DNA from: Malacoraja senta
Lineage: Eukaryota
Assembly: GCA_038087875.1 (NCBI GenBank)
Contig: CM075994.1
Span: 11,162,001 to 11,226,000 of the forward strand
Length of the DNA stretch: 64,000 nucleotides
Direction: 5' to 3'
Below are positions 1 through 64,000 of the stretch, piece after piece. Made by a program: the position numbers and the translations under genes. The notes beneath the pieces are model-generated. The model was not told the DNA's origin. It saw only the letters and a list, made by a program, of their open reading frames with translations, and made no database searches. The first letter of the stretch is position 1. Every line of letters begins with the position of its first letter.

Positions 1-9
1 GTAGTAAAT

Positions 10-735
10 ACTGGAAACAATCTACAGAGGGTTCTTGCAGAGCAAGTCCATAGCTCCATGTAAGTGTGAACACAAGCAGATACAGTGATTAAAAGGGTAT
101 ATAGTGTGCATGCCTTCATCGGTGGGGACATTGAATATAAGAGTCAATTTGTAGCTTTATAGAACTGTGGTCAGGCCGCATTTGGACCATTGCATGTAGT
201 TTTGGTCGCTCCATTACAGGCTGGATATGAAGGCTCAGGAGAGGGTGCAGCAGAAGTGGTTCAGAGGAGAATAACTGAATTCGGGTGTAGGAGAGGTTTG
301 ACAAACCTGGACTGATTTCTCTGAAGCAGCAAAGGTTGAAGGAAAAACTTGTAGAAGCACAGAAAAGTGAGAGAGAAATAGATAGGTTCGACAGTTAGGT
401 TTTGTTTACACGCAGGGTGGAAATGTCAACGATTAAAAGGTTTAACTTTATGGTCAGAGGGGGCTATTTTAAAAGAAATGTGCAGGGCAACATTTTGTTT
501 GCACAGAGAGCGGCGAGTGCCTGGAACGCGTTGACAGAGATAGTGGTGTGGAGAGATAATGGGGTTTAAGACTGTGTTGATAGACAGAGGGATATGGTGA
601 GAGATGGAAGGATATGAAGGAATATAGATGGATAGGGAATGAAATGAATCACATAGTGTATGAGGATATTACTTTAACGTGGCATCATGTTCGACACAGA
701 CATTGTTGGCACACGTGCCCGTCCCTGTTCTATAT
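10..735 (+). mobile_element. Old CR1 LINE 3' fragment
   Basis: Degenerate match to the LY..LVRPHL.YCVQFWSP region and the CR1 3' end seen in other copies. Confidence 0.7.
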
Positions 736-789
736 TCGATAGACTTTCAAACATGCCAGTTGTATCTAAAACTAGATAATGTGGGTTTA

Positions 790-2552
790 GGGAAGTTAGT
801 TGGTTTGAAGGTGATCTGAATAACAATTAATCCCACAGAGGCTGATTGTAAAAGTTGGTGGCGTAGCGTTGCTGGTTAGAGAGGAGATTAACGCAATAGA
901 AAGGAATGACATTAGCTAGGATGTGGAAACGATATGGGTAGAGCTGCGAAACACTAAGGGGCAGAAAACGCTAGTGGGAGTTGTGTACAGGCCACCTAAC
1001 AGTAGTAGTGGAGTTAGGGATGGCATCAAACAGGAAATTAGAAATGCGTGCAACAAAGGTAAAACAGTTATAATGGGTGACTTCAATCTACATATAGATT
1101 GGGTGAATCAAATTGGCAGGGGTGCTGAGGAAGAGGATTTCTTGGAATGTATGCGGGATAGTTTTCTAAATCAACATGTAGAGGAACCAACGAGAGAACA
1201 GGCTATTCCAGACCGGATATTGAGTAACGAGGAAGGGTTGGTTAGCAGTCTTGTTGTGCGTGGCCCCTTGGGCAAGAGTGATCATATTATGGTTGAGTTC
1301 TTCATTAGGATGGAGAGTGACATTGTTAATTCAGAAACAAGGGTTCTGAACTTCAAGAAGGATAACTTTGAGGGTATGAGACGTGAATTGGCCAAGATAG
1401 ACTGGCAAGTGATTCTTAAAGGGTTGACGATGGATATGCAATGGAAGGCATTTAAAGACTGCATGGATGAACTACAACAATTGTTCATCCCAGTTTGGCA
1501 AAAGAATAAATCAGGGAAGGTTGCGCATCCGTGGATAACAAGGGAAATCGGGGATAGTATCAAAACAAAAGATGAAGCATACAAATTAGCCAGAAAAAGC
1601 ATCCTACCAGAGGACTGGGAGAAATTCAGTCCAGCAGAGGAGGACAAATGGCTTAATTAGGAAAGGGAAAATAAATTATGGAAAACAACTGGCAGGGAAC
1701 ATAAAAACTGACTGCAAAAGTTTTTATAGATATGTGAAGAGAAAAAGATTAGTTAAAACAAATGTAGGTCCCTTGCAGTCATAAACTGGTGAATTGATCA
1801 TGGGGAACTAGGATATGGCAGACCAATTGAATAACTACTTAGGTTCTGTCTTCACTAAGGAAGACATAAATAATCTGCCGGAAATAGCAGGGGACCGGGG
1901 GTCAAATGAGATGGAGGAATTGAGTGAAATCCCGGTTAGCCGGGAAGTGGTGTTTGGTAAATTGAATGGATTAAAGGCCGATAAATCCCCAGGGCCAGAC
2001 AGGCTGCATCCCAGAGTACTTAAGTACCTAGAGTAGCCTAGAAATAGTGGATGCATTAGTGATAATTTTTCAAACTCTTTAGATTCTGGAGTGGTTCCTG
2101 AGGATTGGAGTGTAGCTAATGTAACCCCACTTTTTAAAAGGGAGGGAGAGAGAAAACGGGAAATTACAGACCAGTTAGTCTAACATCGGTAGTGGGGAAA
2201 ATGCTAGCGTCAGTTATTAAAGATGGGACAGCAGCACATATGGAAAGTGGTGAAATCATTGGACAAATTCAGCATGGATTTATGAAAGGTAACTCATGTC
2301 TGACGAATCTTATAGACTTTTTCGAGGATGTGACTAGTAGAGTGGATAAGGGAGAACCAGTGGATGTGTTATATCTGGACATTCATAAGGATTTCGACAA
2401 GGTCCCACATAAGAGATTAATATGCTTACATAAAGCACACGGTATTGGGGGTTCAGTATTGATGTGAATAGAGAACTGGCTGGCAGATAGGAAGCAAAGT
2501 GCAGGAGTAAATGGGTCCTTTTCAGAATGGCAGGCAGTGACTAGTGGGGTAG
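790..2552 (+). mobile_element. CR1 LINE ORF2 fragment (AP endonuclease to start of RT), frameshifted
   Basis: ORF 923-1660 VGVVYRPP, IMGDFN, LGKSDH; KSPGPD; QHGFMKG.SCLTNL; DVLYLD..K.FDKVPH. Confidence 0.95.
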
Positions 2553-2865
2553 TACTGGGCCTCCTCCATTGCCAGAGTGAAGCCACACACAAACTGAAGG
2601 AACAGCATCTCGTATTCTGTTTGGGTAGCTTACAACCCAATGGTAACCTCGAGCAAACACCACCTCCCCCTCATTTATGCCCCACACCTTCCCCCCTTTC
2701 TCTCCCTCCCCAGTGCACCACCTGGACTCGCACCTATTTCTCTCCACCCCCTCCATTAACATCCCTTCCTCCGGCTTCATAATTCACAACTCGTCAATCC
2801 TTTTGTCTCACACCTTCTGCTTTAACCTCTGCCCATTATGATAACCATCTACCTATCAAAAAAAA
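2553..2865 (+). mobile_element. Penelope-derived (GIY-YIG C-terminal) fragment; related copies at ~6180-6430, 15000-15240, 21950-22505, 55905-56235
   Basis: GLLHCQSEATHKLKEQHLVFCLGSLQPNG motif repeated across these loci. Confidence 0.65.
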
Positions 2866-3360
2866 ACATTGCCTTTGTTCCGTCAGTATTAAGATCGTTT
2901 TGAACAGGCAGAATGCTGCACTTTGCTGGAAGATATTACTTAGAGCGAGGCTAACAATGTAAAATGGTGGAAGCTGGGAAGGGTGCATTTTTTTATTTTT
3001 ATGTTTATTATACAAATACTTTTAATCAAAAAGTAATAATAAACATACAGAGTATTAACATAATCAAAAGTAGTTGTTATTCAGTAAATTCACATTTAAC
3101 ATGGAAGAGTCGTTTAAAGGCCAGTTGATCAAACTGTCCACTTGCTTCCCCCCTCCTCCTCCATCAACACCACCCCCTCCCCCCCCCCCGCTCTTTCCCC
3201 CACTCTACCCCAATCCCGTCTCCCAGCGCGACGGTGTCTACCAGCGGCCGGGCGATGTGGGCCGGCGCCGGACGGGTGTGGGATTTGCGCAGGTGGGCGG
3301 GCGGGGTTGGGGTGGCCGCGGGTACGGGGCAGGCTCTGACTAAACTCCGCTTTCCCGCAG

Positions 3361-3579
3361 ATCCAGCGGGCCATGGCGCGTGAGCCGGCGGCCGCAGCGC
3401 TGGTGATCGCCCATCGGCTGAAGACAGTGCAGCGGGCGGACAGGATCGTGGTGCTGGAGGGCGGCCGTGTGGTGGAACGGGGCACTCACCATCAGCTGAT
3501 GGAGCTCGGCGGCTGCTACTCCCGCATGGTGCTGCGGAAGTTCACCAACGGGGAGCAGGGAGCGACCGGGGGGGAGTAG
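3361..3579 (+). pseudogene. TAP2: Second, inverted copy of the TAP2 terminal exon; no upstream TAP2 exon in 1-3360
   Basis: Near-identical to 17842-18060 (GEQG vs GERG). Acceptor tttcccgcag ends at 3360. Confidence 0.85.
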
Positions 3580-3849
3580 GGGTAGGGACACAGGGAGAGA
3601 GAGAGTGGGGAGACAGAGAGGGGACGGAGGGAGGGAGAAGGGGGGCAATGAGGGAGGAAGAGAATGAGTGGGGCGGGGAAACAAGGAGGGACAGGGTGGG
3701 CAGTTGGGGTGGAAGGGAGAGAGTGAAGAGGTAGTTGAGGGTCATGGAAAGTGTGATGGAGAAGGAGAGAGATGTTGATAGTGCAGACCGAGGAGAGAGA
3801 GGGGGGGGGGTAGTGAGTCAGCGAGTTAGATGAGGGAGAATGAGGGCGG

Positions 3850-4735
3850 AGAAGTTAGTGGTTTTTGCAGATAGTGAAGATGGTTGTGAACGATTGCAGC
3901 AGGATCTAGATCGATTGGCCAGGTGGGCTGAGGAAAGGATGATGGAATTTAATGCAGAGAAGTGTGAGGTGTTGCATTTTGGGACGTCGAACAAGGGCAG
4001 AACCTACACAGTAAATGGTAGGCCTCTGGGTAGTGTTGTAGAGCAGAGGGATCTAGGAGTACAGGTGCATGGTTCCATGAAAGTCGAGTCGCGGGTAGAT
4101 AAGGTGGTCAAAAAGCTTTTGGCACTTTGGTCTTCATTAGTCAGAGTATTGAGTATAAGAGTTGGGAGGTCATGTTGCAGTTGTATAAGAAGTTGGTGAG
4201 ACCGCATTTAGAAAATTGAGTTCAGTTCAGGGCACCATGTTATGGGAAAGATATTGTCAAGCTGGAAAGGGTTCAGAAAAGATTTACGAGGATGTTGCCA
4301 GGACTAGAGGGTGTGATCTATAGGGAGAGGTTGAGTAGGCTGGGTCTCTATTCCATGGAGCGTAGGAGGATGAGGGGAGATCTTATAGAGGTGTATAAAA
4401 TCATGAGAGGAATAGATCGGGTAGATGCACAGAGTCTTTTACCCAGAGTAGGGGAATCGAGGATCAGAGGATATAGGTTCAAGGTGAAGGGGAATAGATT
4501 TAATAGGAATCTGAGAAGCAACTTTTTCACACAGAGGGAGGTGGGTGTATAGAACAAGCCAGAGGAAGTAATTGAGGCTGGGACTATCCCATCGTATAAG
4601 AAACAGTTGGACAGGTACATGGATAGGACAGGTTTGGAGGGTTATGGACCAAGCGCGGGCAAGTGGGGCTAGGGTAGCTGGGACATTGTTGGCCGGAGTG
4701 GGCGAATTGGGCTGAAGGGCCTGTTTCCACACTAT
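3850..4735 (+). mobile_element. CR1 LINE 3' fragment (mirrored at 16690-17575)
   Basis: LQQDLDRL..WA, FNAEKCEVLHFG, RRRMRGDLIEVYKIMRG, FFTQR. Confidence 0.95.
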
Positions 4736-7039
4736 TAATCTATGGCTATGACTATTGAGTGAGGGGGGATAGTGAGTGTGGGGATTGTGGGGGGGTGGAG
4801 GGGGAGGGGATAGCGAGGGGGCAGATAGTGAGGGTGAGGAGGGGGAGGGGTGGAAAGCGAGTGAATGGACGGAAGGGAAGGTGACAGTTGGGAAAGTGAG
4901 TGGGTGTGGTGTGTGTGGGTGGTGAGTGTGGGGAGGGTGGGTGGTGAGTGAGGGGAGGGTGGGTGGTGAGTGAGGGGAGGGTGGGTGGTGAGTGCGGGGA
5001 AGGGATGGGGTGAGTGTGTGGAGGGAAGGGGGAGTGAGTGTGTGGGATGGGGAGGGGAGGGGAGGGGGTCGTGCATCCGCCAGTGCAGGGTCTGGGCGCC
5101 CCAGTTTTCAGCGCCCACTTCCAGTTTAATTCCACTTCAGTGCAATAAACGAGATTTTCACTTAAACTGGTTTCTGGTTTGAGCTCATTTGTAGACTCTC
5201 ACAGTGACCAGAGGGCGTCTGTCTGTAGGTCTCTCTCCGTCCCTCTTTCTCCCCACCCCCCTCTCTCTCTGTCTCTATCTCCCCCGCCCCCCCTCTCTAT
5301 CTTTCTCTTCCTCCCTTTCTCTGTGTCTGTTCACGCTCCCTCCATCCCGGCCTCTCCATCTCTCTCCCCTCCACTGCAACCCACTCCCACCGCCGGGGAG
5401 CGGTCACCCCCGCCCCTCGCTGAGCGGGTCAGCCCGGAGGTGGAGGGTTTGGTGCGTGGAGGCTCATTGGCCGAGGCTGCTGCCGGGGCCGGAATCCGTC
5501 CACCCCCATATATACCGGGTGCTGCGATCTGGACTCAGCAAGTCGAGCAGCATCTGTGGGGGAGACTTCTGGGATGGTTTGTGCCGAGACACAGCACCGG
5601 GACTGGGAACGCGAAAAAAGTCAATGTGTACTGGAGTAACTCAGTGGATCAGACGGCATCTGTGGAGAAGGTGGATAGGCGACCTTCAAGAGACTTATTG
5701 AGACTGATAGTGATGCTGGTGGTTGTGGTGGTGGGGTGGGGGGGGAGCTGGAAGAGGAGAAGGGCTGGACAAAAGTCTGGCGAGTGATAGGTGGGTACCG
5801 GGGAGACAGATATTTTTGATTAGCAAATGGTTGGATAAAGGCCAGAGATGAAAGTGTGAGATATGAAACATAGAAAACAGGTGCAGGAGGAGGCCATTCG
5901 GCCCACCGAGCAAGCACCGCCATTTATTGCGATCATGGCTGATCGTCCCCAATCAATAACCCGTGCCTGCCTTCTCCCCATATCCCTTGATACCACTAGC
6001 CCCTAGAGCTCTGATGGGAGAAATGTGAAGCCAGACGATGGGATATAGGTTGTGGCGGGTGGCCGGGGGGCGGGGGGCGGTAGAGAAGGGGATAAATGGG
6101 TGCAAACCCAAGTGGAATACAGGCAAGAGAGGCGCGGATGGGCGAAGGGAGGGATGTACATTAGTTACTTAAAATGGAGAATTTAATGTTGTAAGCTATC
6201 TAAGCGTATGGCCTCACTCTGGTAATGGAGGAGGCACAGAACAGAAAAGTCAGTGTGGGAATGGGAAGGGGAGGTAAGATGGGAGATCCAGCAGACCTGG
6301 ACAGACCGAGCGCAAGTGTTGGAGTAAACGGTCGCCTGCCCAACACTTGTTGACGATGTGAAGGAGTAAACTTGGAGGAAACTGGAGGAAACTGGAGGAA
6401 CAGCATCTCGTGTTCATTTAGATACATTACAATCTGTCGGCAATTATCAAATTGTAGGTAATAGCATAAATATAACTAGAGTGAATGGATGATCGATGTT
6501 CGGTACAAATTCGGTGGGCCGAAGGGCCTGTTTCTATGCGGTATCTCGAAAGGTAACTAAATTACAAACAAACCCCTTCTTCTCCTTGCTCCCCCCTTGT
6601 CCCACCTGCATTCCCCTCCCCGGCACCTTCCACTTTTATTCCTTCCTCAGGCTTCTGAATGCGTTCCTCCTTATCTCACACATTTTTCTCTTTACATCTC
6701 TGTCCAACCATTCACCTGCCAAAACGCCTCACCCCCACCTTTATCGCTATAATTTATCCTATCCTCATCTCTCTTCCAGCCCCCACCCCCCCCCCCCTCC
6801 ACCACCACAATCAGTCTGAAGAAGGGTCCCCGACCAGAAATATCACCTATCCATATTCTCCACAGATGCTGCCTGACCCGCTCAGTTACTCCAGCACTAA
6901 GTGTCTTGATATGTAAACCAGCATCTGCAGTTCCTCGTGTCTCGGCCGGTCCGCAATGGGATCCGGATGGGTTACCGCGCCGCTGACAGCTCCGGTTCTT
7001 TGGTGAGATTCATCCACGTTACCTCTGGCGCCCGGCATG

Positions 7040-7255
7040 TTAGCGCAGCGGCAGAGTTGCTGCCTCACAGCGCCGGGTTCAGAGTCCTGACTACAGGTGC
7101 TGTCTGTACGGGGGTTGTACGTTCTTCCCGTGATATCTCCAGGTTTTCTCCCGGATATCGGTTTCCTCCCACACTCCAAAGACGTGCGGGTTTGTATGTT
7201 AAATGGTTTGGTAAAATTGTAAATTGTCCTTCGTGTGATCGCTGGTCGGTGCGAT
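7040..7255 (+). mobile_element. tRNA-derived SINE (HE1/V-SINE-like), partial
   Basis: gcagcggcagagttgctgcctcacagcgcc head and ggtgctgtctgtacgg core shared with many copies in the window. Confidence 0.75.
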
Positions 7256-7539
7256 ACTCTACTCCAAACTTAGTCTCGATGCATTTCACCATTGTGTGAA
7301 AACGGTACTCCTCATGTTCTTATTAACCCCCCCCCCCCCAAGAGCCTCGATGCGTCTACCCGATCTATTCCTCGCGATCAATTCCATGGACTTTACAATT
7401 TCCCGGTGGGTCACCGTGAGGTTGTGTGATTGACAATTCCTCCGCTCCTGCGGCGGCCGGACGATTCCCAGGATAAACCTGCGCCGTGTCTGCTCCCGGG
7501 ATCAACCGGCGCCGATTTTGCTCTGGGATAAACCGACTG

Positions 7540-7960
7540 AATGCAGGTGGGATTCAGTGCCAGTGGTCCTGACAGAGGTGGGATTCAGTGCCAGTGGTCC
7601 TGACAGGGGTGGGATTCATTGCCAGTGGTCCGGACAGATGTGGGATTCATTGCCAGTGGTCCGGACAGATGTGGGATTCAGTGCCAGTGGTCCGGACAGA
7701 GGTGGGATTCAGTGCCAGTGGTCAGGACAGAGGTGGAATTCGGTGCCAGTGGTCCGAACAGAGGTGGCTCCAGTGCCAGTGAACTGAATATACGTGGGTC
7801 CAGTGACAGTCCAGACAGAGGTGGGCCCAGTGCCAGAGGTGCGGACTGGCTCCAGTGCCAGTGTACTGGGCAGACGTATGCCCAGTGCCAGTGGACTGGG
7901 CATAGTTATGGTCCATTGCCAGTGGGCTGGACAGAGTGTCCTGCGCTAGTGGACTACATG
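7540..7960. repeat. 31-bp minisatellite
   Basis: gtgggattcagtgccagtggtccggacagag repeated at ~31-nt period, degenerating to the right. Confidence 0.9.
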
Positions 7961-8104
7961 GAACAGTACAGCACAGGAACAGGCTCTTTGGTCCCCAATG
8001 ACTCTGCTGAACAAGAGCCAAGTTAAACTAATCTTTGCTGGTACATGATCTTTCTACCTCCATTCCTTGCATATATATGATGGCAAACGACTAGCCATAT
8101 TCAT

Positions 8105-8410
8105 GGCGGTGACAGTGGCGCAGCCGTAGAGTTGCTGCCTTACAGCGCCGGAGACCCTGGATCAATCCCGACCACGTGTGCTGTCTGTACGGAGTCTGTA
8201 CGTTCTCCCCGTGACCGCGTGGGTATTCTCCAAAATCTACCCATCCTCCCATACTCCATAGACATACGGGTGTGCAGGTTAATTGGCTTGGTATAATTGT
8301 AATTGTCCCTGGTGTGTGTAGGATCGTGTTAGTGTGCGGGGATCGCTGGTCGGTTTGGACTTGATGGGCCGAAGGGTCTTTTTGCGCAATGTATCTATAA
8401 ACTAAACGCA
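8105..8410 (+). mobile_element. tRNA-derived SINE (HE1-like), near full length
   Basis: tRNA-like head (gtggcgcagccgta ... ggatcaatccc) and (ctaaa)n-type tail. Confidence 0.8.
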
Positions 8411-9502
8411 ACCAAAGGCCATTGGTTTAAGGACAGGGATAAGAGGTGAGAGGTGATGAGGTTCATGAACCAACCTACGCAACCCAGACATTATCTCAGT
8501 AATGGAACTCGACAGCCCATCTCTTCACTACCATGGCCTTGTTTATTTTTCTAATTATGATTTTGAACTAATATCTTGTTTATTTTTCTTTCATAAATAT
8601 TATGTGTAATGTGCATAATCTGATTTTGTGTGTTGTCTTTGTCGATGTGTATGTGAGCAAGGTTTCATTGTACCTCTATCACCCTCACCATCGCCCATCC
8701 TGCCCTAGCCTGTCCCCTACCACTACCCCACTCATCATCCCTCACCTCTCCCACCACCCCACACCTGTCCCAGCCTGTCCTCTAACATTGACCCCCTCAC
8801 CGTCCCGCCCACCACCCCATACCTGCCTCTCATTCTACCCCACCACCCCCCCCCCCGCACTGCCTGCTACCTTTCTACATGGACCCCCCCCTCCTCTACT
8901 GCCCACCATCCCCCTCCGGCCATTTTAGTCTGTTTTATTACCATCACGGGCACTGAGGTACTGTGAATAACTTTCGTGTGTGTGCTCTCCAGTCAATGAA
9001 ACGACTATACTGTACATTAATATAATCAATCGGTGCACAGATGCAGGATAAAGAGAACAGCTAGTACAGAATCCCCCCTCACCCCATTGCCCACTTCCCT
9101 GCCCCGGTACCTATTCCCCTCCCCCTTTGATCCTCCGCCCCCTCACCCTTTGTCCCTCTCCCCTAACCCCATGTCCTCTCACCCCTTGTCCCCTTAACCT
9201 TTGTCCTCTCTTCCTCCCACCCTTGTCTCCTCTACCCCATGACCGTCATGCACGTCCCATGCCATCACTCCCCCCTACCCATCTCTCCCTCACCTCTCCC
9301 CTCTCTTCAACTCTTCCCTTCCCACTCGCCCCCTCTCGACCCCAATCTCCCCTCCCCATCTCCCCCTCCCGTCCTCCCCCCTCTCCCTCCCCGTATCCTC
9401 TTCCCTACCACCCCCCCCTCCCCTGCCCCCTCCGGCTCCCCCCTCTTTTACATACCCTCTCTTCCCTCTACCTCCCCTTCTCTCCCCTCTCGCTCCCCCT
9501 CT

Positions 9503-11000
9503 TTCAGAAAGTATTTGATAAGGTCCCACATTGGAGATTAGTGAGCAACACGAGGGCACATGGTATTGCGGGTAGACTGCTGATGGATAGAAAATTGGTT
9601 GGCAGACAGGAAACAAAGAGTAGGGATTAACGGTTCCCTTTCAGAATGGCAGACAGTGACTAGTGGGGTACCGCAAGTTTCGGTGCTGGGACCGCAGATA
9701 TTTACGATATAAATTAATGATCGAGATGAAGGGGTTCAAAGTAACATTAGCAAATTTGCAGATGACACAAAGCTGGGTGGCAGTGTGAGCTGTTAGGAGG
9801 ATGCTATGAGAATGCAGGGTGACTTGGACAGGTTGGGTGAGTGGGCAGATGCATGGCGGATGCAGTTTAGTGTGGATAAATGTGAGGTTATCCACTTTGG
9901 TAACAAAAACAGGAAGGCAGATTATTATCTAAATGGTGCCAATTTGGGAAAAGGGGAAGTACAACGGGATCTGGGGGTTCTTGTTCATCAGTCAATGAAA
10001 GTAAGCATTGCAGGTACAGCAGGCAGTGAAGAAAGCGAATGGCATATTGGACTTCATAACAAGAGGTGTTGAATATTGGAGCAAAGAGGACCTTATGCAG
10101 TTGTATAGGGCCCTAGTGAGACCACACCTGGAGTATTGTGTGCAGTTTTGGTCCCCTAATTTGAGGAAGGACATTCTTGCTATTGAGGGAGTGCAGCTTA
10201 GGTTTACATGGTTAATTCCCGGGATGGCGGGACTGTCATATGCTGAGAGAATGGAGCAGCTGGGCTTGTACGCCGGGGCTCTAACACCAAGACCCGGTGC
10301 GCGACCTTGCATCGCCCGGCGTGGCTTTAATGGCCGCGGGATAATCACCATCGCCCGCCGGGGGCTTTGACTTTGACTCTGACATCGGGGGGGGGGGGGG
10401 GGAGTGCAGTGGAGCGATACGTTTTTTTTGCCTTGCAGCGCTGTGATGGATGGATGTGTAAATTGTGTTTGTGTCTCGGGTCTTCTTCGTTTTGTAATGT
10501 ATGGCTGCAGAAACGACATTTCGTTTGGACCTCAACGGGGTCCAAATGACAAATAAATTGTATTGTATTGTATTGTATTGCATTGTTGTACACTCTGGAG
10601 TTTAGACGGATGAGAGCTGATGTTATTGAAACATATAAGATTATAAAGGGTTTGGACACGCTAGAGGCAGGAAACATGTTCCCGATGTTGGGGGAGTCCA
10701 GAACCAGGGGCCGCAGTTTAAGAATAAGGAGTAGGCCATTTAGAACGAAAATGCGGAAACACTTTTTTCACACAGAGAGTTGTGAGTCTGTAGAATTGTC
10801 TGCCTCAGAGGGCAGTGGAGGCTGGTTCTCTGGATACTTTCAAGAGAGAGCTAGATAGGGCTCTTAAAGATAGCGGGTTCAGGGGATATGGGGTGAAGGC
10901 AGGAACGGGGTACTGATTGGGGATGATCAGCCATGATCACGTTGAATGGCGGTGCTGGCTCGAAGGGCCGAATGGCCTACTCCTGCACCTATTGTCTATT
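9503..11000 (+). mobile_element. CR1 LINE 3' half, interrupted at 10272-10585
   Basis: FDKVPH, VTSGV, FADDTK, LVRPHLEYCVQFWSP, and 3' end gaatggcctactcctgcacctattgtctatt. Confidence 0.95.
10272..10585 (+). mobile_element. Nested 5'-truncated retroposon with (tattg)n tail
   Basis: aataaa then (tgtat)n. ttgtac is duplicated on both sides (10266-10271, 10586-10591). Confidence 0.65.
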
Positions 11001-11260
11001 GTCTGCCTTTCTCCCTCTCCCCTCACCCTCCCCCGCCCCCCCCCCCCACTCTTCCCCTCTCTCCCTCCATCTCTCCACCCCCTCTCCCCTCCCCCTCCCC
11101 CTCTCCCCTCCCCCTCTCCCCTCCCCCTCTCCCCTCCCCCTCCCCCTCCCCCTCCCACCTCCCCCCTCCCCCTCTCCCCTCCCCCTCTCCCCTCCCCCTC
11201 TCCCCCGCCTCCTCTCCCCTCCCCCTCTCCCCTCCCCCTCTCCACTCCCCCACGCTACCA

Positions 11261-11400
11261 GAGGATATCCACCGGTTTCACCTTCGCTGCGAAGCTGCAG
11301 CGGGGCGCGGGTTCCAGCCGTGGCGCTGGCCAATGGGAGCAGAGCGCGGCTGTGAGTCAGCAGTTGCTGGGTAGAGCGAGGCTGAACAGATTGAGTTTCT
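11261..11400 (+). promoter_or_regulatory. Degenerate copy of the promoter-like module
   Basis: Same sequence with kB changed to GAGGATATCC and putative donor changed to cag|attgag. CCAAT and TGAGTCA retained. Confidence 0.45.
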
Positions 11401-12385
11401 GTCTATGGATAACCCCGCCGCCGCTGCTGCTGATGCTGCCGCCTAAAGGCCGCAGTGGACTGAATGCACAAGATGGACACAAATTACTGGAGTAACTCAG
11501 CGGGACAGGCAGCATTTCTGGAGAGCAGGAATGGGTCCATTTCCCTCCCCACTCACCCCTTAACCCCTCTCTCCCCTCCCCGCTCTACTGTCATCCCTGC
11601 CCCATGCCCTCGCTCTCCCTCTCCCTCTCACCCATTCCCTTCTCCCCCATTTCCCTCCCCCTCTAACCTCCCCAACTCCCCACCCCTTTCCGTCTCCGCT
11701 CTCCTCTCCCCTCCCCTTTCCCTCCCTCTCCCCTCCCCTCCCCTGTCCTCTCTCCCCCCTCCCCTCTACCCTACCACTCTCCACCCCACTCCCCCACTCA
11801 TCCTCTCCCCTTTACCTCTGCGCCATCTCCCCTTCCCTCTCCCGTCCCCCCTCCCCCCCCTGTCCTCCCCCTCTCTCTTCTCCCTCCCCCTCTCCCCTCC
11901 CCTTCCCCTCTCCCCCCCCACTCTCCCTCCCCTCTGCCCTTCCCCTCTGCCCCCTTCCCGGTCCACCTCTCCCTTCCTCTCAGCTCCCCCTCTTCCCACA
12001 CCTTCCCCTCTCTCCTGTCCCCTCACTCTCTCTCAACTCCCCTCCCACTCTCCTCTCCCCTCCCGCTCCCCCCTCCCCCCTCCTCCTCCTTACCTTCTCC
12101 CTCCTCCTTTCTCTCTCCCCCTCTCCACTCTCCACCTCTCCCTCCCACTCTCCTCTCCCCTTTCCCTCCCCTCTCTCCCCACCCCCTATACTCCACCCCT
12201 CTCCCCTCCTCTCAGCCCCTCTCCCCACTCCTACCCCTCTCTCCTCTCCCCTCCCCCTCTCACCCTCTCCCCTCCCCCTCTCCCCTCCCCCTCTCACCCT
12301 CTCCCCTCCCCCTCTCACCCTCTCCCCTCCCCCTCTCTCCTCCCCCTCTCTCCTCCCCCTCTCCCTTCTCCCCCCCACGCTATCA

Positions 12386-12520
12386 GGGGATTTCCACCGG
12401 TTTCACCTTCGCTGCGAAGCTGCAGCGGGGCGGGGCTGCCAGCCGTGGCGCTGGCCAATGGGAGCAGAGCGCGGCAGTGAGTCAGCAGTTGCTGGGTAGA
12501 GCGAGCCTGAACAGGTTGAG
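12386..12520 (+). promoter_or_regulatory. Immune-inducible promoter-like module (best-preserved copy)
   Basis: GGGGATTTCC (NF-kB) 12386-12395; GGTTTCACCTTC (ISRE-like) 12399-12410; GGGGCGGGG 12427-12435; CCAAT 12455-12459; TGAGTCA (AP-1) 12478-12484; possible donor cag|gttgag at 12515. Confidence 0.6.
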
Positions 12521-12747
12521 TTTCTGTCTCTGGATAACCCCGCCCCCGCTGCCGCTGCTGCTGCTGCCGCCTAAAGGCAGTGCACACTCCTTCTATTCAG
12601 TCCGCAGTGGACACCATATTCTGGAGTAACTCAGCGGGACAGGCAGCATCTCTGAAGAGAATGAATGGGTCCATTCCCGTGAGATGCTGCTTGTCCGTTG
12701 AGTTACTCCAGCATTTTGTGTCTATCTTCGGTTTAAACCAGCATCTT

Positions 12748-14075
12748 AGACAATAGTTGCAGGAGAAGGCCATTCGGCTCTTCGAGCCAGCACCGCCATT
12801 CACTGTGATCATGGCTGATCATCCACAATCAGTACCCCGTTCCTGCCTTCTTCCCATTTCCCTTGACTCCACTATCTTTAAGAGCTCTATCTAACTCTCT
12901 CTTGAAAGCATCCAGAGAATTGGTCTTCACTCAGTTCTGAGGCAGAGAATTCCACAGATTCACAACTCTCTGGGTGAAAAAACTTTTCATCATTTCCGTT
13001 CTAAATGGCCTACCCCTTATTCTTAAACTGTGGCCCCTTGTTCTGGAATCCAGCAACATCTGGAACATGTTTCTTGACTCCAGCGTGTCCAATCCCTAAA
13101 TAATCGTATATGTTTCAATAAGACCCCCCCCCCCCATCCTTCTAAATTCAAGAGTGTACAAATCCAATCGCTGCATTCTAACAACACATGACAGTCACGC
13201 CATCCCAAGGATAAACATCGTGAACCTATGCTGCACTTGTTCAATAGCACGAATGTCCTTCTTCAAATTAGGGGACCAATACTGCACACAATACTCCAGG
13301 TGTGGTCTCACTAGGGCCCTGTACAACTGCTGAAGGACCTCTTTGCTCCTATACTCAACTCTTCTTGTTATGAAGGCCAACATGCCATTAGCTTTCTTCA
13401 CTGCCTGCTGTACCTGCATGCTTACTTTCATTGACTGATGAACAAGGACACCCAGATCTCGTTGTACTTCCCCTTTTCCTAACTTGACACCATTTAGATA
13501 AAAATCTGCCTTCCTGTTCTTGCGACCAAAGTGGATAACCTCATACTTATCCACATTAAACTGCATCTGCCATGCATCTGCCCACTCAAATAACCTGTCC
13601 AAGTCACTGCATTCTCATAGCATCCTCCTCACAGTTCACTGCCACACAGCTTTGTGTCATCTGCAAATTTGCTAATATTACTTTTAATCCCTTCATCTAA
13701 ATCATTAATGTATATTGTAAATATCTGCGGTCTAAGCACCGAAACTTGCCGTACCCCACTAGTCACTGCCTGCCATTCTGAAAGGGTCCCGTGAATCCCT
13801 ATTCTTTGTTTCCTGTCTGCCAACCAATTTTCTATCCATGTCAGTACCCTACCCCAATACCATGTGCTCTAATTTTGCCCACCAATCTCCTATGTGGGAC
13901 CTTATCAAAGGATTTCTGAACGACCAGGTACAATACGTCCACTAGCTCTCCCTTGTCCATTTTCCTAGATACATCCTCAGAAAATTCCAGAAGTTTAGTC
14001 AAGTATGATTTCCCCTTCATAAACCAATGCTGACTTCGGACCGATCCTGTTACTGCTATCCAAATGTGCCGCTAT
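12748..14075 (-). mobile_element. CR1 LINE 3' half
   Basis: ORFs 13195-13602 and 13629-13823 (FADDTKL, LEYCVQYWSP). Confidence 0.95.
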
Positions 14076-14275
14076 NNNNNNNNNNNNNNNNNNNNNNNNN
14101 NNNNNNNNNNNNNNNNNNNNNNNNNNNNNNNNNNNNNNNNNNNNNNNNNNNNNNNNNNNNNNNNNNNNNNNNNNNNNNNNNNNNNNNNNNNNNNNNNNNN
14201 NNNNNNNNNNNNNNNNNNNNNNNNNNNNNNNNNNNNNNNNNNNNNNNNNNNNNNNNNNNNNNNNNNNNNNNNNNN
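14076..14275. other. Assembly gap (200 N)
   Basis: N run. Confidence 1.
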
Positions 14276-17200
14276 CCGGGAGAAAACCTGGAGATATCAC
14301 GGGAAGAACGTACAACCCCCGTACAGACAGCACCTGTAGTCAGGACTCTGAACCCGGCGCTGTGAGGCAGCAACTCTGCCGCTGCGCTACATGCCGGGCG
14401 CCAGAGGTAACGTGGATGAATCTCACCAAAGAACCGGAGCTGTCAGCGGCGCGGTAACCCATCCGGATCCCATTGCGGACCGGCCGAGACACGAGGAACT
14501 GCAGATGCTGGTTTACATATCAAGACACTTAGTGCTGGAGTAACTGAGCGGGTCAGGCAGCATCTGTGGAGAATATGGATAGGTGATATTTCTGGTCGGG
14601 ACCCTTCTTCAGACTGATTGTGGTGGTGGAGGGGGGGGGGGGTGGGGGCTGGAAGAGAGATGAGGATAGGATAAATTATAGCGATAAAGGTGGGGGTGAG
14701 GCGTTTTGGCAGGTGAATGGTTGGACAGAGATGTAAAGAGAAAAATGTGTGAGATAAGGAGGAACGCATTCAGAAGCCTGAGGAAGGAATAAAAGTGGAA
14801 GGTGCCGGGGAGGGGAATGCAGGTGGGACAAGGGGGGAGCAAGGAGAAGAAGGGGTTTGTTTGTAATTTAGTTACCTTTCGAGATACCGCATAGAAACAG
14901 GCCCTTCGGCCCACCGAATTTGTACCGAACATCGATCATCCATTCACTCTAGTTATATTTATGCTATTACCTACAATTTGATAATTGCCGACAGATTGTA
15001 ATGTATCTAAATGAACACGAGATGCTGTTCCTCCAGTTTCCTCCAGTTTCCTCCAAGTTTACTCCTTCACATCGTCAACAAGTGTTGGGCAGGCGACCGT
15101 TTACTCCAACACTTGCGCTCGGTCTGTCCAGGTCTGCTGGATCTCCCATCTTACCTCCCCTTCCCCATTCCCACACTGACTTTTCTGTTCTGTGCCTCCT
15201 CCATTACCAGAGTGAGGCCATACGCTTAGATAGCTTACAACATTAAATTTCTCCCATTTTAAGTAACTAATGTACATCCCTCCCTTCGCCCATCCGCGCC
15301 TCTCTTGCCTGTATTCCACTTGGGTTTGCACCCATTTATCCCCTTCTCTACCGCCCCCCCCCCGGCCACCCGCCACAACCTATATCCCATCCTCTGGCTT
15401 CACATTTCTCCCATCAGAGCTCTAGGGCTAGTGGTATCAAGGGATATGGGGAGAAGGCAGGCACGGGTTATTGATTGGGGACGATCAGCCATGATCGCAA
15501 TAAATGGCGGTGGCTTGCTCGGTGGGCCGAATGGCCTCCTCCTGCACCTGTTTTCTATGTTTCATATCTCACACTTTCATCTCTGGCCTTTATCCAACCA
15601 TTTGCTAATCAAAAAATATCTGTCTCCCCGGTACCCACCTATCACTCGCCAGACTTTGTCCAGCCCTTCTCCTCTTCCAGCTCCCCCCCACCCCACCACC
15701 ACAACCACCAGCATCACTATCAGTCTCAATATGTCTCTTGAAAGGTCGCCTATCCACCTTCTCCACAGATGCCGTCTGATCCACTGAGTTACTCCAGTAC
15801 ACATTGACTTTTTTCGCGTTTCCCAGTCCCGGTGCTGTGTCTCGGCACAAACCATCCCAGAAGTCTCCCCCACAGATGCTGCTCGACTTGCTGAGTCCAG
15901 ATCGCAGCACCCGGTATATATGGGGGTGGACGGATTCCGGCCCCGGCAGCAGCCTCGGCCAATGAGCCTCCACGCACCAACCCTCCACCTCCGGGCTGAC
16001 CCGCTCAGCGAGGGGCGGGGGTGACCGCTCTCCGGCGGTGGGAGTGGGTTGCAGTGGAGGGGAGAGAGATGGAGAGGCCGGGATGGAGGGAGCGTGAACA
16101 GACACAGAGAAAGGGAGGAAGAGAAAGATAGAGAGGGGGGGCGGGGAGATAGAGACAGAGAGAGAGGGGGGTGGGGAGAAAGAGGGACGGAGAGAGACCT
16201 ACAGACAGACGCCCTCTGGTCACTGTGAGAGTCTACAAATGAGCTCAAACCAGAAACCAGTTTAAGTGAAAATCTCGTTTATTGCACTGAAGTGGAATTA
16301 AACTGGAAGTGGGCGCTGAAAACTGGGGCGCCCAGACCCTGCACTGGCGGATGCACGACCCCCTCCCCTCCCCACCCCATCCCACACACTCACTCCCCCT
16401 TCCCTCCACACACTCACCCCATCCCTTCCCCGCACTCACCACACACCCTCCCCTCACTCACCACCCACCCTCCCCTCACTCACCACCCACCCTCCCCACA
16501 CTCACCACCCACACACACCACACCCACTACTTTCCCAACTGTCACCTTCCCTTCCGTCCATTCACTCGCTTTCCACCCCTCCCCCTCCTCACCCTCACTA
16601 TCTGCCCCCTCGCTATCCCCTCCCCCTCCACCCCCCCACAATCCCCACACTCACTATCCCCCCTCACTCAATAGTCATAGCCATAGATTAATAGTGTGGA
16701 AACAGGCCCTTCAGCCCAATTCGCCCACTCCGGCCAACAATGTCCCAGCTACCCTAGCCCCACTTGCCCGCGCTTGGTCCATAACCCTCCAAACCTGTCC
16801 CTATCCATGTACCTGTCCAACTGTTTCTTATACGATGGGATAGTCCCAGCCTCAATTACTTCCCTCTGGCTTGTTCTATACACCCACCTCCCTCTGTGGG
16901 AAAAAGTGCTTCTCAGATTCCTATTAAATCTATTCCCCTTCACCTTGAACCTATTATCCTCTGATCCTCGATTCCCCTACTCTGGGTAAAAGACTCTGTG
17001 CATCTACCCGATCTATTCCTCTCATGATTTTATACACCTCTATAAGATCTCCCCTCATCCTCCTGCGCTCCATGGAATAGAGACCCAGCCTACTCAACCT
17101 CTCCCTATAGATCACACCCTCTAGTCCTGGCAACATCCTCGTAAATCTTTTCTGAACCCTTTCCAGCTTGACAATATCTTTCCCATAACATGGTGCCCAG

Positions 17201-18271
17201 AACTGAACTCAATTTTCTAAATGCGGTCTCACCAACTTCTTATACAACTGCAACATGACCTCCCAACTCTTATACTCAATACCTGACTAATGAAGACCAA
17301 AGTGCCAAAAGCTTTTTGACCACCTTATCTACCAGCGACTCGACTTTCATGGAACCATGCACCTGTACTCCTAGATCCCTCTGCTCTACAACACTACCCA
17401 GAGGCCTACCATTTACTGTGTAGGTTCTGCCCTTGTTCGACGTCCCAAAATGCAACACCTCACACTTCTCTGCATTAAATTCCATCATCCTTTCCTCAGC
17501 CCACCTGGCCAATCGATCTAGATCCTGCTGCACCGTTCACAACCATCTTCACTATCTGCAAAAACCACTAACTTCTCCGCCCTCATTCTCCCTCATCTAA
17601 CTCGCTGACTCACTACCCCCCCCTCCTCTCCTCGGTCTGCACTATCAACATCTCTCTCCTTCTCCATCACACTTCCATGACCCTCAACACCTCTTCACTC
17701 TCTCCCTTCCACCCCAACTGCCCACCCTGTCCCTCCTTGTTTCCCCGCCCCACTCATTCTCTTCCTCCCTCATTGCCCCCCTTCTCCCTCCCTCCGTCCC
17801 CTCTCTGTCTCCCCACTCTCTCTCTCCCTGTGTCCCTACCCCTACTCCCCCCCGGTCGCTCCCCGCTCCCCGTTGGTGAACTTCCGCAGCACCATGCGGG
17901 AGTAGCAGCCGCCGAGCTCCATCAGCTGATGGTGAGTGCCCCGTTCCACCACACGGCCGCCCTCCAGCACCACGATCCTGTCCGCCCGCTGCACTGTCTT
18001 CAGCCGATGGGCGATCACCAGCGCTGCGGCCGCCGGCTCACGCGCCATGGCCCGCTGGATCTGCGGAAAGCGGAGTTTAGTCAGAGCCTGCCCCGTACCC
18101 GCGGCCACCCCAACCCCGCCCGCCCACCTGCGCAAATCCCACACCCGTCCGGCGCCGGCCCACATCGCCCGGCCGCTGGTAGACACCGTCGCGCTGGGAG
18201 ACGGATTGGGGTAGAGTGGGGGAAAGAGCGGGGGGGGGGGGGGGGGGGAGGGGGGGGTGTTGATGGAGGAG
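14276..18271 (-). repeat. Right arm of the inverted duplication; begins exactly at the gap edge
   Basis: Reverse complement of 3156-7154. Homology ends at gtgttgatggaggag, where a CR1 fragment starts. Confidence 0.95.
17842..18060 (-). CDS. TAP2: TAP2 terminal coding exon ([47 protein letters not shown]...GGE*)
   Basis: Acceptor ctttccgcag, H-loop AHRL, TAG stop. Confidence 0.9.
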
Positions 18272-18950
18272 TCTAACATGGGCAGGGCCTTCACGGTGAA
18301 TGGTAGGGCTCTTGACGAGTGTTGAAGAGCAGAGGGATCTAGGATTGCAGTTGCATGGTTCGTTGAAGGTGGTGTCGCAGGTAGATAGGGTGGTCAAAAA
18401 GGCTTTTGGCACATTGGCCTTCATCAGTCAGAGTATTGAATATAGAAGTTGGCAAGTCATGTTGCAGTTGTATTAGACATTGGTGAGGCCGCATTTGGAG
18501 TACTGTGTTCAGTTCTGGGCACCTTGTATAGGAAAGATGTTGTTAAGCTGGAAAGGGTACAGAGAAGATTTACGATGAATTTGCCAGGGCTAGAGGGTCC
18601 GAGCTGAAGGGAGAGGTTGAGTAGGCTGGAGTGCAGAAGGCCGAGGTGATCTTTTATGTATAAAATCATGAGAGGAATAGATCGGGTAGATGAACAGAGT
18701 CTCTTCCCCAGAGTAGATAAATCGAGTGTCAGAGGATTTAGGTTTAAGATGAAGGGGGAAAGATTAAATAGGAGCCCGCGGGCTAGCTTTTTCGCACAAA
18801 GGGTGGTGGGTATGGAACGCGCTGCCAGAGGAGGTAATTTCGGCAGGGACTATCCCAACGTTTAAGAAACAGAGAGACAAGTACATGGAAAGGTCAGGTT
18901 TGGTGGGATATTTACCAAACGCGGGCAGGTGGGATGCGTGTAGCTGGGAT
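18272..18950 (+). mobile_element. CR1 LINE 3' fragment in the last TAP2 intron
   Basis: [19 protein letters not shown]. Confidence 0.9.
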
Positions 18951-19315
18951 ATGTTCAAAAGATCATGTGATAGGAGCAGAATTAGGCTATTCTGCCCATC
19001 AAATCTACTCCGCCATTCATTCATGGGCGGTCCGTGGTTGGGTAATGGTGGGTGGGCAGCAGGTGAATGGGGGGGGGTGAGCGGGTGTGGGCGGGAGAAT
19101 GGTTGGGGACGATGTCTGGGGTTGGGTAGTGGTGGGTGGGGAGGGGGCGCAGGTGGTTGGGGGATGTGTAGATGTGGGTGAGGGTGAGTGGGGCAAGTAG
19201 ATGAGACAACAGCGTGACTGAGCTGACAGTGAGCGTTTGTTCCCCAGAGCTCAGCCCACATTGACGTGCACACGGTGACTGAGCGGCGCGCTGTGGGCAG
19301 GCGGCAGCTGCTCAC

Positions 19316-19452
19316 CGATAGCTCGGTGTGTGTGTCTAAGGAGCTGGTGGCCTCGTCCAGGACCAGAATCCGCGGCTGCCGGACCAGGGCGCGGGCGATA
19401 GCGATCCGCTGCTTCTGTCCTGCCGAGATCAGCCCGCCGGCCTCGCCCACAT
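19316..19452 (-). CDS. TAP2: TAP2 signature/Walker B exon ([45 protein letters not shown])
   Basis: 137 nt, gagcag acceptor, gtgagc donor. Confidence 0.93.
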
Positions 19453-19528
19453 CTGCTCAACGGAGAGACGCCGTTACTAACAACACAGCGAGTGTCCTCA
19501 CGGGCAGAGTGCGGTCACACACAGTGCG

Positions 19529-19810
19529 TGGTCCCCAGTGGAGGTCTATCCATAAGGGATAAGGGTGTCCTTCCCCTTTACATCGGGGACCTGGGGTGGA
19601 GAGTGTTGCACAGGGCTGTGGTGTGTAATACATATTTGACTCAGTTGAGGGACTCGCCAGCCGCCTGTAACTTCTGTGGTGAGGAAGAGACCGTGTTTAC
19701 GTGTATATGGAGTGTGAGAGGTTGCAGCCCCTGTATGAATATCCATGAATGCTGGTCACTGCGGGGGGTTGAGTGCATAAAGATGGCACTATTGTATTAT
19801 AATGATTGCC
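19529..19810 (+). mobile_element. Tx1/L1-clade non-LTR 3' fragment
   Basis: PQWRS; LPLYIGDLGWRVLHRAVVCN; C.FCGEEETVF zinc-knuckle-like region, homologous to 54900-55060. Confidence 0.75.
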
Positions 19811-20029
19811 TGATGTATTGCGACTGCTGAAAGTCTTCGTAACTTCTGCTACACTGTAAATTGCAAATACTGAACCAAGTCCTTGTTAAGAAGGACAAAA
19901 ATAAGAGCGCGGTCCCGTGGACGGTGTGCGTGCCACAGACTTCGAGGTCACACGACGGCGCAAACCATGCCACTGCTGCCGCTGCGTCACAGCAGAGACG
20001 GCACCATTCCTTGAGCACAGGACCCTGGT

Positions 20030-20440
20030 GATGCCCACGCTGGGACCATAGTGATCACACCCTGGTGAACTGCACATTAGGACTGTATTCATCATACCAT
20101 GGTGATGACCACACGAGGACTATAGCGATCAGACCCTAGTGAGTCCCACACGAGTATAGTAATCAGACTCCAGTGAACTGCACACTAGAACTGTAGCGAT
20201 CAGAACCTGGTGATTCCCACACTAAGGCTATATTGACTCCCACACGAGTATAGTGATCAGACGCTGGTGAACTGCACACAGGGACTGCAGTGATCAGACC
20301 CAGGTGATTCCCACACGAGTATAGTGATCAGACTCCAGTGAACTGCACACTAGGACTACAGCGATCAGACCCTGATGATTCGCACACTAAGCCTTATGTG
20401 ACTCCCATACTAGTATAGTGATCAGACCCCGGTGATTTAA
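20030..20440. repeat. ~31-33 bp minisatellite
   Basis: tagtgatcagaccctggtga(a/t)..cacac unit repeated about 12 times. Confidence 0.85.
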
Positions 20441-20566
20441 ATTACTGACTCCACCTGCCACTGTGGTGCCCCATTGTGCCAGTCCCCTGTAGCCGGCACT
20501 GGGCAGTGCCGGGGTGCCACGGCCAGGAGGGCTCCCAGACCCTCTCCCGGAGCGCTGTGACTGTAC

Positions 20567-20725
20567 CTGCGTCGAAGCCCTGGTCCATCCTCTCGATGAA
20601 GTCCCGTGCGCTGGCACTCTGGGCAGCAGCTTCCACGTCTGCCTGCGGGCAGTGCTCCAACCCGTAGCGGATGTTGTCCCGCACCGATAGGGCAAAGAGT
20701 GTCGGCTCCTGACCCACGAGCGCCA
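20567..20725 (-). CDS. TAP2: TAP2 Q-loop exon (VALVGQEPTLFALSVRDNIRYGL...MDQGFDA); one G missing at the acceptor/exon junction
   Basis: Reads cacagTGGCG where cacag|GTG GCG is needed for phase 0. Donor gtacag. Confidence 0.88.
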
Positions 20726-20764
20726 CTGTGGAGAAGTGACAGCAGCTGCCTCAGGGAGCTGGCA

Positions 20765-21410
20765 CCACATGGGCACAGTGTACACGTGGCACATGGGGTT
20801 GGCACTGAGTGTACACGTGTAGCATGGGGCACTGAGTGTACACGTGTCACATGGGGTGGCACTGAGAGTACATGTGTCACATGGGGGCATGCCTTGTACA
20901 TGTGTCACACGGTGGGTGGCACTGAGTGTACACGTGTCACATGGGGGCACAGTGTGTACACATGTCACACGGCGGCATGCCTTGTATATGTGTCACACTG
21001 GGGGTGGGACTGAGTGTACACGTATCACATGGGTGCACACTATACACGTGTCACACACGGCGTGGCATCGAGTGTAGACGTGTCGTATGGGGGCACTCTG
21101 TTCACACATGTCACATGGAGGGTGGCACTGAGTGTACACGTGTCACACGGGCACACTACATGTGTCACACATAGGGTGGCACTGAGTGTGGACACTTGCC
21201 ACACAGGGGCATTGTGTACATGCATCACACGGGGGCACACTGTGTACATGTATCACACGGGGGGGGAGGTACTGTGCGTACACGTATCAGTTGGGGATAC
21301 ACTGTGTACACGCCACATGTTGGCTCTGAGTGCGCAAATGTGTCACACAGGGGCACTGAATGTCTACACGGCACAAGATGGCACAGTGTGTACATGTATC
21401 ACACAAAGGT
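20765..21410. repeat. Minisatellite of ggcactgagtgtacacgtgtcacatggg-like units
   Basis: Tandem ~28-31 nt units filling the intron between two TAP2 exons. Confidence 0.85.
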
Positions 21411-21562
21411 ACAAAACACTATCCACTCACCCCCCACTCACTGTCCTGACCCACCCCTCATTGACCACTGACAACCCCTTCACTGCCCTTTGACACCCCC
21501 GCACTGACCCCTCACTGTCCCAGTGTAACCCCCATGTGTCCTGACCCTCAGTTCCCCCTGAC

Positions 21563-21736
21563 CTTGCTGTGGTAGTACTTGTGCTCGTACTCCTCGATGG
21601 GCCGCCCGTCCAGCAGGATGTGGCCTGACTGAGGCTCGTACAAACGCTGCAGGAGGCTGACGCAGGTGGTCTTCCCCCCTCCCGAGGGTCCCACCAGGGC
21701 CGTCACCTCCCCGGCCCGCACCTCGAATGACACGTC
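21563..21736 (-). CDS. TAP2: TAP2 Walker A exon (DVSFEVRAGEVTALVGPSGGGKTT...YEHKYYHSK)
   Basis: 174 nt, ttgcag acceptor, gtcagg donor, GPSGGGKT P-loop. Confidence 0.93.
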
Positions 21737-22507
21737 CTGCAAACACAGAGGAAGAGTGAGCAATAGAACAAAGCCCCCACTCCCTGCGATGTTGCCAGCA
21801 ACCCCGTGCCCAAGGATAGGTGACCCTCTCTCCCTCCACCACACCCTCCTCTCCCCATCCCCCTTCGCTCCCAACAGCCTTTCACCAGGACCTGACCCAT
21901 GGACCGGACCGGGGACTCTGGCGGTGGCCTGGGACACAGAGATCAGTGTGCGAATGGGAAGTGGAGTTATAATGGCTGAAAGCTGGGAGATCCAGCAGAG
22001 CTGGTTGGAACGAGAGCAAGTGTTCAGCGAAACCTGGTCACCAGTGAAATGGCCCTCTTTCCATTCTCACACTGACCTTCTGTCCTGTGCCTCCTGCATT
22101 GCCACAGTAAGGCCACACACAAACCGAAGGAACAGCACCTCATGTTCCACATAGATAGCTTACAGCCTAACAGTACTGAATTCACCAATTTTTGGTAACA
22201 AACATGCAACATCCCACTGCCCTCCCTGCCCCACTTCCTCTATCTCCTTCCACCTATATCTCTTCCTCTGCTTCACATTTTGTGCTTTTTATCTTCCTCC
22301 CATCTCTGGCCTGTGTCCACCCATCTGCCATCAAACCTCCCCCACTCGCCTATATCCACCTATCACTTACCAGGCTTTGTCCCACCTACTGCCCTTCCAG
22401 CTTTCTCTCCCCTATTACAATTAGTCTGAAGAAGGGTGCTGACCCGAAACATCACCTATACATATCCAGAGATGCTGCCTGACCCGCTGAGATACTCCAG
22501 CACTTTA

Positions 22508-22640
22508 AAGGGCCTGTCCCACTTGGGCGTTATTTGCGTCTCATTTACGCGACATCATTTACGCGTCATGACGCACGACGCGTAACGCGCGCATGGCATG
22601 CATTACGCGCGCATGGCGCATGGTGAGACGTGGTGTCGTA
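22508..22640. mobile_element. One end of a putative non-autonomous DNA transposon (MITE-like), truncated by CR1
   Basis: ttaaagggcctgtcccactt terminus followed by CpG-rich acgcg repeats; the partner TIR was not seen. Confidence 0.4.
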
Positions 22641-23737
22641 GGCAGTGACAGGAAGCAAAGAGTAGGAGTGAACGGGTCCTTGGGTGAATGGCAGGCAGTT
22701 GCGAGTGGAGTGCCGCAAGGCTTTGTGTTGGGGTGCAACTGTTTACCATATATATTAATGATTTGGAAGAGGGAATCAGGAGCAACACTAGCAAGATTGC
22801 GGAGGACACGAAGCTGGGTGGCAGTGTGAACTGGGAAGAGGATGTTAGGAGGTTGCAGGGTGACCTGGACAGGTTGAGTGAGTGGGCAGATGCGTGGCAG
22901 ATGCAGTATAATATAGATAAATGTGAGGTTATCCACTTTGGCGGCAAAAACAAGGGGGCAGATTATTATCTCAATGGGGTTAGGTTAGGTTAGGTAAGGG
23001 AGAGGTACAGCGAGACCTGGGTGTCCTTGTGCACCAGTCAGTGAAAGTTGGTGTGCAGGTACAGCAGGCAGTGAAGAAAGCTAATGGAATGTTGGCCTTC
23101 ATAACAAGAGGATTTCAGTATAGGAGTAAAGAGGTTCTTCTGCAGTTGTACAGGGCTCTGGTAAGACCACAACTGGAGTATTGTGTACAGTTTTGGTCTC
23201 CTAATTTGAGGAAGGACCTTGTGATTGAGGCAGTGCAGCGTAGGTTCACGAGATTGATCCCTGGGATGGCGGGACTGTCATATGAGGAAAGATTGAAAAG
23301 AGTAGGCTTGTATTCACTGGAGTTTAGAAGGATGAGGGGATATTTATAGAAACATATAAAATTATAAAAAGGAGTGGACAAGCTAGATGCAGGAAAAATG
23401 TTCCCAATGTTGGGCGAGTCCAGAACCAGGGGGCCACAGTCTTAGAATAAAGGGGAGGTAATTTAAGACTGAGGTGAGCAAAACCTTTTCACCCAGAGAG
23501 TTGTGAATTTGTGGAATTCCCTGCCACGGAGGGCAGTGGAGGCCAAATCACTGGATGGATTTAAGAGAGAGTTAGATAGAGCTCTAGGGGGCTAGTGGAT
23601 TCAAGGGATATGGGGAGAAGGCAGGGACGGGTAATTGATTGGGGACGATCAGCCATGATTACAATGAATGGCGGTGCTGGCTCGAAGGGCCGAATGGCCT
23701 CCTCCTGCCCCTATTTTCTATGTTTCTATGTTTCTAT
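22641..23737 (+). mobile_element. CR1 LINE 3' half with (tttctatg)n tail
   Basis: ORFs 22688-22993 and 23029-23349. Confidence 0.95.
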
Positions 23738-24545
23738 GCCCTCGGGTCCTGGCAACATCCTCATCAATCTTCTTTGCACCCATTCCAGCTTAACAATATA
23801 TTTCCGATACCAGAGTGAACAAAAGTGAACACAATACACCAAGTGCGGCCTCTCCTGTGTCTTGCACAACTGTAACATAACCTCCCGACTTCCATACTTC
23901 ATACTCTGACTGATGAAGGCCAATGTGCCGCAAGCCTTCTTGGCCACCCTCTCTACCCGTATCACCACTTTCAAGGAACTATGTATCTGCACTTCCAAAT
24001 CCCTCTGCTCTACAATGCTCACAGAGCACCAACCAGTCACTGTGTAGGTTCTGCCCTAGTTAGACTTTCCATAAAGCAACACCTTACATGTATCACATAA
24101 AACATGATTTGTCATTGGTATAGATGACAAACAGCAAAGCGGCGGCAAGTAAGAATGTCCTTGTTCCTTTGGTGGTACATGTTCATTAGTGATAGGAACA
24201 TAATTAGGCTATTCGGCCCACCAAGTCTACTCCCCCATTCAAACATGCCTGATCTATTTTTTCCTTTTCATCCCATTCTCCTGCCTTCGCCCCATAAGCT
24301 CTGCCACCCATACTAATCAAGAATCCATATCTGCCTTAAACATATCCATTGATGGCCTCCACAGCCTTCGGTGGCAATGAATTCCACAGATTCACCACCC
24401 TCTGACTGAAGTAATTCCTCCTCACCTCCTTCCTAAAGAAATATCCTTTAATTCTGAGGCTATGACCTCTGGTCCTAGACTCTGCCATGAATGGAACATC
24501 CTCTCCGCATCCACTTTATCCAAGCCTGTCATTATCCAGTACGTT
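23738..24545 (-). mobile_element. Two CR1 3' fragments
   Basis: ORF 23726-24040, plus a reverse CR1 tail from 24190. Confidence 0.8.
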
Positions 24546-24689
24546 TCTCTACGCAGGTACCTGTGACAACTAAACACTTGTGACTTTTCATGCAGCTTCA
24601 GGTGTTTAACTCCAGGGTGCTACACAGTGGCAAGTTCTGGTTGTGGTGGAAATGTCCTTTCTTCAGCATTGACCCTGGGCTGACTGGGA

Positions 24690-25500
24690 TGTCCTGTGTG
24701 TTTACTGTCCACACCTGATCCCTGGGTACATTGGGCACAAGCGATACACATACCCCAGTTTGCATTGATGGCGCCAAAGTAGAGATGGTTGAAAACTTCA
24801 AATTCCTATGGGGTTAATATCACCAACAACTTCTCCTGGACCACCCATATTGAAGTAACAACCAATAAAGCACACCAACTCCTCTACATCCTTAGAAGTT
24901 TTAGGAAGTTTGGCATGTCCCCTACAACTCTCACCAACCTGCACAAATGCACCATAGAAAATATTTTATCAGGATGCATGACAGTTTGGTTTGGGAACAG
25001 CTCCATCCAAGACCTCAAGAAATGTCAGCTAAATCAGCCCAAACCATCACACAAACCAACCTCCCTTCCATTGACTCCATGTATACCTCACTCTGCCTTG
25101 ACAAGGCCAGCAGCATAATCAAGGACAACTTGCACCCTGGCCACTCTATCTTCTCCCTCTCCCATCGGGCAAAAGGTATAGAAGTGTGAAAACGCACACC
25201 TCCAGATTCAGGATCAGTTTCTTCCCAGCTGTTATCAGGCGACTGAATCATCCTACCACAACCAGAGAGCAGCGCTGAACTACTATCTACCTCCTTGGAG
25301 ACTCTCACTATCCTGGATTGGACTTTGCTGGCTTTATCTTGCACTAAACGTTATGTCCTTATCATGTATCTATACACTGTAAATGGGTCGATGGTAACCA
25401 TGTATTGTCTTGCTGTTGACTGTTAGCACGCAACAAAAGCTTTTCACTGTGGAGGCCAATATTTCACTATACCTCGGTACACGTGACAATAATAAACTAA
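24690..25500 (+). mobile_element. Rex1/Babar-like LINE 3' fragment
   Basis: SWTTHI...KAHQLLYILRSFRKFGMSPTTLTNLHKCTIENILSGCMTVWFGN. Confidence 0.75.
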
Positions 25501-25519
25501 TTAACCATCGTGACATTAC

Positions 25520-25708
25520 CTGTAAAACTTGGACGTCGGGCTTCGTTGGGTAGGAGAAAGACACATCCTTGAACTCCAGGTGACCCTGCAGAGATTCTGG
25601 CACCAATGTCCCGTCAGTGCGAACACTGGGCTCACGGTCGAGGTATTCAAAGACTTTCTCCGCTGCTCCCACAGAATGGGTCATTTCCGAGTACATGCGG
25701 ATAAGAGT
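25520..25708 (-). CDS. TAP2: TAP2 exon (TLIRMYSEMTHSVGAAEKVFEYLDREP...FKDVSFSYPTKPDVQVLQ)
   Basis: 189 nt, cacag acceptor, gtaatg donor, open frame. Confidence 0.93.
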
Positions 25709-25754
25709 CTGTGCAGTGAGAAAGCGGTGATCATGGGGGACACTGGGATAAGGC

Positions 25755-27137
25755 AGCACACACACACACACAGACCTCCCCAGCACCGAGTGCACCACAC
25801 TCACGTACACACACTCACTCATACACACATACACAGACCTCCCCAGCACCGAGTGCACCACACTCACGTACATACACTCACTCACACACACATACACAGA
25901 CCTCCCAAGCACCGAGTGCACCACACTCACTTACACATACTCACTCATACACACATACACAGACCTCCCCAGCACCGAGTGCACCACACTCACTTACACA
26001 CAGATACACAGACCTCCCCAGCACCGAGTACAGTACACTCACATACACACACTCCACCGGCTGGAGCCGTCAGCGATGGCTGCCTCACCAACGGTCTGTC
26101 TGTCTTTTTGTCTTTTTTGTTATTTTTAGTGTTTTAAAAGTATGTGTTAATGTTCTCTGGTTTTTTTTTTGTGGTGGGTGGGGGAGGGGATCAGAGGAAA
26201 CTTATTTCAATCTCTTACCTTGCCAGAGATACGATTGTTTTCCGGATCGTATGTCCGGTCGCTCTTCGGCCTAACATCATGGAGCTGGCGGCCTTGCTCG
26301 AGACTGACTTTGAGCCCCACCGCGGGGCCGTGCACTTACCATCGGAGCCTGCGATACCTTACCTGGTGTAATGATGTGACCCGAACACACATTAAGATAC
26401 AACACATATTTATTAAATCACTTACAGCATAGGATCAGCAATACGTTACAGCTCCGAGCTGCTATATCTACTAGCTAGTGTAGGCGAGCTCTTGATACTA
26501 TAAAGCACGTACTAGACGGAGCTACTACTAACACGCACTATGATTGGCTAGCATGCAATAGCCAATTTACACCTGGGTTCGATGCTCCAGCCGAGGCTTG
26601 CGGATTTCAACATCGAGAAGCTTGCAGCCTCGGGTGGAGACCGATGTCGGGAAGCTCCAAGCCGCAGAAGGATCGACTAGCCCCGACCCGGGATCTGATC
26701 GCCCGGCGCGGGGTAGCTGAGATGCGGGAGTTTGATCACCCCGATGCGGAGCCCGACCGCCGCCTACTGGAGCCAAGATCGTGGAAGAACAAAGAAGGGA
26801 AGAGATTGAACTTTTTTTTCGCTTTCCATCACAATGAGTAATGTGGGGGAGTCACTGTGGTGGATGTTTATGTTAAAATATATTTTCTGTGTATTGTTGC
26901 TTTTTATTGGTATGACTGTACGGCAAATCAAATTCCTCGTATGTTGCAAAACATACTTGGCTAATAAAGTGTGATTATGATTATGATACACACACACACA
27001 TAGAAACCACCCCAGCAACATGCACCACACTCACGTACACACACTCACACATACACACAGACCTCCCCAGCACCGAGTGCAACACACACACACACACACA
27101 CGCACGCACGCACGCACGCAGGCACGCACGCACGCAG

Positions 27138-27192
<55 letters not shown>

Positions 27193-27209
27193 CACACACA
27201 ACACACAGA

Positions 27210-27248
<39 letters not shown>

Positions 27249-27455
27249 CCCTGCCCAGCACCGAGTGCACCACACGCACGTACACACATTCACTCATACA
27301 TACACACACACAGAAACTTCCCCAGCACCGAATGCACCAGATGCACGTACACATATTCACTCACACACACAGAGAACCCTCCCCAGCGCCGAGTGCACGG
27401 CACACATGTACACACACACACAGATACCTCCCCAGCATCGAGTACACCACACTCG

Positions 27456-27514
<59 letters not shown>

Positions 27515-27540
27515 TCACACACACAGAAACCTCCCCAACA
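25755..27540. repeat. ~63-bp CA-rich minisatellite with (CA)n/(CACG)n tracts, split by an insertion at ~26055-26985
   Basis: acagacctccccagcaccgagtgcaccacactcac unit on both sides. The insert ends in (tgatta)n. Confidence 0.85.
26367..26571 (-). mobile_element. Solo LTR (205 bp) with 5-bp target-site duplication
   Basis: TGTAAT...TTTACA termini; cctgg at 26362-26366 and 26572-26576; aataaa on the minus strand. Confidence 0.75.
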
Positions 27541-27626
27541 CCGGTACTGCCAGTTAATCCCAAACGTCCGCCCCGGATCAACCAGAAGAGTAGCGGGAGC
27601 GGAAGGTCATCGAGAAGGAAACATAC

Positions 27627-27755
27627 CTGCACATAGATCCCAAAGTCCATCTGGTAGAGGATGAAGGCAATGAGGTTTCCACTGGTCATCTGCCCGTCGT
27701 TCACCAGCAGCTGCCCGCAGTACAGCATGACCACTTGCATCAGGAGCTGTGCTAG
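27627..27755 (-). CDS. TAP2: TAP2 exon (LAQLLMQVVMLYCGQLLVNDGQMTSGNLIAFILYQMDFGIYVQ)
   Basis: 129 nt, cacag acceptor, gtatgt donor, open frame. Confidence 0.92.
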
Positions 27756-27929
27756 CTGTGTAAACACAGGGGCAGGGAGAAGGCAGGGTCAGACACGCAA
27801 CACTGCCAACACACGGACAAAGGAGGGGCTAGCAGGAATGGCTCGTACAACACTTCACGTTCAGTCTGATCTGGAGTGGGATAGAGGATTGATGAGGGCA
27901 GGGCAGTGGGATTTGTCTAAATGGACTTT

Positions 27930-29470
27930 AGCACAACCTCTGGCTAGGTTCCACATGACAGGCTAGTCTGTGAGTTAGATCACGCGGGATCCAAGGACAC
28001 TGGTCAATTGGATTCAAAATTGCGTCAAAGCATAGTGGTGGAGGATTGTTTTCTGATTGGAGACGTGATCAGTGGAGTGCCGCAGGGGTCGGTGCTGGGC
28101 CCACTACTGTTATCTACGTTAATGATTTGTGAGTAAACGTGGAGATGACACCAACATTGTTGGTATACAGGACAGTGATGAAAGATATGTTCATTCACTA
28201 CAGCATCCAGATCAGTTGAGAAGGTGGGTCGGGTCAAGGAATGGCAAACATCATTTAAATTTGACTATTTGTAAAGGGTACAGAGAAGATTTATGAGGAT
28301 GTTGCCAGACCTCGAGGGTCTAAACTACAGTGAGAGGTTGAGCAGGTTGGGACTCTATTCTTGGAGAGCAGGAGGATGAGGGGTGATCTTAGAGACGTGT
28401 ATAAACTCATGAGAGGAATAGTTCGGGCAGATGCACAGAGTCTCTTGCCCAGAGTAGGTGAATGGAGGACCAGAGAACATAAGTTTAAAGTAAAGGGGAA
28501 AAGATTTAATAGGAATCTGAGGGGTACCTTTTTCACACAAAGGATGGTGGGTGTATGGAACGAGCTGCCAGCGGAGGTAGTTGAGGCAGAGACTATCCCA
28601 ACATTTAAGAAACACTTAAACAAGTACATGGAAAGGACAGTTTTGGAGGGATATGGGCCAAACGTGGGCAGGGGGAGTTAGAGTAGCTGGGACATGTTGG
28701 CCGGTGTGGGCAAGTTGGTCTGAAGGGCCTGTTTCCATGCTGCATCACTCTACGACAAGTGTGAGGTGTGGGGCTTTGGCATTTCAAACCGGGCAGGTCT
28801 TAGAGTAAATTGTAGAGCTCTGGGGAGTGTTGTAGAACAGAGAGAACAGGGAGTACAGGTGCACGGTACTAAAACGTGGTGAATCAGATGGACAATGTGG
28901 TGAAGACGGCATTTGGCACGGTTGTCTTCATTGGGAAGGATATTGAGGATAAAAGTTAGGATATCATGATGGAACAGGGCAAGTCATTAATGAGATCATA
29001 CTTGGAGTAACGTGTGCATTCTGATTACCCAGTTTGGGAAGGATGTCATTAAGTTGGAAAGAGTGCAGAAGATACTCATTAGGCTGTTACTTGACTTCTT
29101 CCCTACAGCCATCAGGCTATTAAACACTACAATTTCCTAAGCTATGAACTACAATAGACTATTATTACTATTTATATTATTATTATTATTGCACTGTTAT
29201 TGTTTGTTCTTTTTTTTCTGAGCTTTTGTTATATTATTATTATGATTACATATTCTGTTGTCTTGCAGCAAGTAAGACTTTCATTGTTCTATTTGGGACA
29301 TATTACAATAAATCACTCTTGACTTGAGTTATAGGGAGAGGTTGGATAGGCTGGGATTTTATTCTTTGAACTTTGGTGCCTGAGGAGTGAACTTATTGAG
29401 GTGTACAAGATCATGAGGGGTGGGAGTGGATAAAGTGAACATTTACCGTATGTTTCTCAGGGTAAATGAT
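27930..29470 (+). mobile_element. Nested CR1 fragments (younger copy 28275-28755 inside an older one)
   Basis: ORF 28361-28681 and degenerate RT motifs on either side. Confidence 0.8.
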
Positions 29471-29474
29471 TAAA

Positions 29475-30595
29475 CATAGAAACATAGAAACCTAGAAAAT
29501 AGGTGCAGGAGTAGGCCATTCGGTCCTTCGAGCCTGCACCACCATTCAATATGATCATGGCTGATCATCCAACTCAGTATCCTGTACCTGCCTTCACTCC
29601 ATACCCCCTGATCCCTTTAGCTACCAGGGCCACATCTTACTCCCTCTTAAATATAGCCAATGAACTGGCCTCAACTACCTTCTGTGGCAGATAATTCCAC
29701 AGATTCACCACTCTCTGTGTGAAAAATGTTTTTCTCATCTCGGTCCTAAAAGACATTCCCCTTATCCTTAAACTGTGATCCCCAGTTCTGGACTTTCCCA
29801 AGATCGGGAACAATCTTCCTGCATCTAGCCTGTCCAACCCCTTAAGAATTTTGGAAGTTTCTATAAGATCCCCCCTCAATCTTCTAAATTCTAGCGAGTA
29901 CAAGCCGAGTCTATCCAGTCTTTCTTCATATGAAAGTCCTGCCATCCCAGGAATCAGTCTGGTGAACATTCTCTGTGCACCCTCTATGGCAAGAATGTCT
30001 TTCCTCAGATTAGGAGACCAAAACTGTACGCAATACTCCAGGTGTGGTCTCCCCAAGACCCTGTACAACTGCAGTAGAACCTTCCTTCTCTTATACTCAA
30101 ATTCTTTTGCTATGAATGCTAACATACCATTCGCTTTCTTCACTGCCTGCTGCACCTGCATGCCTACTTTCAATGACTGGTGTACCATGACATCCAGGTC
30201 TCGTTGTATCTGCCACCATTCAGATAATAGTCTACTTTCCTGTTTTTGCCACCAAAGTGGATAACCACACATTTATCCACATTATACTGCATCTGCCATG
30301 CATTTGCCCACTCACCCAACCTATCCAAGTCACCTTGCAGCCTCCTAGCATCCTCCTCACAGCTAACACTGCCCCCCAGCTTCGTGTCATCCTCAAACTT
30401 GGAGATGTTGCATTCAATTCCCTCATCCAGATCATTAATATATATTGTAAATAGCTGGGGTCCCAGCACTGAGCCTTGCGGTACCCCACTAGTCACTGCC
30501 TGCCATTCTGAAAAGGATCCGTTTACTCCTACTCTTTGCTTCCTGTCAGCCAGCCAGTTCTCTATCCACATCAATACTGAACCCCCCAATACCGT
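29475..30595 (-). mobile_element. CR1 LINE 3' half
   Basis: ORFs 30170-30589 and 29637-30272; (catagaaa)n tail. Confidence 0.95.
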
Positions 30596-32202
30596 GATTC
30601 CAAAAGTAGAGGGTATGGACTTAAAATGAGAGGGAAAATATTAAGAGAGAACACTCAGAGAATAGTATGTATCTGGAATGAGCTGCCAGGGGAAACAATT
30701 ATGATTTTCAAAATTATGACTTTCCTTTTGACCCCGTTTATATTTCGCACTGCCTTGGAATAATCAAGGATCAGTCTCACGCTGGTCACTCCCTCTTCTC
30801 CCCTCTCCCATCAGGTAAGAGGTGCAGAAGTTTGAGAACACACACCTGCAGATTCAGGGACAGTTTCTTCCCAGCTGTTCTCAAGCAATTGATCCATCCT
30901 CTCATCAGCTCGAGTGCGATCTTGGCCTCCAATCTACCCCATTTGAGACCTTTGGGCTATCTTTAACCGGATTTCAATGTTATATCTTTGCACTAAATGT
31001 TATATTCTATTTATCTATCTATACATATCTAAAACTGTGATTTTGTGCTCTTTTGGTTTGCACAGTTTTTCTATTTGCGCAAAAACGGTATGCGATAGCG
31101 GTACGATTTTTGGTCAGCTCACTCGCCGTTCTCTTGTGCTGCGAGTGCAACAAGTTTCATTCAGACCGGTAGTATATTGTAAAAGTTAGCGAGGTTCAAA
31201 AATCGTAAAAACCGTGCGTGCGAAGATCGATTTCCTCTCCTGCCAATCAGCGCCGCGTGGATTGGTCTCTTCTCCTGTCACTCCCCGGGACGGTCCGCCC
31301 CTTCCTGCGCAATCCTGTCTTTAATGGAGCTGAGGGACGCTGCGGGTGCCGACGGATGTCTCCAACCGGACACAATTTTCGGAAGGACCAGAAGCTGCCA
31401 AGCCCGGCACCGGAGATGTCGCCAAATGGAAAGCAGAGAGACTGATCCCGGCACAGGAGAGTATCCACTGTGAGTCCCAAACGCACCGCCATCACAAGGT
31501 CCCGCAGCTCCAGCCCCTTTCCCTCTTGTCCCCTCGCTGGCTCCTGTCCCACTCCTCCATGATACCCGCACTCTCCCCCATGGCTCTTCCCCGTCTTTTC
31601 TCCGAGCTCTCCCCCCACTCCACAAAACCCCACCCCTCCTCCCACATGCCGGCGTGGCCGTAGCTGTTGGTACTTCCTGGCCGAGCCGAGGATCCGAGGC
31701 CTGGCTCTAAGGGCGGCAACGGCTGATGCTCCACCGGGGCATACAAGGAGAATTAGGAGGTAGATGCACCAAATGCAGGCAAATGGGATTAGCCCGGAAT
31801 GCGAACTGAGTTGGCATGAACGAGGTGGGTTGAAAGGCCTGTTTTACTAATGCTGTACGGCTGTATAACTTTAGTTTAATATTTAGTTTAATAGTAGTTT
31901 AATATACAATTATATATTCACCTTGTATCTGAAACAGACAGATTCCATAAAGTATTGGTCTCTTAAACTATCCTGAATAAATTTAAATCTACTTTTGCCA
32001 AGTTGAATGATCTATTCTACATAGTGATTACGTCACCTTCAAAAAAGACACAAAGAGCTGGAGTAACTCAGCGGGTCAGATAGCTTCTCTGGAGAACTTC
32101 CCTGGTAATGTTTCCGGGCTGGGACCCTCCCACAGTGGAAAGTAGGGCCCTGATCTGAAATGTTATGCCTTATCCTCATAACTCCTGACACCCGTACTAT
32201 TA

Positions 32203-32500
32203 GGGCATCACGGTGGTGCAGCGCTTGCAGCGCCAGAGACCCGGGTTCAAACCTGACTATGGGTGCTGTCTGTACGGAGTTTGTACGTTCTCCCTGTTAC
32301 CGTGTGTGTTTTCTCCGAGATCTTCGGTTTCATCCCACACTCAAATACGTACAGGTATGTAGTTTAATTGGCTTGGTGTACGTGTAAATTGTCCCTTGTG
32401 TCTGTAGGATAGTGTTAATGTGCGGGGTGATTGCTGGGCAGCGAAGAGTCGGTGGGCCAAATGGCGTGTTTCCGCGCTGTATCTCTAAACTAAACCAAAC
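32203..32500 (+). mobile_element. tRNA-derived SINE (HE1-like); further copies at 33357-33655(+), 34050-34185(+), 35850-36075(-), 44540-44812(-)
   Basis: Shared head, core and tail sequence. Confidence 0.8.
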
Positions 32501-32991
32501 AAGAATCTATCTCTGCTATCGATTTTGCCTCCACAGCCTTCTGTGGCAACAGGTGTATCCACACAGTGCAGTTGGAATTGGCTAAGGGGAGCAGATTTGA
32601 GTGCTAGGATATCAGTGGTAGGGACGAGTGATCAAGGGAGCGAGAGGGAGGGGGAAGGGGGAGGGAGAGGAGAGAGAAGGAAATGAGAGAGAGAATAGGG
32701 GAGTGGGAGGGAAGGGGAGGGAGGGATGGGGTGAGGGAGGGAAGGGGAGAGGGACGGTGAGGGTGAAGGAGTGAGGATGAGGTAAAGGAGGAGGGAGGGA
32801 AGGAAGGAGGAAAATAGGGAAGGTAGGGCTAAAGAGAGGGAGGGAAAGAGGGAGGGAATGTAAGGAAGTGAGGAGAGAGAAAGATGGGGACAAATGCTGG
32901 TGAGAAAGAGAGATAGAATGGAAAAGAAAGCAAGAGAAGGAAAGAGAAAGACCAAGAGAGAGATGAAAGTGGGAGAGCTCTTTGCACCTAC

Positions 32992-33172
32992 CCTGTGACA
33001 CAGGACGTAGACGGCTCTGACCAGGTCACGTTTATTCTTCAGCTGGTGCGTTTCCTGCAGCTTCTTCTCAAACAGTTCTGACTCCAGGTCCTCGGCCGCG
33101 AAGCTCCTGACAGTTTTTATGGAGGAAACGACCTCACCTGGCGATCGAATCCTGAACTTGCAGCACCAGCCT
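32992..33172 (-). CDS. TAP2: TAP2 exon (RLVLQVQDSIA / GEVVSSIKTVRSFAAED...RDLVRAVYVLCHR) with a 17-nt frameshifting deletion
   Basis: Acceptor ttggacag, donor gtaggt. 181 nt vs expected 198. The 5' frame runs into TGA after DSIAR; the 3' part is in another frame. Confidence 0.88.
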
Positions 33173-35432
33173 CTGTCCAAAACAAAAGCCATCCTCAGTT
33201 CCAGTAGCATCCCAGGGAGGAACCAGTTTACAATGGGGGAGTTGGGTGCAGCCTCACAGGTGGACAGGGTGGTGAAGAAGGCTTTTCACATGCTGCTCTT
33301 CATCAGTCAGGGTATTGAATATAGAAGTTGGGACGTTATGTTACAGTTGTACTTGAGGGCACGGTGGTGCAGTGGCAGAGTTGCTGCCTTACAGCATTTC
33401 CAGGACCCGGTTTCCATCCTGGCTACGGGTGCTTGTCTGTACAGAGTTTGTACGTTCTTCCCATGACCGCATGGGTTTTCTCTGACAACTTTGGTTGCCT
33501 CCTACACTCCAAAGGTGTAGAGGTTTGAAAGCTAATTGACTTTGGTGTACATGTAAAATTGTCCTCAGTGTAGGATATGCAGAGATCACTGGTCAGTGTC
33601 GACTCAGTGGCCCGAAAGTCCTGTTTCCATGCTGTATCTCTAAACTAAAACTAAACGTTGGTGAGTCCACATTTGGGGTATTGTGTTCGTTTTGGTCACC
33701 CTTCTTTATTCCTTGGATTGCAAGAAGGCCAGGGTGACCTTATAGTGGGGTATAAAATCATGAGGGGAATTGCTAAGGTAAGGTAATAGACAAGATTAGT
33801 CTTTTACCTATTGGGTAGGAGAATCAAGAACTCGAGAGCATAGTTTTAAGGTGAGAAGGGAAAGATATAAAAGGACCTTGAGTGGCGAAACGTTTTCATT
33901 CAGTGGGGTGGTGACTACATGGAATGAGGTGCCAGAGGAGGTAATTGAGACAGATACTAACAGCATTTAAAAGACACGTGGCCATTTAAATGGGATAGGA
34001 AAGGTTTCGAGGGATGTGGCTTAAATTCAGGTAAATGGGACTGGTACAATGGGCGGCAGTGGAGCTGCTGCCTTACAGCGCTACAGACCCGGGTTCGATA
34101 CTGACTACGGGTGCAGTCTGTTTTTGTGTTCTCCCATGTCCTGCGTGGGTTTTCTCCGTGATCTCTGGGTTCTTCCCACACTCCGGATAGGGGGAATGGG
34201 TGACGTTTGGGGTCGACACCCTTCTTCAGGCTGATGTCAGGGGAGTGGGCGGGACAAAGATAGAATGTAGTCAGAGACAGTAGGACAGGTGGGAGAATTG
34301 GGAAGAGAATGGTATGGAGAGAGAGGGAAAGCAAGGGTTATTTGAAGTATTACAAAGGGGGAGGTCAGGGAGGATGGTGAACACACGGCCAAGGTGGGAG
34401 TCGTGGAGACTCGGGTAAGACGACGGCTGCGGCCTGCTAGTGGGCGGTGGAGTGGCGACGGTCGCAGAGTCACTGGTGGAGCCCCGCGGGGGAAACGTTT
34501 CCCCTATCCAGTCCCCCCCCCCCCCGCAGGCCTCCACCAGCGACTCTGCCGAAACTTGTCATTCCACCACCCACCAGCGGGCAGCACCCTTCGCCTTACC
34601 CGAATCCCAGGCTCAGCATGGAGCCCACAATCTTCACAATGTAGACTCCCACACCACGGGGTCTGACTGTGCTTGGTCCTACTGCTTCCCCCCCCCCCCA
34701 CCTCCTGCAGGGAACGTCAGTGCGGGTCCCACTGGTTCTTCCCCTTTTACACAGGTGCCCCCACCTACTCCCCACCCATACTATAGTCCTCCTGCCCCCT
34801 CCTCTCTGAACACCCACCATTCCCCCACCAGACATCGCCTCAGCCTCCATCCACTCACCTGCCATCCTCCGACCTCAACCCCCCACCCTTGCCGTGTGTT
34901 CACCATCCCCCCTGACCTCCCCCTTTGTGATATTTCAAATAGCCCTTCCCAGTTCTCCCACTAGTCTTACTGTTCCTGACTACATTCTCTCTCTGGCCCA
35001 CCCCTTCCCCTGACATCAGCCTGAAGAAGGGTCCCGACCCGGAACATCACCCATTCCTTCTATCCAGAGATGCTGCCCGACCCGCTGAGTTGCTCCAGCG
35101 TTTAAAATGATTTTGTTTCTACAGGTTTGTAGGTTAATTGGCTTCGGAAAATTTGTAAATTGTCCCTAGTGTGTGTAGATTAATGCCAATGTGCGGGGAT
35201 CACTGTTCAGCAAGGACTCGGTGGGCTGAAGAGGTTGTTTCCGTGCTGTATCTTTAAACTAAACTGAGATGGTGAATCAGGTTTAGCATGGACATTGGGC
35301 CAAAAGGCCTGTTTTTGTGCTGTGTGCCTATGTGACTTTGTACATGATAAATAGGTTTTGATTCCAGGAGCTGCAGCTGTTTGTGGTTTCTTTCCGACGG
35401 TGACGTGTGGTCTGTGGTGGCTGTGTACTTAC

Positions 35433-35639
35433 CATATGATATCGGTTTGTACAACTTCTGAATCAGTATGGTGAGGGGAGATTCGATGAAGATCAGGAGG
35501 GAGAGCTTCCAGGAGAGGCTGAACATAAAGGAAATGATTCCCAGCGTGTTCACCAGATTGCGCAGCAAGATGTTGGCATTGAGTGCAAGCGAGCGGCTCA
35601 TGAGTGTGGTGTCCGTGGAGAGGCGGCTGGTCATGTCCC
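35433..35639 (-). CDS. TAP2: TAP2 transmembrane-domain exon (GDMTSRLSTDTTLMSRSLALNANILLRN...QKLY), one extra base near the 3' end
   Basis: Acceptor tgtccgcag, donor gtaagt. 207 nt; removing one A from TACAAACCG gives QKLYNRYHM ending in phase 0. Confidence 0.9.
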
Positions 35640-36480
35640 CTGCGGACAGAACACACAGCTGATAATGAGGACCGTCGTGTGTGAGCAGTCCACTCACTGT
35701 GTTCACCACCTACAATGCATGATAGCTCACAGCAGTGTACAACAAAATCAATTCATGTGCGGCATTTGAAGCAAATGGATACATCATGGAAACAAGGCCC
35801 TTCAGCTCATCCAGTCCACGCCGACTATTGATGACCCATAGTTCTATGTTATCCCACTTTCACATCCACTCCCTACATACTAGGGTAATTTACAGAGAAC
35901 TAATTAACCTATAAACCCACACGTCTTTAGGATGCGGGAGGAAACCAGAGCACCCAGAGGAAACCATGTGGTCACTACGAGAACGTGCAAACTCCACTCA
36001 GACAGTGCCCGAGGCAGGATCGAACCCCGGGTCTCTGGCGCTGTGACAAGTCTTCCTGCTAAGTCACTGTGCCACCCAGTGTTGCTAATGTTATGGAGTC
36101 TGTGTGCTCATGTTGCATAGACCGGCCCACAGGGATGCTTGAACCAACTTGGGATTGATTTCTTCGGAGTGTCGGAAACTGAGGGGAGACACGGTGGCAC
36201 AGCGGTAGTGTTGCTGCCTTACAGCGCTTGCAGCACCAGAGACCTGGGTTCGATCCTGACTCCGGGTGCTGTCTGTTCGGAGTTTGAACGTTCTTCCAGT
36301 GACCACGTGGGTTTTATCTGAGAGAGTCGATTTCCTCCCACACTCCAAAGACGTACAGGGTTGTAGGTTAATTGGCTTGGGTTTATATATATTGGTATAA
36401 GTGTAAATTGTCCCTAGTGTGTGTAGGATAGTGTTAAACTGTGGGGATCGCTGGACGGCGCGGACTCGGTGGACCAAAGG

Positions 36481-38179
36481 CAGGGCAGGATTTAGATGAA
36501 GAGAGGCCCTAGGCTATTGCACTTGTGAGGCCCCTCCCAATCCCCCACCCGCACGACGAGAGGAAGATGGAAGAGTTTGACAACGATGTGCAGCCTAGCG
36601 TGGCCGATGAGATAAGGACTGGAAAGCTGCACTGTATAATTATTTATTTATTGCCAGTGCTAGTGTCGAGTTATCGGCTTAAAACACTATTATTCTGAAA
36701 TGGAGGGCAAGGGAAATTACTGAAGTGTTGTTTAGAGACTACAGTGCCGTTGTGACAGATATGTAAGAAAGGCCTATGACAGTGTCAAAAATATTATACA
36801 CCAGGCCCGAACGAAGCTTTCAAAAAAGGGGGTGGCATGGCAGGATTACTAAAGTTTTATTTGAAATAAGTGCACGCAGCGCATATCACAAGTCCGAATC
36901 TCAAAGACCCTTGCGGCCGGGGTCGAGGGCCCGCTTAAGGGCCCTGGAAGCTCTGGGGTTTTAGATGCCCTCTGGTGCATTCTGAGCCGTATTTTCGAGC
37001 ATTTTTGCACCAAATCTATGACAATATTTCAGAAATAAGTTTGGTTGAGTCAAGAGTAAAGAGTGGTTGGAATGGAATGATTGGGGTCATTGTTGTATAC
37101 ATTTTTTAAATCAAAAATTGAAGCTGTCCTTGTTTTAATAATCAAGTTGTACTGTAAAATGTTATGTAAAATGTTATAAAGGAGCATGCAAACACTGCAA
37201 ATAAAATACTGTAAGTTTTTGCAGTATATAAATCCTTTTTTAGAAAATGTTTTGTGTGTTGATTTGATTGCCTGTTACTGTTCGACTGTATTAGTATGTG
37301 CACATTAAAAATATGATGCAAAATGAGTCGCAAACTATGGAATTCATATTTTTCAGTATTGTTATCGAAAAGAAAGCTGTCCCAATTGTTTGATATTATT
37401 CATTTGGAGGAGATAATATAATTGCTCTAAAACCTACCTTCATTTTGCAATCTCACTAAAGATAATCACCCTTTCCTCTCCCCCTCCTCCTTCCCCTTCC
37501 CTCCCTCCACCTCTCTATCTCTCTCTCCCTCCCCATCTCTCTCTCTCCTCCTCCCACTTCCCCCCTCTCTCTCTCTACCTCCCCCTCTCTCTTCCCCCCT
37601 CCCCTCCCTCTCTCTCCCCCTCTGTCTCAACCCCCCCTTTTCCCCCTCTCACACACCCCTCTCTCTCCCCCCTCCCCTCTCTCTCTTTCCCCCTGCCCTC
37701 CCTCTCACCCCCCCCCTGTCTCAACCCCCCTTTCCTCCTCTCACATTCCCCCTCTTTCCCCCCTCCCTCCCCCTATCTCCTCCACGCAGCGAGGCTCCGA
37801 ATCCGCGCCGCAGACACCGCAACTCGCCCCCCCCCCCCCGGCCCGGAGAAACGGGCACTCCCGTCACGCAATATTCCACTACTTACCCAGTGTAGACACG
37901 AGGTATCGAGGTGATTGTGTGGAGTGCAAATGGAGATCTGAACCCGCCCGGGCCCACTGCGCACGTGCGGAGAGACAGCTTCCATTTGCGTTGGTCTGCG
38001 TCACCGGCTTCCCCCAACTGCGCAGGCGCGGATGCTCGCAATTTTGCCCCCCAAACTTCCCGCGGGCCGGAACCAGAATTTCAGCCTATGAAGCCTATAG
38101 GTAAATCAGGGCCCTGCCGAGGCCCCTGCTAGATCCCGAGGCCCGAAGCTTGTGAAGCTTATACGTTAATCTGGCCCCG
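36481..38179. mobile_element. Non-autonomous hAT-type DNA transposon inserted into a SINE
   Basis: 8-bp TSD accaaagg at 36473-36480 and 38180-38187. Imperfect TIRs CAGGGCAGGATTTA / (rc) CGGGGCCAGATTAA. The SINE from 36185 resumes after 38187. Confidence 0.85.
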
Positions 38180-38338
38180 ACCAAAGGGCATGTATCCGCG
38201 CTGTAACTCTCATAAAAGAAATCCGGATATGTTTCTAAAATTATGTGCGGTAGACAATCAGAACCCTTTCCCCAGAGTGGAAACGTCAAGGTCTAGAAGG
38301 CACAGCTTAAATCTGAGAGTGTTAACGTTTAAAGGAGA

Positions 38339-38570
38339 CTAGACCAAGTGCAGACCCGTTGGGTCTGTTCCCCCAATGTGCGGTAGCGGGGGGCTGGGGG
38401 GGGGCGGCATGCGGCATCACACACACTAACTACCCACACACCCCCACCCCCGCACATGCTAACTACCCCCCTTGATATTATATGAATATTATTAATTTGC
38501 TCCTTTTACACCATAACCCGCCCCTATCCACTGACGCATAGCCCCCAACTCGCAGGCGCGTCTAGAGAGG
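38339..38570 (-). mobile_element. Helitron-like 3' end
   Basis: Minus strand reads hairpin cagacccaacgggtctg, short spacer, then CTAG followed by T. Confidence 0.55.
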
Positions 38571-38945
38571 TTGGGGGGGGGGGTAGAGTGTGAGGGCAGA
38601 GAGAGAATGGTGTGAGACAGAGAAAAAAAGGCAGAGACCGAAGGGCAAGAGACAGAGGGAGAGGGGGTGGAGGGGAGGAGGAGAGGGAGGATGGGTGATG
38701 GGGGGGTGGGGGAGGAGGGATGAGAGAGATGGGAGGAGTAAGAGAGAGGGGTGGAGAGAGAGGGTGGAGAGAGGGGGGATGAGAGAGGGGGAAGCGACAG
38801 GGGCAGAGGGGGAGGGGGGGAGGGGTGGAAGGGGATGGGGTGGAGGGAGGGGTGGAGGGGATGGGGAAGGGGGAAGAGACGGAGGGGTAGAGAGAGGGGG
38901 AGAGAGAGAGAGACGGGAGAGAGAAAGAGGGAGAGAGAGAGAGAG

Positions 38946-38985
<40 letters not shown>

Positions 38986-39008
38986 AGAGAGAGAGAGAGA
39001 TGGGGAGA

Positions 39009-39208
39009 NNNNNNNNNNNNNNNNNNNNNNNNNNNNNNNNNNNNNNNNNNNNNNNNNNNNNNNNNNNNNNNNNNNNNNNNNNNNNNNNNNNNNNNNNNNN
39101 NNNNNNNNNNNNNNNNNNNNNNNNNNNNNNNNNNNNNNNNNNNNNNNNNNNNNNNNNNNNNNNNNNNNNNNNNNNNNNNNNNNNNNNNNNNNNNNNNNNN
39201 NNNNNNNN
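39009..39208. other. Assembly gap (200 N)
   Basis: N run. Confidence 1.
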
Positions 39209-39554
39209 AGTCAAGGGAAATGGGGAGAAGGCAGGAACGTGGTACTGATTGTGGATGATCTGCCATGATCACAGTGAATGGCGGCGCTGGCTCGAAGGAC
39301 CGAATGGCCTACTCCTGCAATTATTGTCTTAGATACTGGTTTAAACCGAAGATAGACACAAAATGCTGGAGTAACTCAACGGACAAGCAGCATCTCACGG
39401 GAATGGACACATTCATTCTCCCCAGAGATGCTGCCTCTCCCGCTGAGTTACTCCAGAATATGGTGTCTACTGCGGACTGAATAGAAGGAGTGTGCGCTGC
39501 CTTTAGGCGGCAGCAGCGGCAGCAGCAGCGGGGGCGGGGTTATCCAGAGACAGA

Positions 39555-39691
39555 AACTCAACCTGTACAGCCGCGCTCTCCCCAGCAACTGCTGACTCAC
39601 AGCCGCGCACTGCTCCCATTGCCCAGCGCCACGGCTGGCAGCCGCGCCCCGCTGCAGCTTCGCAGCGAAGGTGAAACCGGTGGAAATCCCC
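39555..39691 (-). promoter_or_regulatory. Minus-strand copy of the promoter-like module pointing toward the TAP2 body; partial copies at ~40081-40116 and ~42440-42520
   Basis: ggaaatcccc 39682-39691, gaaggtgaaacc, tgactca and ctcaacctg are the reverse complements of the module motifs. Confidence 0.55.
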
Positions 39692-42600
39692 AGGCAGCGT
39701 GGGGGAGGGGAGAGGGGGGGGGAGGGGGATGGGAAGGGGCAGGGGAGAGGGGGAGAGGGGAAGGGGAGAGGAGAGGAAGAGGGGAGAAAGCAGACGGGGA
39801 GGGGAGAGGGGGAGGAGGGGAAGGGGAGAGTGGGAGGGAGGGGTGGAGAGGAGGTGGAGGAGGGGACAGGGTAAGGAGGTGGGAAGGGGAGAGGGGAAGA
39901 GCTAAAGGGGAGAGGAGGAGAGGGGGAGGGGAATGGAGAGTAGTAGGGGAGGGGGGCAGAGAGGGGTAGGGAGAGGGAAGGGGCAGAGGGGAAGGGAAAG
40001 GGGAGGTGAGGAGGGGGAGGGGGCAGAGGGGATGGGGAGGGTTGTGGAGAGGGGGAAGGGAGAGGAAACGCGGAGGGGGAAGCTTCGCAGCGAAGTTGAA
40101 ACCGGTGGAAATCCCTTGGCACCGTGGGGGAGGGGAGAGGGGGGGGAGGATAGAGGGGCGGAGAGAGGGGGAGGGGGAGGAGGGAGGGGAGGAGAGAGGG
40201 AGGGGGGAGAGGAGGAGAATAGAGGGGGAGGAGAGATGGGGAGGAGAGAGGGGGAGGAGGAGAATAGAGGGGGAGAGAGATGGGGAGGAGAGGGGGAGGG
40301 GAGAGTGGGAGGGGAGAAGAGAGGGGGAGGAGAGAGGGCGAAGGTGAGTGGGAGGGGAGAGGGGGAGTGGAGAGGGGGAGGGAGAGGGGAGTGGAGATGG
40401 TGAGGGGAGTGCGGGAGGGGAGGAGAGAGAGAGAGGGGTGAGAGGGAGTGAGAGGGGTAGGAGAGGGAGGGAGAGCGGGTGGGGGAGGGGTGTAGCGGGG
40501 GAGGAGAGAGGAGGAGGGGATGACAGAGGGAGAGGGGGAGGAGGAGGAGAGAGGGAGGGAGGGAGGGGGAAGACGAGGGTGAGGGATTGTGGGAGGTTAG
40601 GGGAGAAGAGGAGTGACGGGGGAGGGGAGAAGGAGGGATGGGGAGCGGAGAGAGGGGAGAGGGGGAGGGGAGGAAGATGGAGCGGAGCGGTGAAGGGGGT
40701 TAGTGGGAGGGGTGAGAGCGAGGGGGAGGAGTGAGAGAGAGGGGAGAGAGGGAGAGGTGGAAGGGAAGGGGAGAGTAGAGGGGAGGGCGGAGGGGAGAGA
40801 GGGAAAGGAGAGGGGCACGGATTGAGGTGAAGGGAAGAGGAGAGGGGAAGGAAGAGGACTGATGCAGCGGAGTGGGATGGGCGAGAGGGGGAGAGAAAGG
40901 GGGAGGGGAGGGCGGGTAGAGAGGGGGAGAGGGAGAAGAGTGGAAGCGGATAGGGTGAAGGGAGAGGGGAGGGAAGATGAAGAGGGAGAGGACGAGGTGG
41001 AGGGGCAGTGGGATGGGATAGAGGGGAAGTAGATGGGAGCGGAGGTGACGACGAGGAGAGGGGAAGCGGGGGGAGAGTGTAGAGGGGGGGGGAGTGAGGG
41101 AGAGCAGTGGGATGGGAGAGGGGGAGATGTGGGAGCGGGAGGGTGGAGAAAGAGAGTGGAGAGAGGGGGAGGGGAGGAAAGGGAGTGGAAGTGTAGGGAT
41201 ATGGTTAAGGGAGAGGGGGAGGGGAGAGGGAGGGAGAGAGAGGGGGTGTGGGAGAGGGGGGAGACGAGAGCGGAGTGTGAGGGGAGAGAGGGTGGAAAGG
41301 GAGGGGGAGAGGGAGTGGAGGAGGGACGGGAAGAGGGGGAGGGGAGAGTGGGGATGTAGAGGGGGAGGGGAGGAGGAAGAGAGGCGAGGGGAAGAGGAGA
41401 GTGGAGGGAGGTAGAGGGGGACCGAGAAGGGGGAAGAGGAGAGGGCGAGAAATAGGGGAAGGAGAGGGGACAGGGAGGGGAGATGGGGTGAGGATAGGGA
41501 GAGGGGGGAGTGGGAAGTGGGAACGGAAGGCGAGAGGGAAATGGAGATGTGAGAGAGGGGGAGGGCGAAATGGGGAGGGGTGAGAGGGAGTGGAGTGTGA
41601 GGGGAGGGGGTGAATGGGAGGGGGAGAGGGGCGATGGAGTGGAGGAGGGACGGGAAGAGGGGGAGGTGAGTGAGGGATGTAGAGGGGAGAGGAGGGAGGA
41701 GGAGAGGGGAGGGGATGGGGAGGTGAGAGAGGGGAGCGGGAGGGAGGGAGAGGGGGAAGGAGGAGGGATTGGGGGAGGGTAGAGAGATGGGGGCAGATGG
41801 GAGGCGGGAGAGGGGGGTGATAGAGGAGTGGGAAGGGGGGGGTAGAAAGGGGAGGGGGAGAGGGGGACGGGAGAGAGGGAGGGGGTAAGGGGAAAGAAGT
41901 GTAGAGAGGTGAGAGGGTGAGAGGAAGAGGGGTGAGAGAAGGGGAAAAGGGAGAGGGAGAGGAGGGGAGAGGGGACGGAGAGGGGGCGGAAGGAGGGAGG
42001 GGAGAGGGTGGGAGAGGGGAGAGGTGAAGGGGAGGGGAGGAAATAGCGGAGATGGCAGACGGGGAGGGGAGGGGGAGGAGGGGAAGGGGAGATTGGGAGG
42101 GGGGTGGAGGGAGGTGGAGGGGAGAGGGTAAAGAGGTGGGAAGGGAGAGGAGAAGAGCTAAAGGGGAGAGAGAGAGGGGGAGGGGAATGGGGAATGGGAG
42201 GGAGGGGAGCGGAGAGGGGAGAGGGAGAGGGGAGGGGCAGAGGGGAAGGGGAAGGGGAGGGGTGAGGAGGGGGCAGAGGGGACGGCAAGGTTATGGAGAG
42301 GGGGGAAGGGAGAGGAGACGCGGAGGGGGAAGGAGAAGGGAAGGGGATGTGGAGAGGAGAGGCGGAGAAGGAGAGGGGCGGGGAAAGCGGGGGGGGGGGG
42401 GAGAGGGGTGAGTTGGGGTGGGTGCAGGGGGAGACACCTGCTCCAATTGGTCAGCGCCACGGCTGGAAGCCGCGCCCCGCTGCAGCTTCGCAGCGCAGGT
42501 GAAACCGGTGGAAATCCCCTGGCAGCCTGGGGAGTGGAGAGAGGGAGGAAGAGGGAGAGGAAGGGCGAGGGGGAAGGGAGAAGGGAGGGGAGAGGGGTGA

Positions 42601-43910
42601 GTGGAGAGGGGGAGAGGATGTTAGAGGCGAGGGGAGGAGAGAGGGGGAGAGGGAAAGGGGGAGGGGAGGGGAGGAGAGAGGGAGAGGGGGAGGGGAGAGT
42701 AGGGGAGGATAGAGGGGGAAGGGAGGAGAGAGGGGGGGGGGGAGGAGGGGTTGTAGAGGGGAGGGGGGGGGGAAGGGAGAGGGGCGAGAGGAAGAGGAGA
42801 GGGGAGGGAGGTAGATGGGGAGGGGGAGAAGGGGGTGAGGGAGAGGGAGAGGGCGAGGAAGAGGGGGAAGGAGAGGGACATGGGGAGGGGAAAGGGTGAG
42901 GATAGGGAGAGGGAGAGGGCAGGGAAGGGGAAGGGGGTACGGAAGGCGAGAGGAGAATGGGAGATGGGAGAGAGGGGGAGGGGCGAAAGGGGGAGGTGAG
43001 AGGGAGAGGAGTGTGAGGGGAGAGGGTGAATGGGAGAGGGAGTGGAGGAGGGACGGAGAGGGGGAGGGGAGAGAGGGGATGTAGTGGGGAGAGGGGGGAG
43101 GAGGAGAGGCGAGGGAGGAAGAGGAGGAGGGGAGGGGGAGATGAGAGAGGGGAGCGGGAGGGTGAGGGAGAGGGGGAAGGAGAGGCAGGGATTGGGGGGG
43201 GGGGTAGGGAGATGGGAGTAGATGGGAGGCGGGAGAGGGAGATGGTAGAGGAGGGTGAAGGGAGGGTTGAAATGGGGGGAGATGGGGACGGGGAGAGAGA
43301 GGGAAGCGGTAAGGGGAAATAAGTGGAGAGAGGTGGGGAGGAGAGGGGAATAGGAAGAGGGGAGAGAGATGGGGAGGAAAGGGGGAGGGGGGAAGGTAGA
43401 GCGGGGAGGGTAGAGGTGAAATGGAGAGGGAGAGCAGGGGGGGAACGGGCGAGGGGTGGGGGGAAGGGGAGGTAGAAGGGGAGGGAGAGAGGTGGAGCGG
43501 GAGGGGAGGGGCAGAGGGCGCGATGAGAGGGGGAGTGGGAGAGTGAGGGGGTGTAGGGGAGGGAGGGGGAGATGGGGAGATGGGGAGTGTAGAGAGGGGA
43601 AGGGTAGGAGGGGGGTTTAGAGAGGGGGAGGATAGACAGTGGGAGGGTAGGGAGGGGGTGCGCGGAGAGGGGAAGGGGAGAGGGAGATGGGGGCGAGAGG
43701 GGGGAGAGGGGACGGGAGAGTGGAAGGGGTGAGGAGAGGGGAGAGGGACGGGGAGAGCGAAGGCAAGGGGCGTGGTTGACTATAAAAGGGGTAGAGGAGA
43801 GAAGGGTGGGGGAGAGAGGATAAGTTAAGGGGACACGTTTGTGGGGAGGGGATAAGTGGGGAGGGGAGAGGGGACAAGGGGTGAGGGGACAAGGGTTGAG
43901 GGGCGGAGGT
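39692..43910. repeat. ~4.2 kb G/A-rich low-complexity polypurine tract (pyrimidine-rich counterparts at 9120-9500 and 11005-12375)
   Basis: Almost entirely G and A on the plus strand. Confidence 0.95.
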
Positions 43911-45434
43911 CATAGGGGGGGCGAGATTAGGAGACGGGGCAGGGGAGTGGACAATGGGGAGAGGGGGGATTCTGTACTAGCTGTTCTCTTTATCCTGTAT
44001 CTGTGCATTGTGCACCGATTGACGATATTAAACCAAACTAATTTGGCCGGGGCGGGGGGGGGGTGTCGTGGAGGTGGGGGGAAGAATTCAGGGAGAAAGG
44101 TAGGGGGCAGTGAGAGGAGTAGAATGAGAGGCAGGTGGTGGGAGAGGGATGGGGGGGTCGTGGTAGAGAACAGGCTGGGACAGGTGTGGGGTGGCGGGAG
44201 GGGAGGGACGGTGAGGGGGTGGTCGTGGTAGAGAACAGCCTGGGGCAGGAGGGGCGGTGGTGGCGAGGGAGATAGAGGAACAATGAAACCCTGCTCACAT
44301 ACACATCGACAAAGACAACACACACAATCAGATTATGCACTAATTACGCATAATATCTATGAAAGAAAAAAAAGAACAAGATATTAATTCAAAAACACAA
44401 TTAGAAAAATAAACAAGCCCATGGTAGTGAAGAGATGGGCTGTCGAGTTCCATTACTGAGATAATGTCTGGGTTGTGTAGGTTGGTTCAAGGACCTCATC
44501 CCCTCTCACCTCTTATCCCTGGCCTTAAACCAATGGCCTTTGGTTTAGTTTGGAGATACAGTGCGCAAACAGGCCCTTCGGCCCACCAAGTTCTCACCGA
44601 CCAGCGGTCCCCGCACACTAACACGATCCTACACACATTAGGGCAATTTACATTTATATCAAGACAATTAACATTCAAACCTGTACGTTTTTGGATTGTG
44701 GGAGGTACCGGAGAACGTGCAAACTCCACACAGACAGCACCCGTAGTCAGTATTGAACCCGGGTCTCTGGCTCTGTAAGGCAGCAACTCTACCGCTGTGC
44801 CACCGTGCCGCCCGACGGAGAAATGTTGTGGAGAAAAGTTTCCGATGACCCTTGGGGCCTTTTGGAAACTAAATAATAAACCCGGGCCTATCCAAGTTGC
44901 AGTAGTTGAAGTTTATTGTCGCATCCACAAGTGCGGATCGGACCAGCTACAATGGCATTGCTTGCTGCAGCGTCACACGCACATTGACTCACACAAGGCA
45001 CAAAACATAATTATACAGAAATTACGCAAGAAGGAAGACTGGGCAGAAGTACAATTAGAAAAGGAAATCAACTCCACTGTAGTGCTGGTGGGTGTTGGTG
45101 ATGTGTGGTGGAGGTAGCGTTAGGGTCCCTGTGTCTAACACACAGCGGCTCACTTGCACAAAGATATCCAGTGAACTGGTCATACATGACCTCCCGGTCA
45201 CGGGTCACGGGCGTTACTGTAACCTCACCCCCACGGCCGAGCCGATCCCCACGATGTACTGGTCTACTTGCCCCGGACTTACCTGTCTCTCTGCCCCCAC
45301 ATCATTGACGATATACCTCCTCCAACATTAACCATCCCCTCCATCTCCACCCTCCCTGCCCTCCACAACACTCTTCAACCCTCACTCCCCTCCATTACAT
45401 ACCCCACCCCTCACTCCCCCATAACACACCCCAT

Positions 45435-46660
45435 AGTAGAGTGGATAAGGGAGAACCAGTGGATGTGTTATATCTGGACTTTCAGAAGGCTTTCGACAAG
45501 GTCCCACATAAGAGATTAGTATGCAAACATACAGCACACGGTATTGGGGGTTCAGTATTGATGTGGATAGAGAACTGGCTGGCAGACAGGAAGCAAAGAG
45601 TAGGAGTAAACGGATCATTTTCACAATGGCAGGCAGTGACTAGTGGGGTACCGCAAGGCTCAGTGCTGGGACCCCAGTTATTTACGATATATATTAATGA
45701 TTTGCACGAGGGAATTGAATGCAACATCTCCAAGTTTGCGGATGACACGAAGCTGGGGGGCGGTGTTAGCTGTGAGGAGGATGCTCGGAGGCTGCAAGGT
45801 GACTTGGTTAGGCTGGGTGAGTGGGCAAATGCATGGCAGATGCAGTGTAATGTGGATAAATGTGAGGTTATCCACTTTGGTGGCAAAAACAGGAAAGTAG
45901 GCTATTATCTGAATGGTGGCCGATTAGGAAAAGGGGAGATGCAACGAGACGTGGGTGTCATGGTACACCAGTCATTAAAGTAGGCATGCAGGTGCAGCAG
46001 GCAGTGAAGAATGCGAATGGTATGTTAGCATTCATAGCAAAAGGATTTGAGTATAGGAGCAGGGAGGTTCTAGTGCAGTTGTACAGGGTCTTGGTGAGAC
46101 CACACCTGAGTATTGCGGACAGTTTTGGTCTCCTAATCTGAGGAAAGACATTCTTGCCATAGAAGGAGTACAGAGAAGGTTCACCAGACTGATTCCTGGG
46201 ATGTCAGGACTTTCATATGAAGAACGACTGGATAGACTCGGTTTGTACTCGCTAGAATTTAGAAGATTGAGGGGGGATCTGACAGAAACGTACAAATTCT
46301 TAAGGGTTTGGACAGGCTAGATGCAGGAAGATTGTCCCCGATGTTGGGGAAGTCCAGAACAAGGGGTCACAGTTTACGGATAAGGGGGAAATCTTTTAGG
46401 ACCTAGATGAGGAAAACATTTTTCACACAGAGAGTGGTGAATCTCTGGAATTCTCTGCCACAGAATGTAGTTGAGGCCAGGTCATTGGCTATATTTAAGA
46501 GGGAGTTAGATGTGGCCGTTGTGGCTAAAGGGATCAGGGGGTATGGAGAGAAAACAGGTACAGGATACTGAGTTGGATGATCAGCCATGATCATATCGAA
46601 TGGCGGTGCAGGCTCGAAGGGCCAAATGGCCTACTCCTGCACCTATTTTCTATGTTTCTA
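45435..46660 (+). mobile_element. CR1 LINE 3' half inserted into a C/A-rich ~27-bp minisatellite
   Basis: ORF 45441-45983 (YLDFQKAFDKVPH, GVPQGSVLGP, FADDTK). ccctcactcccccataacacacc units flank both sides. Confidence 0.95.
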
Positions 46661-48485
46661 TCCCTCACTCCCCTCCATAACACACCTTCACCCCTCACTC
46701 TCCACTCCCCCCTCCATAACACACCCCACCCCTCACTCCCCCATAACACACCCCACCCCTCACTCGCTACTCCCCCATAACACACCCCACCCCTCAATCG
46801 CCACACCCCCATAACGCACCACTTACTCCTCTCCATAACACATCCCCACCCCTCAATCCCCCACTCCATAACACACCGACACAGCTCACCCACCATAAAA
46901 CACCCCCACCCCTCACTCCTCTCCATAACACACCTCCACCATTCTACTGCACCATACCTCTCCCTCTCTCCTCCAATCCATACTCCCCTCCTCCTTCCTC
47001 CTCTCTCCAATTCTCTTCTCCCCCCTCATCTCCACCCCCTCTCCTCCTCCCCATCTCCCCCTCTGCTCCTCATCTATTTCCCCCTCCCTCCTCTATCCCG
47101 ACTCCCCCCTCTGCCCACTCCCCCTCCTTCTTCCCCCACCTCCCTCCCATTCCCCTCCCCCTGAGCCCTTTCACCTCTCCTCTTCCCCACCCCTCCTTCC
47201 CTCCTCTCTCCCACCCGCCTCTCGAACCTCCTCTCCCCTCCCTCCTTTTCCCCTCCCTCCCTCCACTCTCCTCTTCCCCATCCCTCCACGCCCGCTCCCT
47301 CTCTCAACTGCCCCCCCCCCGGCAGGCAGGGAGGCGGGGGGGGCAGAGCAGTGGGCGGAAGCAGAGGCGGGGTGCGGAGGCAGGGGAGAGGAGGCAGCGA
47401 GCATGGGGAGGGGGGATTGGAGCAACTGGGAAGAGGGTGGAGTTAAACGTGTCGTGGGGGGAGTTAAGAGGGAGTGAGGGGAGGGAATGGCAGGGGAATG
47501 ACGGGGGGGGGGGGGGGGTTGGGGGGTGAGGAGCGGGACTTGATGGGAGCGGGAGGGGAGGGAGTTGGGGAAGTGGGTGGTGTTGGGAGGGTTTGGGGTG
47601 GGGAGAGGGATTGAGGCGGGAGAGGGTGTTGGATGGGGTGTGAGGGGAAGCAGTTGAAGGGGAGTTGGGGGGGGTGTTGAGAGGGTTGCGGGTGTAGATG
47701 GTGAGGTAGGGAGGGGGAGTTAGAGGGGGGTGAGGAGATGGAGTTACGGGGGGGGTGATGAGGAGGGGGAGAGGGTGTTGGGGTAGAGAGTGGAAGATGT
47801 GGGGAGAGGGCGGCTGGTGTACTGAGGGTTGCTGCTCTGCATCTGACCCAGGGGCCGGGCACCACCCCCCTATCCATGCTCCTTACCCCACCCCCTCCAC
47901 TGCCCCCCCCCCCTCATTCGTTCCCTCCCCACTCTGTCCTATCGTTCGCCCCGCTTCCCCCGTCCCTTTCTCCCCTTACATCCTTCATCCAAAGCTTTCC
48001 CCCTTCCCGTACCCTCTTCCACCCACCTCCCCACTGCCCCATTCGCCTCCTCCTCCACACCCTCTCGGGATGTGAAACCGGAAAAACTGATGTCTGACGA
48101 AGGGTCCCGCCCCAGAGCGTCGTGTGTCCATTCCCTCCCCCATTGCAGCCTGACTTGCTGCGTTACTCCAGCACTTTGTGTTTTGCTCCAGATTCCAACA
48201 CCTGCAGTTCCCCGTGTCTGCTCCCGTGTCCAACACAGAGGGGCATCTGGTGGAGGGTTGGGATGCTCCCTGCTCCGCTGGCTGCTCCAGCTCTTTATTT
48301 GTTATTCTGTTTGGAACTGCATCAAAGGAAACGATTCAAATATACACGTGGCCCATATCCCTGTAAACCTGCCCTGTGCATACACGGTTGGGAATGGCAG
48401 GCCGGGGGAGTGGGCGGTGGGCAGAGGGTTGGTGGTGCTGTGGAGGAGTGTGGACACTGCCAGTGACTGGCTGCTTGTGTTACAG

Positions 48486-48702
48486 GGAGGATGGCGTTGC
48501 CAGTGTTCCTACTGCCTGCCACTGGCCATGTTGGAAGTGACGGTCAGTTGGGTGCTGAGCGGGGCTCTGCGGCTGTGGGGGGTGGGGCCGCTGTTGCAGC
48601 TCTGGCTGTGGGGGAAGGTGTGTGTGCTGTGCTACGGGGGCTGCTGGTGGGGGCCTCCTCTCCTTCATCCTCTACCCGCTGCAGTTCACCTCCGCCGTCG
48701 AG
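48486..48702 (+). pseudogene. Chimeric TAP fragment: TAP2-like N-terminal coding exon fused to the 3' part of a TAP1-like exon
   Basis: Acceptor gtgttacag, ATG at 48491. MALPVF/YCLPLAMLEVTVSWVLSGALRLWGVGPLLQLWLWG is followed by KVCVLCYGG../LLSFILYPLQFTSAVE and donor gtgagt at 48703. Internal frameshifts. Confidence 0.7.
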
Positions 48703-51180
48703 GTGAGTGGAACGGGGGGAGGCTGGTGGCCGGCCACAGACCCAGACCCAGACCTAGACACAGACCCGAACCCAGGCCCAGACCCAGACCCGGACCGAGA
48801 CCCAGACCCAGACCCAGACACAGACACAGACACAGACCCAGGCACAGACCGAGACACAGACCCAGAACTTCCGAGCCAGTCCCAGACCCGGACCCAGACC
48901 CAGACCCAGACCCAGACCCAGTCCTTCCAAGCCAGACCCAGACACAGACCCAGACACAGACCCAGACACAGACCGGAGACACAGACACTGACCTTCCGAG
49001 CCAGACCCAGACACAGACCCAGACCCAGACACAGACCCTGACACAGACCTTCCGAGCCAGACCCAGACACAGACACAGACACAGACACAGACCCAGACAC
49101 AGACCCAGACCCAGACGTTCCGAGCCAGACCCTGACCCAGTTCCAGACACAGACCCAGACCCAGACCTTCCGAGACAGACCCAGACCCAAACGCAGACAC
49201 AGACCCAGACCCAGACCCAGACACAGACCCAGACCCGGACCCAGGCACAGACCCAGACACCGACGCAGACCCAGACACAGACCTAGACCCAGACACAGAC
49301 CCAGACACAGAATCAGACAGAGACCCAGAGACAGACACAGACTCAACACAGACTCAGACCCACACCCAGACTCAGACACAGACCCAGACCCAGACCCAGA
49401 CCCAGACCCAGACCCAAACCCAGACACAGACCCAGATACAGACCCAGACACAGACCCAGACCCAGACCCAGACAGACACAGACACAGACAAAGACACAGG
49501 CCCAGACCCAGACCCAGACCCAGACCCAGACCCAGTCACACAGAACCAGACACAGACCCAGGCCCCCACCCGGACCTAGACACAGACCCGAACCCAGACA
49601 CAGACACAGACCCGAACCCAGTCCCAGACCCAGACACAGACCCAGACCCAGTTCCAGACACAGACCCAGACACAGACCCAGACCCTGACCCAGTTCCAGA
49701 CACAGACCCTGACCCAGACCCTGACCACCCGAGCCAGATCCCCGGTCAAACGCGCCACCGCAACCGGCAACCCCCCGGCAACCGGACAGCTATCCCTCTG
49801 CCGTCAAGGTGAGCGTGGGGGTGGGGGAAGGGGGAGGGGGTGGGAGAACGGGGAGGGGGGTTGCTGCTGCTGGTGGGCACAGACCCAGATCCACAGACAC
49901 TCGCACGACCCCCAGGCAACCGTACACCCGTCCCCCGGTCACCCGGCAACCGGATACCCAGACATCCGTCAACTGGGCTCCTGACCCCCCGAGAACCGTC
50001 CGACAACTTGACACCCGTCCCCCCGGCAACCACCTGACAACCAGAAACCCGTCCCCCCGGCAATCGGACACCCGTCCCCCCGGCACCCACCCGGAAAACA
50101 GACACCCGTCCCCCTCTGGCTCCCGCTGTCTCTGCTCCGTTAACGCGCCTCCAGCCGTGTACACTGAGCTCCTCCGTGTGCCCCGGATTATACAGATGGC
50201 GGTGTTTAGTGAATATAGTGTTGGCGTTTCCACTTCAACGTCTGCGATCATTGACGCTCCCGGCGCACGTTCACCCCGGGAACCCTCCCGGCGCTCGGAC
50301 CCGATAGATTGTCCGCCGCACAAACTGCACTGAGCCGCCGGGAGATTGTTGAAGTGGGTGAAATGGCTTGGAGAGCGACGGGGAATCGCGCCAAACTACC
50401 CCCAGACCGACCGACGGGACGGGGTCTGTGAGCCGTCCAACCGTGGGCGCGGGGGCGTGCGGGGAGCGGTGGAAGCCGAGGCTGCCCGTCGGTGCCTGTG
50501 CAGCGGGATGGACACGGGAGCAGACCCGGCGCCCGTTAATCCCGGGAACCGTCCGGGAACTGCAGGAGCGGAGTAATTGGCAGTCACACAACCTCACGGT
50601 GACCCGCCGGGAAATTGTAACGTCCATGGAGGTGATCGCGAGGAATAGATCGGGCAGACACACCGAGTCTCTGGTCCAGAGTAGGGGAATGGAGAACCAG
50701 AGGGCATAGGTTTACGGTGGAGGGGGTGGCGGGGGAGGGGGGGGGAGTATATAGTGATTTTTTCACACATAAGGTGGCGGGTGTATGGAACAAACTGTCA
50801 GAGGAGGTAGTTGAGGCAGAGACTATCCCAACTTTTAAGAAGCAGTTACACAGCTATATGGACATGTCGGGTTTAGAGGGATTAGTGCCAAGGGCAGGCA
50901 GGTGGGGCATGATCCCAGCACCGGCTTTTTTTCCGGGGAAAGCTTCCGTTGCCGGTTTATCGCGGGAGATTCCCGGCATGTTGGTCGGTGTGGGCAAGTT
51001 GGGCCGAAGGGCCTTTCCCCCGCCATTTGATGGGATCCCAATTTCCGCTGTTCACTGCAAGGTTGTGAGACCGACCAGTCCTGTAGCGCAGTGGACATTT
51101 TCGGGATAAATCTCGCCAAACAACCGGAGCTGTCAGCGGCGGCGGCGGGTTCCGGGGTGCGCACAGACTGACCGTGGGGA
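48690..51180 (+). repeat. Tandem duplication unit 1 (TAP1-like exon end, hexamer satellite, ~1.4 kb shared body, CR1 tail)
   Basis: Near-identical to 51670-54050, offset ~2.85 kb (e.g. 50581 vs 53433). Confidence 0.92.
48736..49735. repeat. (CAGACC/CAGACA)n hexamer satellite; second array at 51710-52540
   Basis: Direct inspection; source of the PDPD/TQTQ/RPRH ORFs. Confidence 0.97.
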
Positions 51181-51645
51181 CGGCTGAGGAGCATCTGCGT
51201 CTGGGGGAGGGGCGTCTGCATCAGGAGAAGTGGCATCTGGGTGTGGTTCTATGGGGTTGTGGTTGGGCGGAGGGGGGAGGTCGGCGGTGGGGGGGGGGAG
51301 TGGGATGAAGGGTGATTCTCTGGGGTTGAGGGGGTGAGGGGAGGTCGGGCGGTGTGGGGGGGAGTGGGGCGAACGGTGATTCTCTGGAATTGAGGGGGAC
51401 GTCGGGCTGTGGGTGTGAGGGGCGATTCTGTGGGGGTGAGGGGAGGTCGGGCGGTGAAGGGGGGTTGGGGTGAGGAGTGGTTCTCTGGGGGTGAGGAGGA
51501 GGTCGGGCTGTGGGGATGAGGTGTGGGGGTGAGGGGGTGAGTGGCTGAGGGGAGGTCGTGGGTGAGGGGTGTTTCTGTGGGGTTTAGGGTGACCGGGCTG
51601 GTGCCCCGGTGCTGCCTCTCACGGTGCTGCTGTTGCCTCCTGCAG

Positions 51646-51677
51646 CTGTCGGGGCTGCTGCTGAAGGTGTCGTCGAG
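51646..51677 (+). pseudogene. TAP1: Internally deleted remnant of the TAP1-like exon (LSGLLLKV...VE)
   Basis: Acceptor ttgcctcctgcag, CTG TCG GGG CTG CTG CTG AAG GTG, then cgtcgag|gtga, matching the exon end at 48696-48706. Same downstream intron sequence. Confidence 0.7.
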
Positions 51678-54050
51678 GTGAATGGGGCGGGTGGAGGCTG
51701 GTGGCCGGCACAGACCCAGACCCAGACCCAGACCCAGACCCGGACCCGGACCCGGACCCGGACCCAGACCCCGGACCCAGACACAGACCCAGACACAGAC
51801 CCAGACACAGACCCAGACACAGACCCAAACACAGACCCAGACCTTCCGAGCCGGACCCAGACCCGGACCCAGATCCAGACCCAGATCCAGACCCAGACCT
51901 TCCAAGCCAGACCCAGACACAGACCCAGACACAGACCCAGACCCAGACACAGACCCAGACCCAGACCTTCCGAGCCAGACCCAGACCCGGACCCTACCAA
52001 GACCTAGATCCAGACCCAGACCCAGACCCAGACCTTCCGAGCCCAGACCCAGACCCAGACCCGGATCCGGACCCAGAACCCAGACCCAAACCCAAACCCG
52101 GACCCAGACACAGACCCAGACTCAGACCCAGACCCAGACACAGACACAGACCCAGACACAGACCCAGACACAGACCCAGACAGCCACAGACCCAGACACA
52201 GACCCAGACGCAGACCTGGACAGAGACCCAGACACAGACCCAGACCCAGACAGAGACCCAGACCCAGACAGAGACCCAGACCCAGACCCAGACCCAGACT
52301 CAGACCCAGACCCAGACCCAGTTCCAGACACAGACCCAGGCACAGACCCAGTCCAGGACCCAGACACAGACCCGAACCCAGATCCAGACCCATACACAGA
52401 TTCAGACCCTGACCCAGTTCCAGAAACAGACCCAGACCTAGACCTAGACACAGACCCGAACCCAGACACAGACCCAGACCCAGACCCAGACCCATGTCCA
52501 GTCACAGACCCAGATCCACACCCTGACCTCCCGAGCCAGACCCCCGTCAAACGCGCCACCGCACCCGGCTACCCCCCGGCAACCGAACACCTATCCTCTG
52601 CGGTCAAGGTGAGCGTGGGGGTGGGGGAAGGGGGAGGGGGGTGGGGTAACGGGGAGGGGGGTTGCTGCTGCTGGTGGGCACAGACCCAGATCCACAGACA
52701 CCCGCACGACCCCCAGGCAACCGGACACCCATCCCCCCGGTCACCCGGCTACCGACAACCAGACATCCGTCAACTGGACCCCTGACCCCCCGGCAACCGG
52801 ACACCCAGACATCCGTCAACTGGGCCCCTGACCCCCCCGCCAACTTGATACCCGCTTCCCTGGCAACCACCTGACAACCACAAACCCGTCCCCCCGGCAA
52901 CCGGACACCCGTCCCCCGGCAACCACGCGGAAAACAGACACCCGTCCCCCCCCGGCTCCCGCTGTCTCTGCTCCGTTAACGCGCCTCCAGCCGTGTGCGT
53001 GACACTGAGCTGCTCCGTGTGCCCCGGATTATACAAACGGCGGTGTTTAGTGAATATAGTGTTGGCGTTTCCACTTCAACGTCTGCGATCATTGACGCTC
53101 CCGGCGCACGTTCACCCCGGGAACCCCCCCGGGGCTCGGACCCGATAGATTGTCCGCCGCACAAACTGCACTGAGCCGCCGGGAGATTGTGGAAGTGGGT
53201 GAAATGGCTTGGAGAGCGGCGGGGAATCGCGTAAAACATCCCCTAGACCGACAGACGGGACGGGGTCTGTGAGCCGTCCAACCGTGGGCGCGGGGGCGGG
53301 CGGGGAGCGGTGGAAGCCGAGGCTGCCCGTCGGTGCCTGTGCAGCGGGATCATCGCCTGATGGACACGGGAGCAGACCCGGCGCCCGTTAATCCCGGGAA
53401 CCGTCCCGGAACTGCAGGAGCGGAGTAATTGTCAGTCACACAACCTCACGGTGACCCGCCGGGAAATTGTAACGTCCATGGAGGTGATCGCGAGGAATAG
53501 ATCGGGTAGACGCACCGAGTCTCTGGCCCACAGTAGGGGAATGGAGAACCAGAGGGCATAGGTTTACGGTGAAGGGGAGTGGGGGGGGGGGTGGCGGGGG
53601 GGGGAGTTAATAGGAACCTGAGGGGTAATTTTTTCACACAAAGGGTGGTGGGTGTATGGACCAATCTGTCAGAGGAGGTAGTTGAGGGAGGGACTATCCC
53701 GACATTTATGAAACTGTTACACAGGTACATGGACATGTCGGGTTTAGAGGGGTTAGTGCCAAAGGCAGGTAGGTGGGACATGATCCCAGCACCGGCTTTA
53801 TACGGGAAAGCTTCCGTTGCCGATTTATCGCGGGATAATCCCGGCATGTTGGTCGGTGTGGGCAAGTTGGGCCGAAGGGCCTTTCCCCCGCCATTTCATG
53901 GGATCCCAATTTCCCGCTGTTCACTGCAAGGTTGTGTGACCGACCAGTCCTGTAGCGCAGTGGGCATTATCGGGTTAAACCTCACCAAACAACTGGAGCT
54001 GTCAGCGGCGGCGGCGGGTCCCGGGCCGAGCACAGACTGACCGTGGGGAC
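51670..54050 (+). repeat. Tandem duplication unit 2
   Basis: Near-identical to 48690-51180. Confidence 0.92.
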
Positions 54051-54249
54051 GTCTGGGAGCACAGTCTGATCTCAGGTGCGGTGGTGGACGCCGGTCTGGC
54101 CGGCTGGAACGTGTCGCAGCCCAGACTGACCGCCGGGACCACACGCCGCTCGCACCCCACCCTGGCCGGACCTACACCCACGGGAACCGTCTCCATCTTT
54201 GCTCCGTCCCGACGGCCAGTCTGTGCTGTGACCGCGTCCGGACGGCCAG

Positions 54250-55549
54250 TCTGAACCCCCCAGCCCGCCTGGACCCTCTGCTGCGCTGGGTCTGTGCAGC
54301 GGTCCTGAGTCTCCCGAGCGAGGAGGGCGGTCAGTCGCTGGTCTACATCCGCACCCAGCTGGCGGCTCTCCGCCTCAGGACCCTGCAGAGATACCTGTAC
54401 TCAGGGGCATCCTCCCAGGCGGCACGTGTTGGCCACGCACTCTTTCCAACAGGGCCGCTACCGTCAAGGAGGTACGCGGATACCGATGGTGAGCATCAGC
54501 CGTGCTGTCCAGCAGAGGATACCTGGCTTCTACCGGGACCTGCTGAGAGTCTGGAACCTGGTTGCCGTCGACCGGGGCCCCCTCCGCCGGCGGAAGGCAG
54601 AGCGGCCAGCCCTTGTCCCGCCCCAGCGGGTGTCGGGGAGACGCGAACGTGTGGAGTACTTGCGGCTGAGCTAACCCCGCTCAGCTGGAAGTACTGGTCG
54701 GTCCCAGGCGCCGTAAACCTTCTCGGGAACCGGTCCCGCACAACATGAGCAGCCTTTCATCAGCACCCTTCATCTCCCTCCGATACGCAGGGAAGCGTCT
54801 CCTGTACGGGCTCCCCCTCCACACCCCTGCCCTGGTCCATTGTCCAGACAAACAGTGGCGGCCGGTGTTGTCTTTTAGTCACGAGAGGGGGTCCCTCTAC
54901 ACAGCGATTCTCCCCTCTACATCGGGGACCTGGGGTGGCGGGTGCTGCACCGAGGATTCCCCTGCAACCTGTTTCTCTCGCGGTTCACAGACTCGCCAGC
55001 CGCCTGCCAGTGTTACGGGCTGAAGAGTCTGTGTTCCACGTGTATGTGGAGTGTGTGAGGTTGAGGCCCTTGTTCCAACATCTAAAGAGGCTGCTCCTTG
55101 CCTTCTGGCTGAACTTCTCACCCACCATCCTCATCTTTGGACATCCTGTGCGTAGGGGAGAGGGTAGGGCTGAAGATGTCCTGGTTGGGTTGCTTTGAGC
55201 CCTGGTCAAGGTGGCCATCCACGACTCACGGCGCCAGGCGGAAGAGGGCTCTACTAGAGCCGGCTGCCTGCCGCTATTCCGGGGTTACGTCCGCGCCCGG
55301 GTGGTCCTTGAGAATGGACCACGCGCTGTCCACGGCCTCCCTGGGGATTTCCGGGACCGCTGGGCACCGCGTGGGGTGGAAGTCATTCTCGATGGGGTTT
55401 GTAATATAGTTGTAAAGGAGTTTATATCGGATATTTGTTTGGCGTGTATTATGGTGGTGGGTTTTGATTCGTTTTATATTGTACTGTAAATATTATTTTA
55501 ATAATGGATTACATTATTTTTGGTTATAGAGAAAAAGAATAAAAAGAAG
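54250..55549 (+). mobile_element. Tx1/L1-clade non-LTR retrotransposon, degraded 3' part
   Basis: LPSEEGGQSLV..RLRTLQRYL; FYRDLLRVW; EESVFHVYVECVRLRPLF; A-rich tail 55530-55549. Confidence 0.8.
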
Positions 55550-55564
55550 GGGACTCGCGTCGGT

Positions 55565-58445
55565 GCGCGGGGATTCTCGGGGGTTAGTTGTAGAGGGGGG
55601 ATCTAGTCAGCTGGCTGAGTTGGTGGCCGTTACCCTGCCCCTTAAACACACGGCGGGAGCGGTATGGATTTATACAGATTCATGTGCAGTGGTGAATCGG
55701 ATGGCTGTCTGGATGCCCCGCTGGCAAAGCCAGAATTGGGAAATACACGGCCGCCTCCCTATGGGGTCGCCCCTACTGGGTGCATATGCGGGAACAGACC
55801 CGCCACCGCCTGATTACGGTCTAGCTCGTTGATGCCCACACTGCACGGGATACTGAGGAGGCAATACATAATGCTGCTGTCGATAGGGCAGTCCAAATGT
55901 GTACGAAAGAACTGCAGATGCTGGTAAAATGAAGGTCGACACAACATGCTGGAGTAACTCAGCGGGTGAGGCAGCATCTATGGAGGGAAGGCGAGGGCGA
56001 CGTTTCGGGTCGGGACACTTCTTCAGACTGATGTCAGGGGAAGGGGGGCGGGACGAAGATAGAATGTAGTCGGAGACAGAATGTAGTCGGGTGTGAATTA
56101 CCCAAGCGATATATGATGTGCTGTTCCTCCAATTTGCGCTGGGCCTCAATCTGACAATGGAGGAGGCCCAGGACAGAAACGTCAGATAGGGAATGTGGGC
56201 GCGAGTTGAAGTGTTGGTCCACCGGCATATATTATGTACATCACGGCGCAACCCGTCGATGAAAGAGAGCACTTCGCTGTCTGGGCGCATCAGAAGAGCG
56301 GGCATCTAGGGGTGGATGGGGCTAGGAAATGGGCTGAAGCACGAGAGGTGGCACTAACGCATGATCAAGCGAAAACGGTGGTTACTAACTGCAAGGTTTG
56401 CCAACGCATTAAGCCCCGAGGATGCCTAATAGGTCCATGAGGTCAAATTAGGCGTGGCACCGGGGCGGCCAAATTTGGCAGATTGATTATACCGGGCCAC
56501 TCCCACAACAAAATAAGAATAGATATGTCTTAGCCATGGTGGATCCTATTGAGTATTGATGGTGTACCCCTGCAACCACGCCGATCAGGACAGCACAGTA
56601 AAAGGATTGCAGCAACTGTCCTCCGTGTAGAGGATCCCATGGGAATTACAGTCGGACAACGGCTCCCACTTTGCGTGATCACGTGTCCAGGAATGGGCTG
56701 TGGAATCTGGCATTGTATGGGTTTTCCACATCCCGTACTACCCACAGGCTGCTGGACTTATTTAACGCATGAATGGACGACTGAAGCAGCAAATCAAGTT
56801 GCTGACAGCGCTGCGCGCCCTCCAGTGGTGGTTGGGAGTCCTGCAACCAGCCGTGAGCAAACTGAACTCACGGCTGTTGAGCCAATGAGGATCACCAATG
56901 TCGCGGCACTTGGCAGTGTCGGACCCTCCAAAGACTCAGGAAGTGGAATTGGTGGAGGAAGAATCAGGAAAGGTCTGGGTACAATATTCAAAAAAGCCGC
57001 CGGAAAAAGGGGAGATTGTGGCGCGCGGGACCAGGTAATAGGCGATGGGGAGCGTTGCCGGGGGAACAGCGGATGGTATGTTTAAACACCCAGAGGCTAA
57101 CTAAAAGAGAGAGAGTGTGCTTCCCCCCATTACAAGGCAACAACTGACCGATACGCTGCAGGCCCACGTGCTCATGGAGGAGTATCACCAGGACTGAACG
57201 GTCCGGCACCAGGTACCAGTGGAACACCCACGACCCAAGTACCTTGGACCCAAGGACATCGGGCCCATCACTATTGTATTGGGCGGTGTGATTGTCGGGA
57301 AGGACATGGGTGAATTATTGTTGGTTTACTGTTGGTTGCCTGCTTGGTGTTCGGAGGGACACCTCGGCCTACATTCATGAATCTCCTGTTCCAAACCCGT
57401 TTCTCACCCTCAGCTATAAATTCGCCCAACGGCTCAATGTCTCAGCGTGCTGGGCGTGTACACGCATCCAGTACCACAGTGGGGACATCCCATTGTGGGC
57501 AGCCCCCTTAAATCATAGCGAACAATTGTCCGTATGGTCTTTTTGTAGCGAGACCAGGAGTGGTGCGGCTAAGAACTGCCACCAAACCACCCTTGATTGC
57601 CAGTGTCACTGCTTTGACGGGTTGTACATTCAGGCACTCAACGACATTCGGGTGGGAAGGAAGCTCCACTTCCGCCTAACTGGGGCCGACGAGTCCAGCA
57701 ATAGACCCTGCCATTGTAACTTTGAGGGGTCGGGCCCTTCCCGGGGTAATAGTACCTGTACGACATACACCCGGCGGCTCCCCCACACCCCGTTAATGGA
57801 ACCTACTGGGTGTGTGGACTCTGGGCTTACTGCTGGCTCCCGGGAATGCCAGGGGTGTACTTCGGGACATGGGAGAGACCAATGTCTTGGACGGGCTGCT
57901 GTTACTTGGCATATGCCGCACCCCACCTGAGACACTTGCCATCCTTACCCTCATACCCCCGGCAATGACATGTAAAACGGGCTATTACGGAGGCCGAGTG
58001 GTTCTGTGCTATTGCATTTCCCTCCTACTGCGAAGCTGGCACGGGAAATGATTAACATGGCTTCAGCCATGGAAGAAATAGCAAATGAGATGGCAGGCAC
58101 CCTGAGTGGGGTAAAAGAGATCATCACAGAACGCTGTACTTATTTTCCAGGTGAATCCGGGAACATCACCAACCTCGCTGACCACAGCCAGGAAGCCGTG
58201 GATACGATTGGAATGGTCTGAGAACAGTACCACGACTACAACCTCCCGGGAGGACAGTGGCCTTTCGGGATGTTTGGAGGATGGTGGACAACAGTGGTAC
58301 ATTAAAAACTGACCATTGGGACAATCTTGTTGGCCATAATATGACTGCGTTGTGTGTGTGGATTGGCATGACGTCCGCGTGGCCTTTACCACAGCCTGTG
58401 GGCCGGATGTGGCAGTAAGCAGCCTGTTGCGGGGGGGGGGGGGGA
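55565..58445 (+). mobile_element. Degraded endogenous retrovirus: RNase H, integrase and env remnants ending in a G-rich PPT-like run
   Basis: GGSSQLAELVAV...WIYTDS; HQKSGHLG...CKVCQ zinc finger; WQIDYTGPLP; env NPFLTLSYKFAQRLNVSACWAC; poly-G 58431-58444. Confidence 0.85.
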
Positions 58446-58520
58446 CGTTATGCGAGAATTTTGCCCGAACAGTCTGTGACCGAATAGCGCTGTGGCCATA
58501 ACGCTATGTTTAAAGCCATG

Positions 58521-58745
58521 TTTTTTGTCGCAAAAAATAATTTATTTAATTTCAACACGAGACAAAATCACCCCCAAAAACAAAACCGTGGTGACATACT
58601 CACCATCATGTTACAAAATCATCAAACAACTATTTAACACATATTCAATTAACTATTACACAACCCCGGTAAAGGGGCAAGCATCTGGCTCGGGCGAAAC
58701 CCCCTCCCGCCTGGCGCCGTGACTCGCGGATCGCCAGCTTGGCCA
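58521..58745 (-). mobile_element. Short Tx1-like 3' end inserted in the ERV 3' region
   Basis: T-rich start. The reverse strand matches the ggccatcc.cga.tcacggcgccaggcgg segment at 55213-55240. Confidence 0.6.
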
Positions 58746-58906
58746 TGGTTAAACCCCATAGCCCTATGGTTAAAGCGCTTCGTTTAAACCCCACGTATTC
58801 TGGCAGCGCTCTGTTTAAACCTTTCGCGTCAAGTCTGCAGCGCTGTGTGCATTGCTTTACGCGCCAAGTCACCTGCTGATAGCACTTTGTTTCCGGGGGG
58901 GGGGGG

Positions 58907-59437
58907 TGTTGCATGCGGTTCTGTCGGCCTATGGTGCGAATACTTCAGCTGATAGTTCTGTGATGATCTCTTTTACCCCACTCAGGGTGTCTGCCGTCCC
59001 ATTGGCTATTTCTTCCATGGCTGAAGCCATGTTAATTATTTCCCGTACCAGCTTCGCAGTACCATAGGAGGGAAATGCAATAGCACAGAACCACTCGGTC
59101 TCCGTAATAGCCCGTTTTACATGCCTTTTGGTTGTAATTTGAATTTGGGAGCAGCGCTATTGACGACTGGTTTCTGCCTGTATAAAGGCAGTCGCCAGTA
59201 AGCCATAAGGTCGTTATTGACGAGAGGGGTTCACTGACGGGCTGGGTTGCGATCAGCGCCGCGGACGGAGGCAGAGAGAGGGGGAGGTGTGCTGCTGTAA
59301 GACGGACCCGGCGCATACCGAGATAAGTATTGTTTTTGTTCTATCTCGTGCCAATAAACCTGATTTGTAACTTATCGGACGAATGTGCCTTTTTTTTGTT
59401 CTTCTAGTCAGATCCTTGAACGTGTTCACTTGTAAAA
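58907..59437 (+). mobile_element. LTR-like segment containing an inverted env fragment
   Basis: TG start after a second poly-G run; tataaa at 59181; aataaa at 59353. Boundaries uncertain. Confidence 0.45.
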
Positions 59438-61060
59438 TCTCCCCATTTGGAAAATAATCTCCGCCTTTATTCCTACCACCAAAATGAATGACTCTACACT
59501 TTGCTACACTATATTCCATCTGCCACTTCTCTGCCCACTCTCCCAACCTGTGTGAGTCCTTCTGCAGAGTTCCTGCTTTCTCTATACTACCTGCCCCCTC
59601 CACCTATTTTCGCATTATCCACAAACTTGGCCACAACGCCTTCAATTTCTTCGTCCACATCATTGTAATACAACGTGAAGTAGCGGCCCTAGTACCGACC
59701 CTTGCGGAACTCCACTAGTCACTGCAGCCAACCAGATAAAGCCCCATTTATTGCCACTCTCTGCCTTCTGTCATCCAGCCAACCTGCTATCCATGCTAAT
59801 ATCTGTCCTTTGATACCATGGGCTCTCATCTTCCACAGCAGTCTAAGGTGTAGCAACTTATCAAAGACTTTCTGAACATCTAGGTAAAAACATTTACTGA
59901 CTGCCTTTTGTCCTGCTATTTCCTTCTTCAAAGAACTCCAGCAAATTTGTCACAAAGCCATGCGGACCGGGCTATTTGATCATGAACTTCTAGGTACTCT
60001 GGAACCTCATCCTTTATATGGATTCTAAAATCTTACCAACCATTGAAGTCAGACTAACCGGCCGATAGTTCCCACTATTCTGCTTTGCTCCCTTCTTGTG
60101 CAGCGGGGTAATATCGGCAATTATCCAATCATCTGGAACCACTCCTGGCTCCAGTGATTCTTGAAATATCACTATCAATGCCTCCACAATCGTTAAAGCC
60201 ACCTCTTTCAGAACCGTAGGGTGCAGTCCATCTTGTCCAGTTTACACCCACCTTCAGCCATTTCAGCTTCCCAAGCACCAACTCCCCAGTAATACCCAGT
60301 CCACCGAATTCCTCCCCCTGACTCACATGAATTTCAGACACGTTTCAGGTGTTTTCCACTGGGAAGACTGCGAAAATGTATTCAACTCCTCTGCCATTTC
60401 TTTATTCCCCATTATCACTTTTCCTGCATAATTCCCCAGCGGTTCAACGTGCACTCTTGCCTCTTTCTTACACTTTACATAACTGAAGAAACACTAGCTA
60501 TCCTATTTTATATTATTGGCTAGCTTACCTTCGTATTTCATCTTTTCTCCCTGTTTTGCCTTTAGAGTTACATTCTATTGTTCTTGAAAAGCTATCCAAT
60601 CCTCGGGCTTCCGGCTAATCATTGCTATGTTATACACCTTCTCTTTTAGTTTTCTACTGCCCTTAACTTCCCTTGTCTGCCACTGTCGTCTCTTTCTCCC
60701 CCGAGAATCTTTCTTCTTCGTCGGAATAAAAAGATCCTGCATCTCCGGATATTCCCAGAAATTCCTGCCATTGCTGTTCCACCGTCATCCCTGGTATGGT
60801 CCATGTCAGTCAACTTTGGCTAGCTCCTCCCTCATGCCTCTATAGTCCCCTTTGCCCAGATGCAATACCGACACATCCGATATCACCTTATCCTTCTCAA
60901 ATTGCAGATTAAAACTTATCATATTATGGTCGCTACCTGCTAATGGTTTCTTTACCCTGGGTTTATTTATCAAATTCGGTTCATTACACACCTCTAAATC
61001 CAGAATTGTTTTGTCCCAGGTAGGTTTAGAGCAAGCTGCTCTAAGAATCCATATCGGAGG
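59438..61060 (-). mobile_element. Older CR1 ORF2 fragment (endonuclease to RT) with internal deletions
   Basis: LAGSDHNMISF, GNYRPVSLTS, YLDVQKVFDK, WAEKWQMEY. Confidence 0.9.
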
Positions 61061-61074
61061 CACTCCACCAATCT

Positions 61075-62340
61075 CGGTTCCACGGAGATCCTCTCCGAAG
61101 CGACGTGGTGAAAACGCAATGTCGCAATCGGCGGGTCGAATTTGCCGCCTGCGGGCTGGAATCTGGAACTCCGGTCCACACAGCTCAGGCGGATGCTTCC
61201 CCATAGCTGACTTCCGAGGCCTAATTTGCGGGCCTGTGTTTCGGCTCCGCGGCGGAGAAGGATCACCATTCGATCGGCGTGGCAATCCGCGTCGGACAGC
61301 GGGGTCGCCGTGCGCTCGCAGCCTATCGCGATTTAGGCAGATTCCCGGAAGCTGTACACACACACGTTCGGTCACCAGTTGACGTGTGGCGAACCGAACA
61401 TCGCGCCGCCGACTCTTCGGGTGTCTCTGAACACCGTGCTGCACCCGCCGAGTACTTCACCGACGCCCCGTGCGGAAAACGCGATGTTGTAATCGGCGGG
61501 TCGAATCTGTCCCATGCAGTCGGGTCTCAGGAACTCCGGCCCGGCCTGACCGAGTGGATCCATCCCCATGGAAGACATCGGAGGCCGAATCTGTGGGCTT
61601 GTATCTCGGCTCCGCGGCGGCGGCGGCTGGACGTTCCGGTGCGTATCAATCGTCGCGGCAGTCCGCTGTGGAGATCGAGATTGCCGGGCATCTCACAGCC
61701 TACCGGGATTTTAGGAGGCTCCCGGCAGCGGTACATGCACTCGGTCATGTCACCAGTTGAAGATTCTCGGCCCGATCGGGGGCCACCGACTCTTCTGGTG
61801 TTTCCAAACCCCGTGCAGCGCCCGCCGAGCTCCCCGCCGAAACTCCGTGCTGAAAACAGAATGTTGGAACCGGCGGGTCGAATCTGCCGCCTGCAGCCAG
61901 GGTTCTGTATCTCCGGCCCGGCCAGTCCGGCTGCATCCATCCCCATAGCCCACTTATAAGGCCGAATTTGCGGGCCTGTATCGCAGCTGCACGGCGGCTT
62001 GGGCTCACCGTTTCGGTGCTCATCGAGTCATCGCGGATTTCCGCGTTGGAGAGCCGGGTCGTCGGGTAGCCCCGGATTTTCCGCGATTTCGGCAGATTAC
62101 CCGGCAGCGGTAATCTCGCGACTGATCACCGGTGGAGGAATCGCCGCACGCTCGAGGGGCTGACGAGTCTTCCTGTGTCTCCGAACATCGTGCTGCATCC
62201 GCCGAGCTACCCGCCGAAACCCCGTGCTGAAAACGCAATTTTGCAATCAACGGGACGAATCTGCCGCCCGCATCCAGAACTCTGAAACTCCAACCCGGCC
62301 AGAACGTGTGGATCCATCCCCATAGAAGACTTCAGAGGCA
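61075..62340. repeat. CpG-rich tandem repeat, ~365-377 bp unit, ~3.5 diverged copies
   Basis: Anchor gcgggtcgaa(t)ctgccgcc at ~61131, 61496, 61873 and 62250. Confidence 0.85.
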
Positions 62341-62429
62341 ATAGACAATAGGCAATAGGTGCAGGAGTAGGCCATTCGGCCCTTCGCGTCAGCGCCGCCA
62401 TTCAATATGATCATGGCTGATCATCCACA

Positions 62430-63383
62430 ATCAGTGGATGTAGTGTATCTAGACGTTCAGAAAGCCTTTGATAAGGTCCCGCACGGGAGACTGGTGACTA
62501 AAATTGGTGCACATGGTATTGGGGGTAGGGTGTTGACGTGGATAGAAAATTGGTTGGCAGACAGGAAGCAAAGAGTAGGAGTGAACGGGTCCTTTTCAGA
62601 ATGGCAGGCAGTGGCGAGTGGAGTGCCACAAGGCTCGGTGTTGGGGCGGCAACTGTTTACCATATATATTAATGATTTCGAAGAGGGAATTAGGAGCAAC
62701 ACTAGCAGGTTTGCGGATGACACAAAGCTGGGTGGCAGTTTGAACTGTGAAGAGGATGTTCAGTATAGGAGTAGAGAGGTTCTTCTGCAGTTGTATAGGG
62801 CTCTGGTAAGACCACATCTGGTGTATTGCGTACAGTTTTGGTCGCCTAATTTGAGGAAGGACATCCTTGTGATTGAGGCAGTGCAGTGTAGGTTCACGGG
62901 ATTGATCCCTGGGATAGCGGGACTGTCATATGAGGAAAGATTGAAAAGACTAGGCTTGTATTCACTGGTGTTTAGAAGGATGAGGGGGGATCTTATGGAA
63001 ACATATAAAAATTATTAAAGGACTGGACAAGCTAGATGCAGGAAAAATGTTCCCAATGTTGGGCGAATCCAGAACCAGGGCCACAGTCTTAGAATAATGG
63101 GGAGGCCATTTAAGACTGAGGTGAGAAAAAACTTTTTCACCCAGAGAGTTGTGAATTTGTGGAATTCCCTGCCACAGATGGCAGTGGAGGCTAAATCACT
63201 GGATGGATTTAAGGGAGAGTTAGATAGAGCTCTAGGGGCTAGTGGAATCAAGGGATATGGGGGGAAGGCAGGCAAGGGTTATTGATTGGGGACGATCAGC
63301 CATGATCGCAATGAATGGCGGTGCTGGCTCGAAGGGCCGAATGGTCTCCTCCTGCACCTATTTTCTATGTTTCTATGTTTCTA
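62430..63383 (+). mobile_element. CR1 LINE 3' half with an internal deletion; preceded by an inverted CR1 tail (62340-62430)
   Basis: ORF 62407-63018; (tttctatg)n tail. Confidence 0.93.
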
Positions 63384-63384
63384 G

Positions 63385-64000
63385 CACCCCGTTCCTGCTT
63401 TCTCTCCTTATCCCCTGACTCTGCTATCTTTAAGAGATCTATCTAATTCTCTCTTGAAAGTATCCGGAGAACCGGCCTCCCACCGCATTCTGTGGCAGAG
63501 AATTCCACAGACTCAACTCAAAAGTTTCCTCATCTCCGTTCTAAATAGCTTACTACTTATTCTTAAACTGTGGCCCTTGGTTCTGGACCCCCCCCCCCAC
63601 CCTCCAACATCGGGAACATGTTTCCTGCCTCTAGCGGGTGCAAACTCTTAATAATCAGATAAGTTTCAATAAGATCCCCTTAAATCCTTCTAAATTCCAC
63701 AGTATACAAGCCCAGCCGCACAATTCTATCAGCATATGACAGTCCCGCTATCCCGGGAATTAACTTTGTGAACCTACGCTGCACTCCCTTAATAGCAAGA
63801 ATGTCATTCCTCCAATTTGGAGACCAAAACTGCACACAATACTCCAGGTGTGGTCTCACTAGGGCCCTGTACAACTGCAGAAGGACCTCTTTGCTCCTAC
63901 ACTCAACTCCCCTTGTTATGAAGGCCAATATGCCATTCGCTTTCCCCATTGCCTGCTGTACCTGCATGCTTACTTTTATTGACTTATGAACAAGGACCCC
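63385..64000 (-). mobile_element. CR1 LINE 3' fragment running off the window
   Basis: ORF 63680-63967 LVRPHLEYCVQFWSP. Confidence 0.93.

Follow-up and report, generated by a model that had tools for sequence, protein, structure and literature searches.

In mammals, SXY modules are known to control the MHC class I pathway; elements of such modules have also been described in the class I promoters of teleosts (PMC1971071, PMC7573153). In the mouse, the module is located upstream of the start site at every NLRC5 target, and published SXY modules usually have 17-18 bases between X and Y and about 15-16 between S and X. For the mouse MHC, PMC4374748 describes an NLRC5-bound SXY module at H2-K and an NLRC5 peak common to Tap1 and Psmb9, that is, SXY-type control of TAP1 as we propose below for a skate. 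Human TAP1 and LMP2 (PSMB9) use one two-way promoter, in which the kB site and a GC-rich box are TAP1-proximal (PMC2191963). Salmonid UBA promoters resemble the skate element in that an ISRE, W/S, X2 or site alpha, and Y/enhancer B precede a fish gene of the class I pathway on its upstream side, but they belong to teleost class I heavy-chain genes (PMC1971071, PMC7573153); for induction in salmon cells, IRF1 rather than the enhanceosome was argued to be the driver (PMC7573153). Within the class Ia region of elasmobranchs, the map in PMC10751288 has TAP1 and TAP2 adjacent, with sawfish PSMB9 head to head with PSMB8 and not with TAP1; Amblyraja was omitted from it because its tap genes are on unplaced scaffolds.

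An SXY module at fixed spacing

The window analysed here, a 64-kb stretch of DNA, is a skate class I region. An earlier sequence-only reading had described five copies of a promoter module combining kB, ISRE, GC-box, CCAAT and AP-1 elements. A shuffle-controlled motif search recovered five kB/ISRE cores with zero or one mismatch, at 11263-11291(+), 12388-12416(+), 39661-39689(-), 40086-40114(-) and 42489-42517(-), compared to none in 100 shuffles (mean 0.00 expected). The cores are thus real, yet only three of the five islands (the 12386, 11261 and 39691 copies) are whole, those at 40116 and 42520 being partial.

Read on the opposite strand, all three whole copies contain S, X1, X2 and Y boxes in a fixed order and orientation, separated by spacers of 15 (S-X1), 1 (X1-X2) and 18 (X2-Y) bases, which are exactly the order, orientation and spacing of mouse H2-K (PMC4374748). 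The elements previously labelled 'AP-1', 'CCAAT' and 'donor' are the X2, Y and S boxes of this strand. The copies were scored with a 25-position query, which was made after the likeness had been noticed and draws on two mouse promoters only, H2-K and H2-Eb, whose boxes appear in PMC4374748. The 12386 copy has two mismatches and the 11261 and 39691 copies three each; the best of 300 shuffled windows had four, so that none of the 300 reached three, and neither did any of 20000 shuffles of the island. Judged by this motif likeness, which is beyond chance at the exact spacing, the island matches an MHC-type SXY module.

The island S box, CAACCTG, 15 bases ahead of X1, is identical in six of seven positions to that of H2-K (TAACCTG; PMC4374748), in five of seven to the NLRC5-type box of BTN3A2 (CAACGTT; PMC7753138) and in five of seven to the class II H2-Eb box. 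An ISRE-like site stands beside the S box in skate and mouse alike. Compared with the printed H2-K module, however, the skate ISRE-like site beside S is reversed, X1 is nearer to that of class II H2-Eb (CCCAGCAACTG vs ACTAGCAACTG), X2 reads TGACTCA, and kB together with the second ISRE-like site is found downstream of Y, on the far side of the SXY module, not directly upstream of S on the same strand (PMC4374748). The class I enhancer A/ISRE arrangement previously invoked therefore does not apply here.

The sole copy with every box intact is that at 12386..12531(-), with, on the minus strand, an ISRE-like site (12519-12531), the S box (12512-12518), X1 and X2 (12478-12496), the Y box ATTGG (12455-12459), a GC box (12427-12435), the second ISRE-like site (12399-12410) and kB (12386-12395). 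The copy at 11261..11404(-) retains X1/X2 (11353-11371) and Y; its S box is altered to CAATCTG (11387-11393), and both its kB consensus and the GT are gone, as the sequence-only reading had noted. At 39546..39691(+), S (39559-39565), X1 (39581-39591), X2 (39593-39599), the ISRE-like site (39667-39678) and kB (39682-39691) are present, while Y is broken as assembled (ATTGC, 39618-39622); the CCAAT element is thus intact (as ATTGG) in the 12386, 11261 and 42520 copies but not in all islands. The kB-ISRE core had been said to persist in the truncated copies. This is correct for the one at 42438..42532(+), which comprises the Y box, the GC-rich part, the ISRE-like site and kB and lacks S, X1 and X2, but that at 40081..40130(+) retains the ISRE-like and kB sites alone and in altered form, the former with one substitution and the latter missing its first G. 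A consensus kB site, GGGGATTTCC, occurs in three of the five copies. GGGGCGGGG, listed before as a module element, is found in one of the four copies spanning that site, the other three reading GGGGCGCGG.

As stated earlier, the islands are embedded in purine/pyrimidine tracts; pyrimidines make up 92-97% of the one kind and purines 90-93% of the other. Pyrimidine tracts (11010..12370, +) surround the 11261 copy and precede the 12386 copy; purine tracts (39706..43900, +) start directly behind the kB site of the 39691 copy, run between and after the copies and are duplicated internally along with the partial islands. Coding sequence was rejected as an identity for the island, as the six ORFs crossing the copies had no Pfam match; Rfam gave no match, nor did an exact-sequence scan of metagenome contigs.

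Broken TAP1 and TAP2 genes in duplicated blocks

The exon at 48486..48702(+) had been taken as TAP2-like. It comprises a splice acceptor and an ATG at 48491, is frameshifted and ends at a GT donor; TAP1 residues 1-40 are fused in it to residues 387-395 and 406-423, and its only match, one of eight candidates, was the Amblyraja TAP1-like protein. Based on this sole match and the mapped residue blocks, we rejected TAP2 and regard the exon as a TAP1 pseudo-exon (the 48483-48695 frame had no match in the PDB). A second TAP1 remnant at 51646..51677(+), residues 381-388 plus the exon end, lies inside a tandem repeat of the region. Since the TAP1 ATG follows the acceptor by only 5 bases, an upstream exon is needed; the whole 39691 copy is 8.8 kb from this ATG exon.

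On the opposite strand, a TAP2-like pseudogene (17845..35639, -) consists of eight exons that begin at residue 246 and share 89-97% identity with the TAP2 proteins of skates. Its first surviving exon is 1 base too long, the next is 17 bases short and has a stop, and residues 1-245 were not found in the window. A second copy of the last TAP2 exon (3361..3576, +) falls within a 4-kb inverted duplicate (3156-7154 vs 18271-14276; 13 substitutions, 28 gaps). All TAP copies in the window are broken.

The two island copies of contig 1 (11261 and 12386) are accompanied by paralogues of DNA from both ends of the TAP1 side: 8112..9488(-) is an inverted paralogue of 43555-44806, which separates the islands from the TAP1 remnant, and 7341..7511(-) is an inverted paralogue, at 86%, of 50515-50672 and 53354-53524, which follow the TAP1 remnants. 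The order on contig 1 may accordingly be read as island, deleted TAP1 and TAP2 3' end, with TAP1 and TAP2 tail to tail as mapped in sawfish (PMC10751288). Assembly gaps are located at 14076-14275 and 39009-39208. Copies of the module had been thought to aim at gaps around the TAP2 body; the gaps exist, but the one faced by the 12386 copy borders the 3' and not the 5' end of TAP2.

Candidate target gene and mechanism

With its SXY structure and TAP neighbours, the island conforms to the earlier proposal of a locally amplified class I-pathway regulatory element. As the whole copies match the S-X-Y module of mammalian MHC genes, it probably represents, on sequence grounds, the upstream promoter of skate TAP1, composed of SXY, a GC-rich stretch, an ISRE-like site and kB, which local duplication has multiplied together with broken TAP1/TAP2 blocks. 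In each of the two blocks, the S-to-Y direction leads to sequence of the TAP1 side, and kB stands at the end nearest TAP1, in line with the TAP1-proximal kB and GC-rich elements of the human promoter; differing from the human locus, the window yielded no PSMB9, and the skate island is amplified and kilobases away from the ATG exon. Since the gene downstream of SXY is TAP1 (48486), the lack of a plus-strand copy ahead of that exon, noted previously as a difficulty, is no puzzle.

By analogy with mammals, RFX is predicted to bind X1, CREB/ATF X2 and NF-Y the Y box, which together would form a platform for NLRC5, and IRF1 and NF-kB might add induction by interferon and TNF. Transcription would start past the Y box, and the TAP1 ATG exon would be reached via a putative first exon without coding sequence, followed by an intron of 6-9 kb. 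Donor candidates on the TAP1 side (39671, 39699) are weak. The donor proposed before, cag|gttgag, deviates from the splice-donor consensus by T at +3 and A at +5 and corresponds to the S box in reverse complement, and no splice joint inside the island was seen in four sequencing runs, none of them recorded as RNA. Given that the 'AP-1', 'CCAAT' and 'donor' elements are X2, Y and S, a non-coding exon ending at this site has lost its support.

Could the island be a two-way promoter common to head-to-head TAP1 and TAP2 genes, the first coding exons of TAP2 being hidden in the 39009-39208 gap? In the assembly, the 39691 copy does have TAP2(-) and TAP1(+) diverging from it, the proteins of both genes are recorded on equal-length scaffolds in two skates, and human TAP1 and LMP2 provide a precedent (PMC2191963). 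TAP2 retains some plausibility as a target because TAP1 and TAP2 are head to head in reedfish (tap1/tap2a, 20 bases apart) and in one lungfish pair (98 bases), as listed in PMC10751288. We nevertheless deem this unlikely: the TAP1-TAP2 adjacency spans a gap, both blocks pass straight into repeat and LINE on the TAP2 side, the suggested donor is the S box, and in sawfish, which of the relatives with coordinates is the nearest, the same source has the two genes tail to tail (PMC10751288).

Rather less probable still is a distal SXY enhancer, or an orphan promoter of a class Ia, PSMB8 or PSMB9 gene lost here or located outside the window. In favour of this reading are the distance of 6-9 kb to the TAP1 ATG exon and a further GC-rich island at 47283-47460; sawfish TAP and PSMB genes lie inside the annotated span of the class Ia gene (PMC10751288), and the mouse Tap1 peak is shared with Psmb9 (PMC4374748). 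However, Pfam over 272 ORFs (266 from non-repeated sequence and six across the islands) returned, apart from weak strays, only families of ABC transporters, LINEs and retroviruses, without a class I or proteasome family, and a catfish proteasome domain had no match in the window, both being weak tests for short exons; in the mouse MHC, PMC4374748 found no intergenic enhancer bound by NLRC5.

An SXY module with the very spacing of the mouse next to TAP1 in a skate suggests that this arrangement was in place before cartilaginous and bony fish diverged; the switch probably dates back as far as the jawed vertebrates themselves. A broader version is more tentative, namely that a canonical NLRC5-type SXY of mammalian spacing was kept at skate TAP1, placing class I enhanceosome control in the jawed-vertebrate ancestor, that this switch was amplified with whole TAP1-TAP2 blocks, and that orphan copies left intact, for instance 12386, may still serve surviving TAP or class I genes as immune-inducible enhancers. 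The element type is known; its occurrence in cartilaginous fish appears unreported within the literature searched, that is, open literature judged mostly by title and start of abstract, with subscription journals outside, where we found no report of such a module. The main text of PMC10751288 contains neither 'promoter' nor 'pseudogene', and PMC11755879 none of the words shark, cartilaginous and jawed. The skate module bears on the role of the enhanceosome in fish, questioned by the salmon study (PMC7573153), and its 150 bases lend themselves to testing, natural mutants of S, Y and kB being at hand. TAP1/TAP2 duplication and decay are herewith recorded for skates, a group absent from the published elasmobranch MHC map.

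Abundance, variation and decay of the copies

The island was present in all four public sequencing runs examined (of 24), each taken with all its contigs; the loose contig ends listed for them belonged to the adjacent repeat. A high-copy interspersed repeat (39410..39469, no strand assigned) adjoins the island and is not part of it: summed depth in the same runs, which is not copy number, was 2.5-6800 for the island and 0.35-30 million for the repeat, thousands of times apart in each of the four. This argues against the island being a transposon piece, or its copy number mostly an assembly artefact, with incidental motifs. The repeat and the LINE on the flanks, a site for which run X1 has as many as 14 distinct contigs, and the 4-kb inverted duplicate, which differs mainly by small gaps as a misjoined second haplotype might, speak for such an origin; we consider it very improbable, as the 6-7% by which whole copies differ from one another exceeds read error and an SXY match at exact spacing is unexpected by chance.

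More likely, the copies in the window are decaying duplicates of a TAP1 promoter, because every TAP gene is broken, a box has been lost from two of the three whole copies, and conservation is no higher in the islands than in the LINE DNA beside them. Identity between the blocks is 94.4% for the island, 94.7% for the flank and 92.6% for the LINE, and thus no selection is seen on these copies. Variable positions within 39559-39691 (12 of 30 variant rows) were not significantly rarer in boxes than in spacers (3/52 vs 9/81, p=0.37), nor were they for SXY alone (2/30 vs 5/34, p=0.43). Both ISRE-like sites were altered in one of the four runs; none of the variants listed across the runs fell in ACCTG, X1, X2 or kB, and every contig aligned at 39622 carried the intact Y base.

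Box composition of the island

The window search recovered the core of the ~140-bp island five times (at 11263, 12388, 39661, 40086 and 42489, none differing at more than one position), while 100 shuffles yielded no match, so that the five module copies of the sequence-only reading stand as cores, with three of them whole (11261, 12386 and 39691) and two shortened (40116 and 42520). Their embedding in purine/pyrimidine tracts was borne out by surroundings of 90-97% purine or pyrimidine, as was the absence of the kB site from the 11261 copy. GC box and CCAAT held up only in part as module components, the former being canonical in one of the four copies spanning that site and the latter disrupted in the 39691 copy.

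On the strand opposite to that previously considered, the 12386 copy reads S box (CAACCTG), 15 bases, X1 (CCCAGCAACTG), 1 base, X2 (TGACTCA), 18 bases and Y box (ATTGG), i.e. the SXY module of MHC promoters; the mouse H2-K spacing in the primer list of PMC4374748 is the same, and that of H2-Eb in this source is one base less. What had been taken for an AP-1 site, a CCAAT box and a splice donor (cag|gttgag) are, respectively, the X2 box, the Y box and the reverse complement of the S box. An SXY query of 25 positions, made from the mouse H2-K and H2-Eb boxes alone though after the likeness had been noticed, was allowed up to six mismatches and matched the three whole copies and nothing else in the window, with scores of 2, 3 and 3; among 300 shuffled windows no score was better than 4, and none of 20000 island shuffles reached 3. 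The Y box is followed by GC-rich sequence, then by an ISRE-like site that is imperfect and by a consensus kB site. The S box is closest to that of mouse H2-K (6/7) and resembles the NLRC5-type BTN3A2 box, likewise 15 bases from X (PMC7753138).

Mammals are already known to carry SXY modules at TAP1, and teleost class I promoters have been described with W/S, X2 and Y boxes; a search of openly available papers, most of them judged by title and opening of the abstract, found no report of the module in cartilaginous fish. The island is a real element of known kind, with no earlier report found for its lineage. Motifs, spacing, orientation, gene identities and duplication were observed directly. 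By analogy with mammals, as outlined in PMC7922096, RFX would occupy X1, CREB/ATF X2 and NF-Y the Y box, with NLRC5 as co-activator and IRF1 and NF-kB adding induction.

TAP genes and the direction of the island

Eight exons on the minus strand, from 35639 to 17845, show matches of 89-97% to TAP2-like proteins of the skates Amblyraja and Leucoraja, identifying the window as a skate class I region. In the assembly this TAP2 copy is broken: no sequence for residues 1-245 was found in the window, the first surviving exon carries one extra base, and the second is 17 bases short and contains a stop. The last exon has a second copy at 3361-3576, inside a 4-kb inverted duplicate. The exon at 48486, earlier called TAP2-like, is not TAP2, and its sole match is an Amblyraja TAP1-like protein (one of eight candidates); the TAP1 start lies at 48491, with residues 1-40 joined to 387-423, and a second TAP1 remnant is found at 51646. 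None of 272 ORFs belonged to a class I or proteasome family, and a catfish proteasome domain had no match in the window, both tests being weak for short exons.

All mouse NLRC5 targets carry the SXY module upstream of the start site. On the right-hand contig, the S-to-Y direction aims at the TAP1 remnant, 8.8 kb off, whose ATG sits 5 bases past a splice acceptor and hence requires an upstream exon. In human, the TAP1-proximal part of the promoter holds the kB site and a GC box (PMC2191963). The left-hand contig, carrying the 11261 and 12386 copies, is paralogous in inverted orientation: 8112-9488 corresponds to 43555-44806, and 7341-7511 to sequence that follows each of the two TAP1 remnants. 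Its order is island, deleted TAP1, TAP2 3′ end, as in the tail-to-tail TAP1/TAP2 of sawfish in the supplement of PMC10751288. A two-way promoter serving TAP1 and TAP2 remains a rival because the two genes are head to head in reedfish and lungfish; the apparent head-to-head TAP2/TAP1 arrangement at 39691 spans a gap and would be produced by tandem copies of an island-TAP1-TAP2 block.

Several other features accompany the TAP genes. A GC-box-rich switch point between pyrimidine and purine tracts (47283-47460) and an ISRE-like site (48069-48090), 0.4-1.2 kb ahead of the TAP1 ATG exon, are a possible alternative TAP1 promoter. A minus-strand CpG island (37790-38130; observed/expected 0.92) lies 2.2 kb ahead of the first surviving TAP2 exon and contains, at 37886 on the TAP2 strand, a strong GTAAGT donor; the island might provide a replacement first exon. 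An Amblyraja TAP2-like model (P0007) likewise starts with that surviving exon. The TAP2 exon at 21560-21742 is 93% identical to skate TAP1 and 97% to skate TAP2, while the others match TAP1 at just 46-55%; this nucleotide-binding exon appears common to both genes, possibly by gene conversion. Behind the TAP1 remnant, 48696-51193 and 51671-54061 form a tandem duplicate (85%) holding long six-base-unit arrays.

Duplication, probable decay and variation

The island copies fit decaying duplicates. Compared between the two blocks, the island is 94.4% identical, its flank 94.7% and the shared LINE piece 92.6%; one whole copy lacks Y, another lacks S and kB, the box-intact one has lost its gene, and the partial copies were duplicated along with their purine tracts. 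Because the 4-kb inverted duplicate shows 13 substitutions and 28 gaps and its end coincides exactly with a contig end, a misjoined haplotype may account for part of the arrangement; the islands differ from one another by 6-7%, more than such a misjoin alone explains.

Compared over 39405-39722 in four of 24 listed sequencing runs (four organisms; none of the 24 is recorded as RNA), the island was present in all four, one of them without cover at the ISRE/kB end. Summed depth was 2.5-6800 for the island versus 0.35-30 million for the adjacent repeat, depth not being copy number. The Y base at 39622 was intact in every run contig covering it, and across these runs ACCTG, X1, X2 and kB showed no recorded variant, within the cover noted. 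Both ISRE-like sites were altered in run X22, and variability was not significantly lower in boxes than in spacers (p=0.37).

Other features of the window

A CpG-rich island at 5390-5530 (+), with an inverted twin at ~15900-16040, holds a GC box, ATTGG and, 38 bases on, a TATA-like run. It lies downstream of the TAP2 3′ end in the same direction as TAP2 and looks like a separate core promoter; no gene was found after it. A GC-rich tandem array at 61079-62339 (unit ~370 bases, copies ~71% alike) had no Rfam match. Finally, 55500-59440 is a decayed retroviral or LTR-element remnant with RNase H and integrase zinc-finger matches, within which 57969-58132 recurs inverted at 58955-59123.
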